Sequence record: MK773491.1
Direction: 5' to 3' (one strand)
Length of the DNA: 64,000 nt
Shown here one piece after another: positions 1 through 64,000 of this stretch. The notes under the pieces are model-generated. The model did no database searches. It was not told the DNA's origin and worked only from the letters and a program-made list of their open reading frames with translations. A program made the position numbers and the translations under genes. How positions within the stretch are numbered: position 1 is the first letter of the stretch; the number at the start of each line of letters is the position of its first letter.

Positions 1-1013
1 TTCCCATTGCCCTGTACTGTATATCTTGGCGTGAATGTGAGAAGACGATCTCCACCACCTCCATCCATATAACCCGCAAAATATAGTACACCATTAGTAT
101 CAGATAGGATATTCGTCCAATACGTCTGGATGGATGTCCCAAATAGTGATAATAAATTACCCGGCTTAAATGCTAATTGTGCAGTATATAACCGAACATT
201 CGCATCTACACTAATATTACCTATCCCCCACGCACCAGCATAATTTCTTCCTGAACAATAATATTTTCCGTCCGTCCTAAAAAGCATAAAATGTGTTTGA
301 CTTATACGAAATGCATTATATTCATAATCTACCTCAGACGTAGCCTCAGAAAATAATTGTGTCCATGTAGTATATACAGTACTTTGAGATGTAGTCTGCA
401 TCTGTTGATAAGTGTTATCTCCAGTACCCCAAAATGTTCCATCCAAATCCTGATATACTCCATTAATATTCGTTATCCAACAATCCTGTACTGACGATTT
501 TAATAGTACTGGCGTGAAACTAGGAGTTTTATTAGCACTACCAAAGTAACCATAATCGTTTTTTCCATGTGCATATAATGAACCATCATTCAACAAAATA
601 TAAACTGTGTTGTAATTCATTGTTATTTTCTTAATCTTTAATATATCAAAATACGTAGAATAAAATGAAGTCTTATCAACCCATGTGGCTGTATTACTAG
701 TACCATCATATATCGTCTGACGACCTGTATAAAATAATTTATCATCATTCGATAATACAAACGTTCCATATGTACTACCCCATGCAGTCTTTACATCCCT
801 CTTAACTAAATGCATCTCACCATAGTAATTTACACCAACTGGAAAACCCAAAACATATCCATAATTCTTATCACAGGTTCCCCATAACTCTCCATTATTC
901 AAATGCATCCACATCGTCGCTGCGGTATTATCCGAATCCAAAAAGAAGTCAATCACTTTTGCGGGTGCTGCTACCTTATTCCCATACTCTAATATCCTAG
1001 TAAATGGTATCAT
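1..1013 (-). CDS. Partial (runs off left edge) beta-rich repeat protein, RCC1/beta-propeller-like; N-terminus MIPFTRILEYGNKV
   Basis: ATG at 1013-1011 preceded by GGGGATAAT. Frame translated at both ends (MIPFTRILEYG...; ...LLTFTPRYTVQGNG). Not in ORF track because there is no stop in the window. MIPFxR..YGN starts recall a paralog family of GAP32/121Q-like jumbo phages (from memory). Confidence 0.7.
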   Translation of the reverse strand, partial: MIPFTRILEYGNKVAAPAKVIDFFLDSDNTAATMWMHLNNGELWGTCDKNYGYVLGFPVGVNYYGEMHLVKRDVKTAWGSTYGTFVLSNDDKLFYTGRQTIYDGTSNTATWVDKTSFYSTYFDILKIKKITMNYNTVYILLNDGSLYAHGKNDYGYFGSANKTPSFTPVLLKSSVQDCWITNINGVYQDLDGTFWGTGDNTYQQMQTTSQSTVYTTWTQLFSEATSEVDYEYNAFRISQTHFMLFRTDGKYYCSGRNYAGAWGIGNISVDANVRLYTAQLAFKPGNLLSLFGTSIQTYWTNILSDTNGVLYFAGYMDGGGGDRLLTFTPRYTVQGNG

Positions 1014-1427
1014 ATTATCCCCCTATAATTATCATTATATCATATTTACCCATATATATACCCTTTTTAATATATTAGAAAACTCTATAGTACTACCATA
1101 TATACACCATATAAACGCATAGAAAGCCATAAGAGAAGACTTCTCCAATATTATACACAGGTGTAGCTCCTGTAGATAGCGGCTCTTAGACGCTTATCGA
1201 AAGGATTCAACACCTGTAAAAATACCCAATTGTTAATATGTACAGTACTTTTACTTTTAAAATTATTCAGGAAATAGTTACACATTGAACTATATTAGTA
1301 AGTACTAATGGAAGCTACTATTCAGTACTTACCCCCTTCCGCTATATCTTCTCTGTATAAGAAGATAGAAAAGTACTAAAAAGTACTACACACCTTTTTT
1401 ACAAAGTACCATTCAACCTTTTTCCCG

Positions 1428-1516
1428 AAAGTACTCCATCCTAAATCCCAATCCTAGAAATTTTGGAGTACCCTCCAACCTCCAGCTAAAATCTCAAAAG
1501 TACTCCATCCTAAATC
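1428..1516 (+). repeat. 20-bp direct repeat AAAGTACTCCATCCTAAATC (1428-1447, 1497-1516)
   Basis: Identical copies read directly in a non-coding region. Confidence 0.9.
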
Positions 1517-1827
1517 TGAATCAACAAAATGCTGGACAACCATTCAGTACTAAATTATAATGTTATTAGTGGGAATCTACCCTCGTATATATGATGCTGT
1601 ATATAATATCAGTACTGAACGAATTAACAGTATTAGTAGATATACCAGTACTGAAAATATTTTGAAAATAGTTGTTGACACCGTGGGGAGATTTTGACAT
1701 AATACACGGCATGGGAGATGTGGTGAGTTATCATCCTGACTTCTGTATTGTTTATGAAAATAGATTGGAACAGTACTAACACGTTTATAACAACGTAACA
1801 GTACTGATATGAAGTGAAAAGTATTAC

Positions 1828-1847
1828 CCACCAGCTTAAGCTGGTGG
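1828..1847. other. Perfect 20-bp palindrome of two back-to-back Chi sites (CCACCAGC-TTAA-GCTGGTGG)
   Basis: Exact match to enterobacterial Chi GCTGGTGG on both strands. Confidence 0.9.
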
Positions 1848-2037
1848 ATGTGGTTAGAATAATAAGAAGGGGAAATCCCCAATCATACGATGAACTATAT
1901 TCAATTCTACCAGTACTGCGAATAGTTACTCCACAAGAATGAGAAGACTGTTGTAGTACTGAACTTTTTATGACGAGAAAATTTGAATAGATTTTGGGTG
2001 TACTTATCCTGTACTCTGGACGGATTAAGGGCGTGTT

Positions 2038-2140
2038 TGATTCTCATTCGCATATAAGAATGATAAACTTTCTCAACATGAGAATGGTTCTCAGTTGCAA
2101 ATAAGAATAGTTCTCAAATGAGAATAATAATGATTATCGT
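2038..2140. promoter_or_regulatory. Array of Fur-box-like hexamer repeats
   Basis: TGATTCTCATTCGCAT, ATGAGAATGGTTCTCA, ATAAGAATAGTTCTCAAATGAGAATAATAATGATTATCG resemble GATAATGATAATCATTATC. Confidence 0.55.
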
Positions 2141-2237
2141 TTTCAGTACTAGACTAATTTTTCCATTGGCTAGCCTACCGCGACGGAATATAATATTCCG
2201 GCAGTATCACGAATCAGCTTGTTTTAAATCTGCCGTT

Positions 2238-2266
2238 ATTATCTCAATATCTGGGTAGAATGTCAA
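2238..2266 (-). promoter_or_regulatory. Leftward sigma70 promoter TTGACA-17-GATAAT with no downstream ORF
   Basis: Near-consensus hexamers, 17-bp spacer. Confidence 0.65.
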
Positions 2267-2290
2267 GCTAATATTTTAAAAAATAAATGC

Positions 2291-2490
2291 TTGACACGTT
2301 GGCAGTACTTTGCTATTATATACACATAGCAAGAACAATGCTCAAGCCCACAGGGTGCGGAGGTGTATTCGTTAAAAGCTAAATGCGAATGATTATCATT
2401 TCGCTCATATGATACATTTCCGCACCCTCTAGGGTCTCCGCTTTCTCGCGTCTATGTAGTAATTATACGGTAATGCGGTTTATGCGTCAA
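2291..2490. ncRNA. Convergent promoter pair enclosing two inverted RCCC-N-GGGTGC motifs and a central Fur-like palindrome
   Basis: + TTGACA(2291)-17-TATTAT; - TTGACG(2490)-17-TATAAT; motifs 2346-2358 and 2422-2435; AATGATTATCATT 2388-2400. Confidence 0.55.
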
Positions 2491-2640
2491 GTACTTTTTT
2501 AAAGAAAATCGAAAATAATTTAGTACTATATGTATATAAGGAAGGAAAAAGAATTTTCAAAAAGTACTTGCATTCTAATTTCACCTATTGCATAATAGCT
2601 ACATCGAAACGAGATACACAAACACATTAAGGAAAACGAT

Positions 2641-2874
2641 ATGATTCGCATTGTTCGCATTAATTACTCTACCGGTGAAGCTGATAAAGTAGCGGTTATT
2701 GTATCAGAAAAGAATGATGATCATCTACACAATACGCTGATGCGTTTTGTTAGTGCGGTTGACCGTTGGGCTAGTATTGAGTACTTAGAAACGTTTAAAG
2801 TCCCTGCCGTCCAGCTTAACGGGCATGATATTAAAGCAATTTGGAATGCTGACGAAATGATCGCGAACATGTAA
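2641..2874 (+). CDS. Hypothetical early protein
   Basis: Own promoter, AAGGA RBS. Confidence 0.85.
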   Translation: MIRIVRINYSTGEADKVAVIVSEKNDDHLHNTLMRFVSAVDRWASIEYLETFKVPAVQLNGHDIKAIWNADEMIANM

Positions 2875-2965
2875 TTATTTCAAGTACTATCAAAATTTAC
2901 TTGACTTACTTTGATAGTACTTTATAATACTTACATACAAACGAAGTACTATTAAGGAAAGCATT

Positions 2966-3097
2966 ATGATCACTATCGAGAAAATCCGTTTAGCAGTAGA
3001 AGAACTGATCGCGGCTGGCTGGATTGTCGCAGAAAGTGAAGAAGAAATTAACATTGTAGTAAATGGTATGTATTCAGTTATGACAAACGTGGAGTAA
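2966..3097 (+). CDS. Small hypothetical protein (43 aa, MITIEKIRLAVEEL)
   Basis: Promoter cassette and AAGGAA RBS; below ORF-track cutoff. Confidence 0.75.
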   Translation: MITIEKIRLAVEELIAAGWIVAESEEEINIVVNGMYSVMTNVE

Positions 3098-3179
3098 GTT
3101 AGTATTAAAAGTACTTGCATTTACTTAGCGAGTACTTTATAATACTTACATACAAACGAAACACTATTAAGGAAATATC

Positions 3180-3797
3180 ATGGAAAACATCATCGACGTT
3201 ATCAAGTCTGTTTCTTATGCTGATCTGAATGAAGAACAAAAAGAAAAAGCTATTGAGATCATGCGAGAGTTAGAAAATCAAGAAATGACTCCGTTTTGGT
3301 CTGTAGATATTACTGATCAATGGAAAGAAACTTTAGACACTGAATACGGCATTACTGATGCAGTGATTTATTGGTCTGGTTTTTGTTCACAAGGTGACGG
3401 TGCATCGATTAGTACTGAATACTATATTGATATTGAGAAGTTTTTACGTAAATGTAAAGCGTGGTCAAAATTCCGTGTACTGCACAAAATTATTGACCGT
3501 GAAGAAATTCATGCTAAGATTGAACGTAGCTCAAGCCGTTACAATCATGAAAACACTGTAAGCGGTAGCGTAGAGCTTGATTATAACATTGATTGGACGG
3601 CGAAGCAGGAAAGCGAAGCTGAACGCTTAGAAGAATTTTTGACCGAAACTATTCGCGAACTTTCTTGTAAGCTGTATAAAGAACTTGATAATGAGAATGA
3701 TTATCAAAACAGCGATGATGCTCTTTGGTCTACCATTGAAGCAAATGAATATGATTTTGCTGTAAACTCAAACGGCGACGTTTTGCGTATCGCCTAA
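3180..3797 (+). CDS. Acidic phage protein with WSGFCSQGDGAS motif
   Basis: Promoter cassette, RBS; motif recalled from phage/plasmid hypothetical proteins. Confidence 0.85.
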   Translation: MENIIDVIKSVSYADLNEEQKEKAIEIMRELENQEMTPFWSVDITDQWKETLDTEYGITDAVIYWSGFCSQGDGASISTEYYIDIEKFLRKCKAWSKFRVLHKIIDREEIHAKIERSSSRYNHENTVSGSVELDYNIDWTAKQESEAERLEEFLTETIRELSCKLYKELDNENDYQNSDDALWSTIEANEYDFAVNSNGDVLRIA

Positions 3798-3902
3798 AGT
3801 ACTGACATACTGTAAAACGCTCTATAACGCATTGTAGGGCGTTTTAAGGAATAGCAGTATCATTTATCATCTTAATTAATTAAACGGCGTAGACGGCGAT
3901 TT

Positions 3903-4073
3903 ATGAGCAAACAAGATATATTGAAAGGGGATGTTTTATACTGGTTAGATCCTGATGATGGGATCTGTTCTGGATGGGTAACAGTATTAGACGTTAATAC
4001 TACAGTACTGGTAAAAGGTGCAACGGCAGAATTTGAAGTGCTACCCGAAGAACTTTATTCGCATGAAGTTTAA
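3903..4073 (+). CDS. Small hypothetical protein (56 aa)
   Basis: MSKQDILKGDVLYWLDPDDG...; ends at the next promoter cassette. Confidence 0.7.
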   Translation: MSKQDILKGDVLYWLDPDDGICSGWVTVLDVNTTVLVKGATAEFEVLPEELYSHEV

Positions 4074-4157
4074 AAAGTACTTGCAAAGTAAATCTAAAAG
4101 CGTATAATGATTTGCATAGGGGGAAACATCTTCCCCCCACTATTAAGAGAAACGATT

Positions 4158-4598
4158 ATGACTATCTACTATCTGACTTATAAAACCGCCGACAATGTAA
4201 CTGATGCTAATGTGACCGCAAACACGGTACAGGAAGCAATGGAAGTACTGAAAGCGGAACTACCTGATATTCAGATCGTTTGTGTAGTTGATACCGAAAC
4301 GAATCTTAAAACTATTATTGACCACTATGATTATTTCCGTGGGCGTAAGTTACAGGACTGGTATCATATCGAAATAGAAACACGTGAACTACCAGAAGAA
4401 CAACAGCACTTTGAGCAGGGTACTAGCATTTGGGTTACTACCGATAAACGCATATATTTCTGTTCACGCATACACGTTAACAAGCGTGTTAAAATTGGGG
4501 CAGATTCATATAGTGGACTGTTTACAAATAGTAACCTACTAAATGACAAGTACATAAAAGTTTATGAGCGTTTTGGAACTGATATTTACGCTTCATAA
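4158..4598 (+). CDS. Hypothetical early protein
   Basis: Start moved to ATG 4158 after the leader hairpin and RBS. Confidence 0.8.
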   Translation: MTIYYLTYKTADNVTDANVTANTVQEAMEVLKAELPDIQIVCVVDTETNLKTIIDHYDYFRGRKLQDWYHIEIETRELPEEQQHFEQGTSIWVTTDKRIYFCSRIHVNKRVKIGADSYSGLFTNSNLLNDKYIKVYERFGTDIYAS

Positions 4599-4602
4599 TA
4601 TC

Positions 4603-4729
4603 ACAAAGGGGAAGCAATTGCTTCCCTGTTTATTTGTACAGTACTATAATCTATAGATACAATACCGCACCCCGTGGGCTAATGTGTTTTCATGGGTATT
4701 ATTATGCCAGTACTACAAACATTTGTCAA
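4603..4729 (-). ncRNA. Candidate ~95-nt sRNA: TTGACA-17-CATAAT promoter, GCCCACGGGGTGC motif, intrinsic terminator
   Basis: Promoter 4729-4701, motif 4667-4679, bidirectional hairpin 4607-4627; near-duplicate at 13171-13297. Confidence 0.6.
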
Positions 4730-5127
4730 TCATTATTTTCAATTAATTTAAACGCACTGTAACACTGTATAAGGCGTTTTGTTATTAAGGTAAGCAAACG
4801 TATTGAGTACTATCTAAAAGGCCGTTGTGGGCTTGCTGGTGGCGTTGTGTTGTAGTATTGAAATATAAGGAAAATATAAAAAAGGCTGTCAATGATTAAA
4901 AAAGTACTTGACGGATTGATTTAGTACTGTCATAATGTATCACATAGAGCGGCGGGATGGATAAACATTCCTAAGTAGACAGCCAGTAAGTCATACGAAA
5001 GACTGGTGCCGAACTGAAAGAAAGATTGAAAAGAGTTTTAAAAAGTACTTGACAAGCTGGTGGGAAATTGAGATAATGACCCCGTAGACAGCAAACAACC
5101 TAATTAAACTTTAAGAGGAAATATACA

Positions 5128-5715
5128 ATGACTACTACTACTGAAAATGCACGTGTTACCCTGAAATCTGCACTGGAAGCTGGCGACGTTAAAACCCTTG
5201 CTGTTATCCTTGCGAAAGTTGGTCATGATAAAGACGGCGTATCTAAATTGGGCTTGACTTTCTCACTGGCGGTTAAGGAAGCGAAGGAAGTACTTAAAGA
5301 GCAAGCCAAAGCAGCAGAAGAAGCTGCACGTCAGGCAGCAGAACGCCGCGAAGCTAAAAAGGCTGCACGTCAAGCCGAAGAAGAAAAGCGTCAGGCTGAG
5401 ATCAAGGCAGAAAAAGAAAATATGCTCAAGTTCCTCATGGATACGGTTAACGGTATGGGCTTAGACCTTGAGGCGGCAGAAGCGGCAGCAGAAGCGGCAA
5501 TTGTTAAAAAGTACGGCGATGTTAACAAAGTACCTAAGTATACTTTTAACCGTGTAGCGGTGATTGTAGACGGTAAAGAATACAACATGCCAACTTCTGG
5601 GAACATGGTAGAAGTACTTAAAAATGCACTTGAAGCAAGCGGTAAATCGCGTAAAGAGTTTATCATCGAACACGCGAAAGACAAGGCAGAAGCGGAAGCG
5701 GCATTCGCTGAATAA
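5128..5715 (+). CDS. H-NS-like protein (coiled coil plus H-NS-like C-terminal domain)
   Basis: PKYTF...G..VEVLKNALEASGKSRKEFII resembles H-NS PAKYSY...[23 protein letters not shown]; Ala/Glu/Lys helical linker. Confidence 0.5.
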   Translation: MTTTTENARVTLKSALEAGDVKTLAVILAKVGHDKDGVSKLGLTFSLAVKEAKEVLKEQAKAAEEAARQAAERREAKKAARQAEEEKRQAEIKAEKENMLKFLMDTVNGMGLDLEAAEAAAEAAIVKKYGDVNKVPKYTFNRVAVIVDGKEYNMPTSGNMVEVLKNALEASGKSRKEFIIEHAKDKAEAEAAFAE

Positions 5716-5732
5716 TAACAGTACTAAACTAT

Positions 5733-5759
5733 AGGCGGCCTAAGTGGTCGCCTTTTTTT
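5733..5759 (+). terminator. Intrinsic terminator
   Basis: AGGCGGCC-TAAGT-GGTCGCC-T7. Confidence 0.85.
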
Positions 5760-5773
5760 AATTGGGGGATTAT

Positions 5774-6034
5774 ATGGCTGTAGGATTCGCGAAAGACGGG
5801 GCAGAACAAGACGAGATTTTAGCGGTCATAAACGCCGCTGTAAGCCACGCAAGGAATCAGATAGGGGATAGTACTATTACAAGTAGAACGCACTGCCTAG
5901 ACTGTTCTAGGACTATTCCTGAGCGTAGACGGGAAGTAGTAAAGGGTGTTAAGTACTGCGTAGAGTGTCAGGCTGATCATGATAGTATATTTAAAAGAGA
6001 TCCGCGTAATTGTTGGCACAGATCTATGAGATAG
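5774..6034 (+). CDS. TraR/DksA C4-type zinc finger protein (YbiI-like)
   Basis: MAVGFAKDGAEQDEI...CLDC..IPERRR...GVKYCVECQ; GGGGGA RBS before 5774. Confidence 0.9.
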   Translation: MAVGFAKDGAEQDEILAVINAAVSHARNQIGDSTITSRTHCLDCSRTIPERRREVVKGVKYCVECQADHDSIFKRDPRNCWHRSMR

Positions 6035-6115
6035 TACTTGACATACTTTCTGATTAAAGTATAATGATTTGCATAGAGGGAAACATCTTCCTTCACTAAT
6101 TAAGGAAATAGAATC

Positions 6116-6388
6116 ATGCGTACACCAATGACCCGCGAAGAAATACACACAGTACTGACAACTAACATTCAGGACTGGAAGAAATACGCAGATATTAACG
6201 AAGCTCAAGACTTGAACAATGAGCTAGATGGTGAAGATCTGGACGTAATTTGTTCCCCTGAGTTTTATGATGATATTCATTCCGATGATGATGTTTGGAA
6301 TGTACTGGAAAAGCATTTCCTCGATACTGATTTAAGTATCTACTCGCGTGATACTTTTATTTTAATTCACAACATTTATAACAAATAA
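6116..6388 (+). CDS. Hypothetical early protein
   Basis: Promoter/hairpin cassette, RBS. Confidence 0.85.
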   Translation: MRTPMTREEIHTVLTTNIQDWKKYADINEAQDLNNELDGEDLDVICSPEFYDDIHSDDDVWNVLEKHFLDTDLSIYSRDTFILIHNIYNK

Positions 6389-6467
6389 TTGTTGACTTAC
6401 TTATATAGTACTGTATAATGGTTTGCATAGGGGGAAACATCTTCCCCCATCAATTAAGGAAAAGAAA

Positions 6468-6677
6468 ATGACTCGATACACTGTAGAAGTACGTACTACT
6501 AAAAACATTGCTACTGATGTGATTCGTTATTATAAGATGGTTTGTGGTGTTGCTCGCCGTATTAGTAAAGCGGATTATGACAAGCTGGATCGCGAAGCTG
6601 ATGGTATGGATTGTTTTTATACAGTAAACACAAAAACGCATACAAAGCAATTTAAAACATTGTCTTATTACATGTAA
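6468..6677 (+). CDS. Hypothetical early protein
   Basis: Start moved to ATG 6468 after AAGGA RBS. Confidence 0.85.
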   Translation: MTRYTVEVRTTKNIATDVIRYYKMVCGVARRISKADYDKLDREADGMDCFYTVNTKTHTKQFKTLSYYM

Positions 6678-6760
6678 AAAGTTTTACTCCAGTACTTGAC
6701 AATAGATGCGAGTACTGGCATAATAACTTTATTGAAACGAAATACTATTAAGGAAATATC

Positions 6761-7150
6761 ATGGCTAATCTCATTGTTCGATTGTATGAAGATTGTTTCT
6801 ACTTTGAGTATTGTGGGAAACCTATATCCGTTAAAGAGATGATCGCATCGGGCTATATGTTATCTAAGCATGATCACACTGGATTCATGGCTGAAATGAT
6901 TGCGGCTAGTTATAAGTTTGGTGAAGAATGGGAAGCACAATATTTTCCGGCTGTCAATGCAATGATTAAGCGGTTGGCAGAACACACTGAGTTTATGGAA
7001 TTTTGGACTGTTTTAAAAATGGTTGACGTGAATCAGAATGGGGAAACGTGTCAGCCATACGCACATTTTGACGCTGGGGAAGATATTAGCACAATTTGGA
7101 AATGGTTGGAAGATAAATTTACAACAATTAAAATTGCAGATTACTTGTAA
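6761..7150 (+). CDS. Hypothetical early protein
   Basis: Promoter, RBS. Confidence 0.85.
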   Translation: MANLIVRLYEDCFYFEYCGKPISVKEMIASGYMLSKHDHTGFMAEMIAASYKFGEEWEAQYFPAVNAMIKRLAEHTEFMEFWTVLKMVDVNQNGETCQPYAHFDAGEDISTIWKWLEDKFTTIKIADYL

Positions 7151-7234
7151 AAGTACTTGCATTACTATCTGAAAAGCGTATAATGGTTTGCATAGGGGGA
7201 AACATCTTCCCCCACTAATTAAGAGAAGAATATC

Positions 7235-7615
7235 ATGGCTAATCAAATCACTCCAGCACAGACCTTCAATAAATTCAGTACTGAAATCGTATTGAAAGAG
7301 TATGTGCCAGATTATGGTTGGACTGATGCATGTGTATGCACTGATGTAGCAGATGCAAAGCAACGCATTAAAGATTATCGTGCGGAGGGTTTACAGGTTA
7401 AAACTGCCCGTCGCCGTGTACTTAACAAAGATGCTTTCTTATGTCAAGCTCTTTTAAACTTCTGCCGTGACTACTATCGCCGTACTGGTGGATTATGGCC
7501 TAATGAGGTTGAAGTACTGAAATCTAACGGTAAAGTAAAATTTACCTTGACTTTAAAAGAAATTGAGGAAGTACTTGGTGATGATTGTTTTTTAGTAACT
7601 TCACAGCCAGCATAA
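7235..7615 (+). CDS. Hypothetical early protein
   Basis: Promoter/hairpin cassette, RBS. Confidence 0.85.
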   Translation: MANQITPAQTFNKFSTEIVLKEYVPDYGWTDACVCTDVADAKQRIKDYRAEGLQVKTARRRVLNKDAFLCQALLNFCRDYYRRTGGLWPNEVEVLKSNGKVKFTLTLKEIEEVLGDDCFLVTSQPA

Positions 7616-7684
7616 AAAAGTACTTGACACATAACGGGGATATGATACAATATCCCCATATTGAAAAGTAATGGAAGTACTGAA

Positions 7685-7876
7685 ATGAATTATCAAAAGG
7701 TTAGCAAGCGAGTAGTTGAACTCTCTAAGAAAGCACGTAAAGAGTATACCTTAGAACGTTCAATTAACAACTATCATTTAAAGCAAGGTGATAAGTTTAT
7801 TGTTATTGACGAACCTTTGGAAATCGTGTATATTGTAGTTAATGCGATGATTCGTGATAAAACGAGGATTAAGTAA
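7685..7876 (+). CDS. Hypothetical early protein
   Basis: Promoter TTGACA 7624; ATG start. Confidence 0.7.
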   Translation: MNYQKVSKRVVELSKKARKEYTLERSINNYHLKQGDKFIVIDEPLEIVYIVVNAMIRDKTRIK

Positions 7877-8131
7877 ATGCGTACATTAGACCAACTTATT
7901 GACCCTAATACGTCAGCACGTCGATCAATGGTTACTATCGGCGGTAATGGTAAACAACACTGGAGTGGTTACATTTGCTTTATTGTTGGTGGAAAAATGT
8001 ATGAGCGGGTAGTATATCACAAAGAGATTAATTATATACTATTCCGTAAAGAAGTCATAGCAGTCGATCCTACCGCCCTAAAACCGATTGCAGGGGCATG
8101 GAACAAAGAATCGCTGTACCTTACAGCTTAA
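7877..8131 (+). CDS. Hypothetical protein
   Basis: GAGGA RBS; abuts the upstream stop. Confidence 0.8.
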   Translation: MRTLDQLIDPNTSARRSMVTIGGNGKQHWSGYICFIVGGKMYERVVYHKEINYILFRKEVIAVDPTALKPIAGAWNKESLYLTA

Positions 8132-8180
8132 CCAATAAAAGGCCGCTACGTGCGGCCTATCGCGTTCTAGAGGGTATATT

Positions 8181-8363
8181 ATGAATACTGTACAAGTACT
8201 AGATGAGATTGAAAAAATTGTTGACAGTACTAACAAACGTGATATACTGTTATCAAGAAATGAGGCTAACCAGTACGAAAAGAATTGCGTACAATCGGTA
8301 AAAGGGGGCATCTTTGAATCGTTACACACAGCCATACTTCAAGGGAATCACAACTGTTCCTGA
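8181..8363 (+). CDS. Hypothetical protein
   Basis: GAGGG RBS. Confidence 0.65.
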   Translation: MNTVQVLDEIEKIVDSTNKRDILLSRNEANQYEKNCVQSVKGGIFESLHTAILQGNHNCS

Positions 8364-8567
8364 GCGTAAAAAGAAACTACGCACAGCACCGAAACGAAAG
8401 CGTAAAGTACTTAAACTTAAACCAACGTATGGTTGGGGATTGTCGTGGGATGAAATCAATCACGGCCTATCATGGAATCAATTATATGTTATTGGCTCAA
8501 GTGTTGGTCGCTTTCATTTTAGTACTATATCACGACACGAAACACGTGTAAACCCATATAAAAGTAC

Positions 8568-8752
8568 TTGACATGCATCCGGCTTAGTGAGATAATACTT
8601 ACAAGCCGGAGAAATGGCGTGACCCAGCGGGTGCGAAGAAGTAATAAGTACTTGAGAATGATAATCATTTACGATACTAGACAGATTTATGCACCCGATG
8701 GGTTAGATTGTTTTCATGTGTATATAATATCAAAGTACTATTATAGTGTCAA
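8568..8752. ncRNA. Second convergent promoter pair with inverted ACCC-N3-GGGTGC motifs and a central Fur-like box
   Basis: + TTGACA(8568)-17-GATAAT; - TTGACA(8752)-17-TATTAT; motifs 8622-8634 and 8691-8704; TGAGAATGATAATCATTT 8653-8670. Confidence 0.6.
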
Positions 8753-8844
8753 GCATTTTTATTTGATAATTATTTTAAAAAAGTCTTGCATTACTTTCTG
8801 AATAACGTATAATACTTACATCAACCACTAAGAGGAAAGAAACA

Positions 8845-9216
8845 ATGTCTATTAAGCGTATTGTATTTGGTCGCGGTGCAAGTGAAGAAGTAGTACCTGT
8901 TGAACTGATCGCGATGTTAAATGAAATGATTCGCCGTGGTGATATTAATTTTAGTCCTGATGTAATGCCTTATGCGATTTCGTATGAGGTGCGGAAAACT
9001 CCGAAGTACTGGAAGATTGACCGTGTGGAACTGGACAAAGAAACTGGTGCGATTCGCGAGTTTGGGCGTAGTTCTGTTGGTGCTGTAGACTTTGAAGGAA
9101 ACGTGTTTAAGTCTGCAAGTTATAAAGCAGTTGCAAAGGGTATCCGTGGAAACATCTTTGTTCACAATGGTTTTAGTGCAATTACTGGTGATGGATATAT
9201 TCGTTATTTAAATTAA
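8845..9216 (+). CDS. Conserved phage hypothetical protein (VFKSASYKAVAKGIRGNI)
   Basis: Promoter, GAGGA RBS. Confidence 0.85.
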   Translation: MSIKRIVFGRGASEEVVPVELIAMLNEMIRRGDINFSPDVMPYAISYEVRKTPKYWKIDRVELDKETGAIREFGRSSVGAVDFEGNVFKSASYKAVAKGIRGNIFVHNGFSAITGDGYIRYLN

Positions 9217-9304
9217 AAAGTACTTGCAAAGTAATCTGATTGGCGTATAATGTTTTACATAGAGAGGGGGAAATAGTTTCCCCTCCAAATTAAGGAAAAG
9301 TATC

Positions 9305-9541
9305 ATGGCACAGAAAATCACTCGCGAAAACGTAGAATTTTACATTGGTATCCTGAATGCTAAACTTGAACAAATGGATGCCCCGCTGCGTTACAAAATG
9401 ATCCCTGTTGCTGGTGGTTATGAGTTGCAAAAGTACAAAGGCGATATTCAGGTTGATTATTGCGTATCAGGTCAAAAACTCCGTGAAGTTTATGAGATTG
9501 TACGCTTTGCCGCCAATATGATTTCGGATAATATGAAGTAA
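9305..9541 (+). CDS. Hypothetical early protein
   Basis: Promoter/hairpin cassette, RBS. Confidence 0.85.
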   Translation: MAQKITRENVEFYIGILNAKLEQMDAPLRYKMIPVAGGYELQKYKGDIQVDYCVSGQKLREVYEIVRFAANMISDNMK

Positions 9542-9615
9542 TTATTATCAAAAGTACTTTACAAGTACAGTAGAGTACTTTATAATACTTACATCAATTA
9601 AGCAAGGGGAAACAT

Positions 9616-9789
9616 ATGATTGGTATTTTTGTTTGGGTAGCGACAATTATTATCGGTTTCATTGGTTTTATCTGGAGTCGTGATGATTTGTTTAATACAT
9701 TGATTAAATTTATACTATATGCTGTGTGGTTTTTTGGTGTTATTATTCTGTATCAACAAAATGGTTTTTCTGGTATTCCTTTGAAGTAA
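9616..9789 (+). CDS. Small two-TM membrane protein (57 aa)
   Basis: MIGIFVWVATIIIGFIGFIW...LYAVWFFGVIILY; cassette promoter, RBS. Confidence 0.8.
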   Translation: MIGIFVWVATIIIGFIGFIWSRDDLFNTLIKFILYAVWFFGVIILYQQNGFSGIPLK

Positions 9790-9868
9790 TTATTATCAAA
9801 AGTACTCTTGACAATACTTTGAGAGTACTTTATAATACTTACATCAATTAAGCAAAGAGGAAAACAAA

Positions 9869-10174
9869 ATGCAAATGTCTAACCTGTATGTAGCTCACAT
9901 CACTATGCGTCATGGCGAATATGAAACACTGGTTAAGCGATTGATTATTGCTAAGAGTTTAGCAGAGGCAGAATTATACGCCTATGAAGAAGGGATGGCA
10001 ACATTTGACGGTAGCGAATTAGAAGATAAATCCAGCTATCAAGAATCGGATCAGCCTCATACGTGGTACTTCTCAGGCGGTGATTGGTGCGTTACTCTTA
10101 ATGCTGTTACATGGATTGAGGATCGCGAAACAGCTAAAGTAATTGCTAAATCTGATTTACTGTCTTATCTGTAA
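9869..10174 (+). CDS. Hypothetical early protein
   Basis: Cassette promoter, GAGGA RBS. Confidence 0.85.
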   Translation: MQMSNLYVAHITMRHGEYETLVKRLIIAKSLAEAELYAYEEGMATFDGSELEDKSSYQESDQPHTWYFSGGDWCVTLNAVTWIEDRETAKVIAKSDLLSYL

Positions 10175-10242
10175 AAGTACTTGACAACCTTTCGGGGGGT
10201 AGGATATACTATCCCCATCAATTAAGCAAAGAGAGAAACAAA

Positions 10243-10476
10243 ATGATTAAAGAAATTACTACCGCCCCGATTGAAGTACAGAAAGCATTTGAACATGTGC
10301 GTTCTTTCTTCCCTACTGTTAATCGCGTGTTGTACGATGAAGATTGTAGCTGGACATATATGGATGCATTCGGTGCTGCTCCTTCATTTGATGGTCACGA
10401 TGTTGATCAGGCAATTTTAGAGGCTGCTGCTGATGCTCAGTATAACGTCGCCGTACCAGTAGCATATAAGGCGTAA
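10243..10476 (+). CDS. Hypothetical early protein
   Basis: Promoter, RBS. Confidence 0.85.
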   Translation: MIKEITTAPIEVQKAFEHVRSFFPTVNRVLYDEDCSWTYMDAFGAAPSFDGHDVDQAILEAAADAQYNVAVPVAYKA

Positions 10477-10553
10477 TTATTATCAAAAGTACTTTACAAA
10501 TACAGTAGAGTACTTTATAATACTTACATCAATTAAGCAAAGAGAGAAACAAA

Positions 10554-10964
10554 ATGTTTAAAATTACTAGCGTAGAAAAAAGCGGCGATTCCATGATTGT
10601 AAGTGCTTTCTGGAATGATGCTTGTAAAGTATCTATTAGCTTTAATCAAATGGGCGTAGTACAATCCTGTACTTTCGCAGAGGATACCAAAGAGCGAGCA
10701 CAATTAGAAGATCATGCACGTGCGGTAATTAAATTCAATATTCCTATTGAAATGGAACCGCATATCATCTATACTGATGATCAGGTCGAGCAAATGAAAC
10801 GTTGGTATGAATCTTTGATTAAAGCGGAAAAGACCATTGCCGAAATGGATCAATGCATCGTTGAAGCCGATTGGTTATCTGATATGTTCGGGCAAACATC
10901 TGGTAGCATTATTGATGCCCTGTTTAATGTTCGTTCGGCGTTAGATCCACGCATCAATCAATAA
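10554..10964 (+). CDS. Hypothetical early protein
   Basis: Cassette promoter, RBS. Confidence 0.85.
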   Translation: MFKITSVEKSGDSMIVSAFWNDACKVSISFNQMGVVQSCTFAEDTKERAQLEDHARAVIKFNIPIEMEPHIIYTDDQVEQMKRWYESLIKAEKTIAEMDQCIVEADWLSDMFGQTSGSIIDALFNVRSALDPRINQ

Positions 10965-10967
10965 AGA

Positions 10968-11070
10968 AAAAAGGGGTTGACTTCGGTCGCCCCTTTTGTT
11001 ATTATATAGTCATTGGCAGATAAGCTACTAACCCATAGGGTGCGATAGTCTGTCTGTAGTATTTTAGTAC
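10968..11070 (+). ncRNA. Terminator/promoter fusion followed by TAACCCATAGGGTGC motif, no ORF
   Basis: TTGACT 10977 inside a UUCG hairpin, TATTAT 11000, motif 11029-11043. Confidence 0.5.
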
Positions 11071-11140
11071 TTAAAAAAGTACTTGCTTTTGTGTGCTGGT
11101 GGTGTATAATACTTGTATTGAAACAAACGAGGGTCAAACA

Positions 11141-11308
11141 ATGGAAAAAGAATTCGATTCTAGTGATTATGAATGTGCTCTTGATTATGCTTTCCATATT
11201 GAGCAAACGCAGCAGCGAACCGAAACAGAAGCTATTATGTTAGCGGCAAAGTACTATAATATTAATTGGCAATCATTGCAACGTTATGCGGATTCATTTA
11301 ATATCTAA
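11141..11308 (+). CDS. Small hypothetical protein
   Basis: Start moved to ATG 11141 after GAGGG. Confidence 0.8.
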   Translation: MEKEFDSSDYECALDYAFHIEQTQQRTETEAIMLAAKYYNINWQSLQRYADSFNI

Positions 11309-11373
11309 AAAGTACTTGCATTACTTTCTGATTAACGTATAATGTACTTATTGAAACAAACGAGGGTAGAGAG

Positions 11374-11625
11374 ATGGAAGATTTCAAAATTGTAAAACAA
11401 TTCTCATTGGCACAAAAAGATAATCAGTACTTTTGTACTATTTCACGTCGAGAAACACCGGAAACCGAAACTGGGTTAACATGGGAAGTTCTGACGCAGA
11501 CTAACACTGAAAAGCCAGTACTTGAAACTTTCGAACGTTATTCTATCGCAGAAATGGCTTTTAAAAACTATGTTATTACTTCATTGAATACTGATCATTT
11601 TTATCAGTACTCAGCAGAAAAGTAG
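11374..11625 (+). CDS. Hypothetical early protein
   Basis: Promoter, RBS. Confidence 0.85.
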   Translation: MEDFKIVKQFSLAQKDNQYFCTISRRETPETETGLTWEVLTQTNTEKPVLETFERYSIAEMAFKNYVITSLNTDHFYQYSAEK

Positions 11626-11702
11626 TTGACTTACTTTCTAATTAACGTATAATGGTTTGCATAGGGGGAAACAACTTCCCCCACTAATTAAGGAAATGAA
11701 TT

Positions 11703-12167
11703 ATGAATAGCATCCAGTTCGTAGAAGCCATTGAAAAAGAATTCCTGTCAGTATTCCCTAACGGTTTCTTTATTGCCCGACCTTTACCGTTAGGTGGTGA
11801 TGTAGGGATCACTATGGGACTGACTCGCGAACAGGCCGATTGCCCTCATAATATCCGTGATAATGATCGTATGCGTATGACCTTCGCGATCCACGGTATG
11901 AAGTTTGGTGATAGTGAAGATTATAACGATAAGTTAATCATGGAACCGTACTATTCAGCGATTAGCACGATTCCACGCAAGCCATATTACGCTATGGGAC
12001 ACGATAAGATAAAGACACGTAAAACCACTAACACGCCTGAAAAATTGCTGGTAACGCTTTCTAAGTACATTAAAACGGCAGGACAGCAAGTAAAAGAGCT
12101 AGCAGAAGTAAGCGAGATTTATCAGCAGGAACAGATTAAACCTCAGTACTTAGAAATTAACGTGTAA
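11703..12167 (+). CDS. Hypothetical early protein
   Basis: Hairpin cassette, RBS. Confidence 0.85.
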   Translation: MNSIQFVEAIEKEFLSVFPNGFFIARPLPLGGDVGITMGLTREQADCPHNIRDNDRMRMTFAIHGMKFGDSEDYNDKLIMEPYYSAISTIPRKPYYAMGHDKIKTRKTTNTPEKLLVTLSKYIKTAGQQVKELAEVSEIYQQEQIKPQYLEINV

Positions 12168-12244
12168 TTATTATCAAAAGTACTTTACAAGTATAGTAGA
12201 GTACTTTATAATACTTACATCAATTAAGAAAAGAGGATTACAAA

Positions 12245-12469
12245 ATGGCGGCTAAAACTTTTGAACAGTTAAAATGGGTTGCTGGTCAAATCACTGATGA
12301 TCTGATGTATTCCCGAATGAATGAAGCAGTACTGAAAACTGTTTTCAATCGCCGTACTAAATCTACTGAAATGGCTACCCTATGCGGCCTTGTATGTGCT
12401 AGTGCTATGGAGCGTAAAATTAATACAGAAGTAATTGAGCGTTATTTACGCAACGTACATACTGAGTAA
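12245..12469 (+). CDS. Hypothetical early protein
   Basis: Cassette promoter, GAGGA RBS. Confidence 0.85.
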   Translation: MAAKTFEQLKWVAGQITDDLMYSRMNEAVLKTVFNRRTKSTEMATLCGLVCASAMERKINTEVIERYLRNVHTE

Positions 12470-12546
12470 TTATTATCAAAAGTACTTGCAAATCGAATGC
12501 GAGTACTTTATAATACTTACATCAATTAAGCAACGGGGTTTATATC

Positions 12547-12777
12547 ATGGATAATCGTGAAATCATCGCTCAAGTACTGACACGTATTTTAATGTCAACT
12601 CGACTTTCTCAGGTACGCAACATTACAGCAGCACATGAAAATACATGGCGTGAAGCCTTAAATGGTAGCAATGCAAGCCAGCTAGCGGCTGATGATAAGC
12701 TGAAAGAAGTTATCAAGTCTGCTATGGCGGAACTGAATGATGATGCTGTAGAATATGTTTTAAATTCTTTCAAATAG
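12547..12777 (+). CDS. Hypothetical early protein
   Basis: Cassette promoter, RBS. Confidence 0.85.
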   Translation: MDNREIIAQVLTRILMSTRLSQVRNITAAHENTWREALNGSNASQLAADDKLKEVIKSAMAELNDDAVEYVLNSFK

Positions 12778-12858
12778 TACTTGCATTACTTATCCAGTAC
12801 TGTATAATGGTTTGCATAGGGGGAAACAACTTCCCCCACTAATTAAGGAAATGAAAAA

Positions 12859-13167
12859 ATGATTGCTAACGTTCAAGCCAACTTTGAAAACCAATTCATC
12901 AATGAAATGTTGCGACTTGATGATGGGGTCGCCCGTATTAACTACGGTTTTAACTCCGGTGGTTATGAAAGTAACGTGTACTTTTATACTGCTGATGGTG
13001 GTACACTGGCAATCGATACGGTCATTGTCGAAATACAAAAAGTAAACTTCAATGATGAAAATGATCCGCAGTGGTATATCATCGGCTATGACGTGAACTA
13101 TGAAGATCAAGATCTTTATGACTCACATACCGGACAGCAAATCATTCCCGCTTATGGGGATGAATAA
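12859..13167 (+). CDS. Acidic hypothetical protein
   Basis: Hairpin cassette, RBS. Confidence 0.85.
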   Translation: MIANVQANFENQFINEMLRLDDGVARINYGFNSGGYESNVYFYTADGGTLAIDTVIVEIQKVNFNDENDPQWYIIGYDVNYEDQDLYDSHTGQQIIPAYGDE

Positions 13168-13170
13168 TAA

Positions 13171-13297
13171 CACAAAGGGGAGCTAACACTCCCCTGTTTA
13201 TTTGTACAGTACTAAAACATATAGATACAATTCCGCACCCTGTGGGTTAGCTTGTTTTCATGACAATAATTATACTAAAAAGCTGGTGGTGTGTCAA
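13171..13297 (-). ncRNA. Candidate ~95-nt sRNA, paralog of the 4603-4729 unit
   Basis: TTGACA(13297)-17-TATAAT(13274); TAACCCACAGGGTGCGG; terminator hairpin near 13175-13195. Confidence 0.6.
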
Positions 13298-13383
13298 GCA
13301 TTTATTTTATAAAAAAAAGTACTTGCATTCTTTCAGTACTGTAGTATAATACTTGTATTGAAACGAGATAAGGGAAACACAAA

Positions 13384-13923
13384 ATGATTACACAAATCTA
13401 TCACGGCAGCACCCGTTTTGATACTGCTGGTGGATATAAAGGCGGCAAACCTAACAGCTTTCAACATGGCGTAGGTCTGTATTGTACTAATGCTTACTTA
13501 TGGGCTGAAAAGTACGGTCGAAGTGTTTACGTGTTAGATGTTGAACTAAAACCAGAACATCACGCCGACAATGTAGAAATTACAATTGAAAACTTGCAAT
13601 ATTGGGTTAACTGCTATTGCTCGCAGAAAGTAGCAAAGATCTTTAAAAAGGAATTTAGCCAACGCGAGACTATGACCGCACATCGCTTTGAATTATGGCT
13701 GTACTGGAATGTAAGACGCTTTAAGCCTATAGCAGTACAATTAGCCGCTTTCTTTACTGCTCAAGGCGTAACGCATAATAGCGAGGTTGGTAATTATGGC
13801 GGTAAACTCATTCGTATATATGACTTTGATATTATCAAAGGTTATACAAAGGATAAAGAAGTACTACAGAAGTTAAACTACAATAATACGGAATTACCGG
13901 ATTATCTAAAAGAAAAAGTTTGA
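13384..13923 (+). CDS. Putative ADP-ribosyltransferase-fold protein
   Basis: N-terminal IYHGST and G-x-G-L-Y-C-T motifs typical of H-Y-type ART folds. Confidence 0.5.
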   Translation: MITQIYHGSTRFDTAGGYKGGKPNSFQHGVGLYCTNAYLWAEKYGRSVYVLDVELKPEHHADNVEITIENLQYWVNCYCSQKVAKIFKKEFSQRETMTAHRFELWLYWNVRRFKPIAVQLAAFFTAQGVTHNSEVGNYGGKLIRIYDFDIIKGYTKDKEVLQKLNYNNTELPDYLKEKV

Positions 13924-13980
13924 CAGTACTAAGGGAGTGTTATATAATACTCCCATGTTAAGCAAACGAGGAATTACAAA

Positions 13981-14205
13981 ATGTCTTTATATTCACTGGA
14001 AGTTGAACATCACAACTTTAGTACTAAAATGATTGTAAGTACTGACGCAAAAGAGAGAGAAGATCAGTACAATGAAGTTATGACATGGGCTAAAGGTTTC
14101 TATCCTGCTGGTACTCTTTTAAAGGCTAAGTGGGTATCACATGAAACTAAACTCGATTTTCATTCTGCAATTGCTGGTGGATATGAGGGGATTAAACTGT
14201 TATGA
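13981..14205 (+). CDS. Hypothetical early protein
   Basis: Promoter, GAGGA RBS. Confidence 0.8.
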   Translation: MSLYSLEVEHHNFSTKMIVSTDAKEREDQYNEVMTWAKGFYPAGTLLKAKWVSHETKLDFHSAIAGGYEGIKLL

Positions 14206-14351
14206 AAAAAGAATACATCATCCGAGTACAAATGAAAGGCGGTGCACAACGTACTTTTCGTGAATGGGGTTGGTCTGCTGGTATGGCCTTTGAACAGCTT
14301 AAAAAAGATAATCCCGATGTGCAATACAAAATAGAATCAAAAGAGGCGTAA
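14202..14351 (+). CDS. Small hypothetical protein (49 aa)
   Basis: ATGA coupling; stop is the TAA of the next cassette. Confidence 0.75.
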   Translation: MKKEYIIRVQMKGGAQRTFREWGWSAGMAFEQLKKDNPDVQYKIESKEA

Positions 14352-14428
14352 TTATTATCAAAAGTACTTTACAAGTATAGTAGAGTACTTTATAATACTT
14401 ACATCAATTAAGCAAAGAGAGAAACATC

Positions 14429-14665
14429 ATGAAACGTAAACTTACTATTTCCTACGAATGGTCTAAGACTGATGGTAGCGACGTAGAAGCACATCATGTG
14501 CCTTACTTAGAAGAATCAGCCTTTGAACGTATTCGCGAAATGATTGGTGATGGTTATGTAAAAGGCCAACTATCCGATAACCTTCACACACAGGAAGATC
14601 CAGACGACCACGAAGGAACTGATTATCATGGCTGGTGGACGTTAATAACTGAAGGTGAAGATTAA
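14429..14665 (+). CDS. Acidic hypothetical protein
   Basis: Cassette promoter, RBS. Confidence 0.85.
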   Translation: MKRKLTISYEWSKTDGSDVEAHHVPYLEESAFERIREMIGDGYVKGQLSDNLHTQEDPDDHEGTDYHGWWTLITEGED

Positions 14666-14744
14666 TTATTATCAAAAGTACTCTTGACAATACAAAGAGA
14701 GTACTTTATAATACTTACATCAACTAAGCAAAGAGGATAGGAAA

Positions 14745-14882
14745 ATGAAAGAATCTCAATACGAAGCAGTACTGGCACAGACTGGTGAAGATCTGACTAC
14801 TGAGCAGTACGCTAAAATTGAAGAGATGCTTTTAGCTGGTAAATCTGTTAAAGACACTGTGAAAGCAGTTCGTAAGATGTAA
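14745..14882 (+). CDS. Small hypothetical protein (45 aa)
   Basis: Cassette promoter, GAGGATAGGA RBS. Confidence 0.8.
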   Translation: MKESQYEAVLAQTGEDLTTEQYAKIEEMLLAGKSVKDTVKAVRKM

Positions 14883-14956
14883 AATAATTAGTCAGTACTC
14901 TTGACACTATCATAGAGTACTGCTATAATTACTTTACTTAATCAGGAGAACATACT

Positions 14957-15274
14957 ATGGCTTTACATTCAGCAATGCGAAAAACTGTTAACATCTATGC
15001 AGATAAAAACATTATGGATTGTACTCTTGGGCATACTGATAATCAATATGCAATTATGGTAAAAAACCCGTTCACTGGTGAAGATTGCATTTACAGTGGA
15101 CAGTACTTAGAAAGTAATTTATTACCTGCCACAAAACGCAGTGAAATGAAAGGGTATATTACCCGGCACAGAGCAGAACGTGACATTGCAACAATCTTTT
15201 TACCCGGTCAAAATGCTCGTGTGGTAACGATGGAAGAAGCAGAGATTTTTCTTGGCAGCCGCTTTAAAGTGTAG
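14957..15274 (+). CDS. Hypothetical early protein
   Basis: Promoter, AGGAG RBS. Confidence 0.85.
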   Translation: MALHSAMRKTVNIYADKNIMDCTLGHTDNQYAIMVKNPFTGEDCIYSGQYLESNLLPATKRSEMKGYITRHRAERDIATIFLPGQNARVVTMEEAEIFLGSRFKV

Positions 15275-15485
15275 TATAATACTTTTATCAAATCAAGTGG
15301 AGTACTAAAAAGATGATTACACCTATTGCACCAATCTACAAAACAGTGTATAATACTTATAGTACTCCAAGGCAACAACAGATTATAGAGGAACTGAAAG
15401 AACAGAAAAAAGAAGTAAAAAGTACTGGTAACCGAATCGATATTAAAGTATAATACTTACATCAACCACAAAGAGGAATACAAAA

Positions 15486-15824
15486 ATGGCTATTACTTCT
15501 ATCTTCTGCAACACCCGAAACGAAGCACGTCAGGCTAAAATCGATTTCAACGGTAAAATTGTTGACAATGGTTCTGATGCACCCAAGGGACAGCGTTGGG
15601 AAGTACAATACGAAGTAGCCCCCGTATCTGATGCCATCGCGGAACTTGCAGCAATCATGCAAGCGGAAGTACAAGACATGGCACTAGAAGAAGTGTCACC
15701 ACGTGAGATTATGGGTCTTCCACGTCCTGTAAGCAAGCATAAAAAAACCCGTGCTGTGATCATGAAAGATCGCAAAGGTAATCCAGTTACTGTACAGGTT
15801 CGCCGTCGCCGCATTACTGCCTAA
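15486..15824 (+). CDS. Hypothetical protein with Arg-rich C-terminus
   Basis: GAGGA RBS; downstream GCAA hairpin. Confidence 0.85.
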   Translation: MAITSIFCNTRNEARQAKIDFNGKIVDNGSDAPKGQRWEVQYEVAPVSDAIAELAAIMQAEVQDMALEEVSPREIMGLPRPVSKHKKTRAVIMKDRKGNPVTVQVRRRRITA

Positions 15825-15864
15825 CCGAAAGGGGGAGCAATCCCCCAAACTTTTAAGAGGATTT

Positions 15865-16116
15865 ATGAAGAAGCAAGTACAATTAATTAATGGTAATTTC
15901 ATGCGATTGCATTATAAACCACAAAAGAAAATCATTGAGAAAGCTACAAAGGTAGCAAATGATTTTGTTAGTGGGACAGTTCGCCCTCGTAAACTATCTA
16001 ACGGATTGTTTCAAGTACTGGATATTAGCAGAACAGAACGTATCGTAATTGATAAGGAAAAGCAAATACATTTAATGAGTCACGAAAAGTACAATGATTT
16101 TGTGAATCAGCGTTGA
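15865..16116 (+). CDS. RelE/ParE-like small protein (C-terminal LMSHEKYN)
   Basis: RPRKL...L.I...RI...LMSHEKYN pattern recalled from phage ParE-like toxin family. Confidence 0.45.
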   Translation: MKKQVQLINGNFMRLHYKPQKKIIEKATKVANDFVSGTVRPRKLSNGLFQVLDISRTERIVIDKEKQIHLMSHEKYNDFVNQR

Positions 16117-16170
16117 CAGACTACCACCAACATAGTATAATACTTTCATCAACTAAACGAGGGTTCTAAA

Positions 16171-16560
16171 ATGAAAAAGATTGTTTCTGCTATCGCCATC
16201 GCTGTTATGTTTTCTTCAACTCCAGTTATGGCATACACTGTTAATCTGAATGAATTGACAGATTGGGGAAACCAAATGCGTGATCGCTTTGCAGTACCAG
16301 ACCATATCCAGCAGCAGCAAAAACAAGGTAGTGAAATGTTATGCCGTGGGGTAATGACCAACGAGCAAACCGGACAACAATTCCGCGAACAATTCCGTAC
16401 TAGTGGTGAACGTTCGGTATCGGGTAATGATATCATCTATCATGATGAAGATGAAACCGGAAGTACTACCTTGCAAATTAATGCAAAAACTGGTAAAGGC
16501 TTTATTACGATGATGGACACTGAAAAAGTTATCGTAACTGGTAATGTAGTTTGCAAATAA
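16171..16560 (+). CDS. Exported protein with signal peptide
   Basis: MKKIVSAIAIAVMFSSTPVMA; two Cys. Confidence 0.8.
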   Translation: MKKIVSAIAIAVMFSSTPVMAYTVNLNELTDWGNQMRDRFAVPDHIQQQQKQGSEMLCRGVMTNEQTGQQFREQFRTSGERSVSGNDIIYHDEDETGSTTLQINAKTGKGFITMMDTEKVIVTGNVVCK

Positions 16561-16569
16561 AGTACTAAA

Positions 16570-16660
16570 AAAGGGGTTGACTTCGGTTGGCCCTTTTGCT
16601 ATTATATATCCCATAGAAACAAGCTAACCCACAGGGTGCATAAATATATCTATAATTTAC
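16570..16660 (+). promoter_or_regulatory. Terminator/promoter fusion plus TAACCCACAGGGTGC motif in a leader
   Basis: TTGACT 16577, TATTAT 16600, motif 16625-16639. Confidence 0.6.
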
Positions 16661-16676
16661 CGAAAGGAGAGACATT

Positions 16677-17210
16677 ATGCCCGGACATTTCCGTTCTAAA
16701 TCAGGTGCTATTATCGCTGGTCACAGTGACAAGTGGAGTGATGAAAACCGTAGACGTAACAGTTTCAACGCTGGACAGGGTTCACGTGGTTCTCGTAACC
16801 AAGGCACTGGAGCAGCAGGACAAGCACAAACTAAAACAGATACCATTGTAGATACTTCTCGGATGAAACCAGAAGAAAAACTAAAGTACTTCCAATCTTT
16901 GGGATTACTTGGTCATCAAGAGAAAGGTTCTAAAGAGCCACCAAAAGCAGCACCACAAAAACCAATGCCTACTGATAGTAAATCACTTATTAGTACTTTA
17001 CAAGATCAATGGAAAGATGCATTTAAAGGCGATGTACGCCATTCTAAGCGACTTATTGCAGAACTTAAGGACGTTGCCCCAGCTAAGATCAAAAAAGCTC
17101 TACAGGCTGCTTACAGGGCCACACAAGAGGTTACCGCACGTGAAGCCGACCCCCTAGCAATAGTTGAATATATCAGTGATGCTATTGTTCCATTTACATA
17201 TGAAGATTAA
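16677..17210 (+). CDS. Basic protein with disordered N-terminus
   Basis: AGGAGA RBS; G/R/S/Q-rich N-terminal half. Confidence 0.8.
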   Translation: MPGHFRSKSGAIIAGHSDKWSDENRRRNSFNAGQGSRGSRNQGTGAAGQAQTKTDTIVDTSRMKPEEKLKYFQSLGLLGHQEKGSKEPPKAAPQKPMPTDSKSLISTLQDQWKDAFKGDVRHSKRLIAELKDVAPAKIKKALQAAYRATQEVTAREADPLAIVEYISDAIVPFTYED

Positions 17211-17276
17211 AATAAAAGGTTGACATGAGTCAGCCTTTTTTGCTATCATAGAACTACACAAATAGGAGATAGTAAC

Positions 17277-17540
17277 ATGAAATACTTACTAATCATCGCC
17301 ACATTATTCAGTACTCAAGCAATGGCAACAGATATGGTTTGTAGTGCTGATGGTTTCCAAACTGTATTCAAGGTAGATGGCAACACGCTTATTGACACCA
17401 ACGAACACGTAGTAGCTGAAGAAATCAGTACTGGTAAGTTTATGGCACAAGATCAGTTCGGTGAAGTAGTTTATACTATTCACGGAAATAAGATTGTAAT
17501 GCAATTCAGTGGTGTTATCAAAGAGTACAATTGCAAATGA
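17277..17540 (+). CDS. Exported protein with signal peptide
   Basis: MKYLLIIATLFSTQAMA; Cys near each terminus of the mature chain. Confidence 0.8.
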   Translation: MKYLLIIATLFSTQAMATDMVCSADGFQTVFKVDGNTLIDTNEHVVAEEISTGKFMAQDQFGEVVYTIHGNKIVMQFSGVIKEYNCK

Positions 17541-17731
17541 TTGTACAAGTAACACTAAAAGGATTGAAGCCCGGAGAAGATGACTACGAAACACATGTAG
17601 CCACTATTTCCGGGTTGACAATGGATGAAATTGATGGTAATATACTGTCATACATCTACGAATGGCGTAATGCAAACGGGTATTACAAAATGAAATATAT
17701 TCATAAAGAGGTAATCTCATGCGATAACTAA
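17537..17731 (+). CDS. Hypothetical protein
   Basis: ATGA overlap. Confidence 0.7.
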   Translation: MIVQVTLKGLKPGEDDYETHVATISGLTMDEIDGNILSYIYEWRNANGYYKMKYIHKEVISCDN

Positions 17732-17747
17732 CACAGGAGATTACACA

Positions 17748-17963
17748 ATGCCAACTCATTCACTAGTACTTAATGGGATTCGATTCAAAATGACTGAGGG
17801 TGCATTGCAAAGTACTAACACGCAATTAGTACTTGATAAACTCACAAAAGAACAATGTGATGGTATCCTTCGCGAAGCAAATCGCATTAAGTCAACTGTA
17901 TCAAATCACCCGGTTAAGCGTCAATTACTTCAGGGGATCATTATGGGATGTTTGCGTAAATGA
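17748..17963 (+). CDS. Hypothetical protein
   Basis: AGGAG RBS. Confidence 0.8.
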   Translation: MPTHSLVLNGIRFKMTEGALQSTNTQLVLDKLTKEQCDGILREANRIKSTVSNHPVKRQLLQGIIMGCLRK

Positions 17964-18112
17964 TTTATCAACAAATTATTGCAGTACTGAAAACACTTGA
18001 CTACGGAAATGCAATCCGTTATGCTAGTGCTAACGCCTTTGAACTCGCTCAAATGTATGAGCAAGGTAGTACCATTGATGAGCTGGTGGAGGTTTGTCTC
18101 AGTCATAAATAA
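17960..18112 (+). CDS. Small hypothetical protein (50 aa, MIYQQIIAVLKTLDY)
   Basis: ATGA coupling; fills the gap. Confidence 0.7.
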   Translation: MIYQQIIAVLKTLDYGNAIRYASANAFELAQMYEQGSTIDELVEVCLSHK

Positions 18113-18138
18113 TCTTGTAATTATTACAGGAGATCATT

Positions 18139-18411
18139 ATGACAGACTTAAACGCAATCAAGCAATGGAGTACTATCCCATTAAAAGAACTACCGCAACT
18201 ACTAAAGCAACAAGGTTTTCAATTTGTGCCACGTTTTAGTACTGAAGATCATCGCATCTTCGTATCCCAAGATGGACAATATTTGATTAATATTATCCGT
18301 AATACTGGAAAAGTATACAGTACTAAAAATCAGAAATCACCTTTGCATATTTTTGGTATTCGTAATGGTGAGATTCCAAAAGGTGCAGATAAAGCATTCA
18401 GAACTGAATAA
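18139..18411 (+). CDS. Hypothetical protein
   Basis: AGGAG RBS. Confidence 0.8.
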   Translation: MTDLNAIKQWSTIPLKELPQLLKQQGFQFVPRFSTEDHRIFVSQDGQYLINIIRNTGKVYSTKNQKSPLHIFGIRNGEIPKGADKAFRTE

Positions 18412-18479
18412 TAAAAAAGGGTTGACTTAGGTCGGCCCTTTTTGTTATTATATACTTATTGAAGCGAAGGAGATAGAAC

Positions 18480-19070
18480 ATGTACGTCACTAAAGCAGCA
18501 AAGAAACACTTAAAAGAACTTGACAAGTTACCAACTAATAAACAAATGTTAAAGTACTGTCGAGAAAATTTAACACGTTTGGGTAAGGGTTCAAGTCGTG
18601 AAGTTTTTGCATTATCTGATACATTAGTAATCAAGATCGCTTTAGGTGGTGTAGGTGTAAAACAGAATGAAAATGAGATTCGTATCTGGAATCTAGTTAG
18701 TTATTCATTTACTGGATTTAAGAGATCATTCGCTAAAGTACTGGTAAATTTATGCCACTGGAAAGACTTCTATATCGTCATGGAGCGTTTAAATACACAA
18801 ACTGTATCTCGGTCAATCTTTAATACAAGTACCGTTAGAGCGTGGCGTATGAATCGCAACGCAATGCATCCAATTGCTAAACGTATATTCAAAGATGTAC
18901 AAGCCACTGATGATAATGCTTATACTAATAACATAGCAGATATAACTCCACGAAATATGGGAACATCAAAAACAGGCGTTGTCAAGATGTTGGATTATGG
19001 TTTTAGTACTCCTATATGGAATGGACTTGCTAATGGTACATTAAAGAATAGAGAATTACTTATAAAATAG
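18480..19070 (+). CDS. Protein kinase-fold enzyme (Ser/Thr kinase-like)
   Basis: LGKGSSREVF Gly loop, VIKIA Lys, NENE, IVMERL hinge, DITPRN catalytic loop, LDYG (DFG-like). Confidence 0.8.
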   Translation: MYVTKAAKKHLKELDKLPTNKQMLKYCRENLTRLGKGSSREVFALSDTLVIKIALGGVGVKQNENEIRIWNLVSYSFTGFKRSFAKVLVNLCHWKDFYIVMERLNTQTVSRSIFNTSTVRAWRMNRNAMHPIAKRIFKDVQATDDNAYTNNIADITPRNMGTSKTGVVKMLDYGFSTPIWNGLANGTLKNRELLIK

Positions 19071-19132
19071 TTCTTGACTCCGTTACGCTGGTGGGATATA
19101 CTTATCCCATCAACAACAGAGAGGAATATAAA

Positions 19133-19378
19133 ATGTTTAAAGTACGTAAATGGTCTGACTCTAACGCCCGCCCTTATGATGTTGTTTATGTGGATGATAT
19201 TCGAAACAATATCCACTATCAACCCGGAGTGGAGTTTAGTACTATTGAAGGTGCTTATCATCATAAAGAAGTACTAATCAAAAGCACTGATGAAGATAGT
19301 ATAGAATTTATCCGTAAACATTGGCCCACTGATGGTGCTGCTGATGAGGATAATTCAGAAGAACCAAAAAAAGATTAA
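19133..19378 (+). CDS. Hypothetical early protein
   Basis: Start moved to ATG 19133 after GAGGA. Confidence 0.8.
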   Translation: MFKVRKWSDSNARPYDVVYVDDIRNNIHYQPGVEFSTIEGAYHHKEVLIKSTDEDSIEFIRKHWPTDGAADEDNSEEPKKD

Positions 19379-19384
19379 TATAAA

Positions 19385-19485
19385 GAGGTTGACTTCGGTC
19401 AGCCTTTTTTGTATTATATACACCAAGAAAACAGCTAACCCACAGGGTGCATAAATCCGTCTTTCAAATGTATATTTTTTCATCG
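19385..19485 (+). ncRNA. Terminator/promoter fusion plus TAACCCACAGGGTGC motif, no ORF
   Basis: TTGACT 19389, TATTAT 19412, motif 19436-19450. Confidence 0.5.
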
Positions 19486-19610
19486 AAGTACTAAAACGAA
19501 TACGAAACAAATAAATTTCAAAAAGTACTTGACCACTATTACAGATTGTCGTATAATGTTTTACATCGAGAGGGGAAATGGTTCTACTCTCTAACTTAAG
19601 GAATTAAATC

Positions 19611-20132
19611 ATGATTACTACTCCAGTACGCGATATGTTTAACGTTAACCCACACACTGGTATTGCTTATGGATACATCAACGCGAACAACGTAAACAGT
19701 GAAGTACTGAATGAAATTTTCTGCAATGGCATTGATGTAGCTCGACTTGAAGCAGATATTGACTTCGCCAAACGTTATGATTTCGTAGTACCTGATCAAA
19801 AGGAATCAGAAGATTATACTGCTTATCTTGAGCGTGTACAATCCGATATGCTTGACTTCCTTAACAATCTGGGCGATGATGTGATGGAAAAAGTGGAAGC
19901 ACATGATCGCGAATATGAAGAGTTTACAGGTCATGTACATGCCGCCACTGTAGATAAGACTACAGTACTTTATAACACTGATAACAATACTATCTGTGTT
20001 ATGGATGGCATCAATGTTGGTTTCTTCTATGCTTGCTCTCCATGCTGCCCGAATGCTGGTGATCTTGATAGTGCTGGTGGAAGTGTAGAAACTTACGATG
20101 TACCTGCAAGCTGGCGTGAACTGGATTACTAA
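19611..20132 (+). CDS. Conserved phage protein (NPHTGIAYGYI; CSPCCPNAGDLD)
   Basis: Hairpin cassette, RBS. Confidence 0.85.
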   Translation: MITTPVRDMFNVNPHTGIAYGYINANNVNSEVLNEIFCNGIDVARLEADIDFAKRYDFVVPDQKESEDYTAYLERVQSDMLDFLNNLGDDVMEKVEAHDREYEEFTGHVHAATVDKTTVLYNTDNNTICVMDGINVGFFYACSPCCPNAGDLDSAGGSVETYDVPASWRELDY

Positions 20133-20191
20133 TTGACAACAACAAAGGGATAGCATACACTATCCCTAACTTAAGAAAAGAGGAAATCAAA

Positions 20192-20371
20192 ATGGTTCAC
20201 GTTGATCTTGAAGTACTGAAAAAAGTATGGTACGACATTGGCTATAAAAATATTAGCTGGACGGATAACCAGTACATCGAGCTTAAGGCACTGGATAACT
20301 GGCAGCGTAATGAAGTACTGAAAGCACACAAAAAAGGTGTAGATGATCGCTTTAACTTTCCTGTACTTTAA
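20192..20371 (+). CDS. Small hypothetical protein (59 aa)
   Basis: Promoter, GAGGA RBS. Confidence 0.8.
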   Translation: MVHVDLEVLKKVWYDIGYKNISWTDNQYIELKALDNWQRNEVLKAHKKGVDDRFNFPVL

Positions 20372-20463
20372 TAGAAAAAAGTACTTGCATAGTATTCTGA
20401 TTACTGTATAATGTTTTTCATAGAGAGGGGAATGGTTCTTCTCTCTAAATTAAGGAAAACATT

Positions 20464-20646
20464 ATGACTAACAAATATCGTACTCAGTTCTTCATGGTTG
20501 ATGGTGCTCGATTAACTGCTGCTGACGTACACGAGTACTACGGAGTGAGCATTGATGATCTTCTGGTGATGCATGAAGATGAAACACAATTCTTCCATGC
20601 TCATGGGTACGAGGTTAAAGTAACACGCTGCCCAGCATACAATTAA
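20464..20646 (+). CDS. Small hypothetical protein
   Basis: Hairpin cassette, RBS. Confidence 0.8.
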   Translation: MTNKYRTQFFMVDGARLTAADVHEYYGVSIDDLLVMHEDETQFFHAHGYEVKVTRCPAYN

Positions 20647-20691
20647 TCATTTGGGGAGAGAGGTAATACTCTCCCATATTAAGGAACGTCC

Positions 20692-20958
20692 ATGAAACTG
20701 ATTAACACACTAACGCGATTGTTTGGCACTGATAATGTTGACGATTGGAACGATGTTAACGATGAAGATAATGTGATTGATTACATCGTTATCTACCACA
20801 ACAATGATGGTGATAATGAGTGTGAGCCTGATTACTTCCTACGCCACTACGACAACGGATCATACCAGCTTAATGATCTCAGTGGCAACGTAATTCACAC
20901 TGGTAATGATCTGGCAGTACTAAAGAAAGTACTAAAGAATTTACCAAAAAGTAATTGA
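20692..20958 (+). CDS. Acidic hypothetical protein
   Basis: AAGGA RBS. Confidence 0.8.
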   Translation: MKLINTLTRLFGTDNVDDWNDVNDEDNVIDYIVIYHNNDGDNECEPDYFLRHYDNGSYQLNDLSGNVIHTGNDLAVLKKVLKNLPKSN

Positions 20959-21050
20959 CTATAATCTGCTGGTGGAGTATTATATATCCATTGGCAGATA
21001 AGCCACTAACCCACGGGGTGCATAGATCCATCTATTGGATTTAAGTACTA
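20955..21050 (+). ncRNA. Promoter (Chi in spacer) plus TAACCCACGGGGTGC motif, no ORF
   Basis: TTGACT 20955, TATTAT 20978, motif 21007-21021; leader nearly identical to 11010-11043. Confidence 0.5.
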
Positions 21051-21165
21051 AAACCTTTTAAAAAAAGAATAAAGAAAGTACTTGCATTACTATCTCAGTA
21101 CTGTATAATGTTTTACATCGAGAGGGGGAAATGGTTCTCCCTCCTAATCCAAAAGGATACGCACT

Positions 21166-21567
21166 ATGTTCACATTAAACCATTTCTCCGATGTTGTTGC
21201 TGTTGCTAAAACCTTCGGCGTTGATGCACTTCGATACGCGATGGATAACAGCACCGTATCCGTTGGTGCATGTCACACTATCCGTGACTGCATGAAGTGG
21301 GCTGCTAACAAAGTTGTTAGTATTGATAACTTCAACGATGGTAACAATGAGTATAGCATTGATGCTGTATTCTCTACCGAGAACGTAGCTGGTCTGTACA
21401 TCACTGGCCTCGATGATATTCGTATCTCTCGTACTGGTTTCGGTTCCTTCTACGGCGATGCACGTGAAGCAATGGAGAAGGGTATTATCAATGCCGAGCA
21501 GTTAGGCAAAGTACTAAAAGAGATTGCATTACGCAATGAAGCAGCTAAAGCCTTTGGTTTGCTGTAA
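21166..21567 (+). CDS. Hypothetical early protein
   Basis: Hairpin cassette, RBS. Confidence 0.85.
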   Translation: MFTLNHFSDVVAVAKTFGVDALRYAMDNSTVSVGACHTIRDCMKWAANKVVSIDNFNDGNNEYSIDAVFSTENVAGLYITGLDDIRISRTGFGSFYGDAREAMEKGIINAEQLGKVLKEIALRNEAAKAFGLL

Positions 21568-21585
21568 TACATAACACACTATACA

Positions 21586-21614
21586 AGGCCACTGGTTAAC
21601 GCTGGTGGCCTTTT
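21586..21614 (+). terminator. Intrinsic terminator whose 3' arm contains a Chi site (21601-21608)
   Basis: AAGGCCACTGG-TTAACG-CTGGTGGCC-TTTT. Confidence 0.75.
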
Positions 21615-21631
21615 ACTATGGAGGTAATATC

Positions 21632-21838
21632 ATGACAACATATAGGGTAGAGGGTTGCTTAGGCGTGACTATAGGCAGCGTGAGCACCATAGATGATGCA
21701 ACGGCTTTAGTACTAAAGCAAATACCTATCAGTGCTAAGACTACAGCACAGTTAGCGGGTAAGCTATCCCGTAAGGCAGTAGGTGGGAAGGTATACGTAG
21801 ACTATGGCGGTACTGGCTGTACTGTATTTGTGGAATAA
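21632..21838 (+). CDS. Hypothetical protein with atypical G-rich codon use
   Basis: GGAGGT RBS before ATG 21632. Confidence 0.7.
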   Translation: MTTYRVEGCLGVTIGSVSTIDDATALVLKQIPISAKTTAQLAGKLSRKAVGGKVYVDYGGTGCTVFVE

Positions 21839-22068
21839 GGAATTTTTACCTAAGTCAGATTTTATCTAACTCATTTTTAAAATAAGTCAAGAAAAAAATG
21901 AGTAAGGTATTGGTTGACTTTTCTATAAAAAATATTGATTGGACTATGAAAAATTTTTACCTTAGTGAAGGCCAGTCATGCCTTAGCCACCCGTAAAACT
22001 GATATGTGTATTTGACATATCGGTTTTTTTCTGCTATACTGTTTTTTATTAATTGTATTGGGGGAAGC

Positions 22069-22554
22069 ATGTCTTTATCTAAAGATATTGAATTCGCGTA
22101 TCAGGTTCTGCGTATTCGTAATGAAATGATTAGCGATGAAATCTGCAATAAACTTCCGGTGGGATGGACGTTCGGGGCAAACTTTCAAATTAAATCTTAT
22201 TTCTATAGATTTAAAAATTATCGTGGTCATAGACTTTTCGGGGATGTTAATTCTCTTCATTATAACATTGATTCACAAACTTCTTTCATAAGCAATATGT
22301 CATTTTTGTATATAGCCGATAGCAATGTTGTTTCGTTTGCATATAAAGAGAAAGATATTCCCATCGTGGAATTTACTGAAGAATTATACTTTCAATATAG
22401 TTTGTTGTACTCAGATAAAGAACTTCGCTGGTTAGTTGTTGCAAGCATACTTTATAATAATCCAATTAAAAATTGTAAGCGTTTTAAGATTCGTTTAGAT
22501 TATATTCAAATATTAACAAAACTTTTGAGGTATTCAGACTATGGCATCATATGA
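22069..22554 (+). CDS. FQ-motif paralog (ELYFQYSLLY)
   Basis: Start moved to ATG 22069 after GGGGGAAG; motif in C-terminal third. Confidence 0.85.
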   Translation: MSLSKDIEFAYQVLRIRNEMISDEICNKLPVGWTFGANFQIKSYFYRFKNYRGHRLFGDVNSLHYNIDSQTSFISNMSFLYIADSNVVSFAYKEKDIPIVEFTEELYFQYSLLYSDKELRWLVVASILYNNPIKNCKRFKIRLDYIQILTKLLRYSDYGII

Positions 22555-23104
22555 TGATGATTTACAATATGCAAAAGATATACTTCGCATTCGTCAAGCA
22601 CTTTATGACGGGACTCTTGTTTCTGGGGAATCATCAATTATTACTTCTTCCCAAACGGTGACGATGCACGATATAACTTACGAAATAGATACAATAACTC
22701 AACAAAAACTCGCGAACCATAATGGATTTAACTATTATATTCATCTTGCGAAACATAAAGAGGATCGTCATCGCCATGTTTTTGGACACATTCGCGAAGA
22801 AACAACAGATGCCGCAAGCGTTCTTACTTCTAAGTTTATACGGTTGATTACTTCTAAACCACAGATGTTACTAGGTGATGTAATGAGTGCGTTGCTTGGA
22901 AAAGGTGTAGAGATGGACTTATCCGAAGATTACACGGAAGAAAGACACTTTCAAGACAGCTTGTTGTACTCAATCGAACAAGTTAAAGGTATCGTGGTTG
23001 CTCATTACTTATACAAACACCCACTACCAGAATACAATTGCTTTAAGATTTTCTTCCATCATATTCCAACTATCTTGAAGATACTTGACGAAAAGGAAAA
23101 ATAA
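22541..23104 (+). CDS. FQ-motif paralog (ERHFQDSLLY)
   Basis: Coupled ORF, motif. Confidence 0.85.
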   Translation: MASYDDDLQYAKDILRIRQALYDGTLVSGESSIITSSQTVTMHDITYEIDTITQQKLANHNGFNYYIHLAKHKEDRHRHVFGHIREETTDAASVLTSKFIRLITSKPQMLLGDVMSALLGKGVEMDLSEDYTEERHFQDSLLYSIEQVKGIVVAHYLYKHPLPEYNCFKIFFHHIPTILKILDEKEK

Positions 23105-23107
23105 TAA

Positions 23108-23641
23108 ATGAACGATTTCAAAAAACTTGCACATGATATTGTTGAAACTGTGTTGTACTTACGTGAATGTCACAAAAATCGCGTTGTTAATTTTGTGACT
23201 ATTGATTCCATGTGTTATCTCATTGAGCGGCAGATATCACCACATAGGCGTGGGATGGTATTTGCAGCAGATGATGGCATGGAAATCTATTTCGACTTCG
23301 AGCCAGCAGGTGAGATTGATTTACCATCTAAACCATATGAAGAACAACATTCAAGTAGATTCTTTACTGAACATGGGTTCCTATATTATCACCCATCATT
23401 ACCGTACTTTAATGCAGTTCCTTCACTAGAAGATGAAACTAAAAATTTAGTTGTTCCGTTGCCTTCACGGTTACTAAACGAAGATGAAATTTTTCAATAT
23501 ATGACAATACTCTCCCCAGATGAAATCTTTGCATTACAATTAACTAACTATATGAAACACATTACCGCACCAGCAGTTGGGATTACATTTAGAAACCTAA
23601 ATGAGAGTCGTAGAATGATGAACTTTAAAAAGGTATTATAA
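23108..23641 (+). CDS. FQ-motif paralog (DEIFQYMTIL)
   Basis: Coupled ORF, motif. Confidence 0.85.
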   Translation: MNDFKKLAHDIVETVLYLRECHKNRVVNFVTIDSMCYLIERQISPHRRGMVFAADDGMEIYFDFEPAGEIDLPSKPYEEQHSSRFFTEHGFLYYHPSLPYFNAVPSLEDETKNLVVPLPSRLLNEDEIFQYMTILSPDEIFALQLTNYMKHITAPAVGITFRNLNESRRMMNFKKVL

Positions 23642-24238
23642 ATGTTTGATATGAAAAATGAAACTAATATGGTTGAAGGATGTAAACAGATTGAACACAT
23701 CTTGAAATTCATGTTGACTTTCGATAATGCTGTATATAATCTAGAATTTATCGGTACTGAGGGTTCTGGTATGAAATATAAAATCAATGATGACTTTATT
23801 ATTTGGAATAGCTTAAATGAAGTTAACATACTCTATAATGATAATAAAGATGATACATATGGTGGTGGATTATGCTACAGTATTCGTTCATTTAAGAAAG
23901 ATGATATCACAGCAATGCGTTCTTTTTACAATGACGATTATTATGTAGAATTCATATACTTCAATTCGGAATATAACGGAGAAATAGAAATTCAAATTGA
24001 AGGTAAGGATGAAATCGTGTTTTCATACCCAGAATACGATTTAGAAACTGATGACGGAGCATTCCAATACTCCTGTTTGTACTCTAATGATATAGTGAAC
24101 ATCCAAACTATCAATCAATATTTCTATAAACGTAAAGCGAAACCTTTTAGTGTTTGGCTCTCATTACCTATCACTAAACTATATAGGATACTAGATGAAC
24201 AATTTAACATTTCCAGAGAAGATAGTACTATTAATTGA
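23642..24238 (+). CDS. FQ-motif paralog (DGAFQYSCLY)
   Basis: Coupled ORF, motif. Confidence 0.85.
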   Translation: MFDMKNETNMVEGCKQIEHILKFMLTFDNAVYNLEFIGTEGSGMKYKINDDFIIWNSLNEVNILYNDNKDDTYGGGLCYSIRSFKKDDITAMRSFYNDDYYVEFIYFNSEYNGEIEIQIEGKDEIVFSYPEYDLETDDGAFQYSCLYSNDIVNIQTINQYFYKRKAKPFSVWLSLPITKLYRILDEQFNISREDSTIN

Positions 24239-24716
24239 GTACTTCTACAATGATCCAGAAAAATTAGCTCATTCTCTAGGGACTAAAGTATATTCACACT
24301 TAAATCAAGATCAAGATTCAGCATATGACCAGACTGAAAGGGAATTCTATGAGATATGCCAAAACGGTACTTACCTTCTTATAGCTGGAGAGTATAATAA
24401 CGCATGGGTTAATGAAAGATACATTGATGATGGTAACTACCCATGTGATTTAGTATTCTATGCACCAAACCCAGATAATGGTACTAGTAACATTCTATAT
24501 ATGACAAATCATAAATTGGGTCTTGTCCAAGAAGAGTTCGGTACTAAAAACATGGATATCTATACTGAAGAGAAGTTATTTCAGTACAGTACAATATACC
24601 CAGAGTTCGTTACAGAATCATTGGAATGGTGGAAGGTATTTGTAAAATCTAAAATACCCTTCAGGATAAATTTAACGTTACTAGACATAGATAAATCCCT
24701 AGAGGTGTACTTATGA
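24195..24716 (+). CDS. FQ-motif paralog (EKLFQYSTIY)
   Basis: Coupled ORF, motif. Confidence 0.85.
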   Translation: MNNLTFPEKIVLLIEYFYNDPEKLAHSLGTKVYSHLNQDQDSAYDQTEREFYEICQNGTYLLIAGEYNNAWVNERYIDDGNYPCDLVFYAPNPDNGTSNILYMTNHKLGLVQEEFGTKNMDIYTEEKLFQYSTIYPEFVTESLEWWKVFVKSKIPFRINLTLLDIDKSLEVYL

Positions 24717-25252
24717 CGTATACTTACGAATATACAATGAACTATACTGAATCTTTATTTGAATTAGCTGAGTACTTAATGATGCTATCTAAAAGATCAG
24801 GAATGATTAGTTTATCACAAGTGAGAAGAAAATCTACGACAGTGTTGCATATAGAAAGAAATGTATTTGATTATGGTGATATTGAGACACGCTTTTGGTA
24901 TCATGGTCAAGAGATACTAAATGATTTTACAATGGCTAAGTCTAATGAAAATTCTTTTACTGTATATTACTCACAAAATAACGTTTCGTATTGTAGTACA
25001 TTAGTGGATGATACAATGGAATTCAGTGATGCTAACACAGTACAAGATACTCGTATCAATATTCTCAGTACTGGAGAACTAACAGAAGAAATGTATGAAC
25101 AATTACAATTTATTCATAAACCAGAACTTGTTCATTCATTATTTGTGATATCTAAGATGCATAATGATTGTAAGATGCTTGCATACTCACAAAATGAAGA
25201 GAGTGGTTCTCCTTCTGAGATATTAGAAGCACTAAGGAAGATATATGATTAA
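24713..25252 (+). CDS. Divergent FQ-family paralog (EEMYEQLQFIH)
   Basis: Same size and motif position; degenerate motif. Confidence 0.75.
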   Translation: MTYTYEYTMNYTESLFELAEYLMMLSKRSGMISLSQVRRKSTTVLHIERNVFDYGDIETRFWYHGQEILNDFTMAKSNENSFTVYYSQNNVSYCSTLVDDTMEFSDANTVQDTRINILSTGELTEEMYEQLQFIHKPELVHSLFVISKMHNDCKMLAYSQNEESGSPSEILEALRKIYD

Positions 25253-25748
25253 AGAGAATGAGTTTGAAGAAGCGTATTCAGTACTGTTATCTATCTTTGA
25301 GATTACTGATAGAGTGCAGAAATGTAGATACAGACATAAGATGCCTAGATGTTTTGCATTTGAGAGTGCATGGAGTTTATTATATGTTACTTCTGGCAAT
25401 GAAGAAAATAGAGTGAAGTTGCGTTCTTTGACTAACAAGTATTCATTTATTATGTATGAAGGACACCGCAAAGCAAATGTCTCTTTGAAATTCTGTTATG
25501 ACAATGGAAATAGTATTCGTATTGGTCATGAGTACTTTGAGCTATCAGACTTCACAGAGGAAGCAATATTTCAGTACAGTACAATGTGGGATGCTGAAAT
25601 GATAACCGATTTGTACTTTTACTTATTTTTGAAGTCAAAGGGTTTAAAGCAGAATTTTAGTTTAAGAGAGGGTGCATACAGTCTTTCAGGATTAAAAGAA
25701 ATATTAGAACATATTCAAGAGTGCGAGGCTCATATAATTTATGATTGA
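25245..25748 (+). CDS. FQ-motif paralog (EAIFQYSTMW)
   Basis: Coupled ORF, motif. Confidence 0.85.
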   Translation: MIKENEFEEAYSVLLSIFEITDRVQKCRYRHKMPRCFAFESAWSLLYVTSGNEENRVKLRSLTNKYSFIMYEGHRKANVSLKFCYDNGNSIRIGHEYFELSDFTEEAIFQYSTMWDAEMITDLYFYLFLKSKGLKQNFSLREGAYSLSGLKEILEHIQECEAHIIYD

Positions 25749-26265
25749 AGAAAAACATTACGAATACGCAAGGTCATTGATTTGGATAGAGAAACTATTT
25801 CAAGAGTTACAAATGAAGATGCCCGGTAAATTCTTGAAGTACTCACCTTTGATGTTCTCATTAGAACTCGATAAGACGGATTGTATATGGTATAACGATA
25901 CCCCTGTTATCGATTTTAAGGTTGCTTGGGGAGAAGATTCTTTTAATACAAATTATTTGTGGGCCGCTGAGAACGACAGTCGCGAGCGTAGTATAATTAT
26001 TATTGCACCGAATACAAAGGTATACATGGCGAATGTCGATAGAAATACAAATGGCACGGAGTACATTTTAGATTTCGATGATAGTGAATCCTTTGTATTT
26101 CAGATGCAGTTAGTACAGAAAAGTATGTGGGATGAATTTTGTATATTATACGCATTGCATGAATTAGGATTTAGTCGTCCTGCATTTATACACGTTTGGA
26201 GTCAGCAAGTATTAGATATCATCATTAACAAAATGGAGGATATTATTAGATATGACGTTATCTGA
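25741..26265 (+). CDS. FQ-motif paralog (SFVFQMQLVQ)
   Basis: Coupled ORF, motif. Confidence 0.8.
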   Translation: MIEEKHYEYARSLIWIEKLFQELQMKMPGKFLKYSPLMFSLELDKTDCIWYNDTPVIDFKVAWGEDSFNTNYLWAAENDSRERSIIIIAPNTKVYMANVDRNTNGTEYILDFDDSESFVFQMQLVQKSMWDEFCILYALHELGFSRPAFIHVWSQQVLDIIINKMEDIIRYDVI

Positions 26266-26812
26266 ACAATACGACAATCGTAGGGTATATGATTATTGTA
26301 CTATGATGATGGAAATAATTTCGAATCTTATTACGTGCTCATTGATGGATACCGAAAAAATGAGGTTCACCCGTTACCCATCAGGTCGAGTATATTACAA
26401 GAATAAAATACGGAACGCAGAAAACAAGTTATTCAATTTTGGTACAGTTCTAGAAGGTTCGTATCCAGAATATAGAAGTCAAGTTTCGATGAGTAAAGAC
26501 CCGGATAATCATTATTTTAAAATAGAATATTTTGATAATAATGTAACGACCTTACCAGTACAAGTAGAGGTGGACGGAATATATCAAGATATACAAATGT
26601 ACACACCAGAAGAATTAGTTAATGATGCTTATATGTTTCAGCAGTCATTAGTGCTTGACGAACCGATGCTGTTTGGGTTATTATGTTTATCAATTTTGCG
26701 GTTCATTGGTGTACGTAATATGCACATTATATGTGAATTTACAGTACAAGATATGACCGCAGTATATGAGGATTATTTAAATGCCAAACGAAAGTGTGTT
26801 AACATACAATGA
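26252..26812 (+). CDS. FQ-motif paralog (AYMFQQSLVL)
   Basis: Coupled ORF, motif. Confidence 0.85.
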   Translation: MTLSEQYDNRRVYDYCTMMMEIISNLITCSLMDTEKMRFTRYPSGRVYYKNKIRNAENKLFNFGTVLEGSYPEYRSQVSMSKDPDNHYFKIEYFDNNVTTLPVQVEVDGIYQDIQMYTPEELVNDAYMFQQSLVLDEPMLFGLLCLSILRFIGVRNMHIICEFTVQDMTAVYEDYLNAKRKCVNIQ

Positions 26813-27398
26813 GATACAAGAGTGTGCTGATTACATTGAAGAATCTTTGGGATTAATCAAAGACACCCATAATAAGATATTAGAAAGAAGTACAGAACCT
26901 ATGGTATTACGAGTACCAGCATGGGATTTTGACAGTGAAGCCATTTTGAGTTTCAATTATGATACGATTGATAGTTGGCAAGGGGAGTATGGTAGATTTC
27001 ACATTTCATTAGAGCAATTACAAAAAACTATTATTAGATTTAAATGGGATTTTAAACCTTTCCATACACATAATGTAGTAATAGTAACAAAGGATAATTT
27101 GAATACAAATATGTCTCTTAATACAATGCATAAAGATATCACATTCAAGCGTTGGCTTGGTGGTGATGTTTTTTGTACATATGAAATGCTTGATATAACG
27201 AAAGAAGAGACGGAAGGATTTTTATTCCAAGAGAGTTTAGTACAAGAACCTATTATCATCAATACATTAATGTTCATGTACGAGTGGCACAGGCGTAAGG
27301 GTATTAATATGCAATTACGTTTCAGTACAGATCCGTTGAAGGAATGTAAGGGTATATTAAACATTGTTAAATTAGCGAGAGAGATGCATGGATATTAG
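26781..27398 (+). CDS. FQ-motif paralog (GFLFQESLVQ)
   Basis: Coupled ORF, motif. Confidence 0.85.
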   Translation: MPNESVLTYNEIQECADYIEESLGLIKDTHNKILERSTEPMVLRVPAWDFDSEAILSFNYDTIDSWQGEYGRFHISLEQLQKTIIRFKWDFKPFHTHNVVIVTKDNLNTNMSLNTMHKDITFKRWLGGDVFCTYEMLDITKEETEGFLFQESLVQEPIIINTLMFMYEWHRRKGINMQLRFSTDPLKECKGILNIVKLAREMHGY

Positions 27399-28050
27399 TA
27401 CATTACATCGTTTAATACAGGCATACAAAGCATTGCCTAATATGGATAAAGTAAATGTGGGTAATTTCATTAATGAGGGTGTACCGTATGGTATTCGCAT
27501 CATTAAGCGTAGATTCAATTCCGAGTACAGTCAGGAGTTAGAATTTGGTGCAATACAGATTGAGATGCCATCATTGAGTGGTAAATTGTATGTACCTATT
27601 ATGGATTTCAGGGTAAATCATCCGAGTAAATTCAAGAGTGTATCTCCTATATTGAACATTGACCCGCATTGGATTGGTATACAGTTCAGTCAGGAGTGCA
27701 TAGAAGAGTTTGCTGATAATGTAATAGTGCTTGCTAACACGAGGTTCGAGGGTAAGTCGATTACATTTGAGTTGAGTGGTACAGAAGAAGAGTGTTTTGA
27801 TACGTTAGAAAGTTCATTGTTCCAGCACAATGTATCCTGTCCAGAGAATGAGGTATTAGATTCCGATATTGTATTGAGTCGTTTTAATTTAGGCAATCAG
27901 TACATTAAAAGTACATTAGGATTTGAGGGTGAATGTGTTAATAGTTTAGAGATAATGACGCCAACCTTGACAGTACGAAGAGGATATGATATGATTTTGC
28001 CTTACGATGAAATTGCAGAAGTCTTAGAGAATTTTGTGTCACAAAATTGA
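27388..28050 (+). CDS. FQ-motif paralog (SSLFQHNVSC)
   Basis: Coupled ORF, motif. Confidence 0.8.
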   Translation: MDISTLHRLIQAYKALPNMDKVNVGNFINEGVPYGIRIIKRRFNSEYSQELEFGAIQIEMPSLSGKLYVPIMDFRVNHPSKFKSVSPILNIDPHWIGIQFSQECIEEFADNVIVLANTRFEGKSITFELSGTEEECFDTLESSLFQHNVSCPENEVLDSDIVLSRFNLGNQYIKSTLGFEGECVNSLEIMTPTLTVRRGYDMILPYDEIAEVLENFVSQN

Positions 28051-28201
28051 GGTTTTGGAAATAATAAATAAATGTTTTACATCGGGGAATAGGCGTCCCG
28101 GTATGCTAAAAAAATTTTCGCTTCACAAAGTGAAAAATAAAGTATAAAATAAGGTATAAACGGGGGCCACCGGGCGACGGTGTGTATAGATTGATTTTAT
28201 A

Positions 28202-28774
28202 TTGGAGTTTATTTTGACATTCAAAGATAGATTTAAAGATTTTTCCAGATTAGAACTTATTGAGTACTGCAAAAAGATTCTTGGTCTATCTAAGTTTCTT
28301 CAAGATAACTACACTGAATGTGTAGAGTACTTCGATATTGATACTAATAATGGAGATCATGTTCGTATTCGAGATGTATATCATGGTGATGTATGGTTTT
28401 CCTTCTATTCTGATTATAGATATCGTTTAGTACAAAACACGTTAGTACAGATGCAATTGACTGCTAATATTTCATCATCTTCAGTACTCTATGATAGATC
28501 AGAAGCATATCCTAGCGGGAAGACTGGTTTTGAGTTTTCACGCATTATGAATATAACAATACCTTGTTGGTCACATATTTGTACTGAAGAATTATTCTTT
28601 CAAGAATCACTATTATTAGATACGTATACATTTAATATTAATTTCGTGTACTCATTCTTAAAAGAATATGGAAATGGGGCATTTACTATTGAGTTGGATG
28701 AAGTTGAAGAGAAGCATGATATTTTAATGCAGCACAACAAATATAAGGATTTCTATGAATCTATCAGACTATAG
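28202..28774 (+). CDS. FQ-motif paralog (ELFFQESLLL); start uncertain
   Basis: Motif; TTG start in the track. Confidence 0.8.
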   Translation: MEFILTFKDRFKDFSRLELIEYCKKILGLSKFLQDNYTECVEYFDIDTNNGDHVRIRDVYHGDVWFSFYSDYRYRLVQNTLVQMQLTANISSSSVLYDRSEAYPSGKTGFEFSRIMNITIPCWSHICTEELFFQESLLLDTYTFNINFVYSFLKEYGNGAFTIELDEVEEKHDILMQHNKYKDFYESIRL

Positions 28775-29363
28775 ATATGAAGACTGGATGAACATTAAGG
28801 CAGTGGCTTTAGTACTAAGAGACATTTCGGATCACTATGCCTATTCAGTCACAGGTTCAATTGATAAAGTACTATACGATAATGGTCACTTTAAGATTTC
28901 ACTGTACACCAGTAGTATTGTTATTCAGAAAAATGTTGAGGATGTATTAAGAGAAAGATCATTTATCCTAGGTGTTAATACTGAAGAAGGTGATGACAAA
29001 CGTCCGTACAGTGCACGCTTACACAAAGAATCAGATAGATTTACTGTTCGCAATTCGGACAGTAATAGTATTTTGTACGTTGATAATAATAACTGGTGGT
29101 TCCGTGATGTTCGCGGTGATGAAGTGTATCTTGATGTACTTGAAAGTACTGATAAAGAATCTTTAGAGCTTGAAGTATTTCAGAAGAGTTTAATATATAC
29201 TGAACCCGAAATGAATGCTATGATCATGAACTATCTATTACGTAACACACTAATAAGTAATGAAAGTAGTAAAATATACCTAGGCTATACTAATACATTG
29301 CATCATATTTTAGATGCATATCAGTACTTAGAGGATATCCAAAAAAAATGTTTGAAAGATTAG
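28755..29363 (+). CDS. FQ-motif paralog (LEVFQKSLIY)
   Basis: Coupled ORF, motif. Confidence 0.85.
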   Translation: MNLSDYRYEDWMNIKAVALVLRDISDHYAYSVTGSIDKVLYDNGHFKISLYTSSIVIQKNVEDVLRERSFILGVNTEEGDDKRPYSARLHKESDRFTVRNSDSNSILYVDNNNWWFRDVRGDEVYLDVLESTDKESLELEVFQKSLIYTEPEMNAMIMNYLLRNTLISNESSKIYLGYTNTLHHILDAYQYLEDIQKKCLKD

Positions 29364-29887
29364 AGTACATTAAAAAGTTGATAGATATGATGATTTACAT
29401 TCATAGTAATCACATACATCTTACCAGACCATTATCTAAAAATGTTAGCATATCATCGAAGCTATATGATAATGCACTTGCGACAACAATTATTGATAAA
29501 TTAGATCAGTGGTTTGTTATGGCCTGTCATGATTATGTTGGACAGCCTATAACAGAAAATACGATATTCTACTGTGATAATAGTTTTGGTAGTGGACACG
29601 TTCAGTGCACTATGCATTCATCATATATAGCAGATCAACGAGGTATTGCACACACAGAAAGTGAGATTACATTACCAGTACTTGATTTTCTTGAAGAATC
29701 ATCATTATTTCAGTACAGTACAATGTACAATGATTATCATCTATTCTTTATGTGGGTTGAATGTGCATATCATGATGTACTTCCTAAGAACTTTTATATG
29801 TCATTGAACGCCACAAAGTTGCTTGGTATGAGTGTAGAGTACTTGAAGGAATCGGTAAACATCATTGAACAAGAGTTGAATTATTGA
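29348..29887 (+). CDS. FQ-motif paralog (SSLFQYSTMY)
   Basis: Coupled ORF, motif. Confidence 0.85.
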   Translation: MFERLEYIKKLIDMMIYIHSNHIHLTRPLSKNVSISSKLYDNALATTIIDKLDQWFVMACHDYVGQPITENTIFYCDNSFGSGHVQCTMHSSYIADQRGIAHTESEITLPVLDFLEESSLFQYSTMYNDYHLFFMWVECAYHDVLPKNFYMSLNATKLLGMSVEYLKESVNIIEQELNY

Positions 29888-29943
29888 TTGACAAGGGCGG
29901 TGTATAATGTTACACTGCCCTTTCTTGTTATTAGGAGGGTTCT

Positions 29944-30498
29944 ATGGACAACCGAGTTTTTAATGAAATGAAGCGTTTCGCGGTGATGATTGATAATGAG
30001 TGGGATGAATTACAGTTCAGGAAAGAGACAGTCATAGATATTGGTAATGATTATGTTCTGACGAAGTGTGTTCATTCTGATGTGGAAAAGATTATACTTC
30101 AAAAGAAACGTCCGTACACTGTTATTAATTTAAATGTTATAACATTTTGTCGTGCACCGATGTTTTTACCTAAAGAGCCGAACAGGTTAGATCGTGGTGA
30201 GTTTATATCACTTACAAGTGATTCACCAATATGTGAAATGTTTTTATCGGACTCGGTAAGTATTCCATACGACAGAACATGTTCCGTAGATGAGCGTAAA
30301 ATGTCGGTGGACTTAACAGTTGATGATGATATGATGCGTCAATTCATGCATGTGGTCATTGACTATCAGGAACATAATTTCAAGAATCTCACGCACTGCG
30401 TTTATGAATTTGATTATTCAGTTGACTTTGCATCAGGTTGCGTGTATGATATTATTACATCCAGACCATTATTCAGAAAATATGGAGTACTGAAATGA
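29944..30498 (+). CDS. Hypothetical protein within the FQ array (no clear motif)
   Basis: Own promoter, AGGAGG RBS. Confidence 0.8.
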   Translation: MDNRVFNEMKRFAVMIDNEWDELQFRKETVIDIGNDYVLTKCVHSDVEKIILQKKRPYTVINLNVITFCRAPMFLPKEPNRLDRGEFISLTSDSPICEMFLSDSVSIPYDRTCSVDERKMSVDLTVDDDMMRQFMHVVIDYQEHNFKNLTHCVYEFDYSVDFASGCVYDIITSRPLFRKYGVLK

Positions 30499-31142
30499 AT
30501 CACAACACACTTTTCAAACACTATCGTATTCTCAAGCACTTAGTAGAATGTAGTAAAAAACTAGATCAATCTGCTGGTAATCCTGAAATCAAATTCAAGA
30601 TGATGTGGGAACTAGGTGAATTTGATGAAAAGGTTATTCGGTTACATTACGCTAAAGATAATGCATCAATCCAAATGTCAATAATCGATCCGATTAAGCA
30701 TGATATAAAAAGAATTGTTAAAATTCGCATGGCCCACAACAACCATTACTATGATAAGAAGAATTATCTTTCGTACAATGGTAATGGTTTTACAATTAAC
30801 GGTTCGGACAAAATTCGTTATACTGAATTGAATGCACATGAACACATTTTACTTGATCCCCTACCACTAGAGACTGCTGGTTCATTAGTACTTCGCGATT
30901 CGTTAGAAGAGATTGATTTCCAGTACAACACACTATACAACTTCACTGGTAATGCATTTCAGATGTACTGTATCTTTAGTATGTTGTTCCATATTGATAA
31001 TATTACGAAACCTTTTTACATGAATTCTGGAGAAGAAGCATTGATGAATGTAGAATTATCAATGAATATTCCAGAAAATATTATTGATGACCTTGCAGTA
31101 CGTGTTGAAGAATTCCATAAGAAACTACATGAGGATTTGTAA
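30495..31142 (+). CDS. FQ-motif paralog (EIDFQYNTLY)
   Basis: Coupled ORF, motif. Confidence 0.85.
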   Translation: MNHNTLFKHYRILKHLVECSKKLDQSAGNPEIKFKMMWELGEFDEKVIRLHYAKDNASIQMSIIDPIKHDIKRIVKIRMAHNNHYYDKKNYLSYNGNGFTINGSDKIRYTELNAHEHILLDPLPLETAGSLVLRDSLEEIDFQYNTLYNFTGNAFQMYCIFSMLFHIDNITKPFYMNSGEEALMNVELSMNIPENIIDDLAVRVEEFHKKLHEDL

Positions 31143-31648
31143 TGAATAAGCACTTGCACGTAATCAAAGAATTAGAAAAGATAATGGATGCATGTCATTT
31201 TGAATCCAAAACCTTCAATAAGAGGTATCCTTCTGATTTTTGTATTACAGTTGATTGCAGAGAAGAATACCCACGTGCAAGTATTTTTACTATGCCTAAT
31301 ATAGAAACAATCTATTACATTAGTAAAGTACCTACTAAGAATAGTCTTTGCTATTGTCATCCCAAAAAAGCATCGTGTTTATCTTTAAACAGTGTTGATG
31401 TATTACAAATCGGCAGTGATACTGTTATCGATTTGGAGCCTATCAATTTACTTGAAGATAATTCAGATAAGCTATTCCAGATGAGTACTTTATTCCCTAA
31501 CTTCATAGTTGAGTCATGGGCGGTTATTTCTCATTTACGTTTCGGTGATTCAGACATTGAAGGTTTAGTCATTAGTGATATTAGTGATGAACATTATAAT
31601 AATGTACTAGAACTTCTAGAACAAGCAAAAGGTGATATACATGAGTGA
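31142..31648 (+). CDS. FQ-motif paralog (DKLFQMSTLF)
   Basis: Coupled ORF, motif. Confidence 0.85.
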   Translation: MNKHLHVIKELEKIMDACHFESKTFNKRYPSDFCITVDCREEYPRASIFTMPNIETIYYISKVPTKNSLCYCHPKKASCLSLNSVDVLQIGSDTVIDLEPINLLEDNSDKLFQMSTLFPNFIVESWAVISHLRFGDSDIEGLVISDISDEHYNNVLELLEQAKGDIHE

Positions 31649-32177
31649 AATCAATCCAGTATTTGAATTGGTTTGTAAAATTAAAACAATTCGCGATTAT
31701 CAACGTTGTGCTACACATTATAAGTACTTTCCAAAATTTGAAAAAGGTGACTTTGCAATTCATGCATTTGAACTTGATGCTCTTGAGATAAAACAGATAA
31801 GTACTAACTTCCCAATCATGTGCATAAATGATATCAATACGGTACTTGAATACGAAAACAACCATCGTGATCAAAATAATGAAGACAGATATACTTTCTT
31901 TTGGCGGCGGTCAAGTGGGGATGATATCGAAAGGGCTGATACTTCTAAATTTTCATTACCTTTGTTTGATGGTACTAACTATGACGAAGTAGAATTCAAT
32001 GCTGATATGCTTGTAGTTAATTCATTACCTGTAGTACTTTGCACTCTATTAAAAGAGTACAGTAAAGAAACTAATACCATATATTTGGGTCGTTTTACAT
32101 ATGATGATGTACATACAATTAATAATCTATTAGATGAGGCAATAGAATGGATCAACAAAAGTACACAAGCATCTTAA
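31641..32177 (+). CDS. Divergent FQ-family paralog (DEVEFNADMLV)
   Basis: Coupled ORF, degenerate motif. Confidence 0.75.
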   Translation: MSEINPVFELVCKIKTIRDYQRCATHYKYFPKFEKGDFAIHAFELDALEIKQISTNFPIMCINDINTVLEYENNHRDQNNEDRYTFFWRRSSGDDIERADTSKFSLPLFDGTNYDEVEFNADMLVVNSLPVVLCTLLKEYSKETNTIYLGRFTYDDVHTINNLLDEAIEWINKSTQAS

Positions 32178-32740
32178 TGGCGTTATTACATTTATTGAAG
32201 AAACATGATGAAATGAATACTTATTTCGATTCTGAAATTTCTTTTATGCACAATTCAGAATGTATTACTGTGCAATTAAATTGTGATGAATATGCTACTG
32301 CTATGTCAGTTAAATTCGATTCGAAAAATCTCATACGAATTCGTCTTGTTAATTGGTGCAGATTACATAATAGTACTGAATCAGAGGCATTGGATGATTT
32401 TAGTAATATCAATATGTCTTCTAGAGAATCAAGCGATTCCAGTTCGTTAAATTGCATTACACTCAATCCAGAAAAGATTAAGTTGTATATTCAAGGTTTC
32501 AAGAACCATTTAGTAGATTATAATAATATAGAGAGTGAACATTTCCAGATTAGTACAATAGAAGATATTCCAGATTTGGAACAATATCAGTACATGAGAA
32601 AAATGTATGATTTTTATAGTTCTTTATTGCCACAATTTGTTGGTTTGAATATTCAGTACATTAAAGATGAAAAATATAATAATTGTGATTTTATAGATTT
32701 CATCACTAAGAAAATTTGGGGGTTGATTGCATTATCATGA
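32147..32740 (+). CDS. FQ-motif paralog (SEHFQISTIE)
   Basis: Coupled ORF, motif. Confidence 0.85.
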   Translation: MDQQKYTSILMALLHLLKKHDEMNTYFDSEISFMHNSECITVQLNCDEYATAMSVKFDSKNLIRIRLVNWCRLHNSTESEALDDFSNINMSSRESSDSSSLNCITLNPEKIKLYIQGFKNHLVDYNNIESEHFQISTIEDIPDLEQYQYMRKMYDFYSSLLPQFVGLNIQYIKDEKYNNCDFIDFITKKIWGLIALS

Positions 32741-33381
32741 AAACGATTTACGAAAAGGCAGAGAAGTTTTGTGGATATCTTAAAGATATTGTGTACATGA
32801 TGCGTTTCTATCAGGATCATTATGTTAGATTGAATAATTATAAAAATACATATAACAATACAATGATTCTAAGAAATGCAAATGAAAAAATGCGGTCGTA
32901 TTATTTTAACTTCATGCATGAAGAATTTGGTATCATGAATGCAATCACGACAAATGATATGTACGATAGACTTATCACGATAACCAACTCTAAAAGTCAT
33001 ATAGATAATAACATTAAAGGTGATAGACCGAAATATAATTTTGTTATGTACTACTATGATAAGGTTGAGGATGACATGTGGCCTTTATTTGACATGTTGA
33101 CTAACGGTATTGAATCTGATACAATCAAAGAAACTGAATTTCAAGCCCTGATGTTACATAATGAAGATACTTTACAAAAATACTATATTGCTATTATCAT
33201 GATGGAGACATTAGGTTTATTCAGTGATCTTGATATGCCAGTACCAATATTGGCATTGGGTAGTACTGATATACTGCGGTTCATCCCTGCAAGAAAAGCA
33301 ATGATTGATATGATGACAAAGAAGGTTGGAGATGATTGGAAAACAAAACTTGAAAAGCGTTATGGACATGTTATTAAATGA
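32716..33381 (+). CDS. FQ-motif paralog (ETEFQALMLH); start may be a downstream ATG
   Basis: Coupled ORF, motif. Confidence 0.8.
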   Translation: MGVDCIIMKTIYEKAEKFCGYLKDIVYMMRFYQDHYVRLNNYKNTYNNTMILRNANEKMRSYYFNFMHEEFGIMNAITTNDMYDRLITITNSKSHIDNNIKGDRPKYNFVMYYYDKVEDDMWPLFDMLTNGIESDTIKETEFQALMLHNEDTLQKYYIAIIMMETLGLFSDLDMPVPILALGSTDILRFIPARKAMIDMMTKKVGDDWKTKLEKRYGHVIK

Positions 33382-33919
33382 TGAAGTTTACTTTTCATTA
33401 TTCAATCTAATTGAGCGTTACAGGAACTTTCAAAGTACTTGTACACATGATTTGTTACGTAATATGTCCGAGAGACTTGAAAATATTACAGCAGATTATT
33501 GGAAAGAATATTTTGGTATTTCATTCAGAAGTCATGCACATAGTTCGATGGATAATATACTTACACTAAGTGAGTATGTTTCTACACATACCACAAATTT
33601 CATTTCAGTAAATGGTCTTGTTGTTCATGGAAATATTATTGGTACAGAAATTTGTCCTTTAAAGGATACCAATCTTGATGAAATAGAATATGACTTCTAT
33701 TTTTATTTGAATAACTGTAGTCTTTCTGGTAATGATGATGCTGAACTATTCCAACAAAGTACACTGTATAATGTTTACAGCCCTTCGGAACTTCAGGAAA
33801 TGGTTATTCGTTTAACCAATCTACCACTTCATCAAAATGAACGATTGACACTGGAACCCAAAGTGTGTTATCATCAGTGCTATAAATTTTTTGACGAATT
33901 ACTACGGGGATATTCATGA
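33362..33919 (+). CDS. FQ-motif paralog (AELFQQSTLY)
   Basis: Coupled ORF, motif; start moved. Confidence 0.8.
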   Translation: MDMLLNDEVYFSLFNLIERYRNFQSTCTHDLLRNMSERLENITADYWKEYFGISFRSHAHSSMDNILTLSEYVSTHTTNFISVNGLVVHGNIIGTEICPLKDTNLDEIEYDFYFYLNNCSLSGNDDAELFQQSTLYNVYSPSELQEMVIRLTNLPLHQNERLTLEPKVCYHQCYKFFDELLRGYS

Positions 33920-34320
33920 TTCTATATCATGCTAGTACTGTTAAAATTGATAAATTCTATGTTCCATATGGTGGTCTACATGTGGGAGGTATCCATAGTG
34001 CTCTTGAGGCTGCTTTACGCAAGGTTCGTCAATATGATGGCCCCGATGTATTGGATATATATTTACATCGTGTAGAGGTCAATACAGGACGTTCTATGCT
34101 ATATGAAGACATGGGTGATGATCATGGTTGGAGGGCTGCAATCATTTGCAACAGAGACAACTATGATAGTATTGAGTACAAGAACAAATTCGAACCTGAT
34201 GTAGTCAATTCTTTTGTACTATGGCAGCCTGAGCGTGTAAAAATACTTTCAGTTGACGTAATGAGTCAAGATGAAGCAGAGGATATTGTAAATGAGTTTT
34301 ATGAAACGTACAATTTTTAA
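33916..34320 (+). CDS. Putative ADP-ribosyltransferase-fold protein inserted in the FQ array
   Basis: MILYHAST...F...GGLHVG motif; lacks FQ motif. Confidence 0.45.
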   Translation: MILYHASTVKIDKFYVPYGGLHVGGIHSALEAALRKVRQYDGPDVLDIYLHRVEVNTGRSMLYEDMGDDHGWRAAIICNRDNYDSIEYKNKFEPDVVNSFVLWQPERVKILSVDVMSQDEAEDIVNEFYETYNF

Positions 34321-34924
34321 GGATGATGCCGATAGAGATATCTATCTATATCATCTTATGCTAGATTTAGGTGAACGCTTTTCCGACGTTTTTTATCATG
34401 AATTTAAGCACACTATGGAACTATCTGATGGAAAAATTGCAACTTTCAGTACTAGTACATATTCAATGTGTTTAGAAGTTGATACGGGAAAATATAATGA
34501 ACAGGGTGAACGTGAAGTATTTGAACTATGTGAAATAGGCACAGAACACTCAATGTACATTATGAATTTCAGAACTTACAGGGCATGGGGTCGTAACTTC
34601 ATTGAGAATGATTCAAGAGGAAGAGAATATACATTCTTTGATAGTGATGGATTAATGGATGATGATGAATTAGATATGAAGTTCTACGATGGAAAGATTG
34701 GTATGCAAGAAGATGAGTACTTTCAGATTTCTTTAATTCGTCCAGATGTAGTTTTGAAATATGAAGATTTAGAACGTTATATGGAAGCATTAACTTGCAA
34801 ATCAGAAAAATTGAAGAACCTTTGTTTTTATTATCGTCATGATGCTCCAATTTCAGTGCAGGATTATCATTACTTATATGATGAAGTACTAAGATATATT
34901 GAGGAATTTGTACCATGTCAGTAG
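34292..34924 (+). CDS. FQ-motif paralog (DEYFQISLIR)
   Basis: Coupled ORF, motif. Confidence 0.85.
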   Translation: MSFMKRTIFKDDADRDIYLYHLMLDLGERFSDVFYHEFKHTMELSDGKIATFSTSTYSMCLEVDTGKYNEQGEREVFELCEIGTEHSMYIMNFRTYRAWGRNFIENDSRGREYTFFDSDGLMDDDELDMKFYDGKIGMQEDEYFQISLIRPDVVLKYEDLERYMEALTCKSEKLKNLCFYYRHDAPISVQDYHYLYDEVLRYIEEFVPCQ

Positions 34925-35496
34925 AAAAAGATATTGAGTACTTCAAGGTGGTGCAGGATATTGCGATTAAACTATTAGACTATCAAATTAGTCGTGGTAT
35001 CCATTTTAGTAGTGAATTTAAATTTGATTCACATTCGTATTTAAAGTTGACTAGTTCAGAAAAAATGATTTCATTACGGTGGAGTTATCAAAATGATGTA
35101 GAACAAATATTTAACCTTTCAAGGGTAAATGAAGGTTTGAGTCTATACACTCCACACTCATGGAATGTGAATTATATCAATGAAGATTACAAAAATCGTT
35201 TTAGTTTTGTTAATACACAAGATGATACAAATACAGAATTAGTAGAAGCTGAAGAGTACATTGACAGTTTTTTCACTAATGGTTTGTGTTCTGAAGATGA
35301 CCATTTTCAGTTATCTTTACTGCACCCGGAGTTACCAGAGTATTCCGATATTCAAAAAGCATACGATGAAGTACTAATGGTGGATTGTCCAGAATTAAAA
35401 GGTTATATGCTTTTTGTTGGAATGGGATTAAATATGAGGACTGTTCGTAAGATTCGTAGGATGATTATTCATAGATACAGTCTATATAATGATTGA
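34915..35496 (+). CDS. FQ-motif paralog (DDHFQLSLLH)
   Basis: Coupled ORF, motif. Confidence 0.85.
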   Translation: MSVEKDIEYFKVVQDIAIKLLDYQISRGIHFSSEFKFDSHSYLKLTSSEKMISLRWSYQNDVEQIFNLSRVNEGLSLYTPHSWNVNYINEDYKNRFSFVNTQDDTNTELVEAEEYIDSFFTNGLCSEDDHFQLSLLHPELPEYSDIQKAYDEVLMVDCPELKGYMLFVGMGLNMRTVRKIRRMIIHRYSLYND

Positions 35497-35513
35497 AAAG
35501 TAAGTGAGGATAT

Positions 35514-35978
35514 ATGAGTGTAATTTCAGTACTTGAGAATATTGACACTATCAATTATATTATTCAACATTGCGTACAATTAAGTACTGGTAAAGAGCTA
35601 GTTCCACGTAATTCATTTGTTCAGGGTGAAGGTTATGCAATGGATGTTCGGTCAGCGGGTACACGTAGTCATTTGAATTTGCACGTAAGAACTGATTATC
35701 TTCAAGATTTATGTCGTATCATGTTGACACCCAAGAAAATGGTTGTAAGATACAGTGCAGCATTTATGTTTGTTTACAATCCAAAGACTGCGTTGTTCAC
35801 GACGAATTTATTTGATGAGCCATTTACACTCAATGACTTAGAGGCAGTATTCTTTACACAAAATTGTGTTCAGGGATGGGGCTTGCAAGTTGAATTCGAT
35901 TATGATACAATGGTTAAAACATTAACAATGTGTAGAGGAATTTACGATGCTTTTCTTGAAGATGCTAAAAAACCATAG
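35514..35978 (+). CDS. Divergent FQ-family paralog (EAVFFTQNCVQ)
   Basis: GAGGA RBS, degenerate motif. Confidence 0.75.
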   Translation: MSVISVLENIDTINYIIQHCVQLSTGKELVPRNSFVQGEGYAMDVRSAGTRSHLNLHVRTDYLQDLCRIMLTPKKMVVRYSAAFMFVYNPKTALFTTNLFDEPFTLNDLEAVFFTQNCVQGWGLQVEFDYDTMVKTLTMCRGIYDAFLEDAKKP

Positions 35979-36390
35979 TTGTGTTACGACTGAAGATGAT
36001 CTTATTCATACCCTGTTATTACACCGTGATTTGATGTTCAAAGAAGGTACTACTAATATTGGTGGTATTCCTTTTTATCACTTCCAAAATGACAGTGGTG
36101 CGGCTGAATTCAGTTATGGTACTCATTCATTAACTATTGAAAAAAATAGGTCTATGGGTGATTGTGATTTAATTATCACAATAAATCCTGATAAGCGTAA
36201 TTGCTTTCAATTTTTCATCCGTTCACATGATGATTCTGTACATATTCCAGATAAAAGTATGACATATCATAGTATACCGTTAAATGCATTTAATGAGTTT
36301 GATTTCTTCCAGTACACCCTATTGAACTTATCTCATACTTGCAGTGATGATAATCTAATTAACTTAGTAAACTTACTAAAGGAGTTTTAA
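35947..36390 (+). CDS. FQ-motif paralog (FDFFQYTLLN)
   Basis: Coupled ORF, motif. Confidence 0.8.
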   Translation: MLFLKMLKNHSCVTTEDDLIHTLLLHRDLMFKEGTTNIGGIPFYHFQNDSGAAEFSYGTHSLTIEKNRSMGDCDLIITINPDKRNCFQFFIRSHDDSVHIPDKSMTYHSIPLNAFNEFDFFQYTLLNLSHTCSDDNLINLVNLLKEF

Positions 36391-36876
36391 ATGTCAGAAC
36401 TAAATGTAGTTTTTCAAAAACTAACTGACTATTTTTCTAATAAAGATTACACTTCAAATGGTGTAATGCGTAGTGCTGACATTTTCACAGTATCTTCGAA
36501 ATATAAAACTGTAACATTCGGTCTTAATACACTACGTTTTGTATTTGGTGATGATGAAAAGAATGCAACAATTTCAATCAATCCACTACAAGTTGAAATT
36601 GGTTCGTATGTTCGTGACGTTGAGTTAGTACTACAAGTACTTTCATCTGGTTTTACTAGTAAGTACAATCGTCTCCATGTAGATGGTGGTGAGCTATTTC
36701 AGTTCAGTACTGTACATGATTTTGACTTTGGAATCCTCTCTGAATTGATGACTAAATACTTAGAGCTTCTAAAGGTATTGAAAGACTCACCACGTTCAAT
36801 TGCAAAAGATAATATTGACCAAGCAATTGAAAACGTCACGAAAGCGGTTGAGGCTTATCGCCTAGAAGGAAAATAA
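36391..36876 (+). CDS. FQ-motif paralog (GELFQFSTVH)
   Basis: AGGAG RBS, motif. Confidence 0.85.
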   Translation: MSELNVVFQKLTDYFSNKDYTSNGVMRSADIFTVSSKYKTVTFGLNTLRFVFGDDEKNATISINPLQVEIGSYVRDVELVLQVLSSGFTSKYNRLHVDGGELFQFSTVHDFDFGILSELMTKYLELLKVLKDSPRSIAKDNIDQAIENVTKAVEAYRLEGK

Positions 36877-36922
36877 GATAGAGTACAAGGATTGTACTAG
36901 AAATAGGTTCAAGGAGTGAACT

Positions 36923-37396
36923 ATGATCGAATTAAAAGAGAGTGGCCCCGTACAAGATATAATCACTCACGATGCCTTTAAAATACATGATTTAATGTTT
37001 AACTTTCATGATGTGATTCAATGTTTATTTTTGTGCAGTAAGTCAATGTATGATTGCTTCCACTCGGATAAATGTAATATTTTTATTGTTACGGTGAGTA
37101 CTAAAGATTCTTGGGTAATGGGTATGCCTATGTATACTAATCAGGATTTTAATGAACGTGTGTGCCGTAATACAGATGAAGAAACCGCACAAAGTAATGT
37201 ACAAAATCGTCGTAATACATACTTGACAAAAGATGACGATAAGTATATGCTATTCCTCACAAAAGGGTTTATTCTCGATAATTTTATTGTGAAGGATAGT
37301 TACCACGACTTTAAGGTATCAGAAGACAAACCGCATGTAATGATCTATGCTTCCGATATAGAGAGTCTATCAGTAAAAAATCCTGATTTGGAGTAA
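36923..37396 (+). CDS. Hypothetical protein
   Basis: AGGAG RBS. Confidence 0.8.
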   Translation: MIELKESGPVQDIITHDAFKIHDLMFNFHDVIQCLFLCSKSMYDCFHSDKCNIFIVTVSTKDSWVMGMPMYTNQDFNERVCRNTDEETAQSNVQNRRNTYLTKDDDKYMLFLTKGFILDNFIVKDSYHDFKVSEDKPHVMIYASDIESLSVKNPDLE

Positions 37397-37398
37397 TT

Positions 37399-37551
37399 AT
37401 GGCAAAGAAAAGTAAATCCGTTGTTGTCAACAATCCAGTTGCTAAACACATGGAGACCTTCAACAAACCTAAAACTTTTGTTGATCAGAAAAAAGAAACC
37501 AAGAATGGTAAAATTAAACATAAAGGACGTGGCTGGGACACGTCCTTTTAA
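37399..37551 (+). CDS. Small Lys-rich protein (50 aa, NNPVAKHMETFNKPKTFVDQKKE..KIKHKG)
   Basis: GGAG RBS; below track cutoff; terminator hairpin inside the 3' end. Confidence 0.8.
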   Translation: MAKKSKSVVVNNPVAKHMETFNKPKTFVDQKKETKNGKIKHKGRGWDTSF

Positions 37552-37566
37552 CATTTGTGGGGTACT

Positions 37567-38280
37567 ATGAATAACATTTTCGACTACAAGACTTACACAG
37601 TACAAGAGTACAATGACATGCTATCTGAACTTTATCATGGTAAACGTGATACTGTTCCTTTTAATTGTGAAATTAAAGAGATTACCCGTAAACCGGGAGT
37701 AGTACTAGTAATCTTGTCAGATAATTCGTGGTTATCACTTGGTTCATCAGGATGGACTGCTAAAACTTATGATCCAGATATTCAAGATGTAATTTATGAA
37801 AATCAGTTCTACAGCAAAGATAGAACTAGTGAAAGTATTGGTTTGAAACATGTATCATATGTACATCGTCCCGCTAAAGGTATTACCTACAAGACGTATC
37901 ACATGCGTGGCGTAGAGATTTCTCGCCATGATAATGATCGCGTGTATGTAGGTCAACATCGGTACTATGCGTACCGTTTTAACAAATACAAAAAATATTC
38001 AGAACATCATCTAACTACTCATGAAGGATTGACTTTATATGAGAAAGTGAATAACAATGGGAGAGTACTACAAACGTCTATTCGGGTTGTGGGTAACAAC
38101 AAGACTACGTATTCCATGCATATTAAATGTATTTCTAAAAAAGAAATTGAAATAAGTATGCACCGGAACTTTGAACGTGAGCAGCGTCTGCACAGATTTA
38201 AGTATCGTGATGCTAGTATTGATTTTGTTTATAATAAGTATGTTACATTTGATTTTGATATGTTAGCGAATCCAGAATAA
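37567..38280 (+). CDS. Hypothetical protein, possibly truncated by an in-frame TAA (frame continues to 38442)
   Basis: 53 further sense codons after the stop. Confidence 0.75.
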   Translation: MNNIFDYKTYTVQEYNDMLSELYHGKRDTVPFNCEIKEITRKPGVVLVILSDNSWLSLGSSGWTAKTYDPDIQDVIYENQFYSKDRTSESIGLKHVSYVHRPAKGITYKTYHMRGVEISRHDNDRVYVGQHRYYAYRFNKYKKYSEHHLTTHEGLTLYEKVNNNGRVLQTSIRVVGNNKTTYSMHIKCISKKEIEISMHRNFEREQRLHRFKYRDASIDFVYNKYVTFDFDMLANPE

Positions 38281-38410
38281 TATGAAGTATTTGATGGAGT
38301 TCGTACTTTCTTCAAAAGTAATATCTTATGTACCTATAATAGACTAAAGGATGATGGAAAGAATGTAACACTATTCAGCAAATTCGTTAAGGCGATTGAG
38401 GTAATGGAAG

Positions 38411-38737
38411 ATGATCAATCTCAAATTCAAAAACGGCCCTAAAATCCCCAACTTGGGGAGACGCATGAAACCAAAAAATGCAGAAATTATTATACACCCT
38501 GACGGTACTGAATTGTACTTACTCAATACACCGACTGAAAAAAGTGCGATTGATACTTTAATCATTTCATCTAGGTTCAATAAGAGTAAGGCAGATGTAC
38601 CGTACTTAACTTATCTTTATTCGGAACACATATTAGACTTCGATGATCCATGTGAAAAGACATTCTTTATGCTAATGGATGACTTTAATAACTGGTGGAA
38701 ACACATTGAAGAAAAACTTGGGACAGATGACAACTAA
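38411..38737 (+). CDS. Hypothetical protein (EKTFFMLM, possible degenerate FQ-family member)
   Basis: GAGG RBS. Confidence 0.75.
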   Translation: MINLKFKNGPKIPNLGRRMKPKNAEIIIHPDGTELYLLNTPTEKSAIDTLIISSRFNKSKADVPYLTYLYSEHILDFDDPCEKTFFMLMDDFNNWWKHIEEKLGTDDN

Positions 38738-38782
38738 TGTGATATAATAAATCATCATAAAATTTCGTAAGGAGACGACATT

Positions 38783-39166
38783 ATGAAGACTAATCATTCA
38801 GAAAACTTAAAGACAATTGGTGGTGTAGTTCTAATTAACCATGAAGGTAGTGAAAAACTATGTTGTCTTGAAGATATGCAGCACACCAAATTCTTTACCA
38901 TTGGTCAACTATTCAATGCGATTCGTGTTTATCACGGAAAAGACGTATCTGATTATGGTGACTTGTGGCCTTCCTACCGCAATCGCAAAACGGGAGAAGT
39001 TTCTAGCGATTGGGAAACTCTAAAAGCGGTATTAGAAAATTGCGAATCAGATTACGACTTCATGGTTGAAGCGTGTGCTCAACTAAATGAAGAAGTTCCT
39101 GAAGTACTAGAACGCAAGACAGTACTAGAAAGACTAGAACTCTTCCGTAATGGTCAACTAAACTAA
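38783..39166 (+). CDS. Hypothetical protein
   Basis: AGGAG RBS. Confidence 0.85.
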   Translation: MKTNHSENLKTIGGVVLINHEGSEKLCCLEDMQHTKFFTIGQLFNAIRVYHGKDVSDYGDLWPSYRNRKTGEVSSDWETLKAVLENCESDYDFMVEACAQLNEEVPEVLERKTVLERLELFRNGQLN

Positions 39167-39201
39167 TACACAATAACATGTAACATAAAGGGAATTATAA
39201 A

Positions 39202-39504
39202 ATGGAAAACGGAATTAAATTTGATATGTTTGCAAGCCTAGAAGAACGAGACTTCAACGCAATTGAAAATGAAGAAGTCGAAGTAGTTAGTGTTACTGCT
39301 AAATCTGATACCAAGAAAAAGTACAGTACCGTTACTTCTAGAACTAAAGAAGAATACGAAACTTTCATTGAAAGTATTCACTACGAAACACTAACTCATC
39401 CAACTACTGGTGAGGAATATCAGGTTAAAGTTACAGTACTAAAACCTGAAGTAAACCCATTAGAAAATATGCGTCCAGTGTTTGCGTACTCAACTAATCA
39501 CTAA
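39202..39504 (+). CDS. Hypothetical protein
   Basis: RBS, downstream terminator. Confidence 0.85.
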   Translation: MENGIKFDMFASLEERDFNAIENEEVEVVSVTAKSDTKKKYSTVTSRTKEEYETFIESIHYETLTHPTTGEEYQVKVTVLKPEVNPLENMRPVFAYSTNH

Positions 39505-39548
39505 TACAAAGGCAGGGGTTAATTCCCCTGCTCTTTTTTTGGAGAACT

Positions 39549-40310
39549 ATGCTAAGTATTAAAGAAATATGTGAATACCAAGAAAGAAGATTCTTGGAAA
39601 TACATGCAATAGCTGAAAAAATTCATCCAAAACTTCTCCGTAGGATCAACGTACTTGATTTATTCAATCCAGAATTTGATGCTAGTACATATAATGCTAA
39701 ATTCAAAGAATGCATTGAACCCCTCATTATTGAATACAAATCTAAAGTCAAGGATATGTTTTCCTCGCACACAAGAGACTTTCTTGAAGGTTGGATGCTT
39801 ATACATCCTGATAATCATATCGGTACGGATTTGAGTACTGGTCTTCATATAACACAAGTTCCACAGTTCCCTTTTGATGATTGTGATATAATGTATGATT
39901 TAGAAATCGAACCTTATATTATTACAATAGAAGAAAAGTTGAACGAATATAATATAAAACCTTTTTGGGAAATGGAATATAACACAGTATACGAAGGTCA
40001 CCGGGCGTGGATGTCTCGTTCTAATAACGCTGAAGACTATATTAGAAAGAATCGTAATATGTTCAATGGTGTCAAGAATACATATGATCAACTAATTGAA
40101 ATTGCCAATGATATCAATGCATTACCTAGTGTTAACCTACCACCAGTATCAAGAGAAATTTCAAACATGGTACATGATAGTCAATTGAAAAATATTGTCA
40201 AACATCATAAAGTACTAAATCAATTCTTTGATAAGTTTGGACAAGATGCGGTGGGTGAATATTATACTTCCAAAGATTCTAAAGGTAATATAAAATTCAA
40301 TAAGATATAG
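39549..40310 (+). CDS. Hypothetical protein
   Basis: GGAG RBS, 253 aa. Confidence 0.85.
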   Translation: MLSIKEICEYQERRFLEIHAIAEKIHPKLLRRINVLDLFNPEFDASTYNAKFKECIEPLIIEYKSKVKDMFSSHTRDFLEGWMLIHPDNHIGTDLSTGLHITQVPQFPFDDCDIMYDLEIEPYIITIEEKLNEYNIKPFWEMEYNTVYEGHRAWMSRSNNAEDYIRKNRNMFNGVKNTYDQLIEIANDINALPSVNLPPVSREISNMVHDSQLKNIVKHHKVLNQFFDKFGQDAVGEYYTSKDSKGNIKFNKI

Positions 40311-40317
40311 GAGTGTT

Positions 40318-41181
40318 ATGAAACTACAACTAATATATGATTTCTATGACCGGGATGATGGTGAGGATGTATGTTGTGATGGTGAATATTATGGATATGC
40401 AACAGATGTTCACACAAATTCGAAACTTCCTCATGAGAACAAAACGTTTAATGAAGAAGTTCATAGAAAAATGAGCAAGTACTTTAAACATTCTGCTAGG
40501 ACTGATAATAGGACTTTGGTGGAAATCCCAGATGATATAATGTTCCAGTTCATGATAGATGGGGTATATGATTATGATTATATTGCATATAACATGATTG
40601 ACGGTCGTATTTGTATCTCCAATACCAAACAAGGTGCATGTCGTTATGGTAATGATGAATACGGATATGGTTGTTCAAATAATGCAGATGGGGATGAAGA
40701 AAAATTCTTTAAATTCAATCTTGATAATTCATCTAAGTTGGACAAAGAACGTGATAGTAGAAATAGCTATATGATTGTTCCAGATGGGGAGCACTATAAG
40801 AATATTCATGAAGTACTAATGCCTTACATTGTGTATCGTTTTGTTCAACATTTCAAAATGGGCGTTGATTGTATTTCACAGACTCAAGTTCTTAATAGTG
40901 TACGAAGTGAATACGAATATGAAACTGAAGAAATTTGTTATGAAGTTCATAGCAATGGTGAATACATATTCTCAGGTAGTCAATTGTTTGATGATGACGA
41001 GACAAACTGCCGTAGGACTTGGGATATGCGTTCGGACACATTCGTATTGTGTTTACAATTCTGGGTTGAGGATCATCCAATCTTTTTAGCAGCAAAGGAC
41101 TTTATTTCGGATAGAGACGTAGAAATTTATAAATTATTTTATAATAAAATTATGTCGAAAATAACTGAGACAAAGTGCTGA
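40318..41181 (+). CDS. Acidic hypothetical protein
   Basis: AGGAG RBS, 287 aa. Confidence 0.85.
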   Translation: MKLQLIYDFYDRDDGEDVCCDGEYYGYATDVHTNSKLPHENKTFNEEVHRKMSKYFKHSARTDNRTLVEIPDDIMFQFMIDGVYDYDYIAYNMIDGRICISNTKQGACRYGNDEYGYGCSNNADGDEEKFFKFNLDNSSKLDKERDSRNSYMIVPDGEHYKNIHEVLMPYIVYRFVQHFKMGVDCISQTQVLNSVRSEYEYETEEICYEVHSNGEYIFSGSQLFDDDETNCRRTWDMRSDTFVLCLQFWVEDHPIFLAAKDFISDRDVEIYKLFYNKIMSKITETKC

Positions 41182-41197
41182 AAATGTGATATAATAT

Positions 41198-41230
41198 AAG
41201 GGTAAAGGCGTGTGTCCTTTACCCTTTTTC
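41198..41230 (+). terminator. Intrinsic terminator
   Basis: AAGGGTAAAGG-CGTGTGT-CCTTTACCCTT-TTTC. Confidence 0.8.
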
Positions 41231-41234
41231 AATT

Positions 41235-41710
41235 CTGAATGACCCGAAAGGGATTAAGAAAAGCCTGATTCACTCGAAAATGTAGAGGACAGATGAGTAG
41301 TTCATTCAGTACGATAGCAGATGAGACCCGTTAGGAGATGGCATAGTTAGTACCACCCACGGCAATGCGGCTATTAAAACCAAGACAGTACTACATAAGC
41401 TCTTGGCGTGTACACGGCACGATAGACATATAGGATTCGCACCTACCAAATGTATAAGGGAATTACCTTATTTTGGGGCGATGTTTTAGGGTATACCCTT
41501 ATTGCGTCCAAAATTTGAGTAATAAGTACAGTAACAGTTCATGTTGTTATTGTATTAAGCGTACTAAGACTACGACCGTTGCATAGAACCGCGATAGGGA
41601 GAAACAGGGCAACCCGCTTCCGCTCAACTATATGAAATTCGTGACATGAAAGGATGATGACTACCAGCGTCAAATATATTTTTTTCTCCCTCCCCTGTGG
41701 GGGGATGAAA
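41235..41710 (+). ncRNA. Candidate large structured ncRNA (~470 nt); strand inferred
   Basis: No ORF of 60 aa or more, higher GC, many nested helices with GAAA/GCAA loops. Confidence 0.55.
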
Positions 41711-41755
41711 GTGAATCAAACAAACCTCGTCAATAATTAAAGTACAATACTAAAT

Positions 41756-41836
41756 GAGTAAGAATATTCAAGAACGAACGCTAGTGAGTAATTGAATATT
41801 CTTACTCTGAATCATTGAACGTTAGTGAAATGATTC
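41756..41836. repeat. Twin perfect hairpins (16-bp and 8-bp stems) with shared loop GAACGYTAGTGA
   Basis: 41756-41807 and 41809-41836. Confidence 0.85.
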
Positions 41837-41869
41837 GTTGTTTAGTGAATAGAAAAAGAGAAAAACAGA

Positions 41870-42400
41870 ATGAATGAAGTGACATATAAACAGAAAGATG
41901 GTACATTGATCAAAAATTCAAATGAATTACCGCAGTACTTTACTGGATATAAAATCTCAAAAGACTATAATAAACTTAGTTCAATTACTGAATTTGATAA
42001 AGGAACTGAGATTGGTAGAATCAGTTTCAGACCAACACAACAGCCTGTCATTTTTTCTGTGAAATATGGAGGTTATAGTGAAGAACGCTATAACAATGGA
42101 AATGTAAATTCTGTATATTATACTGATCATAACGCAAGAATTTATGGTGAGTACAGGAAATATACAATTAACGGTGAACTAAAAACTGTCAAGTACTTCA
42201 GTGATAGTTCTGATGTAACAGAAGATATTAAATCTTTTATTGGTTTTACTGGTGATAATGATTCATTTAAAACATACAAATTCGCAGAAGATGAGGTTTT
42301 TAACTTGTACATGATGTACGGTAGTAAATTTAAATTTCACGATGAATACAGAATCGATAGTTCAAAATTTGATGATATCATGAGATTCTGTTTAAAATAG
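41870..42400 (+). CDS. Hypothetical protein with a MORN-like segment and degenerate FQ-like motif (DEVFNLYM)
   Basis: YGEYRKYTINGELKTVKYF resembles MORN-variant repeats. Confidence 0.75.
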   Translation: MNEVTYKQKDGTLIKNSNELPQYFTGYKISKDYNKLSSITEFDKGTEIGRISFRPTQQPVIFSVKYGGYSEERYNNGNVNSVYYTDHNARIYGEYRKYTINGELKTVKYFSDSSDVTEDIKSFIGFTGDNDSFKTYKFAEDEVFNLYMMYGSKFKFHDEYRIDSSKFDDIMRFCLK

Positions 42401-42407
42401 GATTTAT

Positions 42408-42938
42408 ATGAGTAGCAAAGGAAATGCTAAGAAGAGAGATATGGGAGTACATTACTCATCCAAATCTCAAACATGGAACACACCTAGGGACTTTTTCAAG
42501 CCTCTAAATGATATCTGGAAGTTCACACTAGATGTTGCTTGTTTACCAGATAGTGCTTTATGTTCTAAGTACTTCACTCCTGAAGATAATAGTCTTATAC
42601 AAGATTGGGGTACTGAAATATGCTGGTTAAACCCACCATATAATGATTTAAAAACGTGGCTCGCTAAAGCGGTTGATGCCTATAATAAGGGAGCCACGGT
42701 AGTAATTTTAGTACCGTCAAGAACAGATACTATTGCTTTTCAGTCTTACGCAGCTAAAGATTGTTCGTGTATATGTTTTATAAAAGGTAGATTGAAGTTC
42801 TTTGACCCCAACAAGAATGAAAACGAAAAACAAGATCCAGCCCCTTTCCCTTCCTGTCTTATCGTACTTGACGATAATTTAACAGATGAAAAGATTCAAC
42901 ATTTAAAAACTTTAGGATTGGTAATGAAGAATGTCTAA
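42408..42938 (+). CDS. Phage DNA N6-adenine methyltransferase
   Basis: WNTPRDFF, FTLDVAC, CWLNPPY catalytic motif, LVPSRTD. Confidence 0.9.
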   Translation: MSSKGNAKKRDMGVHYSSKSQTWNTPRDFFKPLNDIWKFTLDVACLPDSALCSKYFTPEDNSLIQDWGTEICWLNPPYNDLKTWLAKAVDAYNKGATVVILVPSRTDTIAFQSYAAKDCSCICFIKGRLKFFDPNKNENEKQDPAPFPSCLIVLDDNLTDEKIQHLKTLGLVMKNV

Positions 42939-43467
42939 AACATGTGTTTTTATATATGGTAGAATGAATCCAGTACATCTAGGTCATGGTAAAGTATTCC
43001 ATACTGCATTGGATATGAAGAATAGAAGTACTGATGTAAAATTATTTCTAAGTTCATCCTTTGATGGTATAAAGAATCCACTACCAAGAGAACTTAAGCA
43101 ATATTATATTTCTGAATTTTTCCCCGAAATTTCTGAACATATTCAGGATAGAGATATTGCAAACTTGTTCGACATAATGGAATCACTCGACGGTGAATAT
43201 GATGAGGTTATATTTGTTGGTGGTTCTGATAGGACTGCTGGGTTTCAAAAAACTCTTGACAAATATAACGGAGTGCGTTATAATTTCAACTCAATAAAGA
43301 CAGTACTTGCTGGTGAAGACAGGACTGGATGCATATACAGTAGTACATTAATGCGAAAATCTGTCTTAGAAAATGACTTCCAGACATTTAAATTATGTTT
43401 ACCGGGAGACAATGAGTACTTAAAATACGATATGTTTTGCGGCGTACAAAACTACATGAGGAAATGA
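42931..43467 (+). CDS. Cytidylyltransferase-like (HxGH) nucleotidyltransferase
   Basis: YGRMNPVHLGH, VGGSDR, SSTLMR. Confidence 0.85.
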   Translation: MSKTCVFIYGRMNPVHLGHGKVFHTALDMKNRSTDVKLFLSSSFDGIKNPLPRELKQYYISEFFPEISEHIQDRDIANLFDIMESLDGEYDEVIFVGGSDRTAGFQKTLDKYNGVRYNFNSIKTVLAGEDRTGCIYSSTLMRKSVLENDFQTFKLCLPGDNEYLKYDMFCGVQNYMRK

Positions 43468-43468
43468 T

Positions 43469-43756
43469 ATGGAATTAGAACTAAGACCAGCACCAGCATT
43501 TGCTTGGGCTGAAAATGAAAAAACTGGCTATCGTCATGTTAGTGTGATGAATGGTTCAGTGAAAATCTTTGCTTGCATTTCTAATAAAACTATGGGAAAA
43601 TGGGAATCTAAAGTTGTTCCTATGGGATATACGTACTCAAAGTTTGAAGTACAGGAATTGGCTGAATTGTTCAGTGACTTGGATGATTTAATGCAATATC
43701 TAGAACGTGATGAAGAAACAACTCACGATGATATTTTAGAATTCTTAGGTTACTAA
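43469..43756 (+). CDS. Hypothetical protein
   Basis: GAGGA RBS, coupled. Confidence 0.8.
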   Translation: MELELRPAPAFAWAENEKTGYRHVSVMNGSVKIFACISNKTMGKWESKVVPMGYTYSKFEVQELAELFSDLDDLMQYLERDEETTHDDILEFLGY

Positions 43757-43757
43757 A

Positions 43758-44000
43758 ATGATTCAAATTAACGGGATAGAACTTCCCGAACAATGTACAG
43801 TACTTGAAGGATTAACATACATTCATGTGTATTTTAAGAACCTAAGCATCAGTACTCAAAAGTTACTTGTGTCCCTTCAGGACGAAGAAGTTTCTTTTAC
43901 ATTCAGTGAAGATGACTTGATTCATGAGTATCCTTGTGCTACAATCATCTACTTAGGTAACAACACTTTATATGTATGCAGCAGTATGACTAAGGAGTAA
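43758..44000 (+). CDS. Hypothetical protein
   Basis: Coupled ORF. Confidence 0.75.
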   Translation: MIQINGIELPEQCTVLEGLTYIHVYFKNLSISTQKLLVSLQDEEVSFTFSEDDLIHEYPCATIIYLGNNTLYVCSSMTKE

Positions 44001-44002
44001 CA

Positions 44003-44617
44003 GTGTTTTCAACTAATACATTTATGCGTTATCATCGTATGGGTTTCTCACCTCGTCCTGTACGTGGTAAAGGCCCAGACCAAGATTTAGCAGTATCATA
44101 TTACTTTGATAATGTACAATATGTTTTCAATGACTACGGTGAATATGAAGAAACCGGAAATATTGAAGACATGAACATGGCAGTACTTAATCTTGAGTAC
44201 ATCATGAATAGTGATCGCCATGACAAGATTAAAAAGATTGTAGAATTCATCCAACGTCAAATGCGTGTACCTATTTGGGCTGAGGTTGCAGTTGATACCC
44301 AACTCGGTATTTCATTCGGATGTTCAGAAGGTATGATTGCACAACTCATTATGGATTTCCCAACTAAAGAGAAATTCGAAGAGTACAAAGGTAAACTTCT
44401 AGAACAACTAAAAAATCTAGGGGCTGACCTTGATAATCTACCACCAATCGAAGACGTTGAAGAATTCATTCTTATCCCTTGTGAAGATAAGTACGATGTA
44501 CTCTTTAAAGACATGAAAATTGACGGAGTTGTTGTTGAGATTATTGATGATGATGACTTGTTCATTGAAATCGATATGGATGATGACGGGGATGACGACG
44601 ACGATGAGGATGATTAA
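44003..44617 (+). CDS. Hypothetical protein with poly-Asp C-terminal tail
   Basis: AGGAG RBS, GTG start; DDDGDDDDDEDD end. Confidence 0.8.
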   Translation: MFSTNTFMRYHRMGFSPRPVRGKGPDQDLAVSYYFDNVQYVFNDYGEYEETGNIEDMNMAVLNLEYIMNSDRHDKIKKIVEFIQRQMRVPIWAEVAVDTQLGISFGCSEGMIAQLIMDFPTKEKFEEYKGKLLEQLKNLGADLDNLPPIEDVEEFILIPCEDKYDVLFKDMKIDGVVVEIIDDDDLFIEIDMDDDGDDDDDEDD

Positions 44618-45228
44618 TGCCTAAAACTGATTATAACAAACTACGTACTAAAGTACTCGGTATCATCGAAGGGTTGGCATTGTCCGACCCTAACTATAAC
44701 GATTTACGCCGCCTACTCGTGTTCTGTGAAACTATTCACCAGAACACACGTAAAGATGGTTCACGTGAGTTCAGCCACCAGCTAGAAATGATTGCATTTG
44801 CTCTCACGTATCACAACCAACTAACAAAACCACTAGACGTTTATAAAGCAATTCTAGTACACGATGTTATTGAAGACTATCCTGAGCACCGCAAGGAACT
44901 ATTGGAAAACTATCCTTCAGTACTAATGTACAGTGACCGTCTAGCTAAGTATAAAGATAACGAATGCTGTTACCGCACGTACTTCAATAATTTGAGTTCA
45001 TGTGATGTTTGTAGTATTGTCAAACTAATTGACCGTGTTCACAATCTAAGTACTGCACCGGGTGTGTTTAGTAAAGAAAAACTTCAAGAATATTGTTCAG
45101 AAACGGAAGATTATTACTTTGACATGATTCGTCTATGCAAAGAGAACTTCCCGAATCGTTCAGTATACGAGAACTTGAAATTCATTCTTACTACGCAAGT
45201 TAATACTATTCAGGCTTTGAATGTATGA
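44617..45228 (+). CDS. HD-domain hydrolase, RelA/SpoT (p)ppGpp-hydrolase type
   Basis: HQNTRKDG...SHQ, LVHDVIED, IVKLIDRVHNL. Confidence 0.8.
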   Translation: MPKTDYNKLRTKVLGIIEGLALSDPNYNDLRRLLVFCETIHQNTRKDGSREFSHQLEMIAFALTYHNQLTKPLDVYKAILVHDVIEDYPEHRKELLENYPSVLMYSDRLAKYKDNECCYRTYFNNLSSCDVCSIVKLIDRVHNLSTAPGVFSKEKLQEYCSETEDYYFDMIRLCKENFPNRSVYENLKFILTTQVNTIQALNV

Positions 45229-45431
45229 TTTTCTGGTATAAACTCGTACAGATGGTCATATTTTTTATTCTCATATTCATTGGGGCTGGACTATCGCTAG
45301 TCCCTGTGAGTACTTTATATGTTCTATTGACAATCTGCTATATTCTTGTTATAGTAGGTGCTGCATATATTTGTACTTTGATAGATGAACAAATACAGAG
45401 GATACGTGATGAACGAAAAAATAGAGACTGA
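45225..45431 (+). CDS. Two-TM membrane protein
   Basis: Two hydrophobic segments, ATGA coupling. Confidence 0.75.
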   Translation: MIFWYKLVQMVIFFILIFIGAGLSLVPVSTLYVLLTICYILVIVGAAYICTLIDEQIQRIRDERKNRD

Positions 45432-45579
45432 ACATTGTCCGTACTGTCAGGTTGAAGTCCAAATTTGGACTGAATGTAGCTACGGAGTAGGTCAAGCTGG
45501 TGGTATTGTCATTGCAAAGACGTATTGTTCTGTATGTGAAGAAAAAATACGTGAAAGAGTTATTGACAAAGATATCTAA
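45409..45579 (+). CDS. Small Zn-ribbon protein (CPYC...CSVC)
   Basis: GAGGA RBS before 45409. Confidence 0.7.
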   Translation: MNEKIETEHCPYCQVEVQIWTECSYGVGQAGGIVIAKTYCSVCEEKIRERVIDKDI

Positions 45580-45625
45580 GTCCACTATAATGTGGACTTT
45601 CTTTTTAATCAAATAAAGGTGTTCT

Positions 45626-46252
45626 ATGACGAGAGAAGAAGCAGCACTGATAAACTTTATGAATATGATCAACTCCATTGCGTTTATGGCTGAAGCATAC
45701 AAGAATGATGATGATTTGAGTTCTTTAGATTTCAAGTTGAGGCGTTACCCTCTTAATTTAATGAATACAAGTGGTGGTTATTCTTTAAAGACAACTCATT
45801 TTCTAGATGATGAAGATGATAAACCATCACACGAAAACTTCTATGTTTATAGTGATATGCCTCGCATCGGATCATACATGTATCCGAAAACAGAACATCT
45901 AGCTAGTATTAATACTTATAATATAACACTACAAAATGGTAAACCAGAAAATATCATTAGTATTGGATTTTGGGAACCTAATAATTGGATTATTCGCATA
46001 GAACATTGTAGTACTGAATTCATTATCAAAAATGAACGTGGTCAAAGTGAAATAATTGATATTACTGATGAAGCACAACTATTTCAGTACTCTCTAATGA
46101 ATCCAACCTATCCAGATTTTCTAACGAAGATTGCATATGAGGGAATTGGACTCATACTGCTTAGTGAGAAATATAATAAAATAATTATGAAAAGTTCTGG
46201 GTGTATTGTAGATTTGGGAATTAAAGATTTTACAAACGAGTTTAAGGAGTAG
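45626..46252 (+). CDS. FQ-motif paralog (AQLFQYSLMN)
   Basis: Own promoter, motif. Confidence 0.85.
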   Translation: MTREEAALINFMNMINSIAFMAEAYKNDDDLSSLDFKLRRYPLNLMNTSGGYSLKTTHFLDDEDDKPSHENFYVYSDMPRIGSYMYPKTEHLASINTYNITLQNGKPENIISIGFWEPNNWIIRIEHCSTEFIIKNERGQSEIIDITDEAQLFQYSLMNPTYPDFLTKIAYEGIGLILLSEKYNKIIMKSSGCIVDLGIKDFTNEFKE

Positions 46253-46284
46253 TAAAGCAGATTTATTCACAAGGAGTGTGAGCG

Positions 46285-47016
46285 ATGTTAGATCGAATTA
46301 AATTTGCACAAGAGTTAGCCAACGAATTGAACATGGCTAGTTTTCAATCATTAAACCCAATCATGGCAGAGTATGCAACTGCGGCAGCTTCGTCTGGGGT
46401 TCAATGTGGACAAGCTAACCTATTGGCTGATGTGTTTAGTGAAGTACAGGGTATGCAATATTCTGTTAAATCATATAAAGACAAGTTCGTTGGTATGTAT
46501 ATGAATGGGGAAGTTGAAGAAGAACGCAGATATACTGATTTTATAATTGAAAGACGTGTGTCTGGTGTATCTAATCCAAATGCTGAACCTGATCTTGTTT
46601 TACAAGAAGTACTACAAGATATTATGGAAAATGAACAGAAAAGTAAAGAGAAGTACAACGTTAGTAGTACTGAAACTGTTCTTCTAGGTTATTCGGAAGA
46701 TGAAAACTATTTTTACTTCAGATTAACAGAAGTTCCATACGTATACGATTTCCCTGCAACTGTTTGCGAGAAGACTTTTACTGAACGTAGTAAGAACTTC
46801 CACAAACACGAAGGGAACAGAAGAAGTATTGATGGGTACAATGAGGATGGTGTACAAATTTACGAATGGGTGCATCCAAACAATTCCACATATACTCGTT
46901 GCTTGAAGAAGCGTTACGATTTACAAGAAGCTGATTCATTTTACTTCAAAATAGAAAAACAAAAATATCAAAGACCCGATGATAGTACTTTACTAGGTAT
47001 GGTATCATTGATGTAA
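46285..47016 (+). CDS. Hypothetical protein
   Basis: AGGAG RBS, 243 aa. Confidence 0.85.
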   Translation: MLDRIKFAQELANELNMASFQSLNPIMAEYATAAASSGVQCGQANLLADVFSEVQGMQYSVKSYKDKFVGMYMNGEVEEERRYTDFIIERRVSGVSNPNAEPDLVLQEVLQDIMENEQKSKEKYNVSSTETVLLGYSEDENYFYFRLTEVPYVYDFPATVCEKTFTERSKNFHKHEGNRRSIDGYNEDGVQIYEWVHPNNSTYTRCLKKRYDLQEADSFYFKIEKQKYQRPDDSTLLGMVSLM

Positions 47017-47067
47017 TTATATGTACACGGTAAATGCCGTGTACTCTTTTTAATATAAGGGTATCCT

Positions 47068-47367
47068 ATGAGCTATAATATCCGAATGGTTCCTAATGAA
47101 GTATGGTTCCAAATTCAAGCAAAGTATGTAGAACATAACACAACAGTGTATAAAAAGCCTGATGGCAAACAATATACTTTACTTGACCATGTTACTGTTG
47201 GTGAAAGTACAATACAATGCACTCAAGAAACTAAGTTTTTGTATAGTGGAATGCACAAATATGAAAGTATATCTGGTGATACTGTATTTTGGATAAAGGC
47301 AACCTTAGATGATATCCATGATATTGTTGAAGAAATAGATTCTATGGGAAGTGATTGGAATAAGTGA
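47068..47367 (+). CDS. Hypothetical protein
   Basis: RBS. Confidence 0.75.
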   Translation: MSYNIRMVPNEVWFQIQAKYVEHNTTVYKKPDGKQYTLLDHVTVGESTIQCTQETKFLYSGMHKYESISGDTVFWIKATLDDIHDIVEEIDSMGSDWNK

Positions 47368-47373
47368 GTTGAT

Positions 47374-47898
47374 ATGCATTATCTTGATAACATTAGAACC
47401 TTGATTAACTTTTATAAAGTACTGAGGGGTATACAACAACATGAACCATTTAATGTAAAACATTATGGTATTGAATGGAAATGGGATGGATCGTATGAAT
47501 TAGAAATAAACAATTCAGGATTTATGTCTACAATTCATCTTCTTGAACCATATAAAAGTAGTACATCAAACACGATATCAGTACTGACTCGTCGTTTGTA
47601 TATTTGTAAGAATAGTAAAAACTTCATGACTGCTATGGGTGGTAATCCTTCAGTACCGACGCATGAACTCACTACCGAAGAAATGCATTTTCAACATAGT
47701 TTAATGTGTGAGTTGCCTGAACTGGAAGAGATTCAACAAGTTTATCAAGGTGCACTAGAATTAGTTGAGAATGGTATATTCTACCGAGGCTCGTATAATG
47801 GGAAGAAATTAAATCCAATTCCTGTTATTAAAAAGATGTTACTTGAAATTGATAATAAGAAAATTGAATCTCACTGGAGACAATATTATGAATTTTGA
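47374..47898 (+). CDS. FQ-motif paralog (EMHFQHSLMC)
   Basis: Motif. Confidence 0.85.
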   Translation: MHYLDNIRTLINFYKVLRGIQQHEPFNVKHYGIEWKWDGSYELEINNSGFMSTIHLLEPYKSSTSNTISVLTRRLYICKNSKNFMTAMGGNPSVPTHELTTEEMHFQHSLMCELPELEEIQQVYQGALELVENGIFYRGSYNGKKLNPIPVIKKMLLEIDNKKIESHWRQYYEF

Positions 47899-48472
47899 GT
47901 TATTCTTCAACGATGTGAAAGAGGCATTTGATGCATTAGATCATTACCGTAATATTGAAAAACAACTTCACCGGATGTGTATTGATGAAAATGGTATACG
48001 TCATAGTCATTCACTTGAGTACGATTGGAGTACAAAAGAACCTTATTATGAAGGTTACCAATATTCAGCATTTATTGATTCATCTGATGCAAGTATTCAA
48101 CATGTATACAACTACAGAATAAGAACAGTAAATCAAGAAAATTTACCACATTCTCAAATATATGTTAGTCCTTCAGGAAAAATCTATTCGTATAGATTTA
48201 TTCCACAGAATATGGATGACTTTATAATTCGTTTTAAAATACAAGCTGGTATACCCGCTGAAGAATATAAAATATCAGAAGTACTAAAAGAAGAAGTATA
48301 TTTTATGTTAAGTACTATAATGGATATACCAAGTATTGAAGATTTTAAAAATTTGTATATTTTTTCACAAAAAGTTCGCCCATTACTTATGCGTGATAAG
48401 ATGGTGATGGAAGGTAGTTTTCCATCAATATTCATACAAAATCATTGCAAAGCTGTCTTAGGTGGTGTATAA
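47888..48472 (+). CDS. FQ-family paralog (EEVYFMLSTIM)
   Basis: Start moved to MNFEL after GGAG; motif. Confidence 0.8.
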   Translation: MNFELFFNDVKEAFDALDHYRNIEKQLHRMCIDENGIRHSHSLEYDWSTKEPYYEGYQYSAFIDSSDASIQHVYNYRIRTVNQENLPHSQIYVSPSGKIYSYRFIPQNMDDFIIRFKIQAGIPAEEYKISEVLKEEVYFMLSTIMDIPSIEDFKNLYIFSQKVRPLLMRDKMVMEGSFPSIFIQNHCKAVLGGV

Positions 48473-49011
48473 TGACTCTTCTAGAAATTATAGAATGCAT
48501 GGAATCATTGTATATTCGTAATCAATCTGAACCAGATTATTTTGATTATGAAAATGAAAGATTCCGAGTATTCACAACGACTTATAAAGTAGGTGTATTT
48601 GATAAGAAATGTATGGATGAAATCATTACAATTTTCGATACTTGTAGATCATCCATCAAAGAATCTTTTCCTTATATGAATACTTTTGATGGATGTGCAT
48701 CTCCAAGATTTTCTATTTCATCATCATTTGAAAGCGATTCATTAGTACTTGATAGATTTGTCAAAGTACCAAACAAACACTTTTATGAAAGTGCTGGTGA
48801 TGTTACTATTTTGAAACTTAAAGAACTTAGTGATGAATATGTATTCCAATTGAGTACTATGTATAATTTGGGGGATATTGAAAACATCAAGAAACTACCT
48901 AAAATACTTCCAGTACTTGGAACATATTGTGATGTGAAGCAACGAAGATTGTTTATTATGAATCGTTACGATTTTGATAATATGCCATTTACCGAGGACA
49001 TGTTTAAATGA
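48472..49011 (+). CDS. FQ-motif paralog (EYVFQLSTMY)
   Basis: TAATG coupling; motif. Confidence 0.85.
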   Translation: MTLLEIIECMESLYIRNQSEPDYFDYENERFRVFTTTYKVGVFDKKCMDEIITIFDTCRSSIKESFPYMNTFDGCASPRFSISSSFESDSLVLDRFVKVPNKHFYESAGDVTILKLKELSDEYVFQLSTMYNLGDIENIKKLPKILPVLGTYCDVKQRRLFIMNRYDFDNMPFTEDMFK

Positions 49012-49646
49012 AAAATATACAACCTTTATTATTCTTTTTTGAATTGGTTAATCAATGGCGGTTCAGTTATGCAGTGGATGTATTCAATTTAAAGCCAACT
49101 AAAAAATACTCAAAAATGTTTGAAGAAATCTATGTTGGGCTTTCTCATCCACAAAGTCAATTTGAAATGTACTACACTAGTAAAAAGAGGACTGGTGCTA
49201 TTGGTTTGTTAGTTGAAGATAAAAGTATAGGACAACCTGTACTCTTTGGTGATCTTCAAGCATTTGGGTATAGAACGGTAATGCATCATGATTGGATGTA
49301 CTTACCAATGGGAACAAATAAAATTGTTTATGCTAATGCTGAAGATATTGAAGTAAATCCAGATATTATGGAAGATGAACATTTTCAGCTAATGATGTTA
49401 CATACATTACCTGAGTTTGAACACATTAAACCTGCAATTGAAGTACACGATTACTTGAAACCAATTGTCCAGAAGCATGATATTGGTTTTGATATTTCAT
49501 ATGAACACTTGAAAACTGATTTTAGCGGTTTTGTTCCGAGTGCTCATGCATTAGATACCATTGATTCTATATATGCAAATGCATTAGAACTATATTACGA
49601 GGCAGAAGAACATGGCAACCCATTCAGTAATTACATTGTATCATAA
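49008..49646 (+). CDS. FQ-motif paralog (DEHFQLMMLH)
   Basis: ATGA coupling; motif. Confidence 0.85.
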   Translation: MKNIQPLLFFFELVNQWRFSYAVDVFNLKPTKKYSKMFEEIYVGLSHPQSQFEMYYTSKKRTGAIGLLVEDKSIGQPVLFGDLQAFGYRTVMHHDWMYLPMGTNKIVYANAEDIEVNPDIMEDEHFQLMMLHTLPEFEHIKPAIEVHDYLKPIVQKHDIGFDISYEHLKTDFSGFVPSAHALDTIDSIYANALELYYEAEEHGNPFSNYIVS

Positions 49647-50763
49647 CTTGATGAAATTATGCGAAAAGAATGAAGCATTTTATTGGAAAGATAGTACTTC
49701 CGTCGGTGGTGGTATCTTCCGTACATTTGCATATCGTTTAGCATCGTATAGTGATTTTTTAGAACCAGACGCATTAGAGTGTCGTGGAATTATGTTTGAA
49801 GTACGTCCTGATGGTTCAATGATCCGTGTAGCATGTCGTACTCCACAGAAATTCTTCAATGCTTATGAAAACCCATTTGTGATGTTTCCTAAAGACATGT
49901 TAAGTACTGAAATCGTGCTTGCTATGGATAAGCGTGATGGTTCGATTATCAGTACTTTTCGTGACAATGATGAAGTTATCCGTACAAAGTCCCATACATC
50001 CATGCACAGCGACCATGCAATCAATTCTACGGCGTTAATTCACGCAGATGATGAATTGCATCAGGCAATTATTGAAGCTGATTCAGCGATGTACACGGTG
50101 AATTTGGAGTATACTTCCCCTGAGTTCAGGATTGTGTTACCATATCAGAAAGACGAATTGACAGTACTAAACTTACGTCATCGTCAGACTGGTGATTTAC
50201 TAGTTGGTGAAGCGTTGAAGAAACGTTTTCCAGTACTGTACAAAAAATCAGTATTTTCTATGAACGGGGATATTGACAAATCCTTCCCGATGTGTCATAC
50301 TTTAAAGGATTCGATTAATGCGGTCTATGGTATGACTGACATTGAAGGTTTTGTTGTGCAATTAAAAGATGGGACTATGTTTAAGATTAAGACTGAGTGG
50401 TATTGTGCATTGCACTTCACGAAGGATAGTATCAACGTAGATTCTCGTTTATATGAAGCAGTACTTCAAGGTGGTTCTGATGACTTAAAACAGTTGTTTG
50501 CTACTGATCAGTACTGTCTAGATAAGATTGCACGTATGGAGCAATTAGTATTTTCAACATACAATCATTTACAGACTGAGGTACAGGAGTTTGTAGATGC
50601 GAATAAACATCTTGATCGTAAAGAGTTTGCGTTAACGGTACAGAGGGATTTACCTAACGAACTCAATCGTCAGGGACTTGCTTTTTCGTTGTATAACAAA
50701 AAGGCAGTTGATTATAAAGAAGTAATGTTGAAATACATGAAGAATGTATTAGAGAACTTCTAA
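49612..50763 (+). CDS. rnlA: T4 Rnl1-type RNA ligase
   Basis: FAYRLASYSDFLEPDALECRGIMF, KFFN, KRDGS adenylation motif, IEGFV, FKIKTEWY. Confidence 0.95.
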   Translation: MATHSVITLYHNLMKLCEKNEAFYWKDSTSVGGGIFRTFAYRLASYSDFLEPDALECRGIMFEVRPDGSMIRVACRTPQKFFNAYENPFVMFPKDMLSTEIVLAMDKRDGSIISTFRDNDEVIRTKSHTSMHSDHAINSTALIHADDELHQAIIEADSAMYTVNLEYTSPEFRIVLPYQKDELTVLNLRHRQTGDLLVGEALKKRFPVLYKKSVFSMNGDIDKSFPMCHTLKDSINAVYGMTDIEGFVVQLKDGTMFKIKTEWYCALHFTKDSINVDSRLYEAVLQGGSDDLKQLFATDQYCLDKIARMEQLVFSTYNHLQTEVQEFVDANKHLDRKEFALTVQRDLPNELNRQGLAFSLYNKKAVDYKEVMLKYMKNVLENF

Positions 50764-50791
50764 TGCATAGAAGCCAAGACATGGAGAAGTT

Positions 50792-51055
50792 ATGGCTAAT
50801 ACAAAATATAAATTGAAAAAGGGAGAAACCCGTACTCCAGAAGAACATAGAAAAATACTTCAAGAGATTGACGCTTTGCAGTCCAAACGCTCCCATGCGG
50901 GGGTGAAGAAGAGTAAGAAGCGGATTGCCAATACATTTGGTATCAGTAGCACTATGTATAAGAAGGAGCACAAACCCAAGAAACCTAAGAAAGAGCGTAT
51001 CTATGATCAAAATAGATACATTCAGAATATGGGGAGAACGGATTATCGTGACTAA
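50792..51055 (+). CDS. Basic hypothetical protein
   Basis: GGAG RBS, Lys/Arg-rich. Confidence 0.75.
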   Translation: MANTKYKLKKGETRTPEEHRKILQEIDALQSKRSHAGVKKSKKRIANTFGISSTMYKKEHKPKKPKKERIYDQNRYIQNMGRTDYRD

Positions 51056-51275
51056 TCGACGCATTGATGTACTTTCTATAAAGTACTATGATGAGATTTG
51101 GTATTGCATTGAAGCGAAATCTGGTATATCATCGAGTGACATTGATGATATTTTTCAACACTGTCAGGGTATCGGCAATAAGATTTATAAAATTGACGGT
51201 AGCTTGTATTTTGATTCAGAATCGTTATTCAATATAGATTTGATGTTCAACAAATATGATTTTATTAACGCATAG
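51048..51275 (+). CDS. Hypothetical protein
   Basis: GTG start after GGAGA, overlapping the upstream stop. Confidence 0.65.
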   Translation: MTNRRIDVLSIKYYDEIWYCIEAKSGISSSDIDDIFQHCQGIGNKIYKIDGSLYFDSESLFNIDLMFNKYDFINA

Positions 51276-51284
51276 GAGAATACC

Positions 51285-51539
51285 ATGAAAGTAGAAGTTA
51301 CTCATAGCATTGTTCAGGACATGTCTGTAGTTAAATTTTTCTCACTTGGTGACTATCGTCGTTGTATATCATTTCTACAAACGTCTAAACTATCATGGAC
51401 GCCACTCAAATATAGTTCCGCAAAAGATACTGCAAGTATTCGTGTAGATGAGCATGTCTTGAACATTATTACTGATAAATTTGGAGTAAACAAAAATGCC
51501 AACACTAACATTAACGGTGGGACTTCCGGGGTGCGGTAA
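51285..51539 (+). CDS. Hypothetical protein
   Basis: AGGAG RBS. Confidence 0.75.
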   Translation: MKVEVTHSIVQDMSVVKFFSLGDYRRCISFLQTSKLSWTPLKYSSAKDTASIRVDEHVLNIITDKFGVNKNANTNINGGTSGVR

Positions 51540-52425
51540 AAGTACTTGGGCTAATGAACAAGTTCGTATTGCAAAGTCCAAAACAGTGAACGTCAACCTT
51601 GATGATGTTCGCCAAACAATGGCTGGTACACACCAAAACTACAAGTTCCGCAAAGATAACGAACAGTACGTACAATCTGTACAGTGCAGTGCAGCGGAAC
51701 ATGCAGTTCAAAACAAATGGAACGTCATCGTTTCTGATACCAACCTAAACCCAACAGTACGGGCAAAATGGAAAGCATTCGCTAAAGAACATGGCTATAC
51801 CTATAAAGAACAAAACTTCTTCACTGAATTCAAGAAGGATAAAACGTTTGAGCATGAATTCTTTGCTGTTAAGGCATTCGTAAAACAATGCAAAGAGCGT
51901 AACATCCTTCGTTCGAAAGTAGTACCAGAAGAAATTATCAATGATATGGCTATGAAGTACTTCTTTACTTTCCAAAAAGTACATAATACTCCTGAAGTAC
52001 TAGCTAGTTCAGAAGAGTATATCATCGTTGATATCGATGGAACACTTGCACACATGGGTTCTCGTAACCCTTTTGATGAGTCACGTGTAATCGAAGATGC
52101 CCCAGACCCGGAAGTAATTCTTTCTGTACTTGCAGAAGCACAATTTCTAGGTCGTAAAGTTATCATCATGAGTGGTCGTCATGAAACTTGTAAGGAAGAT
52201 ACTATCAAGTGGTTGAAGATGCATAATGTCCCATTTGATCATATTTTCATGCGGGGTGAAAACGACAACCGCAGCGACGACATTGTGAAATATGAGTTGT
52301 ATATGACTCATGTTTATGGTAAGATGAATGTAGTCAAAGTGTTCGATGACCGTTCAAAAGTTGTTGACATGTGGCGTAACCTAATCGGTCTAAAAGTCTT
52401 TGCCGTTGCTGATGGTAATTTCTAA
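51496..52425 (+). CDS. pseT: Polynucleotide 5'-kinase/3'-phosphatase
   Basis: GLPGCGKST P-loop, DIDGTLA HAD motif, SGR, FDDR. Confidence 0.95.
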   Translation: MPTLTLTVGLPGCGKSTWANEQVRIAKSKTVNVNLDDVRQTMAGTHQNYKFRKDNEQYVQSVQCSAAEHAVQNKWNVIVSDTNLNPTVRAKWKAFAKEHGYTYKEQNFFTEFKKDKTFEHEFFAVKAFVKQCKERNILRSKVVPEEIINDMAMKYFFTFQKVHNTPEVLASSEEYIIVDIDGTLAHMGSRNPFDESRVIEDAPDPEVILSVLAEAQFLGRKVIIMSGRHETCKEDTIKWLKMHNVPFDHIFMRGENDNRSDDIVKYELYMTHVYGKMNVVKVFDDRSKVVDMWRNLIGLKVFAVADGNF

Positions 52426-52429
52426 TCTT

Positions 52430-52455
52430 ATGGTAGTGTTCGCACTACCATTTTT
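52430..52455 (+). terminator. Intrinsic terminator with UUCG loop
   Basis: TGGTAGTG-TTCG-CACTACCA-TTTTT. Confidence 0.85.
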
Positions 52456-52466
52456 AAGGAGTACAT

Positions 52467-52856
52467 ATGGAATATTCATTTTTTATGGGTAGGCGTGGTG
52501 AAGAAGGTCTAGGTGAAGTAGTTAGAATGATTCGTTTCGACCAAACTATCGAAGTCTTTATGGTAGTAGTTGAAATGAATGACGATGGTACTTTCAATAC
52601 AATAGATGAACTCGGATGTGTTAAAGCAACATATCACCTAACTCGTAAAGTACATTTAGGTAATGGAATCAGTGCTGATGTATATTATTCTGAAGATACT
52701 GATATTTCATACGTAAACATTGCACAAGCTGCACCTGCCTTTAGAAAAAGAACTTCTTCCTTTATTGGTCAGCAATTTGAAAATAACTATAAAGGATATT
52801 TCTATATTGCACATGTGGGTGGTAAGAATCGTGTTGTAAAAGTACTAACAGAATAG
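52467..52856 (+). CDS. Hypothetical protein
   Basis: AGGAG RBS. Confidence 0.8.
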   Translation: MEYSFFMGRRGEEGLGEVVRMIRFDQTIEVFMVVVEMNDDGTFNTIDELGCVKATYHLTRKVHLGNGISADVYYSEDTDISYVNIAQAAPAFRKRTSSFIGQQFENNYKGYFYIAHVGGKNRVVKVLTE

Positions 52857-52864
52857 GAGTTACA

Positions 52865-53134
52865 ATGATTAGAATTTCTATTACTTGTGATCAGGTAGGT
52901 CGCGGAAAAACATTAATGTCTATGAAATTAGCCAAACTTCTGAGTGAGAATGGTTTTGATGTAACTGTACTAACTGAACCTGCAAGTGAAAGTGTGTTAA
53001 ACTATATGTTAGATTCTCCTTTTGAAAACTTCAAGAGGATTGATCGTGATGTGGTTATTCATGATACCAATGGTACAAAATATAATCCTAATCTTCATGT
53101 GGATTATCGTTTCAAAAAAAGGAAAACTGAGTGA
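52865..53134 (+). CDS. Small protein with P-loop-like GRGKT
   Basis: AGGAG RBS. Confidence 0.7.
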   Translation: MIRISITCDQVGRGKTLMSMKLAKLLSENGFDVTVLTEPASESVLNYMLDSPFENFKRIDRDVVIHDTNGTKYNPNLHVDYRFKKRKTE

Positions 53135-53334
53135 TTATATTTTTAACAATCTATCTAACTGTTGCAGTAGTAATTCTAGTATTAGGTCTTATTGCAGAAT
53201 TTTGTGTTTCTAATGATAAATTCTTCCTTCTGATTGGCGGTGTCTGTGTATTAATTGGGGCAGTACTTTGGCCTTTATTATTAATACTTCTAATATATGA
53301 TTTTATTAAACATATTTGGTGGAAATTTAGGTGA
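53131..53334 (+). CDS. Membrane protein
   Basis: Two TM segments, LWP motif. Confidence 0.75.
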   Translation: MIIFLTIYLTVAVVILVLGLIAEFCVSNDKFFLLIGGVCVLIGAVLWPLLLILLIYDFIKHIWWKFR

Positions 53335-53585
53335 GTATTATAACAATTGCAGTTGTAGTATGGCTGACTGGATTCATCGGCGGCATGGGTGTATTACTAT
53401 ACGACTATCGAGATTATGGAAGGACTGTATATTTGCCAGAGTTTCTTAAAGATACTCTATTGACATTTGTACTTTGGCCTTGTATAGTACACCATATCAT
53501 TTGGTATTCAATTCGTGGGTTTTTACGCCTGATCGGTGTTGATATAGAAAAATTAAAAAATATTAAAATAACAAAAGGAGAATGA
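53331..53585 (+). CDS. Membrane protein
   Basis: Two TM segments, LWP motif like the preceding gene. Confidence 0.75.
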   Translation: MSIITIAVVVWLTGFIGGMGVLLYDYRDYGRTVYLPEFLKDTLLTFVLWPCIVHHIIWYSIRGFLRLIGVDIEKLKNIKITKGE

Positions 53586-53586
53586 C

Positions 53587-53814
53587 ATGGGCGAGAAGTC
53601 TATTGTTGAGCAAGAAATTGAAGTACGTATCGAAGAAATCACTATCAAAATTAAAGAGCTAATGGATCTCGCTGACCGCAACAACGTTAACTTTAGCCTT
53701 GATATTGTCAATAAAGATTTCTATTGTGAAAAATACATTGAAGATGATGAATGGCTAAATGATTACCACGGCGGTAATGGTGGTGCATGGTTATCTAGTT
53801 CTGATTTCTGCTAA
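53587..53814 (+). CDS. Hypothetical protein (W.SS..C end)
   Basis: AGGAG RBS. Confidence 0.85.
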   Translation: MGEKSIVEQEIEVRIEEITIKIKELMDLADRNNVNFSLDIVNKDFYCEKYIEDDEWLNDYHGGNGGAWLSSSDFC

Positions 53815-53851
53815 TAATTATTGGGGATATTGATATCCCCATTTAAGTGAG

Positions 53852-54427
53852 GTGTATATGAATTATGAAATAATGTCGGATGAAGAATTGCAAACATCTT
53901 TAGAATCTGTGAATTTTATTGTTCAAACACAACAAGAACGTATAAAACATATCGAAAACACCTTAAAAGAACACATTAATATTTCAAATGAAATTAATGT
54001 GGAAATCGATAAGAGAAAAATTTCTAAAATTATATATGCATCACTGGAAGAACAATTTAAATTCTTCAGTACTGAAATATCATCTTATAATACAACATAT
54101 ATGTATCATAAATGTAAACAGTTCTTTAATGTAATGAAACTGGAAAAAACCGAATATAACTTCAGATGGTATGCTAGTTGTGATTACATTAAAAATAAAA
54201 GAGATGACATTAAACAATATTTGAATTATGCATTTTTAAATTGTAACCCAATTCTAGTAATGGAAAGTTTTGAAGGTTATCATATTGAAGTTGTTGGTGA
54301 CCATCGTGTGCATAAAATAATGTATTATCCTTCTAAGAATCTATATTGTGCAGAAGGTACATACTTACGTCAATACAAAACAATTGATGAATTGTTAGAT
54401 TATATGTTGGAGGACACCATATGTTAG
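53852..54427 (+). CDS. Hypothetical protein
   Basis: GAGGT RBS. Confidence 0.8.
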   Translation: MYMNYEIMSDEELQTSLESVNFIVQTQQERIKHIENTLKEHINISNEINVEIDKRKISKIIYASLEEQFKFFSTEISSYNTTYMYHKCKQFFNVMKLEKTEYNFRWYASCDYIKNKRDDIKQYLNYAFLNCNPILVMESFEGYHIEVVGDHRVHKIMYYPSKNLYCAEGTYLRQYKTIDELLDYMLEDTIC

Positions 54428-55311
54428 TTATTGGTTCACAAGCATTCAGAAAATTTAAACCTAATATTGTTCCAAAAGATTTGGATTATATGTGCACGAA
54501 TGATGAATTGGATGAACAAATTAAGTACTTTAGTACTTATAAAAATTTCGAATTGGTAACGAGAACTGAAACATACTGTCATTTAAAATTCAATAATATG
54601 AATTACGAGTTCTATATTGCCAAAGATAATAATAGTACTGAACAATTACTTCGTTATTGTAATGCTATTGGTACTGATGTTTATGCACCACTAGATGTAT
54701 TATATGCAATTAAACTATCCCATCGTTATCTACGTAATAGTCCTCATTTCATTAAGACACGAACTGATATTCGTGATATGGAGCGAATGGGTGCTAATGT
54801 TTTCGATCCAGATTTGAAACGTATTCTTGAATTACGTGAGAAAGAAACATATAATTATAGTCATCCAGTACTTGATCAACCAAAAGAAACCTTCTTTCAA
54901 GATGAAGTGGGATATATTTACGATCATGATACTATACATGAAGCCATCGCCATTATGGACAAACCAGCTTATAAGAACTATATGAAAGATGGTGCTGAAG
55001 TAATGGTAGATAAAAAGAAATTTTTTGAATGTAATGAACATATTCAACTTCTAGGTGTGTATGAAGAAACTTGTGTTCTAGCACTAGAACGTTGTTTAGT
55101 TCCATATCCAGATGTGCGTCCAAAGGATGCATTCATTACAGCCTTGATTAAGGTTTGTACTAGTATTACTAGTGGATGGTTCCGTGAATTTGCATATAAC
55201 AATTTTTATAAAGTAATTCAGATGTATCGGGAATTCGGTGAAGATGACTTTGTGCAACGTTTCAATGCAAATCAGCACATGATTAAACCATTCAAAGAGG
55301 AAGTGAAATGA
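54421..55311 (+). CDS. Conserved phage protein with pol-beta-type nucleotidyltransferase-like motif
   Basis: LVIGSQA...PKDLDY; YDHDTIHEAIA. Confidence 0.6.
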   Translation: MLVIGSQAFRKFKPNIVPKDLDYMCTNDELDEQIKYFSTYKNFELVTRTETYCHLKFNNMNYEFYIAKDNNSTEQLLRYCNAIGTDVYAPLDVLYAIKLSHRYLRNSPHFIKTRTDIRDMERMGANVFDPDLKRILELREKETYNYSHPVLDQPKETFFQDEVGYIYDHDTIHEAIAIMDKPAYKNYMKDGAEVMVDKKKFFECNEHIQLLGVYEETCVLALERCLVPYPDVRPKDAFITALIKVCTSITSGWFREFAYNNFYKVIQMYREFGEDDFVQRFNANQHMIKPFKEEVK

Positions 55312-55637
55312 GAGAAGAAAAAATCTATTATTCCGATTCTGGTGAGCAGTTCTATGATATTGACGAAGCCTGTATCAATGACCGTGTTCAGGAATTAAAA
55401 AAACAAGCTGCTGCAATTTATCAAAAACTTGAAAAGATTACGGATAATTGTCAACACAATCACATGACGATTAAATTATATTCTGATACTGGAAACTATT
55501 GCCGAAGTGATGATTCGTATTGGTACGAAGCTAAATGCCGTGCTTGTGGTAAAACATGGAACGTAGATCAAGACGAAGATAGTATAGTTAAAGAACGCCA
55601 TCGTAGTGGTGACCGCAGAGTGATTATACAAAAATGA
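55308..55637 (+). CDS. Zn-binding hypothetical protein (CQH...CRAC)
   Basis: Coupled ORF. Confidence 0.8.
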   Translation: MREEKIYYSDSGEQFYDIDEACINDRVQELKKQAAAIYQKLEKITDNCQHNHMTIKLYSDTGNYCRSDDSYWYEAKCRACGKTWNVDQDEDSIVKERHRSGDRRVIIQK

Positions 55638-56323
55638 CCGTACAGGAATATATACATATTCTTACAGACCGATATAATAGACAAACAGAAATTACAAAAA
55701 TAACTAACAAGTTATCTATTAGATTGTATCCATTATACGATGAAAAACATAGGCTGCATGGTGAGTATCTAGATTTACAGTACTCATTAGGCTCATCACA
55801 TTCTGATACATATTCTAAAAATAAAGAAGTTGAGAAAATATCAAAAGAAATTCTTGAAGAAGAAAAATCTCTTGGTATTACTGAATTGAATAAGGAATAT
55901 GACGAATTAGAAATTGAAATTGAACGTATTTGTGATAATGCAGAAGTTGAACTTACTGAATACGAGTACCATAGTAATACAATAATATGCGGTACTTCAA
56001 AACAAAATACATTCTTTTCTGAAAATGGTTTTAGATCATTTAGTGTATATGTATCACACGATACAAGAGCACAACTTTATGTATTAAAGAAATCGTTTGA
56101 TTACGAAAATGGTCATATATTTTTAGAAAATATGAGTCCTTTCTTGAAGTTTAATGCGATGATTAATGGTATTGATTGCATTGAGATTGGTTCATTTGAA
56201 AGTGAAAGTGATTATACTATAATTCATTACAATGATGTATGGGCGATAAGAATAGAATCGGATATAGTATTCGAGCATTCTGAATGTAAGGAAGTGCTTC
56301 AGTACTATAATTTTATAAGGTAA
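55634..56323 (+). CDS. Hypothetical protein
   Basis: Coupled ORF. Confidence 0.8.
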   Translation: MTVQEYIHILTDRYNRQTEITKITNKLSIRLYPLYDEKHRLHGEYLDLQYSLGSSHSDTYSKNKEVEKISKEILEEEKSLGITELNKEYDELEIEIERICDNAEVELTEYEYHSNTIICGTSKQNTFFSENGFRSFSVYVSHDTRAQLYVLKKSFDYENGHIFLENMSPFLKFNAMINGIDCIEIGSFESESDYTIIHYNDVWAIRIESDIVFEHSECKEVLQYYNFIR

Positions 56324-56326
56324 AAT

Positions 56327-57070
56327 ATGAATCATTATCAAAAAATAGTAGTACCTGATGATAAAGAATTGTTTATCGTCGGAGACTTACATGGTAATGC
56401 AGATCTTTATGACCGGACTCTTCATGAGTTCGGTATTACTGATAAGGATTATGTATTCAGTGTAGGTGATGTAATTGACCGTGGTGAACGTAGTGCACGA
56501 TTACTTTTTGAATTCCTATTCAAACCAAATCGTTATATGATTCTCGGAAATCATGAACATATGTGTATTATGGGCGAAACTCGTCGTGATTTTTATCATT
56601 GTCATATGCAAAATGGTGGAGATAAATTCCTTGACGAAGTAGGTGAAAGTGGTATACAATTCTTTAGACAGTACTTAGACCAACTTCCACTCATCATTGA
56701 AATCCACCACAGAGGTATGAAAATCGGCCTAGTACATGGTGGTGTTCCTCTACGCTATACGGATTGGAGTACGTTCGTTAATGATGTTAAGCCTATGCGT
56801 TGGGATTTAATTGAGGAAATTATTTGGGATCGTAAAGTGTTTGACCAATGCAATAACAATAAAACACCGAATGCTCCTAAAATAAATGGTATCGATTATG
56901 TCATTTCAGGACACACTGGTGTTGTTGATCCACTAATGTACGGCAACCGTATTTGGATTGATAGCCAGTTCCTAAGTGGTGATCTAACATTTACTATGTT
57001 CAGTGGTAATACCCCACGTCACTTCCGTAGGGAACATGATGAGCATAGCTTCAACCGTTTCAAGAGGTAA
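56327..57070 (+). CDS. Ser/Thr protein phosphatase (lambda/PphA-type)
   Basis: GDLHG, VGDVIDRG, LGNHE, VHGG, SGHT, IWID. Confidence 0.9.
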   Translation: MNHYQKIVVPDDKELFIVGDLHGNADLYDRTLHEFGITDKDYVFSVGDVIDRGERSARLLFEFLFKPNRYMILGNHEHMCIMGETRRDFYHCHMQNGGDKFLDEVGESGIQFFRQYLDQLPLIIEIHHRGMKIGLVHGGVPLRYTDWSTFVNDVKPMRWDLIEEIIWDRKVFDQCNNNKTPNAPKINGIDYVISGHTGVVDPLMYGNRIWIDSQFLSGDLTFTMFSGNTPRHFRREHDEHSFNRFKR

Positions 57071-57071
57071 T

Positions 57072-57527
57072 ATGAAATTATATCTACTAACTAATACATA
57101 TTGTGGTGGTCAACATGCTGGTATTCAAGGTGTTCATTCTGCAACTCGTTTACTTGGAAAGTACACGTTTGATGACCGTGATTGGAAAGATGAATCTACT
57201 GCAATCTATGATTGGTACAATAACCACGAAACTGTAGTACTATTAAATAGTGGTCGTGATCATTTTTCTATGCTAGAACTTGAAAAAGAACTAGAAGAAT
57301 TAGAACGCGAAGAAAAACCAACCTTTAAAAAACTTCCATTTGCTGTATTCCGTGAACCGGGAATGAATAATTCCATTAGTAGTATTGCTGTACTATGCAG
57401 TACTGAAATGGTTACGGATATGGGTTCGATGCGTTCGAGTCTTATGGATTCCTTAAACATGATTCATAAGTATGGGAATATTCTAGGAAATATTCTAATC
57501 GATATTACTTATATGAGAACCATGTAA
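57072..57527 (+). CDS. Peptidyl-tRNA hydrolase 2 (PTH2)-like protein
   Basis: Start moved to ATG 57072 after GAGGT; AGIQGVHS, ETVVLLN, FREPGMN..ISSIAV. Confidence 0.55.
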   Translation: MKLYLLTNTYCGGQHAGIQGVHSATRLLGKYTFDDRDWKDESTAIYDWYNNHETVVLLNSGRDHFSMLELEKELEELEREEKPTFKKLPFAVFREPGMNNSISSIAVLCSTEMVTDMGSMRSSLMDSLNMIHKYGNILGNILIDITYMRTM

Positions 57528-57760
57528 TGAAGATAATTACTGAAGTGAAAACTATATACAAATATCAGGCCGACGATGGTACAATATTTGATAATAGAAA
57601 AGACGCTGAACATCGTGACAAAGTTTTAAAAGGTCTTATCAGGTTTTGTGATAATTGTGGTGGTCTTGGTGAAATACCCGACGAAGAATTCCGTAGATAT
57701 TATAAATGTAGTTCTTGTGCAGGAAAAGGATGGCAAGAAAAAGTGGAGGTGTGGAAATGA
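57527..57760 (+). CDS. Zn-finger protein (CDNCGG..CSSCAGKG)
   Basis: DnaJ-like CxxCxGxG repeats. Confidence 0.8.
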   Translation: MKIITEVKTIYKYQADDGTIFDNRKDAEHRDKVLKGLIRFCDNCGGLGEIPDEEFRRYYKCSSCAGKGWQEKVEVWK

Positions 57761-58962
57761 GTTTACCTAAGAAGTTTTATGTAGCACGTTGCTATCGTAG
57801 CACAGAAGAAGTATTAGGCTTTATGGTTGTTGCTGATGCAGAACACACCAAAGCATTCCAAAAGAAAAAAGAAACTGCCGACCGCTGGGCTAGAGGAAGT
57901 GGTATTGACCCATTTTATGTTGAGAATACCCCACAAACGGGTTTCCAAATGGTTACCAATGTATCACGTTATAGTACTTCAAATGTTGTTTGGCGTGTTC
58001 GTCACCCTGAAGGTTTTGAGTTTGAAATCACTTCAGATAACTTCATGGATCTAATTGAGACCAGTACTATTATCGAAGGTGTAATTCAAGAAGAATTATT
58101 CTTCACTGAAAATCGTAAACTCGTAAGTGAGAAAACCAAACTCTTTGCTGATATGATTAAGAAGGAAGAGAAGAAAGAACAGCAAGCACAATTGCTTTCT
58201 GATTTCAAAGAAGGTGATCTATTCCAATTCGATGACGATAATTATCGTAATACTTTCTCAGATACATACCAGTACTGTGGAAAATATCACGTGCTTGTTA
58301 TGAACAAAAACAAACCACTATGTATTCCTGATAAATCTTCTAAGAAAGAAGTAGTTCTTAATACTAAAACTGGTAAGTACTACATCCGTACTAAAATTGC
58401 TTCTCAAGCAATCAGAAAGGTTGGTCATCAAGCTATTGACCGTGAATCTGTGGTAGAAGCACTAAACACTACATTACGTGATCCATTTAAAAGTTACAAA
58501 AGTGGTGGTTGGGATGTAATGGATGATCATTATAAACTTGTGGTGGCTGGCAATGAGAAACCATTCAAACTAGCAGATTGCACGGTCGAATATACTGATA
58601 TTGATCCTAAAACAATCCGTACATACATCGACCAGTATTTTGCATACTTTGAACATAATGGTAAAATTATGCGTGTACTTGGTGCATGTAGTAATTATAC
58701 TGGTTATTATTCTACAAGGAATAAAAATCTTCAAGAAAGTTGGTCAGCAGCAGATGAAATGTTCTCATATAATGCAGAACTATTAGAAAATGGTCAGTTG
58801 CATATGCCAGAAGTTGATCTAACTACTCACCAAGGATTTAGTGGCTACCGTAGTGAATCACCATTTTATGGTTTCAGCAATTATGGTACACGTGAACATA
58901 ATTTGTGCTTCACACGGATTCCAGAAACAATCAAGTTCGGAACAGTAAAAATCGGGAAGTAA
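57757..58962 (+). CDS. Conserved phage hypothetical protein (VWRVRHPEGFEFEIT)
   Basis: Start moved to ATG 57757 after GGAGGT. Confidence 0.85.
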   Translation: MSLPKKFYVARCYRSTEEVLGFMVVADAEHTKAFQKKKETADRWARGSGIDPFYVENTPQTGFQMVTNVSRYSTSNVVWRVRHPEGFEFEITSDNFMDLIETSTIIEGVIQEELFFTENRKLVSEKTKLFADMIKKEEKKEQQAQLLSDFKEGDLFQFDDDNYRNTFSDTYQYCGKYHVLVMNKNKPLCIPDKSSKKEVVLNTKTGKYYIRTKIASQAIRKVGHQAIDRESVVEALNTTLRDPFKSYKSGGWDVMDDHYKLVVAGNEKPFKLADCTVEYTDIDPKTIRTYIDQYFAYFEHNGKIMRVLGACSNYTGYYSTRNKNLQESWSAADEMFSYNAELLENGQLHMPEVDLTTHQGFSGYRSESPFYGFSNYGTREHNLCFTRIPETIKFGTVKIGK

Positions 58963-58990
58963 TACTTCCCTTTTACATCATGGAGGATGT

Positions 58991-60421
58991 ATGTCAATTC
59001 TATCAATTCTAAATGAAATTAAAGACAATTCTAGTACACTAGCCAAGAAAGCTATTCTAGAAAGTCATAAAAATAATGAAGTACTTAAACAAGTACTTAA
59101 ACTAACTCTAGATCCAAGTATTGTTAGTGGTTATAAGAAACTTCCTTCTGCAATTGAAAATGAAGAGAAGTATGACCTCCAGACTGCCCTTGATAAGTTA
59201 GATGCAATCTATACTCGTCTTTATACTGGTCATGCTGGTCGTGATTATATTGCTAATATTCTTGGTTCTGTATCAGAAGAAGACGCTGATGTAATTTGTC
59301 GAGTACTAACAAAAGACTTGGCATGTGGTATTCAAGAAAAGAATGTCAATGATGTATTTGGTAAAGGCTTTATCAAAGACGAACCATATATGCGTTGTTC
59401 ACTAATTGATACTAAAACTGCTGCTAACATTGAATTTGATACATACGGCTATGCGGTATCAGAAGTTAAAATGGATGGACAGTACTTAAACCATACTGTT
59501 ATTAATGGTGCACTAACCTGTACTTCTCGTAATGGTAAAGTATATGACTTCCTAGGTAGTCGTGATGAACTAATGGCTAAACTCGCTTCTCGAATTCAAG
59601 AACGTGATCCACGTTTTGCTAGTGGTGTAGTATTCAATGGTGAATGTCTCGTTATGGATGAATTTGGTCAAATTCTACCACGTGAAACGGGCAATGGCAT
59701 CGTTCAGAAAGCAGGTAAGGGGTCTATGACCGTTGCGGAATCCATGCGTGTGGTGTTCGTTCTATGGGACGTATTGCCCTTTGATGCATTCCGTGAAGGT
59801 ATCTGGGATGTTAAGCGTGGTGAACGCCGTACTATCCTAGAAGAAGCAATCTGCTTTGTTGATTCTGAATTCATCCGTATGGTTGAGTACGAAAAAGTAC
59901 TAAACATTGAGGAAGCATTTGAATACAACAAATATCTAATGGATCGTGGTGAAGAAGGTTCTGTACTAAAATGTGAAGGTGGGATTTGGAAATCTCATAC
60001 TTCTCCTAAACAACTTAAAATGAAACTAAAAATGCAAATTGATTTGCGGGTTGTTGGTTTCTTGCCCGGTGAAGGTAAACGTAAAGGTGTTCTAGGTTCG
60101 TTAGTACTTGAATCTGAAGATGGAATTTTGACTACAAACTGCGGTACAGGTATCAAAGAGAAAGATGCTGAATGGACATTCAAAAGCATTTGGGAAAAGC
60201 AGGATGAGTTACTAGGTAAAGTTGTTACTGTTGAATGTAATGATTTAACTCAAGATAAGAAAACTCTAATACCTAAAGTATTTCTACCTGTATTTGTGGA
60301 ATTCCGTTTTGATAAAGATACATGTGATACACACGAACGTATTCTAGAAATCCGCGAATCAGCAGTGGAAGTGTTTACCCGTTCGATTACAGAAGCACTA
60401 AAGAAAGGTAAAAAGAAATAA
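58991..60421 (+). CDS. ATP-dependent DNA ligase
   Basis: EVKMDGQY, FNGECL, FVLWDV, EEGSVLK, MKLK; T4 gp30-like N-terminus. Confidence 0.95.
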   Translation: MSILSILNEIKDNSSTLAKKAILESHKNNEVLKQVLKLTLDPSIVSGYKKLPSAIENEEKYDLQTALDKLDAIYTRLYTGHAGRDYIANILGSVSEEDADVICRVLTKDLACGIQEKNVNDVFGKGFIKDEPYMRCSLIDTKTAANIEFDTYGYAVSEVKMDGQYLNHTVINGALTCTSRNGKVYDFLGSRDELMAKLASRIQERDPRFASGVVFNGECLVMDEFGQILPRETGNGIVQKAGKGSMTVAESMRVVFVLWDVLPFDAFREGIWDVKRGERRTILEEAICFVDSEFIRMVEYEKVLNIEEAFEYNKYLMDRGEEGSVLKCEGGIWKSHTSPKQLKMKLKMQIDLRVVGFLPGEGKRKGVLGSLVLESEDGILTTNCGTGIKEKDAEWTFKSIWEKQDELLGKVVTVECNDLTQDKKTLIPKVFLPVFVEFRFDKDTCDTHERILEIRESAVEVFTRSITEALKKGKKK

Positions 60422-60846
60422 TGTCGAATTCATTCATGATATATATAATTCCAGAACATATTAGATTGGATGGTAAAACTGGAAATCTAGCGATTATTTC
60501 TACGCCATCAACAGATGTTGACAAATATGGTGTACCAATCATTTCCGGCTATACACGTTTATTGTACTTATCTGAAGCTGTTTATGAATATAACATTGAT
60601 ACAGATTCATATTTTGTATTAAAAAATAGAATGGGAAATGTTAATTCAGAAATGTATTGTTCATTTCGTGATTTAGTTGATAGTACTGAATTATTATTCA
60701 TGAATGAAAGCATTGGTACTGAACCTTTATCTAATTTTGTTGTTAATGTCAGAACACCGACGATTGCTAAAAATTACAAATGTACAAAAATAAATGTTGA
60801 CAAAATGACTCATCCTGAGATATACTTGTCAGCATTGATTGGATAG
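60421..60846 (+). CDS. Hypothetical protein
   Basis: TAATG coupling. Confidence 0.75.
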   Translation: MSNSFMIYIIPEHIRLDGKTGNLAIISTPSTDVDKYGVPIISGYTRLLYLSEAVYEYNIDTDSYFVLKNRMGNVNSEMYCSFRDLVDSTELLFMNESIGTEPLSNFVVNVRTPTIAKNYKCTKINVDKMTHPEIYLSALIG

Positions 60847-60855
60847 GAGATAGTC

Positions 60856-61647
60856 ATGAAATTTGTAGTCTTTTCAGATATACATGGTGGAAGTAATTAT
60901 CTTCACGATGATGATTATACTGATACCGTACTAATAATTGCTGGGGACTACGATGAGACTAAGCGTAGTCGTTACCGTGAAGGAATTGAACAGCATTGTA
61001 AACAATTCAAGAAAGTAATACTAGTCCCCGGTAATCATGAGTACTATGGTTCAAATATACATAAAACACATAAAGTACTACAAGAGATGGATGATGAAAT
61101 ATCTAATTTTATCTTTCTCCAGAATAATTATGTATGGATTGACGATGTACTAATTATTGGTAGTACTTTGTGGACAGACTTTGACAGGGGTAATCCTCTA
61201 GTGAAGTTTGATGCCAAAATGAAGATGAATGATTATAAACACATTCGTCACGGGCCAGAAAGTGAACCTTGGCGTAAGAAACTCACGGTTGAAGACGTTG
61301 AGTTCATGCACCACGTTTCTAAAAAATATATAAAAGAAACGGTTGACATGGAACGAAATTTGGTTCATAATGATTTCAAGATTGTGGTGGTAACACATCA
61401 CGCCCCAAGTTATCAAAGTGTGTCTCCAAGATATAACAATGATTCATTGAATGGTTGTTACTGTTCAGATATGGATCAATACATTGAAGAACTCCAAGCT
61501 GACGTGTGGATTCATGGACACGTGCACAGCAATTTTGATTATCAAATTGGTAAAACCCGTATCATTTGCAATCCAAAAGGATATGAATCTTTTTCTGGAG
61601 CAAATGAAAACTTTGATTACAGTCCTAAATTTATTTTTGAAGTATAA
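60856..61647 (+). CDS. Calcineurin-like metallophosphoesterase
   Basis: SDIHG, AGD, PGNHEYY, THHAP, HGHVH. Confidence 0.9.
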   Translation: MKFVVFSDIHGGSNYLHDDDYTDTVLIIAGDYDETKRSRYREGIEQHCKQFKKVILVPGNHEYYGSNIHKTHKVLQEMDDEISNFIFLQNNYVWIDDVLIIGSTLWTDFDRGNPLVKFDAKMKMNDYKHIRHGPESEPWRKKLTVEDVEFMHHVSKKYIKETVDMERNLVHNDFKIVVVTHHAPSYQSVSPRYNNDSLNGCYCSDMDQYIEELQADVWIHGHVHSNFDYQIGKTRIICNPKGYESFSGANENFDYSPKFIFEV

Positions 61648-61662
61648 AAGAGGAATGAGAAT

Positions 61663-62340
61663 ATGAATAACAACATTATTGCAGCACCTTCCAACCTATC
61701 TGTTCCAATGGTAATTGAGCGTAGTAATGGTACAGAACGTGCTTATGATCTAGGTTCTCGTCTACTCCAAGACCGTGTTATCATGCTAGACGCTGGGTTT
61801 GATGACAGCATGGCACATATTGTAAAACAGTCCCTACTATGGCTAGAATCCCAAAGTAATGATCCTATCACACTTTATATCACCTCACCCGGTGGTTCAG
61901 TACACGCAGGTCTAGGGATTGCTGATATTGTATCTTGTATGCGTACTCCAATTCGTACAGTAGTTCTAGGTATGGCTGCTTCTATGGGTTGCTACATGCA
62001 AAGTACTATGGGTACTCCCGGAATGCGTCTAGCTGGTAAACGTGCTCAAATTATGGCACACCAAGTATCATCTGGTACACAAGGTACACTAGCTGACCAG
62101 AAAATCTCACTAGCACACAGCGAACTACTAGATGAAATGCTAGCACGTGAAATCGCAGAAGCTGTAGGGGTATCCTATGAACAGTACAAACTAGATACTG
62201 CTCGTGATATGTGGATGACTGCTGAACAAGCACTAAACTATGGTGAGAAGGGTTTCATTGATGGTATTATCATCGGTGATAAGAACGAAGATGGTAAACT
62301 ACTTGTTAAACGCCGTGGCGGTGTTGAGGAATGGGTATAA
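61663..62340 (+). CDS. clpP: ATP-dependent Clp protease proteolytic subunit
   Basis: SRLLQDRVIML, YITSPGGSV, GMAASMG (Ser), MAHQ (His), RDMWM (Asp). Confidence 0.95.
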   Translation: MNNNIIAAPSNLSVPMVIERSNGTERAYDLGSRLLQDRVIMLDAGFDDSMAHIVKQSLLWLESQSNDPITLYITSPGGSVHAGLGIADIVSCMRTPIRTVVLGMAASMGCYMQSTMGTPGMRLAGKRAQIMAHQVSSGTQGTLADQKISLAHSELLDEMLAREIAEAVGVSYEQYKLDTARDMWMTAEQALNYGEKGFIDGIIIGDKNEDGKLLVKRRGGVEEWV

Positions 62341-62633
62341 TGGACAAACTACTAGTGCGGGGCGTAAATGCCCCACAAGATGCAGAAGTTGTCAGTACTG
62401 AAGAGTTTATTACTCTAGCATTTGATCAAATTTCTGCAATTAGCTTGGATCTATCTTTTAGTAAAGAAAGCGGTGAAGTACTAGAAGGTATGAGTGATAT
62501 GCTTGAACTAATGAAAGCAATTCTTATCGCTAAGAACATCAATCCTATCAATTTATTTGTTACAGCAGAAAAACTACGTTCTGAAGAAGGAACTTTTTCA
62601 GACAAGAAAGCAGTACAACAGGAGCAAGAGTAA
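62340..62633 (+). CDS. Hypothetical protein
   Basis: TAATG coupling to clpP. Confidence 0.8.
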   Translation: MDKLLVRGVNAPQDAEVVSTEEFITLAFDQISAISLDLSFSKESGEVLEGMSDMLELMKAILIAKNINPINLFVTAEKLRSEEGTFSDKKAVQQEQE

Positions 62634-63076
62634 TGAGTACTAATCAGCAATACAAAGAAGGTTATCAATATTTCAAAGAAAACGGTGCAATGGATCTAGA
62701 TCTACTAAAACAACGTAGTCCTCTATTCCGTAGTGGTTACCGTAGTGCACAAGAAGAAGCTGCTAAGAAAAACAATGGCACCTTCCCAACTACGCTATAT
62801 GATATTCCTCGTCGTCCAGAAAACTTTGTTCCTACTTGGAATGATATTCTAGCAGCAACTCGTCGTCCACGTATGCGTAAGCTACACGCAGATCATATGA
62901 TTCCTCTACTAAATCTACTCATTCGTGAAGTAGAAAAGAATTGTGCTGACGTTACTCGCTATTCTGATGTACTTAAAAAAGTTGACACAGCTTTCGATAT
63001 CATGCTACAATATGGCTATGATGAAGGCATTCTAGACGAACGTGACCTAAAGCAATACGATTACGTTCCTAAGTAA
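62633..63076 (+). CDS. Hypothetical protein
   Basis: TAATG coupling; downstream terminator. Confidence 0.8.
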   Translation: MSTNQQYKEGYQYFKENGAMDLDLLKQRSPLFRSGYRSAQEEAAKKNNGTFPTTLYDIPRRPENFVPTWNDILAATRRPRMRKLHADHMIPLLNLLIREVEKNCADVTRYSDVLKKVDTAFDIMLQYGYDEGILDERDLKQYDYVPK

Positions 63077-63120
63077 ACACAAAAGGCCGCTTCATGCGGC
63101 CTATATTGTTCGAGGTGAAT

Positions 63121-63642
63121 ATGAAACTTAAAGTCTTTACAATGGAAGAAACTAAACAATTAATTGATGACCTGAATAAGTACTGGAAACTTTGTGCTGA
63201 AGTTACTAGTATTGCAAGGTTCCGTATTACTGAGGGTTTTGAATCTCATGTTCGTGATTACAAATGGGATTGGCGTTCGCCATTCACTCGCCGTGTTAAG
63301 TCTGTTGAAGATATGACTTATAAGATTTGTGGTGGACAGTTTCGTAGTACGTATTATGAATTCATGGAAAGTAAGGGATTTTCCGAATACCTTTCTTGCT
63401 GGTTTGGTGATTCAGATCCAAAATATTATTTTGTCCAAAAGCCATACAATGATATTGTAGAGGCTGCGGCACGTATTGGTTATTGGAAACAAGAACATAT
63501 TGCAACATTCCACGAATTACTAGAATTGTATGCTGAACATCCTCTAGTGCCGGAAGATAAAGATATTGAAATTATCAAGACTGTTCGTTCCCGTCTTGAA
63601 ATTCTTGAACACATGATGGAAGAATATAATAATGCAATATAA
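63121..63642 (+). CDS. Hypothetical protein
   Basis: Start moved to ATG 63121 after GAGGTG. Confidence 0.8.
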   Translation: MKLKVFTMEETKQLIDDLNKYWKLCAEVTSIARFRITEGFESHVRDYKWDWRSPFTRRVKSVEDMTYKICGGQFRSTYYEFMESKGFSEYLSCWFGDSDPKYYFVQKPYNDIVEAAARIGYWKQEHIATFHELLELYAEHPLVPEDKDIEIIKTVRSRLEILEHMMEEYNNAI

Positions 63643-64000
63643 TTTAACAGAAGAACAAAGTACTAAATTCTATGAAGAATTGGTAGATGCAATCGAAACA
63701 ATCGATACTCTAAATGAACTTGCTATTGATACATTCAATAATTGGCATATTCAATACTTGGCTAATCACAAAAGTATTTTTGGATTTAAACCTTATAGTA
63801 TTGAAAAGTTCGGTAAGAAGATTACAATCGGTAAGGGTATTGAAATTGGTCAAAATCAAAAAAGACGTGTAATCTATAATGCTGATGGTTGGGGTGCTAA
63901 TCTCCGTACTACAAAGATTGCCAAACTAACCGGACGTTCATTCTTGGATGTATTGGGTGAAGTCAATCTAGTAAGTGCTGCATGTACATCATTTGTTTAT
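63632..64000 (+). CDS. Partial hypothetical protein (runs off right edge)
   Basis: MQYNLTEEQSTKFYEEL..., open to the window end. Confidence 0.7.
   Translation, partial: MQYNLTEEQSTKFYEELVDAIETIDTLNELAIDTFNNWHIQYLANHKSIFGFKPYSIEKFGKKITIGKGIEIGQNQKRRVIYNADGWGANLRTTKIAKLTGRSFLDVLGEVNLVSAACTSFVY

Follow-up and report, generated by a model that had tools for sequence, protein, structure and literature searches.

AGTACT as a candidate genome-wide recognition word in Salmonella phage 7t3 and other RaK2-like jumbo phages

Introduction

Salmonella phage 7t3 (MK773491.1) is a RaK2-like jumbo myovirus of 349 kb (record length 348,718 bp) in which the palindrome AGTACT is the commonest hexamer, with 853 copies against 145 of a reversed control word. 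Among the genomes compared, the excess is restricted to the RaK2-like clade and one prophage family, and the evidence presented here supports that it is under selection. Since it goes beyond codon and dinucleotide bias, is selected and occupies fixed promoter positions, a factor that reads duplex DNA may be proposed. Tentatively, with a probability of about 0.4, AGTACT is regarded as a recognition word used throughout the genomes of RaK2-like jumbo phages, selected on the DNA itself and read by a putative, lineage-specific factor.

The window analyzed comprises 64,000 nucleotides, bases 62001–126000 of 7t3. A preliminary description of this stretch had interpreted AGTACT as a functional signal, possibly a methylation mark written by an adenine methyltransferase encoded in the window. 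The parts of that interpretation that stand are the excess beyond composition bias, its selection and its incorporation into promoters, whereas the methyltransferase as writer does not.

If a protein or enzyme reads AGTACT, it would constitute an undescribed DNA-recognition system acting genome-wide across a whole clade of 350-kb phages, among them therapy candidates against Klebsiella, E. coli, Salmonella, and Erwinia. Such a system would shape the proteins and early promoters of the clade, and probably also when early transcription takes place or how incoming DNA is protected. AGTACT also provides a simple sequence marker for the RaK2-like clade and the unrelated prophage family. No paper linking this word to RaK2-like phages was found in the literature.

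Abundance of AGTACT and its Independence of Coding

The window contains 254 dispersed, unstranded AGTACT sites (1–64000), compared with 18.6 ± 4.0 (maximum 30) in 100 shuffles keeping dinucleotide composition, which bears out the strong excess described earlier; the word ranks first of all hexamers with an observed/expected ratio (O/E) of 13.7, about 14 times chance. Density is about 6/kb within 1–22 kb and 2.5–3/kb beyond (1.2–3/kb in late and structural genome regions), and two stretches are free of the word (21715–24223 and 25844–28262). The bases flanking AGTACT carry almost no information and, apart from promoter pairs 17–23 bp apart, inspection of the list of pair distances (no formal test) gave no obvious helical phasing.

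Both coding and non-coding DNA are affected, as had been claimed, at 3.2/kb and 9.5/kb, respectively, with up to 12/kb in the intergenic DNA of the first 22 kb. Genes fully contain 178 of the 254 sites (70%), in all frames and at 11 times chance, with all three codon phases occupied (55/42/72). When synonymous codons were shuffled inside genes 46 ± 6 copies were predicted and 170 were observed. In every frame, AGTACT is present at 50–59% of the places where synonymous codons would allow it, and Ser-Thr and Val-Leu exceed the dipeptides of reversed order 1.62-fold and 1.78-fold. Codon or dinucleotide bias, the ordinary explanation allowed for in the preliminary description, therefore fails, as dinucleotide shuffles, synonymous shuffles, and dipeptide counts all leave an excess.

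Words one step from AGTACT are enriched when the change lies at an outer position (AGTACA 3.4x, CGTACT 3.0x) and less so at inner positions (0.8–1.6x), and the deamination-type neighbors AGTATT (1.67x) and AATACT (1.30x) are not depleted. Near-sites that keep the GTAC core are thus in excess by degrees, a pattern more in keeping with a binding protein than with an enzyme whose recognition is all-or-none. The expected avoidance of palindromes is evident in the window, from which 27 of the 64 palindromic hexamers are missing, as is GCGC (0 vs. 48 expected).

Early Promoters and the Terminal Repeat

The promoter strings quoted in the preliminary description as evidence of AGTACT in early promoters are all present in the window. 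Early promoters of 7t3, GAP32, and CBB carry the word at -40/-35 and at about -20/-14, with peaks at -5 and +15/+16 when counted from where the -35 hexamer starts. In 7t3, 44 promoter-like sites include 15 at the first position and 12 at the second; GAP32 has 14 and 8 among 54, and CBB has 17 and 13 among 47. In all three phages AGTACT thus occupies fixed positions, as an element of sigma70 early promoters would. An A-tract lies upstream of the upstream copy, and the early promoters may resemble the T7 A1 promoter.

Several two-site promoters illustrate the arrangement, all on the plus strand. At 9553–9586, AGTAC abuts the -35 (9558–9563) and a second AGTACT (9574–9579) ends one base before the -10 (9581–9586), with a spacer of 17; at 6691–6728, sites at 6691 and 6711 flank TTGACA and precede the -10; at 4903–4940 the sites lie at 4903 and 4923. 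A cassette at 12179–12216 (sites at 12179 and 12200) has near-identical copies at 10488, 14363, 9801, 14677, and 12481. The promoter at 7152–7190 (plus strand) has the upstream site only, with AGTAC fused to TTGCAT; after it, the leader contains a conserved G5/C5 hairpin.

These fixed positions and the high conservation found there, together with the A-tract, would be expected if AGTACT did no more than serve strong early promoters, as a promoter or UP-element feature, with compositional bias accounting for the remainder. This explanation is scarcely tenable: the 70% of sites wholly inside genes lie far from promoters, late and structural regions retain the word, prophage sites are off promoters, several early promoters lack AGTACT altogether, and the coding-aware controls already contradict the compositional part.

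The AGTACT-rich part of the window corresponds largely to a probable direct terminal repeat and early region (1345–21080, plus strand), a length of 19.7 kb taken from fENko-Kae01, a phage 99.3% identical to 7t3; the record of phage Munch begins at window position 1345. Short early genes and sigma70-like promoters lie in this segment, AGTACT is twice as dense there, and of the window's 15 Chi sites on the plus strand it contains 14. A series of genes of like size at 22–41 kb was considered as a paralogue family and showed no detectable relatedness. The densest AGTACT cluster (1085–1965, unstranded and mostly non-coding) spans the left edge of the repeat, at about 1345; the 15 sites in 880 bp reported there were recounted exactly (positions 1089 to 1955), and a 55-nt direct repeat bearing AGTACT occurs within it (1423–1477 and 1492–1546).

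Distribution among Phages and Prophages

The excess is common to RaK2 (119 observed vs. 12 expected), A4 (115 vs. 11.5), GAP32 (253 vs. 13.8), CBB (266 vs. 15) and the Erwinia and Yersinia relatives pEa_SNUABM_12 and fHe-Yen9-03 (1078 vs. 154 and 1012 vs. 136 copies of the reversed control word). GCGC is wholly missing from RaK2-like genomes, and so are about 25 further palindromes. By contrast, AGTACT is avoided by other large enteric myoviruses, and outside the clade the counts are low throughout: PVP-SE1, 1 vs. 48; Vibrio phage K566, 0 vs. 129; PA5oct, 15 vs. 40; the T4-like ECO4, 31 vs. 59; and SKML-39, 24 vs. 65. Avoidance by other enteric and Vibrio myoviruses suggests that the hexamer is a real restriction target in these hosts.

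Small prophages of the serine-integrase type from Leclercia, Phytobacter, and Enterobacter form a family that bears the same AGTACT-rich, GCGC-free signature and is otherwise unrelated to the jumbo clade. No third AGTACT-rich lineage was found among the IMG/VR matches listed, where the other AGTACT-dense loci were in-frame Ser-Thr coding repeats, fragments of RaK2-like phages already known or DNA of unremarkable composition. In the prophages the sites have no tie to -35 elements and do not lie at promoters. Every prophage ORF was compared with all six frames of 7t3 by tblastn and family profiles, and the only proteins found in common were a lysozyme domain, which in the prophages has the jumbo baseplate-hub lysozyme family as its nearest relative, and a homing-endonuclease-type DNA-binding domain (221/223 aa). 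The latter is sporadic (1040 phage records), is not conserved in the RaK2-like clade and shows 37% identity between prophage and jumbo phage. To judge from these relationships, the two lineages have probably exchanged genes (the lysozyme and the endonuclease-type DNA-binding gene).

The absence of any detected phage protein common to both lineages that could act as reader would be explained if a host protein or defense nuclease common to Enterobacterales were blocked, titrated or recruited by AGTACT, as RecBCD is by Chi. In palindrome avoidance the two lineages have correlated profiles (0.66–0.74), and 7t3 already uses the host-read Chi, with 24 sites on the plus strand and 7 on the minus strand of its genome (about one per strand expected by our own estimate), 14 of them in the early region. 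A host reader nonetheless seems unlikely, given that AGTACT is avoided by other phages infecting these hosts and that in host chromosomes it is no commoner than chance (CAGTACTG, 67 vs. 52 copies of the reversed control word in Enterobacter bugandensis). To our knowledge, SlmA is the one host protein with AGTACT central in its site. In that 12-bp site G, T, A, and G are strongly preferred at positions 1, 2, 4, and 5 (PMC3020112). These flanks are not enriched, and titration of SlmA was rejected, the 348.7 kb containing one full site and the good half-flanks numbering 37 vs. about 52 by chance.

It may also be imagined that AGTACT-rich, GCGC-free DNA is a label of "self" by which a jumbo phage factor would tell its own DNA from that of the host, and that the prophages have copied the label, their DNA then being left alone or provided for during takeover of the cell by a jumbo phage. 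This reading is improbable.

Conservation and Turnover of Sites

Between GAP32 and CBB (18% divergence) 29.5% of AGTACT sites have changed as compared with 58.7% of all hexamers, which places the word third of 64 frequent words in conservation, above TATAAT. In the prophage family 13 losses were counted against 52.8 expected (ratio 0.25; 0.68 for all hexamers), that is, AGTACT is lost about 4 times more slowly than per-base substitution rates predict and hexamers in general about 1.5 times more slowly; gains (1 vs. 2.6 expected) are not in excess. Between 7t3 and Munch, intergenic sites changed at 0.22 of the rate of their neighbors and coding sites at 0.65. Because this coding turnover falls within the range of control words (0.5–1.2), either the constraint per site in genes is weak or the 7t3–Munch test is underpowered. 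In orthologues with 52–57% amino-acid identity, 20–28% of AGTACT sites are found at the same codon position.

This coding turnover, not clearly slower than that of control words, and the similar saturation in the three frames are features that a mutational or repair drive would also produce, such as the very-short-patch-like conversion proposed for HIP1, generating AGTACT without function. Such a drive is very improbable. It predicts depleted neighbors and an excess of gains, whereas one-step variants are not depleted (O/E 0.8–3.4), gains are not in excess, and losses are 2–4 times slower than for other hexamers in two lineages. The prophages, moreover, are probably copied by host enzymes, as no replication genes are recognizable among their annotated ORFs, and the host chromosome lacks the signature.

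The Dam-Family Methylase

The adenine methyltransferase gene reported at 42408 is indeed present (42408–42938, plus strand) and encodes a Dam-family N6-adenine methyltransferase (PF05869, E 9e-29); in A4, GAP32, and CBB the PF05869 gene adjoins a nucleotidyltransferase gene. Its suggested role as writer of AGTACT is not borne out. PF05869 tracks the signature inside the jumbo clade and fails to do so outside it in both directions: none of four signature-bearing prophages has it, and the closest homologues outside the clade (44–45% identity, compared with 42–43% for the Erwinia and Yersinia members) belong to phages with 4 vs. 19, 9 vs. 8, and 0 vs. 9 AGTACT. Most likely, the enzyme encoded in the window is a phage adenine methylase of the ordinary kind that does not write an AGTACT mark.

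More generally, a phage enzyme, PF05869 or another, might modify the DNA specifically at AGTACT (by methylation or with a bulkier group); additional sites would then protect the DNA more densely or switch early promoters epigenetically. Other enteric myoviruses, whose DNA is unmodified, purge AGTACT along with the same other palindromes, and therefore a genome with 850 copies probably needs protection there; PF05869 is present in all six RaK2-like lineages tested or annotated and missing from PA5oct and K566; and HIP1 of cyanobacteria is tied to orphan methylases (PMC4390886). This explanation is nevertheless quite unlikely considering that the prophages lack PF05869 and that no methyltransferase was found in the prophage ORFs scanned, that the outside homologues occur in phages with no excess or with depletion, that the PF05869 enzymes share only 42–67% identity within the clade and that the deamination-type neighbors are not depleted.

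A Putative Reader of AGTACT

In the preferred reading, that of a recognition word, a symmetric (dimeric), lineage-specific factor would bind AGTACT on duplex DNA, and the word would mark phage DNA at about one site per 250–400 bp, most densely on the terminal repeat, which is presumed to enter the cell ahead of the rest. At early promoters, where one AGTACT overlaps the upstream edge of the -35 and the second lies two helical turns downstream, immediately before the -10, occupancy would compete with RNA polymerase, for instance in shutting off early transcription.

No reader common to the jumbo and prophage lineages was detected by tblastn and family profiles; the two would therefore need analogous readers, or one that escapes detection. 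The sole conserved DNA enzyme of the prophage family, a SegE-like GIY-YIG nuclease, was rejected as a shared reader since PF01541 is missing from five RaK2-like genomes in a search whose control worked. Searches for PF19835 in RaK2-like genomes and for RE_ScaI homologues gave no match, the control being silent too in each case. The virion protein at 16677–17210 is of low complexity and not an evident DNA reader.

Comparison with Known Systems

Chi (GCTGGTGG), KOPS, and uptake sequences are, like AGTACT, words enriched by selection, and theirs are read by a protein machine; they are asymmetric and orientation-biased, whereas AGTACT is palindromic, about 35 times denser than Chi in 7t3 and at chance level in the host. 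GATC of E. coli, with Dam and SeqA, is similar in density (about one per 250–400 bp), in the pairing of sites at regulatory DNA at a distance of about two helical turns and in a Dam-family methylase nearby, but the word differs and the methylase does not track the AGTACT signature. AGTACT is the central hexamer of the SlmA-binding sequence GTGAGTACTCAC (PMC3020112), although the required GT-purine flanks are not enriched around the 7t3 sites. It is also identical to the ScaI-type restriction site and, unlike that site in the phages that avoid it, is enriched 9–18 fold in the RaK2-like clade.

The function of HIP1, the iterated palindrome of cyanobacteria, has been open for 30 years. AGTACT shows the properties of such a highly iterated palindrome, namely a genome-wide excess in coding and non-coding DNA that exceeds coding-aware controls and conservation above background. 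Both HIP1 (GCGATCGC; PMC4390886, PMC5861425) and AGTACT are hyper-abundant short palindromes, selected, found in genes and spacers and with no agreed reader. Unlike HIP1, AGTACT is a 6-bp AT-rich word of phage and prophage rather than cellular genomes, has no cognate orphan methyltransferase common to all its carriers, coexists with the purge of GCGC and other palindromes and occupies fixed promoter positions. If it is read, AGTACT would be the phage counterpart of cyanobacterial HIP1.

Excess of AGTACT in the genome of phage 7t3

The window matches bases 62001–126000 of record MK773491.1 with 100% identity and belongs to Salmonella phage 7t3, a RaK2-like jumbo myovirus of 348.7 kb to which SE_PL, fENko-Kae01, PHA46 and Munch are 98.5–99.8% identical. 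The over-representation of the palindrome AGTACT noted in the preliminary description is confirmed and extended here: all 15 copies reported in 1085–1965 were found, and the window contains 254 copies compared with 18.6 ± 4.0 in dinucleotide-preserving shuffles, AGTACT ranking first by count among all 4096 hexamers. The whole 7t3 genome carries 853 copies vs. 145 of the reversed control word, and the bases flanking the hexamer hold almost no information. Sites occur in both coding and non-coding DNA, as had been described (3.2/kb coding, 9.5/kb intergenic), and in all three codon phases.

Codon or dinucleotide bias, which had been named as the explanation that could account for the excess, does not do so, as the excess survives both types of shuffle. 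When every protein and the codon usage of each gene are preserved in a synonymous-codon shuffle, 46 ± 6 intragenic copies are predicted and 170 are observed. Among the positions where the protein permits AGTACT, 50–59% per frame carry the word in each of the three frames, and the dipeptides Ser-Thr and Val-Leu are over-represented 1.6–1.8-fold, whereas the reversed dipeptides are not. On the basis of these shuffle, frame-usage and dipeptide results, the excess is a feature at the DNA level, strong enough to bend protein sequences.

Early promoters and the terminal repeat

AGTACT is a functional DNA signal, built into early promoters, and the promoter strings previously proposed to bear it are real and present in the sequence. 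A simple −35/−10 scan recovered 44 promoter-like sites in 1–22 kb of the window. At 15 of these the word starts at −5 of the −35 hexamer (AGTAC being fused to its first T), at 12 the start is at +15/+16, so that the word stops one or two bases short of the −10, and 10 contain both copies, which, at a distance of 20–21 bp, face the same side of the helix. The early promoter at 9553–9586 is one with two sites. The same two AGTACT peaks are seen in the early regions of GAP32 and CBB, with spacers that are not alignable with those of 7t3. Several early promoters lack AGTACT; therefore, the word is dispensable for RNA polymerase.

In fENko-Kae01 (99.3% identical) a direct terminal repeat of 19.7 kb (340370–360105) has been defined by PhageTerm, the start of which is equivalent to position 1345 of the window and to base 1 of the Munch record; by homology with both, the repeat of 7t3 extends from ~1345 to ~21080. 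Since the 7t3 record was deposited in permuted form, the physical end falls within the window. As the repeat starts at 1345, the cluster of 15 sites spans the physical end of the genome. AGTACT is twice as dense (about 6/kb) over the terminal repeat, in which the early genes are located and which we take to enter the cell first; outside the repeat the density is even, 1.2–3/kb over all gene classes.

Other features were observed in and around this region. The Chi octamer of E. coli, GCTGGTGG, has 15 copies on the plus strand of the window, between 1840 and 21601 (14 of them within the terminal-repeat/early region), and two on the minus strand, and the entire genome has 24 plus vs. 7 minus copies where, by our own estimate, about one per strand is expected; Chi is here an oriented RecBCD signal, most of it on terminal-repeat DNA. 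A conserved 5′-leader hairpin with a G5-loop-C5 structure (4119, 6430, 7195, 9266, 11664, 12819, and 21124) follows many early promoters and lies just before a AATTAAGGA context of the ribosome site that they have in common; this hairpin may serve as a processing site or as a structural element of the leader. The product of the early gene at 5774–6034 is a C4 zinc-finger protein of the DksA/TraR type (PF01258, E 3e-8) which may bind the secondary channel of the host RNA polymerase. Directly after the terminal repeat are two AGTACT-free stretches of 2.4–2.5 kb each (21715–24223 and 25844–28262), inside a run of ~30 tightly packed or overlapping genes encoding products of 150–220 aa with almost no mutual BLASTP similarity.

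Selection vs. mutational drive

Between 7t3 and Munch, intergenic AGTACT sites change at 0.22 of the rate of neighboring hexamers and coding sites at 0.65, the latter within the range of control words; deeper comparisons are clearer on the turnover of the word. In GAP32 and CBB (39.6 kb aligned, 18% divergence) 29.5% of the AGTACT observations changed vs. 58.7% for all hexamers, and AGTACT together with its overlapping words is the best kept among 64 frequent hexamers, above TATAAT. On the terminal branches of a four-genome alignment of a prophage family (see below), 13 losses were counted vs. 52.8 expected (ratio 0.25, compared with 0.68 over all hexamers), with no excess of gains (1 vs. 2.6 expected). 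Depletion of the one-step neighbors of AGTACT was not seen, and neighbors that retain the GTAC core show a 2–3-fold enrichment. These turnover, gain and neighbor results favor selection over mutational drive, and what is selected would be a read-out of graded affinity. Orthologues of 52–57% amino-acid identity share the same codon position in 20–28% of sites, which is about the expectation from uniform use of roughly half of the permitted contexts.

Distribution among phages and prophages

The excess is found in A4 (Asteriusvirus), RaK2, GAP32, and CBB (10–18-fold, with zero GCGC), and also in Erwinia phage pEa_SNUABM_12 (1078 AGTACT vs. 154 control words) and Yersinia phage fHe-Yen9-03 (1012 vs. 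136). In the five large myoviruses compared outside this clade AGTACT is rarer than the control word: PVP-SE1 (1 vs. 48), Vibrio K566 (0 vs. 129), PA5oct (15 vs. 40), T4-like ECO4 (31 vs. 59), and SKML-39 (24 vs. 65). A literature search found no publication on an AGTACT signature in these phages.

A second carrier, unrelated to these phages, was recovered from IMG/VR, which was scanned by pattern and then scored for density. The matches listed include four small proviruses (G001–G004) of 28–32 kb and about 37–42% G+C, with a 9–15-fold excess of AGTACT, frequently in the form CAGTACTG, and no GCGC. Relatives are integrated in Leclercia, Phytobacter diazotrophicus, and Enterobacter bugandensis chromosomes; the signature ends at the prophage/host junction and the octamer CAGTACTG is at chance level in the host chromosomes. 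This form accounts for 37–40% of AGTACT sites in three members (G001, G003, and L150) and for almost none in the E. bugandensis member. The family is siphovirus-like, has a large serine integrase and carries a LexA box ahead of one early gene; replication or methylase genes were not recognizable among the ORFs annotated or scanned. It contains several genes of homing-endonuclease type, and a SegE-like GIY-YIG nuclease adjoining the lysozyme is kept in all members.

In six other IMG/VR loci (L062, L071, L074, L089, L035, and L086) the AGTACT density comes from tandem Ser-Thr coding repeats that are in frame and have a multiple of 3 as their period. The phenomenon is a distinct one, which scanning for density alone would mistake for the signature, and these loci were rejected as carriers. 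Two observations outside the window (7t3 record 176811–177482 and 232427–235642) point to gene exchange with the prophage lineage: a 223-aa homing-endonuclease-type DNA-binding protein of 7t3 shares 37% identity with the product of a prophage gene, and the endolysin of the prophages is a far better match to the lysozyme family of the jumbo baseplate hub (E 9e-40) than generic endolysins are.

Candidate writers and readers

The gene at 42408–42938, which had been put forward as a candidate writer of a methylation mark on AGTACT, encodes a Dam-family enzyme (PF05869). This family is always present within the jumbo clade and absent from PA5oct and K566, an association that is confounded by descent. 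It is also absent from the four prophages, and the closest homologues of the 7t3 enzyme outside the clade (44–45% identity) are no more distant than the Erwinia/Yersinia clade enzymes (42–43%). They reside in three phages without the excess, namely Acinetobacter phage Cato, Staphylococcus phage 92, and a Lactococcus 936-group phage (AGTACT vs. control word: 4 vs. 19, 9 vs. 8, and 0 vs. 9, respectively). Therefore, the enzyme does not track the signature, and the interpretation given in the preliminary description was half right: the functional DNA signal in early promoters stands, the methylase as its writer is not supported. The next gene after the methylase (pair at 42408–43467) bears the name "ribonucleotide reductase A" in the 7t3 annotation, and Pfam gave no match for it; the corresponding genes of A4, GAP32, and CBB carry the annotation cytidylyl-/nucleotidyltransferase, and the pair is conserved between genera.

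Every ORF of the prophage family was compared with all six frames of 7t3, directly and through family profiles. The only shared matches were a lysozyme domain and a homing-endonuclease-type DNA-binding domain, the latter sporadic among phages, and no reader common to 7t3 and the prophages was found by this comparison. The SegE-like nuclease (148 aa), the sole conserved DNA enzyme of the prophages, was discarded as a reader as five RaK2-like genomes contain no counterpart of it. The 12-bp site of SlmA has AGTACT at its core (PMC3020112); this protein was ruled out by the flanks.

Palindrome avoidance in related and unrelated phages

Palindromic hexamers are widely missing from 7t3 (27 of 64 absent in the window, 24–27 over the window and the whole record), nearly all of those absent having four or more G/C, and GCGC does not occur in 348,718 bp (window, 0 vs. 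48 expected). TCGCGA is over-represented 3.7-fold, and these absences and this excess recur in A4, RaK2, GAP32, and CBB. When AGTACT is excluded, the profile of the 63 other palindromes in 7t3 correlates with those of other RaK2-like phages (0.78) and with that of PVP-SE1 (0.44–0.60), and shows no correlation with that of T4. The correlated profiles suggest that the RaK2-like phages and PVP-SE1 face the same restriction landscape, one where AGTACT is normally purged; in the RaK2-like clade the sign is reversed for AGTACT alone.

Follow-up and report, generated by a model that had tools for sequence, protein, structure and literature searches.

The Chi octamer, GCTGGTGG, is itself under selection in a 20.6-kb segment of the Salmonella phage 7t3 that probably represents the direct terminal repeat (DTR) of this phage. 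Fourteen Chi sites of one polarity are packed into this segment, and we lean, with modest confidence, towards the view that Chi tames the host RecBCD enzyme there and has the two DTR copies recombine by way of RecA.

The Chi cluster and the inferred terminal repeat of phage 7t3

The window, i.e., the whole stretch of 64,000 nt analysed here (MK773491.1), belongs with 100% identity to 7t3, a jumbo phage of the Rak2/121Q type with a genome of 348,718 bp (~349 kb). The phage fENko-Kae01 is 97% identical to 7t3 and has a PhageTerm-mapped DTR of 19,736 bp, both border 20-mers of which match the window exactly, at 1345 and 21983; the first base of the Munch record also corresponds to window position 1345. 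These matches suggest that the DTR borders of 7t3 lie at 1345 and 21983. For fEgEco12 and Sharanji, PhageTerm analysis or restriction digestion has established DTRs of ~20 kb. The repeat is present as a single copy in the deposited 7t3 record, and the virion DNA would carry two copies in the order DTR - unique region - DTR. The DTR accounts for 5.9% of the genome, is 70% coding and contains ~48 small genes, all on the + strand, with sigma-70-type promoters, many of which reached 10-12/12 consensus on this strand in a consensus scan, as well as 29 repeated intergenic blocks of ~50-220 bp each. Among its ten largest proteins, the comparison with PHROG gave a family of known function for only one (virion structural), while the hits of six more were all to families of unknown function. 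In the leader at the left end, the 7t3 record has ORFs of only 30-45 aa, and no gene of comparable size is annotated in Munch or fENko-Kae01 (the latter has a single 46-aa ORF). A previous reading made from the sequence only had labelled the segment an early region, which overlooks that the domain is probably a ~20.6-kb DTR; this assignment would explain both why the Chi domain has sharp borders and how its sites are oriented towards a DNA end.

The exact search recovered every Chi site listed in that reading, namely those on the + strand at 1840, 4835, 5056, 9410, 11095, 13282, 13426, 14173, 14631, 18082, 19087, 20073, 20968 and 21601, a further + site at 45496 and a − site at 44775, together with a − site at 1828 that was missing from its list. 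The whole window holds 15 + and 2 − exact sites, the latter at 1828 and 44775. The features are as follows.

1345-21983, +: inferred DTR of 7t3, 20,639 bp, delimited by the exact end 20-mers of the fENko-Kae01 DTR
1345-2640, no strand: left-end leader of the DTR without a credible gene (annotation comparison), holding the inverted Chi pair
1828-1835 (−) and 1840-1847 (+): inverted Chi pair with a TTAA loop, 483 bp from the left terminus
4835-4842, +: intergenic Chi; Munch has GCTAGTGG at the equivalent position
5049-5077, +: promoter-like site called by the scan (TTGACA, 17-nt spacer, GATAAT), Chi 5056-5063 in the spacer
9410-9417, +: Chi in gene 9305-9541, codon phase 1 (Ala-Gly-Gly)
11083-11110, +: weak-consensus promoter (TTGCTT, 16-nt spacer, TATAAT), Chi 11095-11102 ending 2 nt before the -10
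13269-13297, −: promoter-like site, 12/12 consensus, + strand Chi 13282-13289 in the spacer
13426-13433, +: Chi in gene 13384-13923, phase 1 (Ala-Gly-Gly-Tyr)
14173-14180, +: Chi in gene 13981-14205, phase 1 (Ala-Gly-Gly-Tyr)
14631-14638, +: Chi in gene 14429-14665, phase 2 (Gly-Trp-Trp)
18082-18089, +: Chi in gene 17960-18112, phase 3 (Leu-Val)
19074-19102, +: promoter-like site (TTGACT, 17-nt spacer, TATACT), Chi 19087-19094 ending 2 nt before the -10
20073-20080, +: Chi in gene 19611-20132, phase 1 (Ala-Gly-Gly)
20955-20983, +: promoter-like site (TTGACT, 17-nt spacer, TATTAT), Chi 20968-20975 ending 2 nt before the -10
21585-21612, +: terminator-like hairpin 3' of gene 21166-21567, Chi 21601-21608 forming its 3' arm, followed by UUUUAC
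44775-45503: background Chi pair, 44775 (−) and 45496 (+), outside the DTR and not part of the feature

The arms at 1828 and 1840 make up a perfect palindrome, CCACCAGC-TTAA-GCTGGTGG, whose hairpin folded at about -16 to -17 kcal/mol on either strand, and this inverted pair is kept at 588-607 in vB_Ec-M-J and at 30331-30350 in EC22.5-2. The last Chi, already noticed as part of a terminator stem, lies in a structure of -19.9 kcal/mol (folded window 21580-21630) whose 5' arm pairs via G-U wobbles, so that no − strand Chi arises. Hallingskeid (389 bp into its record) and vB_Ec-M-J (at 11739) carry this hairpin too.

Selection on the octamer and its recurrence in relatives

The enrichment over chance that had been claimed for the cluster was borne out by all background models. 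The composition of the region predicts 0.11-0.25 Chi on its + strand (Markov orders 0-2) versus the 14 observed, and dinucleotide shuffles of the window gave 0.49 Chi with both strands summed, none of 100 exceeding 2. Chi came first among the 168 octamers of the same composition in the DTR, where the runner-up was found twice, and it ranks 17 among all octamers of the DTR. The 24 one-mismatch variants were not enriched (7 on + and 3 on −), and no flanking motif was common to the DTR sites. The genome-wide count by orientation points the same way: 7t3 carries 24 + and 7 − sites, with 14 + and 1 − inside the DTR (binomial P = 7e-12 for 14 of 24 + strand sites in 5.9% of the genome; P = 0.001 for the strand ratio of 14:1), and the 10 + and 6 − sites outside are near the Markov order 4-5 expectation. 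The density in the DTR is about 727 sites per Mbp, with a mean spacing of 1.5 kb. The cluster spans 1828-21608, within the inferred DTR, and + strand Chi is absent from the 7t3 genome for 23.5 kb rightward and 29 kb leftward of it; the Chi-rich domain thus appears to coincide with the DTR.

The placement of the sites and the choice of codons also show that the word itself is selected. Eight of the 14 sites are non-coding although 70% of the DTR is coding (P = 0.03), and the coding sites use all three reading phases. All four Ala-Gly-Gly tripeptides of the DTR are written GCT-GGT-GGN, i.e., as Chi, where 0.19 were expected (P = 0.0013), and the sole suitable Leu-Val context of the DTR is written as Chi versus none of 19 outside it.

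Related phages were compared by the number of co-oriented/opposite Chi sites in the DTR or early block. This number was 12/2 in fENko-Kae01, 11/2 in Munch, 11/2 in Hallingskeid, 9/2 in vB_Ec-M-J (none across the following 28.5 kb) and 7/2 in CBB (versus 2/1 across the following 27.5 kb); in EC22.5-2, for which the whole genome was counted, it was 9/2 inside and 7/10 in the other 331 kb. Four lineages, whose DTR DNA is largely unalignable between them, therefore share one-polarity Chi clusters that occupy the DTR or early block. A point against the model below is the Alcyoneusvirus K64-1, where the 50 kb surrounding the DksA-like gene hold a single Chi, although this stretch may not be its DTR.

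Polarity of the sites, RecBCD and alternative explanations

The host is probably able to use this Chi, as had been presumed: the octamer works in crosses of Salmonella enterica and in every enteric tested, Klebsiella among them (10.1101/2021.07.08.451572). An interaction with RecBCD remains the best reading of the cluster. Top-strand Chi activates RecBCD that comes in from the right end and moves right to left (PMC12315714), and the polarity of the 7t3 sites fits RecBCD entry at the inferred right terminus. Rak2-type phages form no nucleus-like compartment, so that their DNA would be exposed, and RecBCD probably engages the 7t3 ends. An enzyme loading at the right genome end would meet 14 active Chi within the right DTR copy, the first being 21601-21608, which ends 375 bp from the inferred right terminus; one loading at the left end would meet a single active Chi, the − arm at 1828, 483 bp in. 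Chi would turn RecBCD from DNA degradation to RecA loading on a 3' tail of DTR sequence, and the RecA-coated tail could invade the other DTR copy, of the same or a sister molecule, to yield circular or concatemeric DNA or to prime a round of recombination-dependent replication. A Chi beyond the DTR would give a tail without a homologous partner, so the sites would pay off only within the repeat, and they would have to be dense enough there for RecBCD to escape only rarely into unique DNA; recombination between the DTR copies would in this way account for the sharp borders of the cluster. That the outcome is such recombination, and not protection alone, is more speculative than RecBCD engagement. 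The proteins of 7t3 include RecA/UvsX-like, SbcD/Mre11-like and SbcC/Rad50-like proteins and a Dda-like helicase, and this end-processing and recombination equipment of its own counts against the DTR-recombination model. In lambdoid phages, own recombination genes and a RecBCD inhibitor go with the absence of Chi, and the early DTR proteins of no known function might be RecBCD inhibitors. The asymmetry of 14 versus 1 between the ends is a further point against the model, which explains it only if one of the ends enters late or is shielded.

A broader proposal is that the DTR of Rak2-like jumbo phages is a landing pad where host RecBCD is required and not just evaded, which we offer tentatively and regard as doubtful. 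RecBCD would enter one defined end and be converted at one of 9-14 Chi, and RecA-dependent invasion would circularise the genome or prime the first replication before the UvsX-type system of the phage is made. If so, the 14:1 asymmetry records which DNA end is exposed in the cell. Recombination driven by Chi through RecBCD and RecA is known for P1 and some lambdoid phages, and we found no report of it for jumbo phages in the literature.

The polarity and border evidence would be the same if the sites served protection only, Chi attenuating the RecBCD nuclease at the end exposed first or longest, so that the early genes of the repeat survive until phage functions take over, with inter-repeat recombination unnecessary. 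The strong host-type promoters and small early genes of the DTR would suit this role, as would the annotation of the T5 terminal repeat as the first DNA into the cell. We nevertheless consider protection alone unlikely, because a single intact DTR copy would suffice to express the genes, recognition of Chi in vivo goes together with the loading of RecA, simple protection of DNA by Chi is disputed, and the two Chi of the T5 repeat are active just at the right end, which is not the first to enter. Mimicry of host self, as put forward in the sequence-only reading, is as such a matter of dispute in work on RecBCD.

Because every DTR gene runs in the direction of Chi, sequence alone cannot separate the polarity from the direction of transcription or replication. 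The earlier view that polarity belongs to the DNA molecule is supported, but the argument for it from 13282 is weak: only 7t3 has this site (Munch and fENko-Kae01 read TCGGGTGA there), and no − strand gene lies downstream of the − promoter-like site 13297-13269. Polarity might also be linked to replication as on the E. coli chromosome, if rightward-moving forks originate close to the left border of the DTR, and leading-strand Chi aids the repair of broken forks by RecBCD heading back to the origin. The signs of transcription and GC skew switch at about window 1300-2000, and − strand genes left of the DTR bear − Chi (56496, 56556 and 56733 of the 7t3 record; four such sites in Hallingskeid), an origin-like, divergent pattern. 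But + strand Chi stops at the right DTR border whereas + genes and positive GC skew run on for >100 kb, and the sites left of the DTR lie on the coding strand of glycine-rich repeat genes and may be coding by-products, so we judge this explanation improbable.

Very little probability is also left for a role without RecBCD, as an element of promoter spacers or as the binding site of a protein from phage or host, for instance a factor for packaging, transcription or the nucleoid. Five Chi had been placed in promoter spacers, of which 5056, 13282, 19087 and 20968 were confirmed by the scan; the promoter of 11095 has a weak -35 and was missed by the consensus scan, yet it has the upstream A-tract motif of its family, and Munch carries ACTGGTGG in place of this Chi. 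Three of these 4-5 sites end exactly 2 nt before the -10, and a similar arrangement is present at 21020 in CBB. On the other hand, the word is exactly the Chi of the host, without extension or enrichment of near variants, the majority of the sites are outside promoters, the position in the spacer varies (1, 6, 7 or 7 nt from the -35) and one Chi is on the strand opposite its promoter. Chi as a promoter element was rejected, since the octamer occurs in just 4-5 of dozens of promoter-like sites. Finally, we give almost no credence to the earlier idea that Chi-driven RecBCD-RecA recombination between repeated promoter cassettes reshuffles early genes: the DTR does hold 29 repeated intergenic blocks, but 28 are free of Chi and the exception touches the 7t3-specific 13282, crossing over of direct repeats would delete genes, and the two DTR copies offer far more homology with their 20 kb. 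What stands of the earlier interpretation is octamer selection, polarity as a property of the DNA molecule and the link to RecBCD; cassette recombination, self mimicry and the 13282 argument are weak, disputed or unsupported.

Comparison with known systems

The E. coli chromosome likewise shows a strong strand bias of this octamer, co-oriented with most genes, but its leading-strand bias extends along each whole replication arm, whereas that of 7t3 covers 6% of the genome and ends at the repeat borders. T5-type and SPO1-type long repeats carry pre-early or host-takeover genes, and 7t3 resembles them in its probable multi-kb exact DTR with small early genes and strong host-type promoters. The T5 repeat has two top-strand Chi at 1.5-2.1 kb from the right end, with the adjoining 56 kb free of Chi; with two Chi per repeat and eight genome-wide, T5 has no statistically strong cluster, unlike 7t3, and the Rak2-like group is not known to share its two-step DNA transfer.

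Zheng et al. (Genome Res 2025, PMC12315714) read the Chi clustered at the right end of LLS-type lambdoid phages as recruiting host recombination. The right end of 7t3 similarly has many co-oriented top-strand Chi, oriented to act on RecBCD entering there. The LLS phages differ in that their ends are cohesive, they lack a terminal repeat and they encode no recombination genes; because 7t3 encodes RecA/UvsX-like and SbcCD-like proteins, the rule of many Chi without a Rec module does not fit it, and its own Rec-type proteins set it apart from a class defined by having neither a phage recombination module nor a RecBCD inhibitor.

A parallel in proposed function is P1, where recombination of the terminal repeats and circularisation of the injected DNA depend on RecBCD and RecA (10.1101/2021.07.08.451572; PMC12315714). 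In P1, P7 and D6, Chi is concentrated in and around the ends that are terminally redundant (Subramaniam and Smith, bioRxiv 10.1101/2021.07.08.451572; PMC12315714). P1 is temperate, with headful packaging and variable ends, and has Chi on both strands (31 of 50 on top), whereas 7t3 is a virulent jumbo phage with a repeat that would be fixed and exact and a 14:1 ratio in its DTR. In both phages the Chi density is far over background in DNA that is, or in 7t3 would be, repeated at both virion ends (about 727 per Mbp in the 7t3 DTR and about 527 in P1, versus 217 in E. coli), and the role proposed for Chi in 7t3 is, as in P1, the recombination of terminal repeats.

Chi sites and the terminal repeat of phage 7t3

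The window is 100% identical to positions 62001-126000 of the record of Salmonella phage 7t3, a jumbo myovirus of the Rak2/121Q type with a genome of 348,718 bp. The first and last 20 bases of the direct terminal repeat (DTR) of Klebsiella phage fENko-Kae01 (97.5% identical; annotated DTR of 19,736 bp, determined with PhageTerm) have exact matches at window positions 1345 and 21983, window 1345 is also where the Munch record starts, and terminal repeats of about 20-22 kb are found in the relatives fEgEco12 (PhageTerm and restriction digests), Sharanji (PhageTerm), vB_Ec-M-J (annotated feature) and CBB (read depth). Therefore, window 1345-21983 (20,639 bp) was taken by homology as the putative DTR of 7t3, which is collapsed to a single copy in the deposited record. 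The GC content was 0.36-0.41 in the DTR versus 0.31-0.37 in the next 42 kb of the window, and the DTR was also richer in GC in vB_Ec-M-J (0.386 vs 0.323), CBB and Hallingskeid. An HNH endonuclease gene lies inside the DTR of fENko-Kae01 (locus 23481-23735) and Munch (locus 15453-15950), and 7t3 has no HNH gene at the corresponding place (window ~16560-16677).

The sequence-only reading had described fourteen co-oriented Chi sites, and the octamer GCTGGTGG was indeed found at every one of these + strand positions, and also at 45496. The − strand sites of the window are at 44775 and 1828, and the Chi arms at 1828 and 1840 form a perfect palindrome with the loop TTAA. Dinucleotide shuffles of the window gave a chance level of 0.49 Chi sites, and Markov models of orders 0-2 built on the Chi-rich region itself predicted 0.11-0.25 + strand sites there. 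Chi ranked 17th among all octamers of the region and was the sole GC-rich word near the top, the others being words that contain AGTACT or belong to promoters or ribosome-binding sites. Of the 168 octamers of Chi composition, the next most frequent has two occurrences in the region. These shuffles, Markov models and same-composition octamers ruled out chance or composition as the source of the cluster. One-mismatch variants showed no enrichment, which ruled out decayed Chi sites.

In the whole genome of 7t3 there are 24 + and 7 − strand Chi sites. Of these, 14 + and 1 − sites fall in the DTR, which makes up 5.9% of the genome (binomial P = 7e-12; strand ratio, P = 0.001), and the 10 + and 6 − sites in the 328 kb outside are near the prediction of Markov orders 4-5. 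The cluster spans from 483 bp inside the left DTR border to 375 bp inside the right border, and the nearest + strand sites past the borders are 23.5 kb rightward and 29 kb leftward. A − strand array of paralogous RCC1-like/glycine-rich genes adjoins the DTR on the left and carries Chi on its own coding strand (7t3 record 56496, 56556 and 56733; Hallingskeid locus 26786-33308), and the Chi pattern around the left border is divergent. This divergence may be a coding by-product or reflect replication polarity, and a by-product of coding is plausible for the − strand sites in these glycine-rich genes.

Selection on the octamer and its sequence context

Selection acts on the Chi DNA word itself. 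Eight of the 14 sites are non-coding while the DTR is 70% coding (P = 0.03), and the six coding sites represent all three codon phases. Each of the four Ala-Gly-Gly tripeptides encoded by DTR genes has the spelling GCT-GGT-GGN, as compared to 19% predicted from codon usage (P = 0.0013). For Leu-Val, the DTR has a single suitable context, which is spelled CTG-GTG, as against none of the 19 contexts of this kind in the rest of the genome. This synonymous-coding test, together with the majority of non-coding sites and the use of three phases, ruled out a codon or peptide by-product for the DTR sites. At three of the four in-frame sites (9410, 13426 and 14173), each in a different small early protein, the encoded peptide is Ala-Gly-Gly-Tyr with Glu or Lys as the next residue.

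The non-coding sites are placed where any sequence is tolerated. They were found in the spacers of four consensus-type promoters and one weaker promoter, in the DTR leader, which has no credible gene, and as the 3' arm of a terminator-like hairpin, which contains no − strand Chi because its arms pair through G-U wobbles. In the + strand promoters at 11083-11110, 19074-19102 and 20955-20983, exactly 2 nt separate the end of Chi from the -10 hexamer, and CBB shows a similar layout at locus ~20995-21040 (-35, 6-nt gap, Chi, 2 nt, AT-rich hexamer). This spacing, common to 7t3 and the distant CBB, could come from promoter-cassette ancestry or from a preferred neutral slot. The palindrome at 1826-1849 is unlikely to be a classical terminator, given that it was flagged on the − strand only, has a poor T tract and lies where transcription diverges. 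The window has 254 copies of the palindromic hexamer AGTACT versus 18.6 ± 4 expected (~6.7 per kb in the DTR, ~2.7 per kb outside), an enrichment far greater than that of Chi; it belongs to an early-promoter upstream motif (A-tract, then GTAC, then TTGACA) and is present in many other contexts and in relatives.

The intergenic DNA of the DTR also contains 29 repeated blocks of ~50-220 bp each (~3 kb in total, window 2882-21148), which carry promoter and ribosome-binding-site cassettes reused before many small genes. Chi lies outside 28 of these 29 blocks and no flanking bases are common to the 14 sites, which ruled out Chi as a piece of a longer repeat or motif.

Conservation of the Chi pattern in relatives

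Close relatives of 7t3 retain most of the Chi sites and the losses are one-base changes; 7t3 alone has gained a site at 13282. The pattern is seen again in lineages with DTRs that for the most part cannot be aligned to that of 7t3.

Table. Co-oriented/opposite Chi sites in the DTR or early block, then outside over the stated stretch. The DTRs of EC22.5-2, Munch and Hallingskeid were assigned by homology or gene layout.
Phage; group; host; DTR; inside; outside
7t3; unclassified; Salmonella; 20.6 kb, by homology; 14/1; 10/6 in 328 kb
fENko-Kae01; close relative of 7t3; Klebsiella; 19.7 kb, PhageTerm; 12/2; DTR count only
Munch; close relative of 7t3; Salmonella; 21.3 kb, by homology; 11/2; 1/1 in next 23.7 kb
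vB_Ec-M-J; Asteriusvirus; E. coli; 21.5 kb, annotated; 9/2; 0/0 in next 28.5 kb
EC22.5-2; Asteriusvirus-like (DTR matches vB_Ec-M-J); E. coli; 21.3 kb, by homology; 9/2; 7/10 in 331 kb
CBB; Mimasvirus; Pectobacterium; 22.5 kb, read depth; 7/2; 2/1 in next 27.5 kb
Hallingskeid; unclassified; Erwinia; ~22.6-kb early block; 11/2; 0/5 in next 22.4 kb

The 7t3 group and both E. coli phages retain the inverted Chi pair ~0.5 kb from the left border; CBB and Hallingskeid lack it at this position. The Chi-containing terminal hairpin is seen again in Hallingskeid, 389 bp into its record. An IMG/VR scan for the inverted pair returned 46 contigs, nearly all unrelated high-GC DNA, and the sole relevant match was phage 121Q. 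The loop of the pair is TTGT in 121Q (locus 4531-4550) and ACAA in vB_Ec-M-J (locus 588-607) and the downstream sequence is identical, thus the 4-nt loop is flipped between these two close relatives. K64-1 (Alcyoneusvirus), whose DTR is unmapped, has one Chi in the 50 kb around its DksA-like gene, a gene which is widespread and no marker of the DTR.

A candidate role for Chi in DTR recombination

It is an established rule that a top-strand GCTGGTGG activates RecBCD entering from the right end (PMC12315714). If the virion DNA is ordered as DTR, unique region and DTR, as homology suggests, the right DTR copy would therefore offer 14 active Chi sites to RecBCD from the right terminus; the left terminus would have one active site. 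Chi is recognized in roughly 20-40% of RecBCD encounters, and on this figure less than ~5% of RecBCD would escape all 14 sites. We propose that RecBCD would enter the right terminus and respond to Chi inside the right DTR copy, which would leave a RecA-coated 3' tail made of DTR sequence. The partner of this tail would be the 20-kb homologous DTR at the opposite end of the same genome, and their pairing could circularize the genome, yield a concatemer or prime a replication fork. The RecBCD action, the entry order of the DNA and the recombination outcome are all inferred. As proposed, this recombination would explain why the Chi cluster ends at the repeat borders, why the outermost sites are <0.5 kb from each terminus, and why Chi is so dense in the DTR (~727 per Mbp versus 217 in E. 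coli and ~527 in P1). The 14:1 asymmetry lies outside the reach of the model; the most we can offer is that one end may be shielded or late-entering.

The main counter-evidence to DTR recombination by host enzymes is that 7t3 encodes its own RecA/UvsX-like recombinase and an SbcCD-like nuclease; in lambdoid phages, such recombination genes together with a RecBCD inhibitor go with the absence of Chi. A PHROGs scan of the ten largest DTR proteins found no known RecBCD inhibitor or end protector (six matched unknown-function families only, one virion structural protein families, and three were unmatched). Chi could also protect an exposed end without any recombination. Replication-linked polarity, like that of the E. 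coli chromosome, is a further rival, and so is an octamer function unrelated to RecBCD. The earlier idea that Chi drives recombination between the promoter cassettes fares poorly, with all but one of the repeated blocks free of Chi.

Terminally clustered Chi sites are already known from P1 and LLS-type lambdoid phages. Full-text searches of a collection of papers found no link between Chi or RecBCD and Rak2-like jumbo phages, and the papers describing DTRs of Rak2-like phages do not mention Chi. What sets this case apart is that the repeat is fixed and exact, that the jumbo phage is virulent and encodes recombination genes itself, and that Chi polarity is nearly one-sided, with a two-way Chi hairpin adjoining the other terminus. 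Phage T5 (AY543070) offers a weak parallel to 7t3. Four of its eight Chi sites are two top-strand sites per 10.2-kb terminal repeat (8127, 8689; 119658, 120220), located 1.5-2.1 kb from the right end in the right copy, and its first 66 kb has no Chi besides the repeat pair. The right end of T5 is annotated as not first to enter and 'not essential until DNA replication begins'. If DTR recombination is true, RecBCD, commonly regarded as an obstacle for linear foreign DNA, would be a host factor for a family of virulent jumbo phages, which are under consideration for therapy against Salmonella, Klebsiella and E. coli. The very long terminal repeats of this family would gain their first mechanistic role, and one-sided Chi polarity would be a sequence readout of the genome end exposed after injection. 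The idea of Chi-assisted recombination-dependent growth, so far applied to temperate P1 and to lambdoid phages, would then also take in large lytic phages with their own recombinases.

What the first reader, a model, noticed from the sequence alone, without database searches (positions are those of the whole stretch)
2346..21021. Family of ten promoter-driven non-coding units sharing an RCCC-N3-GGGTGC hairpin (candidate phage sRNA or antitermination system)
Seen: the motif occurs at 2346(+), 2422(-, N4 variant), 4667(-), 8622(+), 8691(-), 11029(+), 13235(-), 16625(+), 19436(+) and 21007(+). Every copy lies about 20-35 nt downstream of a near-consensus sigma70 promoter and in its orientation; six of these promoters have -10 TATTAT rather than TATAAT. 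Leaders are shared (ATGAAAACAAGCT-AACCC or CATTGGCAGATAAGC.ACT-AACCC), and a loose consensus follows (GGGTGC-N6-RTCT). Nine copies have no adjacent ORF. Two (4603-4729, 13171-13297) form complete promoter-motif-terminator units of about 95 nt pointing antisense at upstream genes. The first stem position varies A/G opposite an invariant T, which suits RNA pairing (A-U or G.U) better than a DNA palindrome. Inference: either a multi-copy sRNA that sponges a host RNA-binding or defence protein, or a boxB/nut-like nascent-RNA signal. In the second case the minus-strand copies could switch on antisense shut-off of early genes. I do not recognise it as a described family.
Basis: partly seen in the sequence, partly recalled or inferred. 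Interest (0 to 1): 0.87.

Follow-up and report, generated by a model that had tools for sequence, protein, structure and literature searches.

The report
Repeated structured early RNA, jumbo phage
Ten copies of a previously undescribed small folded RNA, each made from its own strong promoter, fill the first-injected terminal repeat of a giant Salmonella phage and its relatives; the RNA is real and conserved, but what it does is still unknown.

Summary
The window is Salmonella phage 7t3, a RaK2/PBECO4-like jumbo myovirus. All ten motif copies exist (four coordinates are 2 nt off). Each lies 20-26 nt after the -10 box of a near-consensus sigma70 promoter, in that promoter's orientation.

The hairpin is only the middle of a roughly 50-nt module that starts near +3 of the transcript:
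- P1, a hairpin whose four pairs covary heavily (30 different stems in 60 copies).
- P2, the invariant RCCC-loop-GGGU hairpin.
- A conserved tail, GC-N6-(G)YRYYYAU. It is complementary to GGGUG, so it offers an alternative helix (P2') of about the same stability as P2.

A covariance model finds 9-12 copies per phage in six genera. It finds none elsewhere in 94 kb of 7t3, none in Pseudomonas phage PA5oct, none in chance pattern matches, and the motif pattern finds none in 185,579 bacterial and archaeal genomes. Rfam has no match.

The copies lie only inside the ~20-kb direct terminal repeat (window 1345-21983 by homology with fENko-Kae01).

They come in three contexts:
- Stand-alone ~92-nt promoter-module-terminator genes, antisense to unrelated genes.
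- Convergent pairs.
- Leaders followed by a second promoter.

The function is unproven. My best guess (0.35) is a multi-copy, trans-acting early small RNA that titrates a protein. The main rival (0.25) is a put/nut-like nascent-RNA element acting on RNA polymerase.

The parts
1345..21983 (.). Inferred direct terminal repeat (DTR) of phage 7t3. This is the first-injected, host-RNAP-transcribed early region, and it holds every copy of the module.
   Evidence: fENko-Kae01 bases 1-600 align to window 1345-1945 (99%), and bases 19300-20300 align to 21547-22547 (100%). Its PhageTerm DTR is 1-19736. GC skew flips near window 2000.
2291..2372 (+). Unit 1: promoter TTGACA-17-TATTAT, P1 AGCA/TGCT (loop AGAACAA), P2 at 2346-2356, tail to 2372. 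It is the convergent partner of unit 2.
   Evidence: (42.3 bits).
2408..2490 (-). Unit 2: promoter TTGACG-17-TATAAT, P1 CGC/GCG (loop GAGAAA), P2 ACCC-TAGA-GGGT at 2435-2424. It fires towards the genome's left end, about 1.1 kb away.
   Evidence: (29.2 bits).
2388..2400 (.). Palindrome AATGATTATCATT midway between units 1 and 2. It resembles the core of the E. coli Fur box (resemblance from my own knowledge).
   Evidence: 4 strand-matches at 2 sites; expected 0.25. A variant, AATGAGAATCATT, is kept in the RaK2, BF and Yen9 pairs.
4600..4729 (-). Unit 3: a stand-alone gene for an RNA of about 92 nt. It has promoter TTGACA-17-CATAAT, P1 ATG/CAT, P2 at 4679-4669, tail, AGTACTGTACA, and a terminator at 4626-4609. 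It is antisense to the end of ORF 4158-4598.
   Evidence: 34.7 bits; fold z = -3.3.
8568..8648 (+). Unit 4: promoter TTGACA-17-GATAAT, P1 GCCG/TGGC (loop GAGAAA), P2 at 8622-8632. It is the convergent partner of unit 5.
   Evidence: 41.8 bits. In the fENko ortholog a T-to-C change turns a G.U pair of P1 into G-C.
8657..8669 (.). Second palindrome, AATGATAATCATT, between units 4 and 5.
8677..8752 (-). Unit 5: promoter TTGACA-17-TATTAT, a leader without a P1 stem (CATGAAAACAATCTA), P2 at 8703-8693.
   Evidence: (36.3 bits).
10968..11057 (+). Unit 6: a terminator hairpin that contains the -35 box (PeSL-like), -10 TATTAT, P1 TGGC/GCTA (loop AGATAA), P2 at 11031-11041. A second promoter follows about 35 nt later and drives ORF 11141-11308.
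   Evidence: 52.3 bits.
13168..13297 (-). Unit 7: a stand-alone gene for an RNA of about 92 nt. It has promoter TTGACA-17-TATAAT (12/12), P2 at 13247-13237, tail GGAATTGTATCTAT, AGTACTGTACA, and a terminator at 13195-13176. It is antisense to the end of ORF 12859-13167.
   Evidence: blastn finds it in RaK2, K64-1 and others; 41.1 bits.
16570..16653 (+). Unit 8: a PeSL-like terminator/promoter, a leader without a P1 stem, P2 at 16627-16637. It is the only copy directly followed by a ribosome-binding site and ORF (16677-17210, a virion protein).
   Evidence: (43.2 bits). In fENko-Kae01 the sequence is identical up to GGGTG and unrelated after it, which marks a recombination junction.
19382..19464 (+). 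Unit 9: a PeSL-like terminator/promoter, a leader without a P1 stem, P2 at 19438-19448. A second promoter at 19529-19557 drives ORF 19611-20132.
   Evidence: 32 bits.
20955..21035 (+). Unit 10: promoter TTGACT-17-TATTAT, P1 TGGC/GCCA (loop AGATAA), P2 at 21009-21019, tail ATAGATCCATCTAT. It is the last copy, about 950 bp before the inferred right boundary of the DTR.
   Evidence: (56 bits).

Best explanation
Shown by the analysis: the units are genes for one family of small structured RNAs. Host sigma70 RNA polymerase would start about 3 nt before P1. The transcript folds into P1, whose stem sequence is free but whose loop is purine-rich (GNGAAA, AGAUAA or AGAACAA). It also folds into P2 (RCCC/GGGU), or alternatively P2' (GGGUGC/GYRYYY with loop RGARNU). 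There are 9-12 copies per terminal repeat. Since the repeat is present twice in the virion DNA, that is about 20 promoters per genome, all in the DNA that enters first.

Inferred mechanism: the RNA itself is the product and it acts in trans. Within minutes of infection the cell fills with many copies of the same module. Some are free ~92-nt sRNAs. Others form the 5' part of longer transcripts. The module binds and titrates an RNA-binding protein. That protein could be a host factor (an RNase, an RNA chaperone or a defence sensor) or a phage or virion protein that needs an RNA partner. The invariant CCC/GGGUGC core and the conserved loop and tail bases would be the binding determinants. The near-isoenergetic P2/P2' pair would let binding select one conformer. 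A base-pairing role (sibling sRNAs with the tail or the CCC as seed) is a sub-variant I rate lower.
For: RNA-level structure:
- All four P1 pairs covary, with 18-27 double changes each and 97.5% of cells paired. P1 has at least 4 bp in 43 of 60 copies, against a shuffle mean of 16 and maximum of 26.
- G.U pairs make the fold strand-specific.
- P2 loops of 3 or 4 nt are both tolerated.

The RNA as product:
- Stand-alone promoter-module-terminator genes of constant length are kept in all six genera.
- The genes they face are unrelated.
- About a third of copies point against the local genes.
- Most co-oriented copies are followed by a separate promoter for the gene.
- One principle explains all three contexts: make as much module RNA as possible wherever an intergenic slot exists.

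Dose and timing:
- Promoters match 10-12 of 12 positions.
- Copies are confined to the DTR.
- In the related phage PA5oct the DTR is the early region and carries two very abundant ncRNAs (PMC7318152).

Binding determinants: the core is invariant even when the search pattern leaves it free, and the tail and loop positions are conserved.
Against: - There are no transcript data for any phage that carries the module.
- No partner was identified. Pfam and PHROGs on about 20 DTR proteins gave only a DksA/TraR zinc finger and families of unknown function.
- The module always sits at a fixed distance from the promoter, at the very 5' end. A cis-acting nascent-RNA element predicts this; a sponge does not need it.
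- GGGUGC-N5-U|G fits the consensus elemental pause signal (the consensus itself is from my own knowledge).
- Most copies have no terminator of their own.
- About 7 of 60 copies lack a P1 stem.
- No similar sequence was found in host genomes, so there is no sign of mimicry of a host RNA.
Confidence: 0.35

Rival explanations
1. A cis-acting nascent-RNA element that works like HK022 put or a lambda nut site. P1 and P2 fold as they leave RNA polymerase. The enzyme pauses at about +38/+39 (GGGUGC-N5-U|G). The RNA, alone or with a phage protein, then stays on the polymerase and changes pausing or termination at the many terminators of the repeat. P2' forms once the tail is made and resets the element.
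For: - The module starts about +3 and lies at a fixed distance from the -10 box in 51 of 60 copies.
- It consists of two adjacent hairpins right after strong early promoters. putL likewise starts at +3 of PL, has two stem-loops, and uses a nearby pause (PMC9378689).
- G is at -10/-11, U at -1 (57/60) and G at +1 (36/60) relative to the proposed pause.
- Terminators alternate with units along the DTR.
- The mutually exclusive P2/P2' helices have similar energy, -4.1 against -3.2 kcal/mol.
Against: - About a third of the copies are antisense, and the stand-alone ones stop at a strong terminator about 40 nt later, so there is nothing to antiterminate into except unrelated genes in antisense.
- Most co-oriented copies are followed by a second promoter lacking the module, and that promoter serves the gene.
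- There is no boxA, no N- or Q-like protein, and no sequence or Rfam similarity to known elements.
- At about 50 nt the module is shorter than put (about 70 nt).
Confidence: 0.25
2. A 5'-end stability or processing signal. The 5'-terminal P1 hairpin, with P2, protects transcripts from 5'-end-dependent decay (RppH/RNase E). Alternatively it marks them for, or shields them from, a phage-induced ribonuclease.
For: P1 begins 2-4 nt from the predicted 5' end. Its stem sequence is free but its pairing is kept. The tail is an A/U-rich single strand next to hairpins.
Against: A generic protective hairpin would not need an invariant CCC/GGGUGC core or a conserved 16-nt tail. Only about a quarter to a third of the strong early promoters carry the module. 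The stand-alone units protect nothing. Some copies have no P1 stem.
Confidence: 0.1
3. A DNA-level element: either an operator for a dimeric repressor at +20 to +32 that shuts these promoters off, or a recombination site that shuffles gene cassettes as proposed for PeSLs.
For: ACCC-N3-GGGT is a palindrome whose stem never covaries. An exact recombination junction lies at the end of GGGTG between 7t3 and fENko-Kae01. Several of the promoters are PeSL-like terminator/promoter composites (PMC4122927).
Against: P1 covariation, and tail variation restricted to pair-preserving transitions, cannot be selected in duplex DNA. The half-site spacing varies between 3 and 4 bp. The G.T 'mismatch' in 21 of 60 copies fits RNA and not a DNA palindrome. 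The recombination junction is what any conserved 80-bp repeat would give.
Confidence: 0.05

Closest known systems
HK022 put RNA (putL/putR), a protein-independent antiterminator RNA
   Same: Both lie immediately downstream of a strong early sigma70 promoter. Both start about +3, form two adjacent stem-loops, and have a nearby pause-type signal. Both sit in an early region studded with terminators (PMC9378689).
   Different: There is no sequence similarity. The module is about 50 nt against about 70 nt for put. It has 9-12 copies instead of 2. A third of copies are antisense or terminate after about 92 nt. It has an alternative helix (P2') that is not part of the put description. Binding to RNA polymerase is untested.
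Lambdoid nut sites (boxA + boxB with protein N)
   Same: A short hairpin with a purine-rich GA-containing loop (P1) lies near the start of early transcripts.
   Different: No boxA occurs in any of 60 units. The loop is 6-7 nt on a 4-bp stem, not a GNRA-like pentaloop on 5 bp. No N-like arginine-rich protein was recognised. The invariant second hairpin and the tail have no counterpart in nut.
PeSL (promoter-early stem-loop) cassettes of T4-type phages
   Same: These are composite terminator plus early sigma70 promoter elements, repeated between small ORFan genes in a plastic region and associated with recombination junctions (PMC4122927).
   Different: PeSLs are described as terminator, promoter and Shine-Dalgarno sequence, with no conserved transcribed RNA structure. 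Here the conserved part is a structured transcript. Only some of the unit promoters are of the terminator-embedded type, and one such promoter (18414-18443) has no module.
Multi-copy regulatory or decoy RNAs (CsrB/RsmZ-type protein sponges, sibling sRNAs such as Qrr, prophage anti-sRNAs, RNA anti-CRISPRs)
   Same: Many near-identical structured modules are made at high level from their own promoters, and some copies are stand-alone with an intrinsic terminator.
   Different: The modules are separate genes rather than repeats within one RNA. The GGA motif needed by CsrA is present in fewer than half of the copies. There is no match to any Rfam sRNA, ToxI or CRISPR-repeat family. No target or partner is known.

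Membership tests
Lambda-type nut site | A boxA sequence (CGCUCUUA / UGCUCUUUAACAA type) next to the hairpin | tested here: not met
   The regular expression [CT]GCTCTT[TA]A, and even GCTCTT, is absent from all 60 units up to about +140 and from the + strand of the window.
Lambda-type nut site | A boxB: 5-bp stem with a GNRA-like pentaloop bound by an arginine-rich N protein | tested here: inconclusive
   P1 is 3-5 bp with 6-7-nt purine-rich loops. No N-family hit appeared in Pfam or PHROGs for about 20 DTR proteins. Two basic proteins carry R-rich stretches, but neither looks N-like.
HK022 put RNA | Two stem-loops of about 70 nt made just after an early promoter | tested here: inconclusive
   Two stem-loops starting about +3 are present. 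However, the module is about 50 nt, unrelated in sequence, and has an alternative helix.
HK022 put RNA | Binds the RNAP beta' zinc-binding domain and suppresses termination in cis without protein factors | not testable with these tools
   This needs in vitro transcription and mutant RNA polymerase.
PeSL cassette | A terminator stem-loop fused to a sigma70-type early promoter, repeated in a plastic ORFan region | tested here: met
   Hairpins containing the -35 box lie at 10968-10997, 16570-16597, 19382-19409 and 18414-18443. Most Yen9 and BF unit promoters are of the same type. A junction lies at the repeat. This covers only the promoter part of some units, not the RNA module.
Any Rfam 15 family (riboswitches, ribozymes, sRNAs, ToxI, CRISPR direct repeats, leaders) | Covariance-model score at or near the family's gathering threshold | tested here: not met
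   There were no hits at gathering thresholds in 64 kb. With E up to 10 on 22 kb, and on two single units, only far-below-threshold chance hits appeared.
Hfq-type trans-acting sRNA | An intrinsic terminator with a U tail, plus a single-stranded conserved seed | tested here: inconclusive
   Terminators are present only in the stand-alone copies. A conserved single-stranded tail exists. No target could be searched for; blastn against E. coli genomes found nothing.
CsrA/RsmA sponge | GGA in the loop of each repeated hairpin | tested here: not met
   In the P2' loop, G is at position 4 in 37 of 60 copies and A at position 5 in 48 of 60, but GGA is present in fewer than half. A whole class has AUAAAU instead.

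The most novel reading that the evidence does not exclude
The module is a new class of phage RNA device. It is a bistable (P2/P2') RNA made from about 20 strong promoters in the first DNA to enter the cell. Either it reprograms host RNA polymerase without homology to put or nut, or it acts as an RNA decoy that disarms a host RNA-binding nuclease or immune sensor before any phage protein exists.
Probability: 0.25. Interest if true: 0.85.

Novelty: new variant of a known kind. Interest (0 to 1): 0.62.

Why it matters
RaK2/PBECO4-like jumbo phages are candidates for phage therapy, and more than 80% of their genes have no known function. Their 20-kb terminal repeat is the host-takeover region, and almost nothing is known about how it works.

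This is a conserved RNA family with strong covariation, present in about 20 promoter-driven copies per genome and absent from Rfam. It gives a concrete handle on that region that can be tested by mutation.

If the RNA acts on RNA polymerase, it would be a second, unrelated example of an RNA-only or RNA-centred elongation switch. If it is a decoy, it would add to the very short list of RNA-based phage counter-measures.

At the least, it corrects the annotation, since several small 'CDSs' are really promoters plus RNA. It also supplies a covariance model for annotating these phages.

Tried and rejected
- Three-way junction (5' AUAGA pairing with 3' UCUAU): present only in copies that happen to start CAUAGA, so not general.
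- Pseudoknot between the P1 or P2 loops and the tail: an all-against-all covariation scan of the model alignment found only the four P1 pairs.
- Small third hairpin within N6 plus tail: no covariation, because A at N6 position 4 is not compensated.
- Leaderless mini-ORF (AUG AAA ACA AGC UAA): an AUG is present in only 3-4 of the 10 window copies.
- Mimicry of a host RNA or a host origin: a 19-base pattern found one chance terminator in 185,579 genomes, and blastn against E. coli genomes found nothing.
- Homology with the abundant DTR ncRNAs of PA5oct: no model hit in its 40-kb DTR.
- Antisense or toxin-antitoxin-like pairing with a specific upstream gene: the upstream genes are unrelated.
- Search for compensated P2 variants with a pattern that leaves CCC/GGG free: only canonical copies and chance hits came back.
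- First viral-contig scan with 14 specified bases: mostly chance hits, not useful.
- RNAalifold on eight stand-alone units: the alignment was too poor, and only P2 was returned.
- Paralogue array after the DTR: not found.

Full report
**Identity of the window.** The window is 100% identical to Salmonella phage 7t3 (MK773491.1, record 62001-126000), a 349-kb myovirus of the RaK2/PBECO4/GAP32 group. It contains no tRNA genes and no Rfam family at gathering thresholds.

**The observation.** RCCCNNNGGGTGC occurs nine times where 0.01 is expected. An N4-loop variant occurs once. Allowing three mismatches adds only chance-level matches beyond 21.1 kb.

Each copy follows a sigma70 promoter matching 10-12 of 12 positions on the same strand, and the -10 box ends 20-26 nt before the motif. 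Six -10 boxes are TATTAT. Units 4603-4729(-) and 13171-13297(-) end in intrinsic terminators.

**The unit is larger than the hairpin.** Blastn with one 130-nt unit finds it in Klebsiella (RaK2, K64-1, Muenster), Escherichia (PBECO4 group), Cronobacter (GAP32), Serratia (BF), Erwinia and Yersinia (fHe-Yen9) jumbo phages. I collected 60 copies from six phages. Lined up on the motif, they show the following order:
- the -10 box, about 6 nt, then C-A-(U/A), where transcription should start;
- hairpin P1;
- a 3-nt linker, most often CUA;
- P2 = RCCC-loop-GGGU;
- GC;
- a purine-rich N6;
- GUAUCUAU.

**P1.** P1 has at least 4 bp in 43 of 60 copies, against a shuffle mean of 16 and a maximum of 26. 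It has 30 different stem sequences. Its loops fall into a few classes: GCGAAA (14), GAGAAA (12), AGAUAA (7) and AGAACAA (6). About seven copies, four of them in the window, keep the A-rich leader but have little or no stem.

**Covariance model.** I built the model from 25 copies of identical geometry. It recovers all ten window copies at E <= 3.7e-5 and nothing else in the 64 kb except one marginal hit. In all it gives 63 hits in 215 kb of the six phages, which is 9-12 per phage.

On the model alignment all four P1 pairs covary, with 18-27 double changes each and 97.5% of cells paired. The P2 stem is invariant (CCC/GGG). Its closing pair is A-U in 38 copies and G.U in 21. There is a single compensated CCU/AGG copy. 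One caveat: the seed alignment was chosen for P1 pairing and the model alignment leans towards the model. The variety of stems and the shuffle test do not depend on that choice.

The G.U pairs, and the tolerance of 3- or 4-nt P2 loops, point to a fold in the strand sense to the promoter. That means RNA.

**A second helix.** After GGGU the consensus is G C R G A R N U G U A U C U A U. Position 8 is U in 57 of 60 copies. Positions 10, 13 and, with four exceptions, 14 are always pyrimidines. Position 11 is always a purine. That pattern, YRYYY, is the complement of GGGUG.

The helix GGGUGC/GYRYYY (P2') is formed by 91% of cells in register, against 33-65% when slid. The inner five pairs are about 97% formed. 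All variation consists of pair-preserving transitions. There is no double-sided covariation, because the 5' strand is invariant, so P2' is supported but not proven.

P2 and P2' exclude each other and have similar energy: -4.1 +/- 0.5 against -3.2 +/- 3.1 kcal/mol, with P2 the more stable in 28 of 60 copies. RNAfold picks P2' in several whole units. No other pairing shows covariation. A search that left the CCC and GGG positions free found no compensated variants, so the core is constrained in sequence.

**Where the copies are.** In fENko-Kae01, which is 97% identical to the window, PhageTerm defined a direct terminal repeat at 1-19736. All ten model hits there lie at 980-18790, and none lies in 19737-48000. 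By alignment, the repeat corresponds to window 1345-21983.

There are no hits in window 21.1-64 kb or in the 30 kb before the window. In RaK2, Yen9, BF, GAP32 and PBECO4 the copies likewise span 15-19 kb at a genome end, and Muenster's repeat is 20,030 bp. I did not scan the rest of the 7t3 genome.

In the related phage PA5oct the terminal repeat is the early-transcribed region and carries two abundant ncRNAs (PMC7318152). Its repeat has no copy of this module, however.

**Specificity.**
- Among 100 loci brought in by a chance-prone pattern scan (893 kb), only jumbo-phage loci reach E <= 0.01.
- An 18-base pattern matches only genomes of about 350 kb in IMG/VR, plus one 109-kb contig.
- A 19-base pattern matches one unrelated terminator in 185,579 bacterial and archaeal genomes.
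- E. coli genomes give nothing.
- Rfam gives nothing, even for single units at E <= 10.
- The genome papers I read describe promoters and repeats but not this element.

**Contexts.**
- (a) Stand-alone genes. These consist of promoter, module, AGUACUG(U/A)A..., A-rich stretch and terminator, giving about 92 nt. They point against the end of the preceding gene. They are present in every genus (7t3 units 3 and 7; RaK2 20057+ and 27125+; PBECO4 11600+; GAP32 12885-; BF 9117-; Yen9 20001+). The genes they face are unrelated.
- (b) Convergent pairs 75-90 bp apart. The first pair lies about 1 kb from the genome's left end. In 7t3, RaK2, BF and Yen9 these pairs flank the palindrome AATGAnnATCATT.
- (c) Co-oriented copies. 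These often sit behind a terminator hairpin that contains their own -35 box. In most cases a second sigma70 promoter follows 40-70 nt later and serves the gene. Only unit 8 runs straight into an ORF.

Comparing 7t3 with fENko-Kae01, most units are identical. One P1 change converts G.U to G-C. Unit 8 is identical up to GGGTG and unrelated afterwards, which marks a recombination junction at the repeat.

**How it most likely works.** What is shown: this is a conserved structured RNA module at the 5' end of transcripts from strong early promoters, multi-copy and restricted to the terminal repeat. What is inferred follows.

The three contexts are most simply explained if the RNA itself is the product and copy number is what matters. 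I therefore favour a trans-acting early small RNA that binds and titrates a protein (0.35), with base-pairing as a lesser variant.

The main rival (0.25) is a put/nut-like nascent-RNA element. The fixed 5' position, the two hairpins, the P2/P2' switch, and the fit of GGGUGC-N5-U|G to the consensus pause signal all speak for it. That consensus (G-10, Y-1, G+1) is from my own knowledge of work by Larson and Vvedenskaya, and I did not test it. The antisense terminated copies and the second promoters speak against this rival.

A 5'-stability signal (0.10) does not explain the invariant core. A DNA operator or recombination site (0.05) does not explain the covariation. The remainder is unknown.

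No partner was found. The repeat's proteins are almost all of unknown function, apart from a DksA/TraR zinc finger.

**Comparison with known systems.**
- The promoter part of several units matches PeSL cassettes of T4-type phages (PMC4122927). PeSLs have no transcribed structure.
- The module works like put in position and form, but it is not a member: there is no similarity, the size differs, and RNAP binding is untested.
- It fails the nut test on boxA.
- It fails the CsrA-sponge test on GGA.

It is best described as an undescribed RNA family of a known general kind (phage early regulatory RNA), with an unusual organisation.

Noticed in passing
Whole window, densest in 1-22000. Also L124 1-600, L003, L126, L127 and L128.: The hexamer AGTACT occurs 254 times in 64 kb, 139 of them in the first 22 kb. 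The next commonest palindromic hexamer occurs 28 times there. AGTACT sits just upstream of -35 boxes (AAAAGTACTTGAC), inside promoter spacers (CAGTACTGnnATAAT), after the RNA module in stand-alone units, and in dense arrays within the first 600 bp of the genome end. It looks like a protein-binding or modification site used genome-wide in this phage group.
   Followed up: partly
Window 2388-2400 and 8657-8669.: The 13-bp palindrome AATGA(T/A)(T/A)ATCATT is identical to the core of the E. coli Fur-box consensus (resemblance from my own knowledge). It lies exactly between both convergent unit pairs (expected 0.25 matches). It is conserved as AATGAGAATCATT in the RaK2, BF and Yen9 pairs and is absent from the PBECO4 and GAP32 pairs. 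It could be a roadblock for a host or phage protein, or an origin-like site.
   Followed up: partly
Window 10968-10997, 16570-16597, 18414-18443 and 19382-19409.: These are intrinsic-terminator hairpins whose loop or stem contains the -35 box (TTGACT) of the next promoter, with the T-run leading into the -10 box. They are PeSL-like composite terminator/promoters. The one at 18414 has no RNA module and runs straight into the ribosome-binding site of ORF 18480.
   Followed up: partly
Window 2287-2382, 4634-4762, 8568-8801, 10958-11137, 13202-13312, 19355-19510 and 20955-21044.: The small CDSs annotated in GenBank over the units are probably spurious. 7t3_0165 'starts' at the TTG of a -35 box and spans two convergent promoters. 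Most of these CDSs have no counterpart in the fENko-Kae01 annotation.
   Followed up: partly
Window 16677-17210.: This is the only ORF directly behind a unit. It encodes a 177-aa protein with a basic, RG-rich N-terminus (RRRNSFNAGQGSRGSR). It is annotated as a virion or LC-MS/MS-detected protein in 7t3, BF and fENko-Kae01, and it hits the PHROG 'virion structural protein'. A packaged, possibly co-injected RNA-binding protein would be a candidate partner for the module, but this is pure speculation.
   Followed up: partly
Window 16612-16700 compared with L140 14074-14140.: 7t3 and fENko-Kae01 are identical through promoter, leader and P2 up to GGGTG, and unrelated after it. fENko carries an extra gene there. 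This is a recombination junction at the conserved repeat, consistent with cassette shuffling.
   Followed up: yes
Window 1345 (equivalent to fENko-Kae01 base 1).: The physical left end of the genome starts with the inverted repeat TATCTTCT-CTGTATA-AGAAGATA followed by AGTACT arrays. Unit 2 at the left end and unit 10 in the right-hand repeat copy both fire outwards towards a DNA end about 1 kb away.
   Followed up: no
Window 5774-6034.: A DksA/TraR-type C4 zinc-finger protein is encoded in the terminal repeat (Pfam PF01258, E 3e-8). It is likely a secondary-channel regulator of host RNA polymerase made very early.
   Followed up: no
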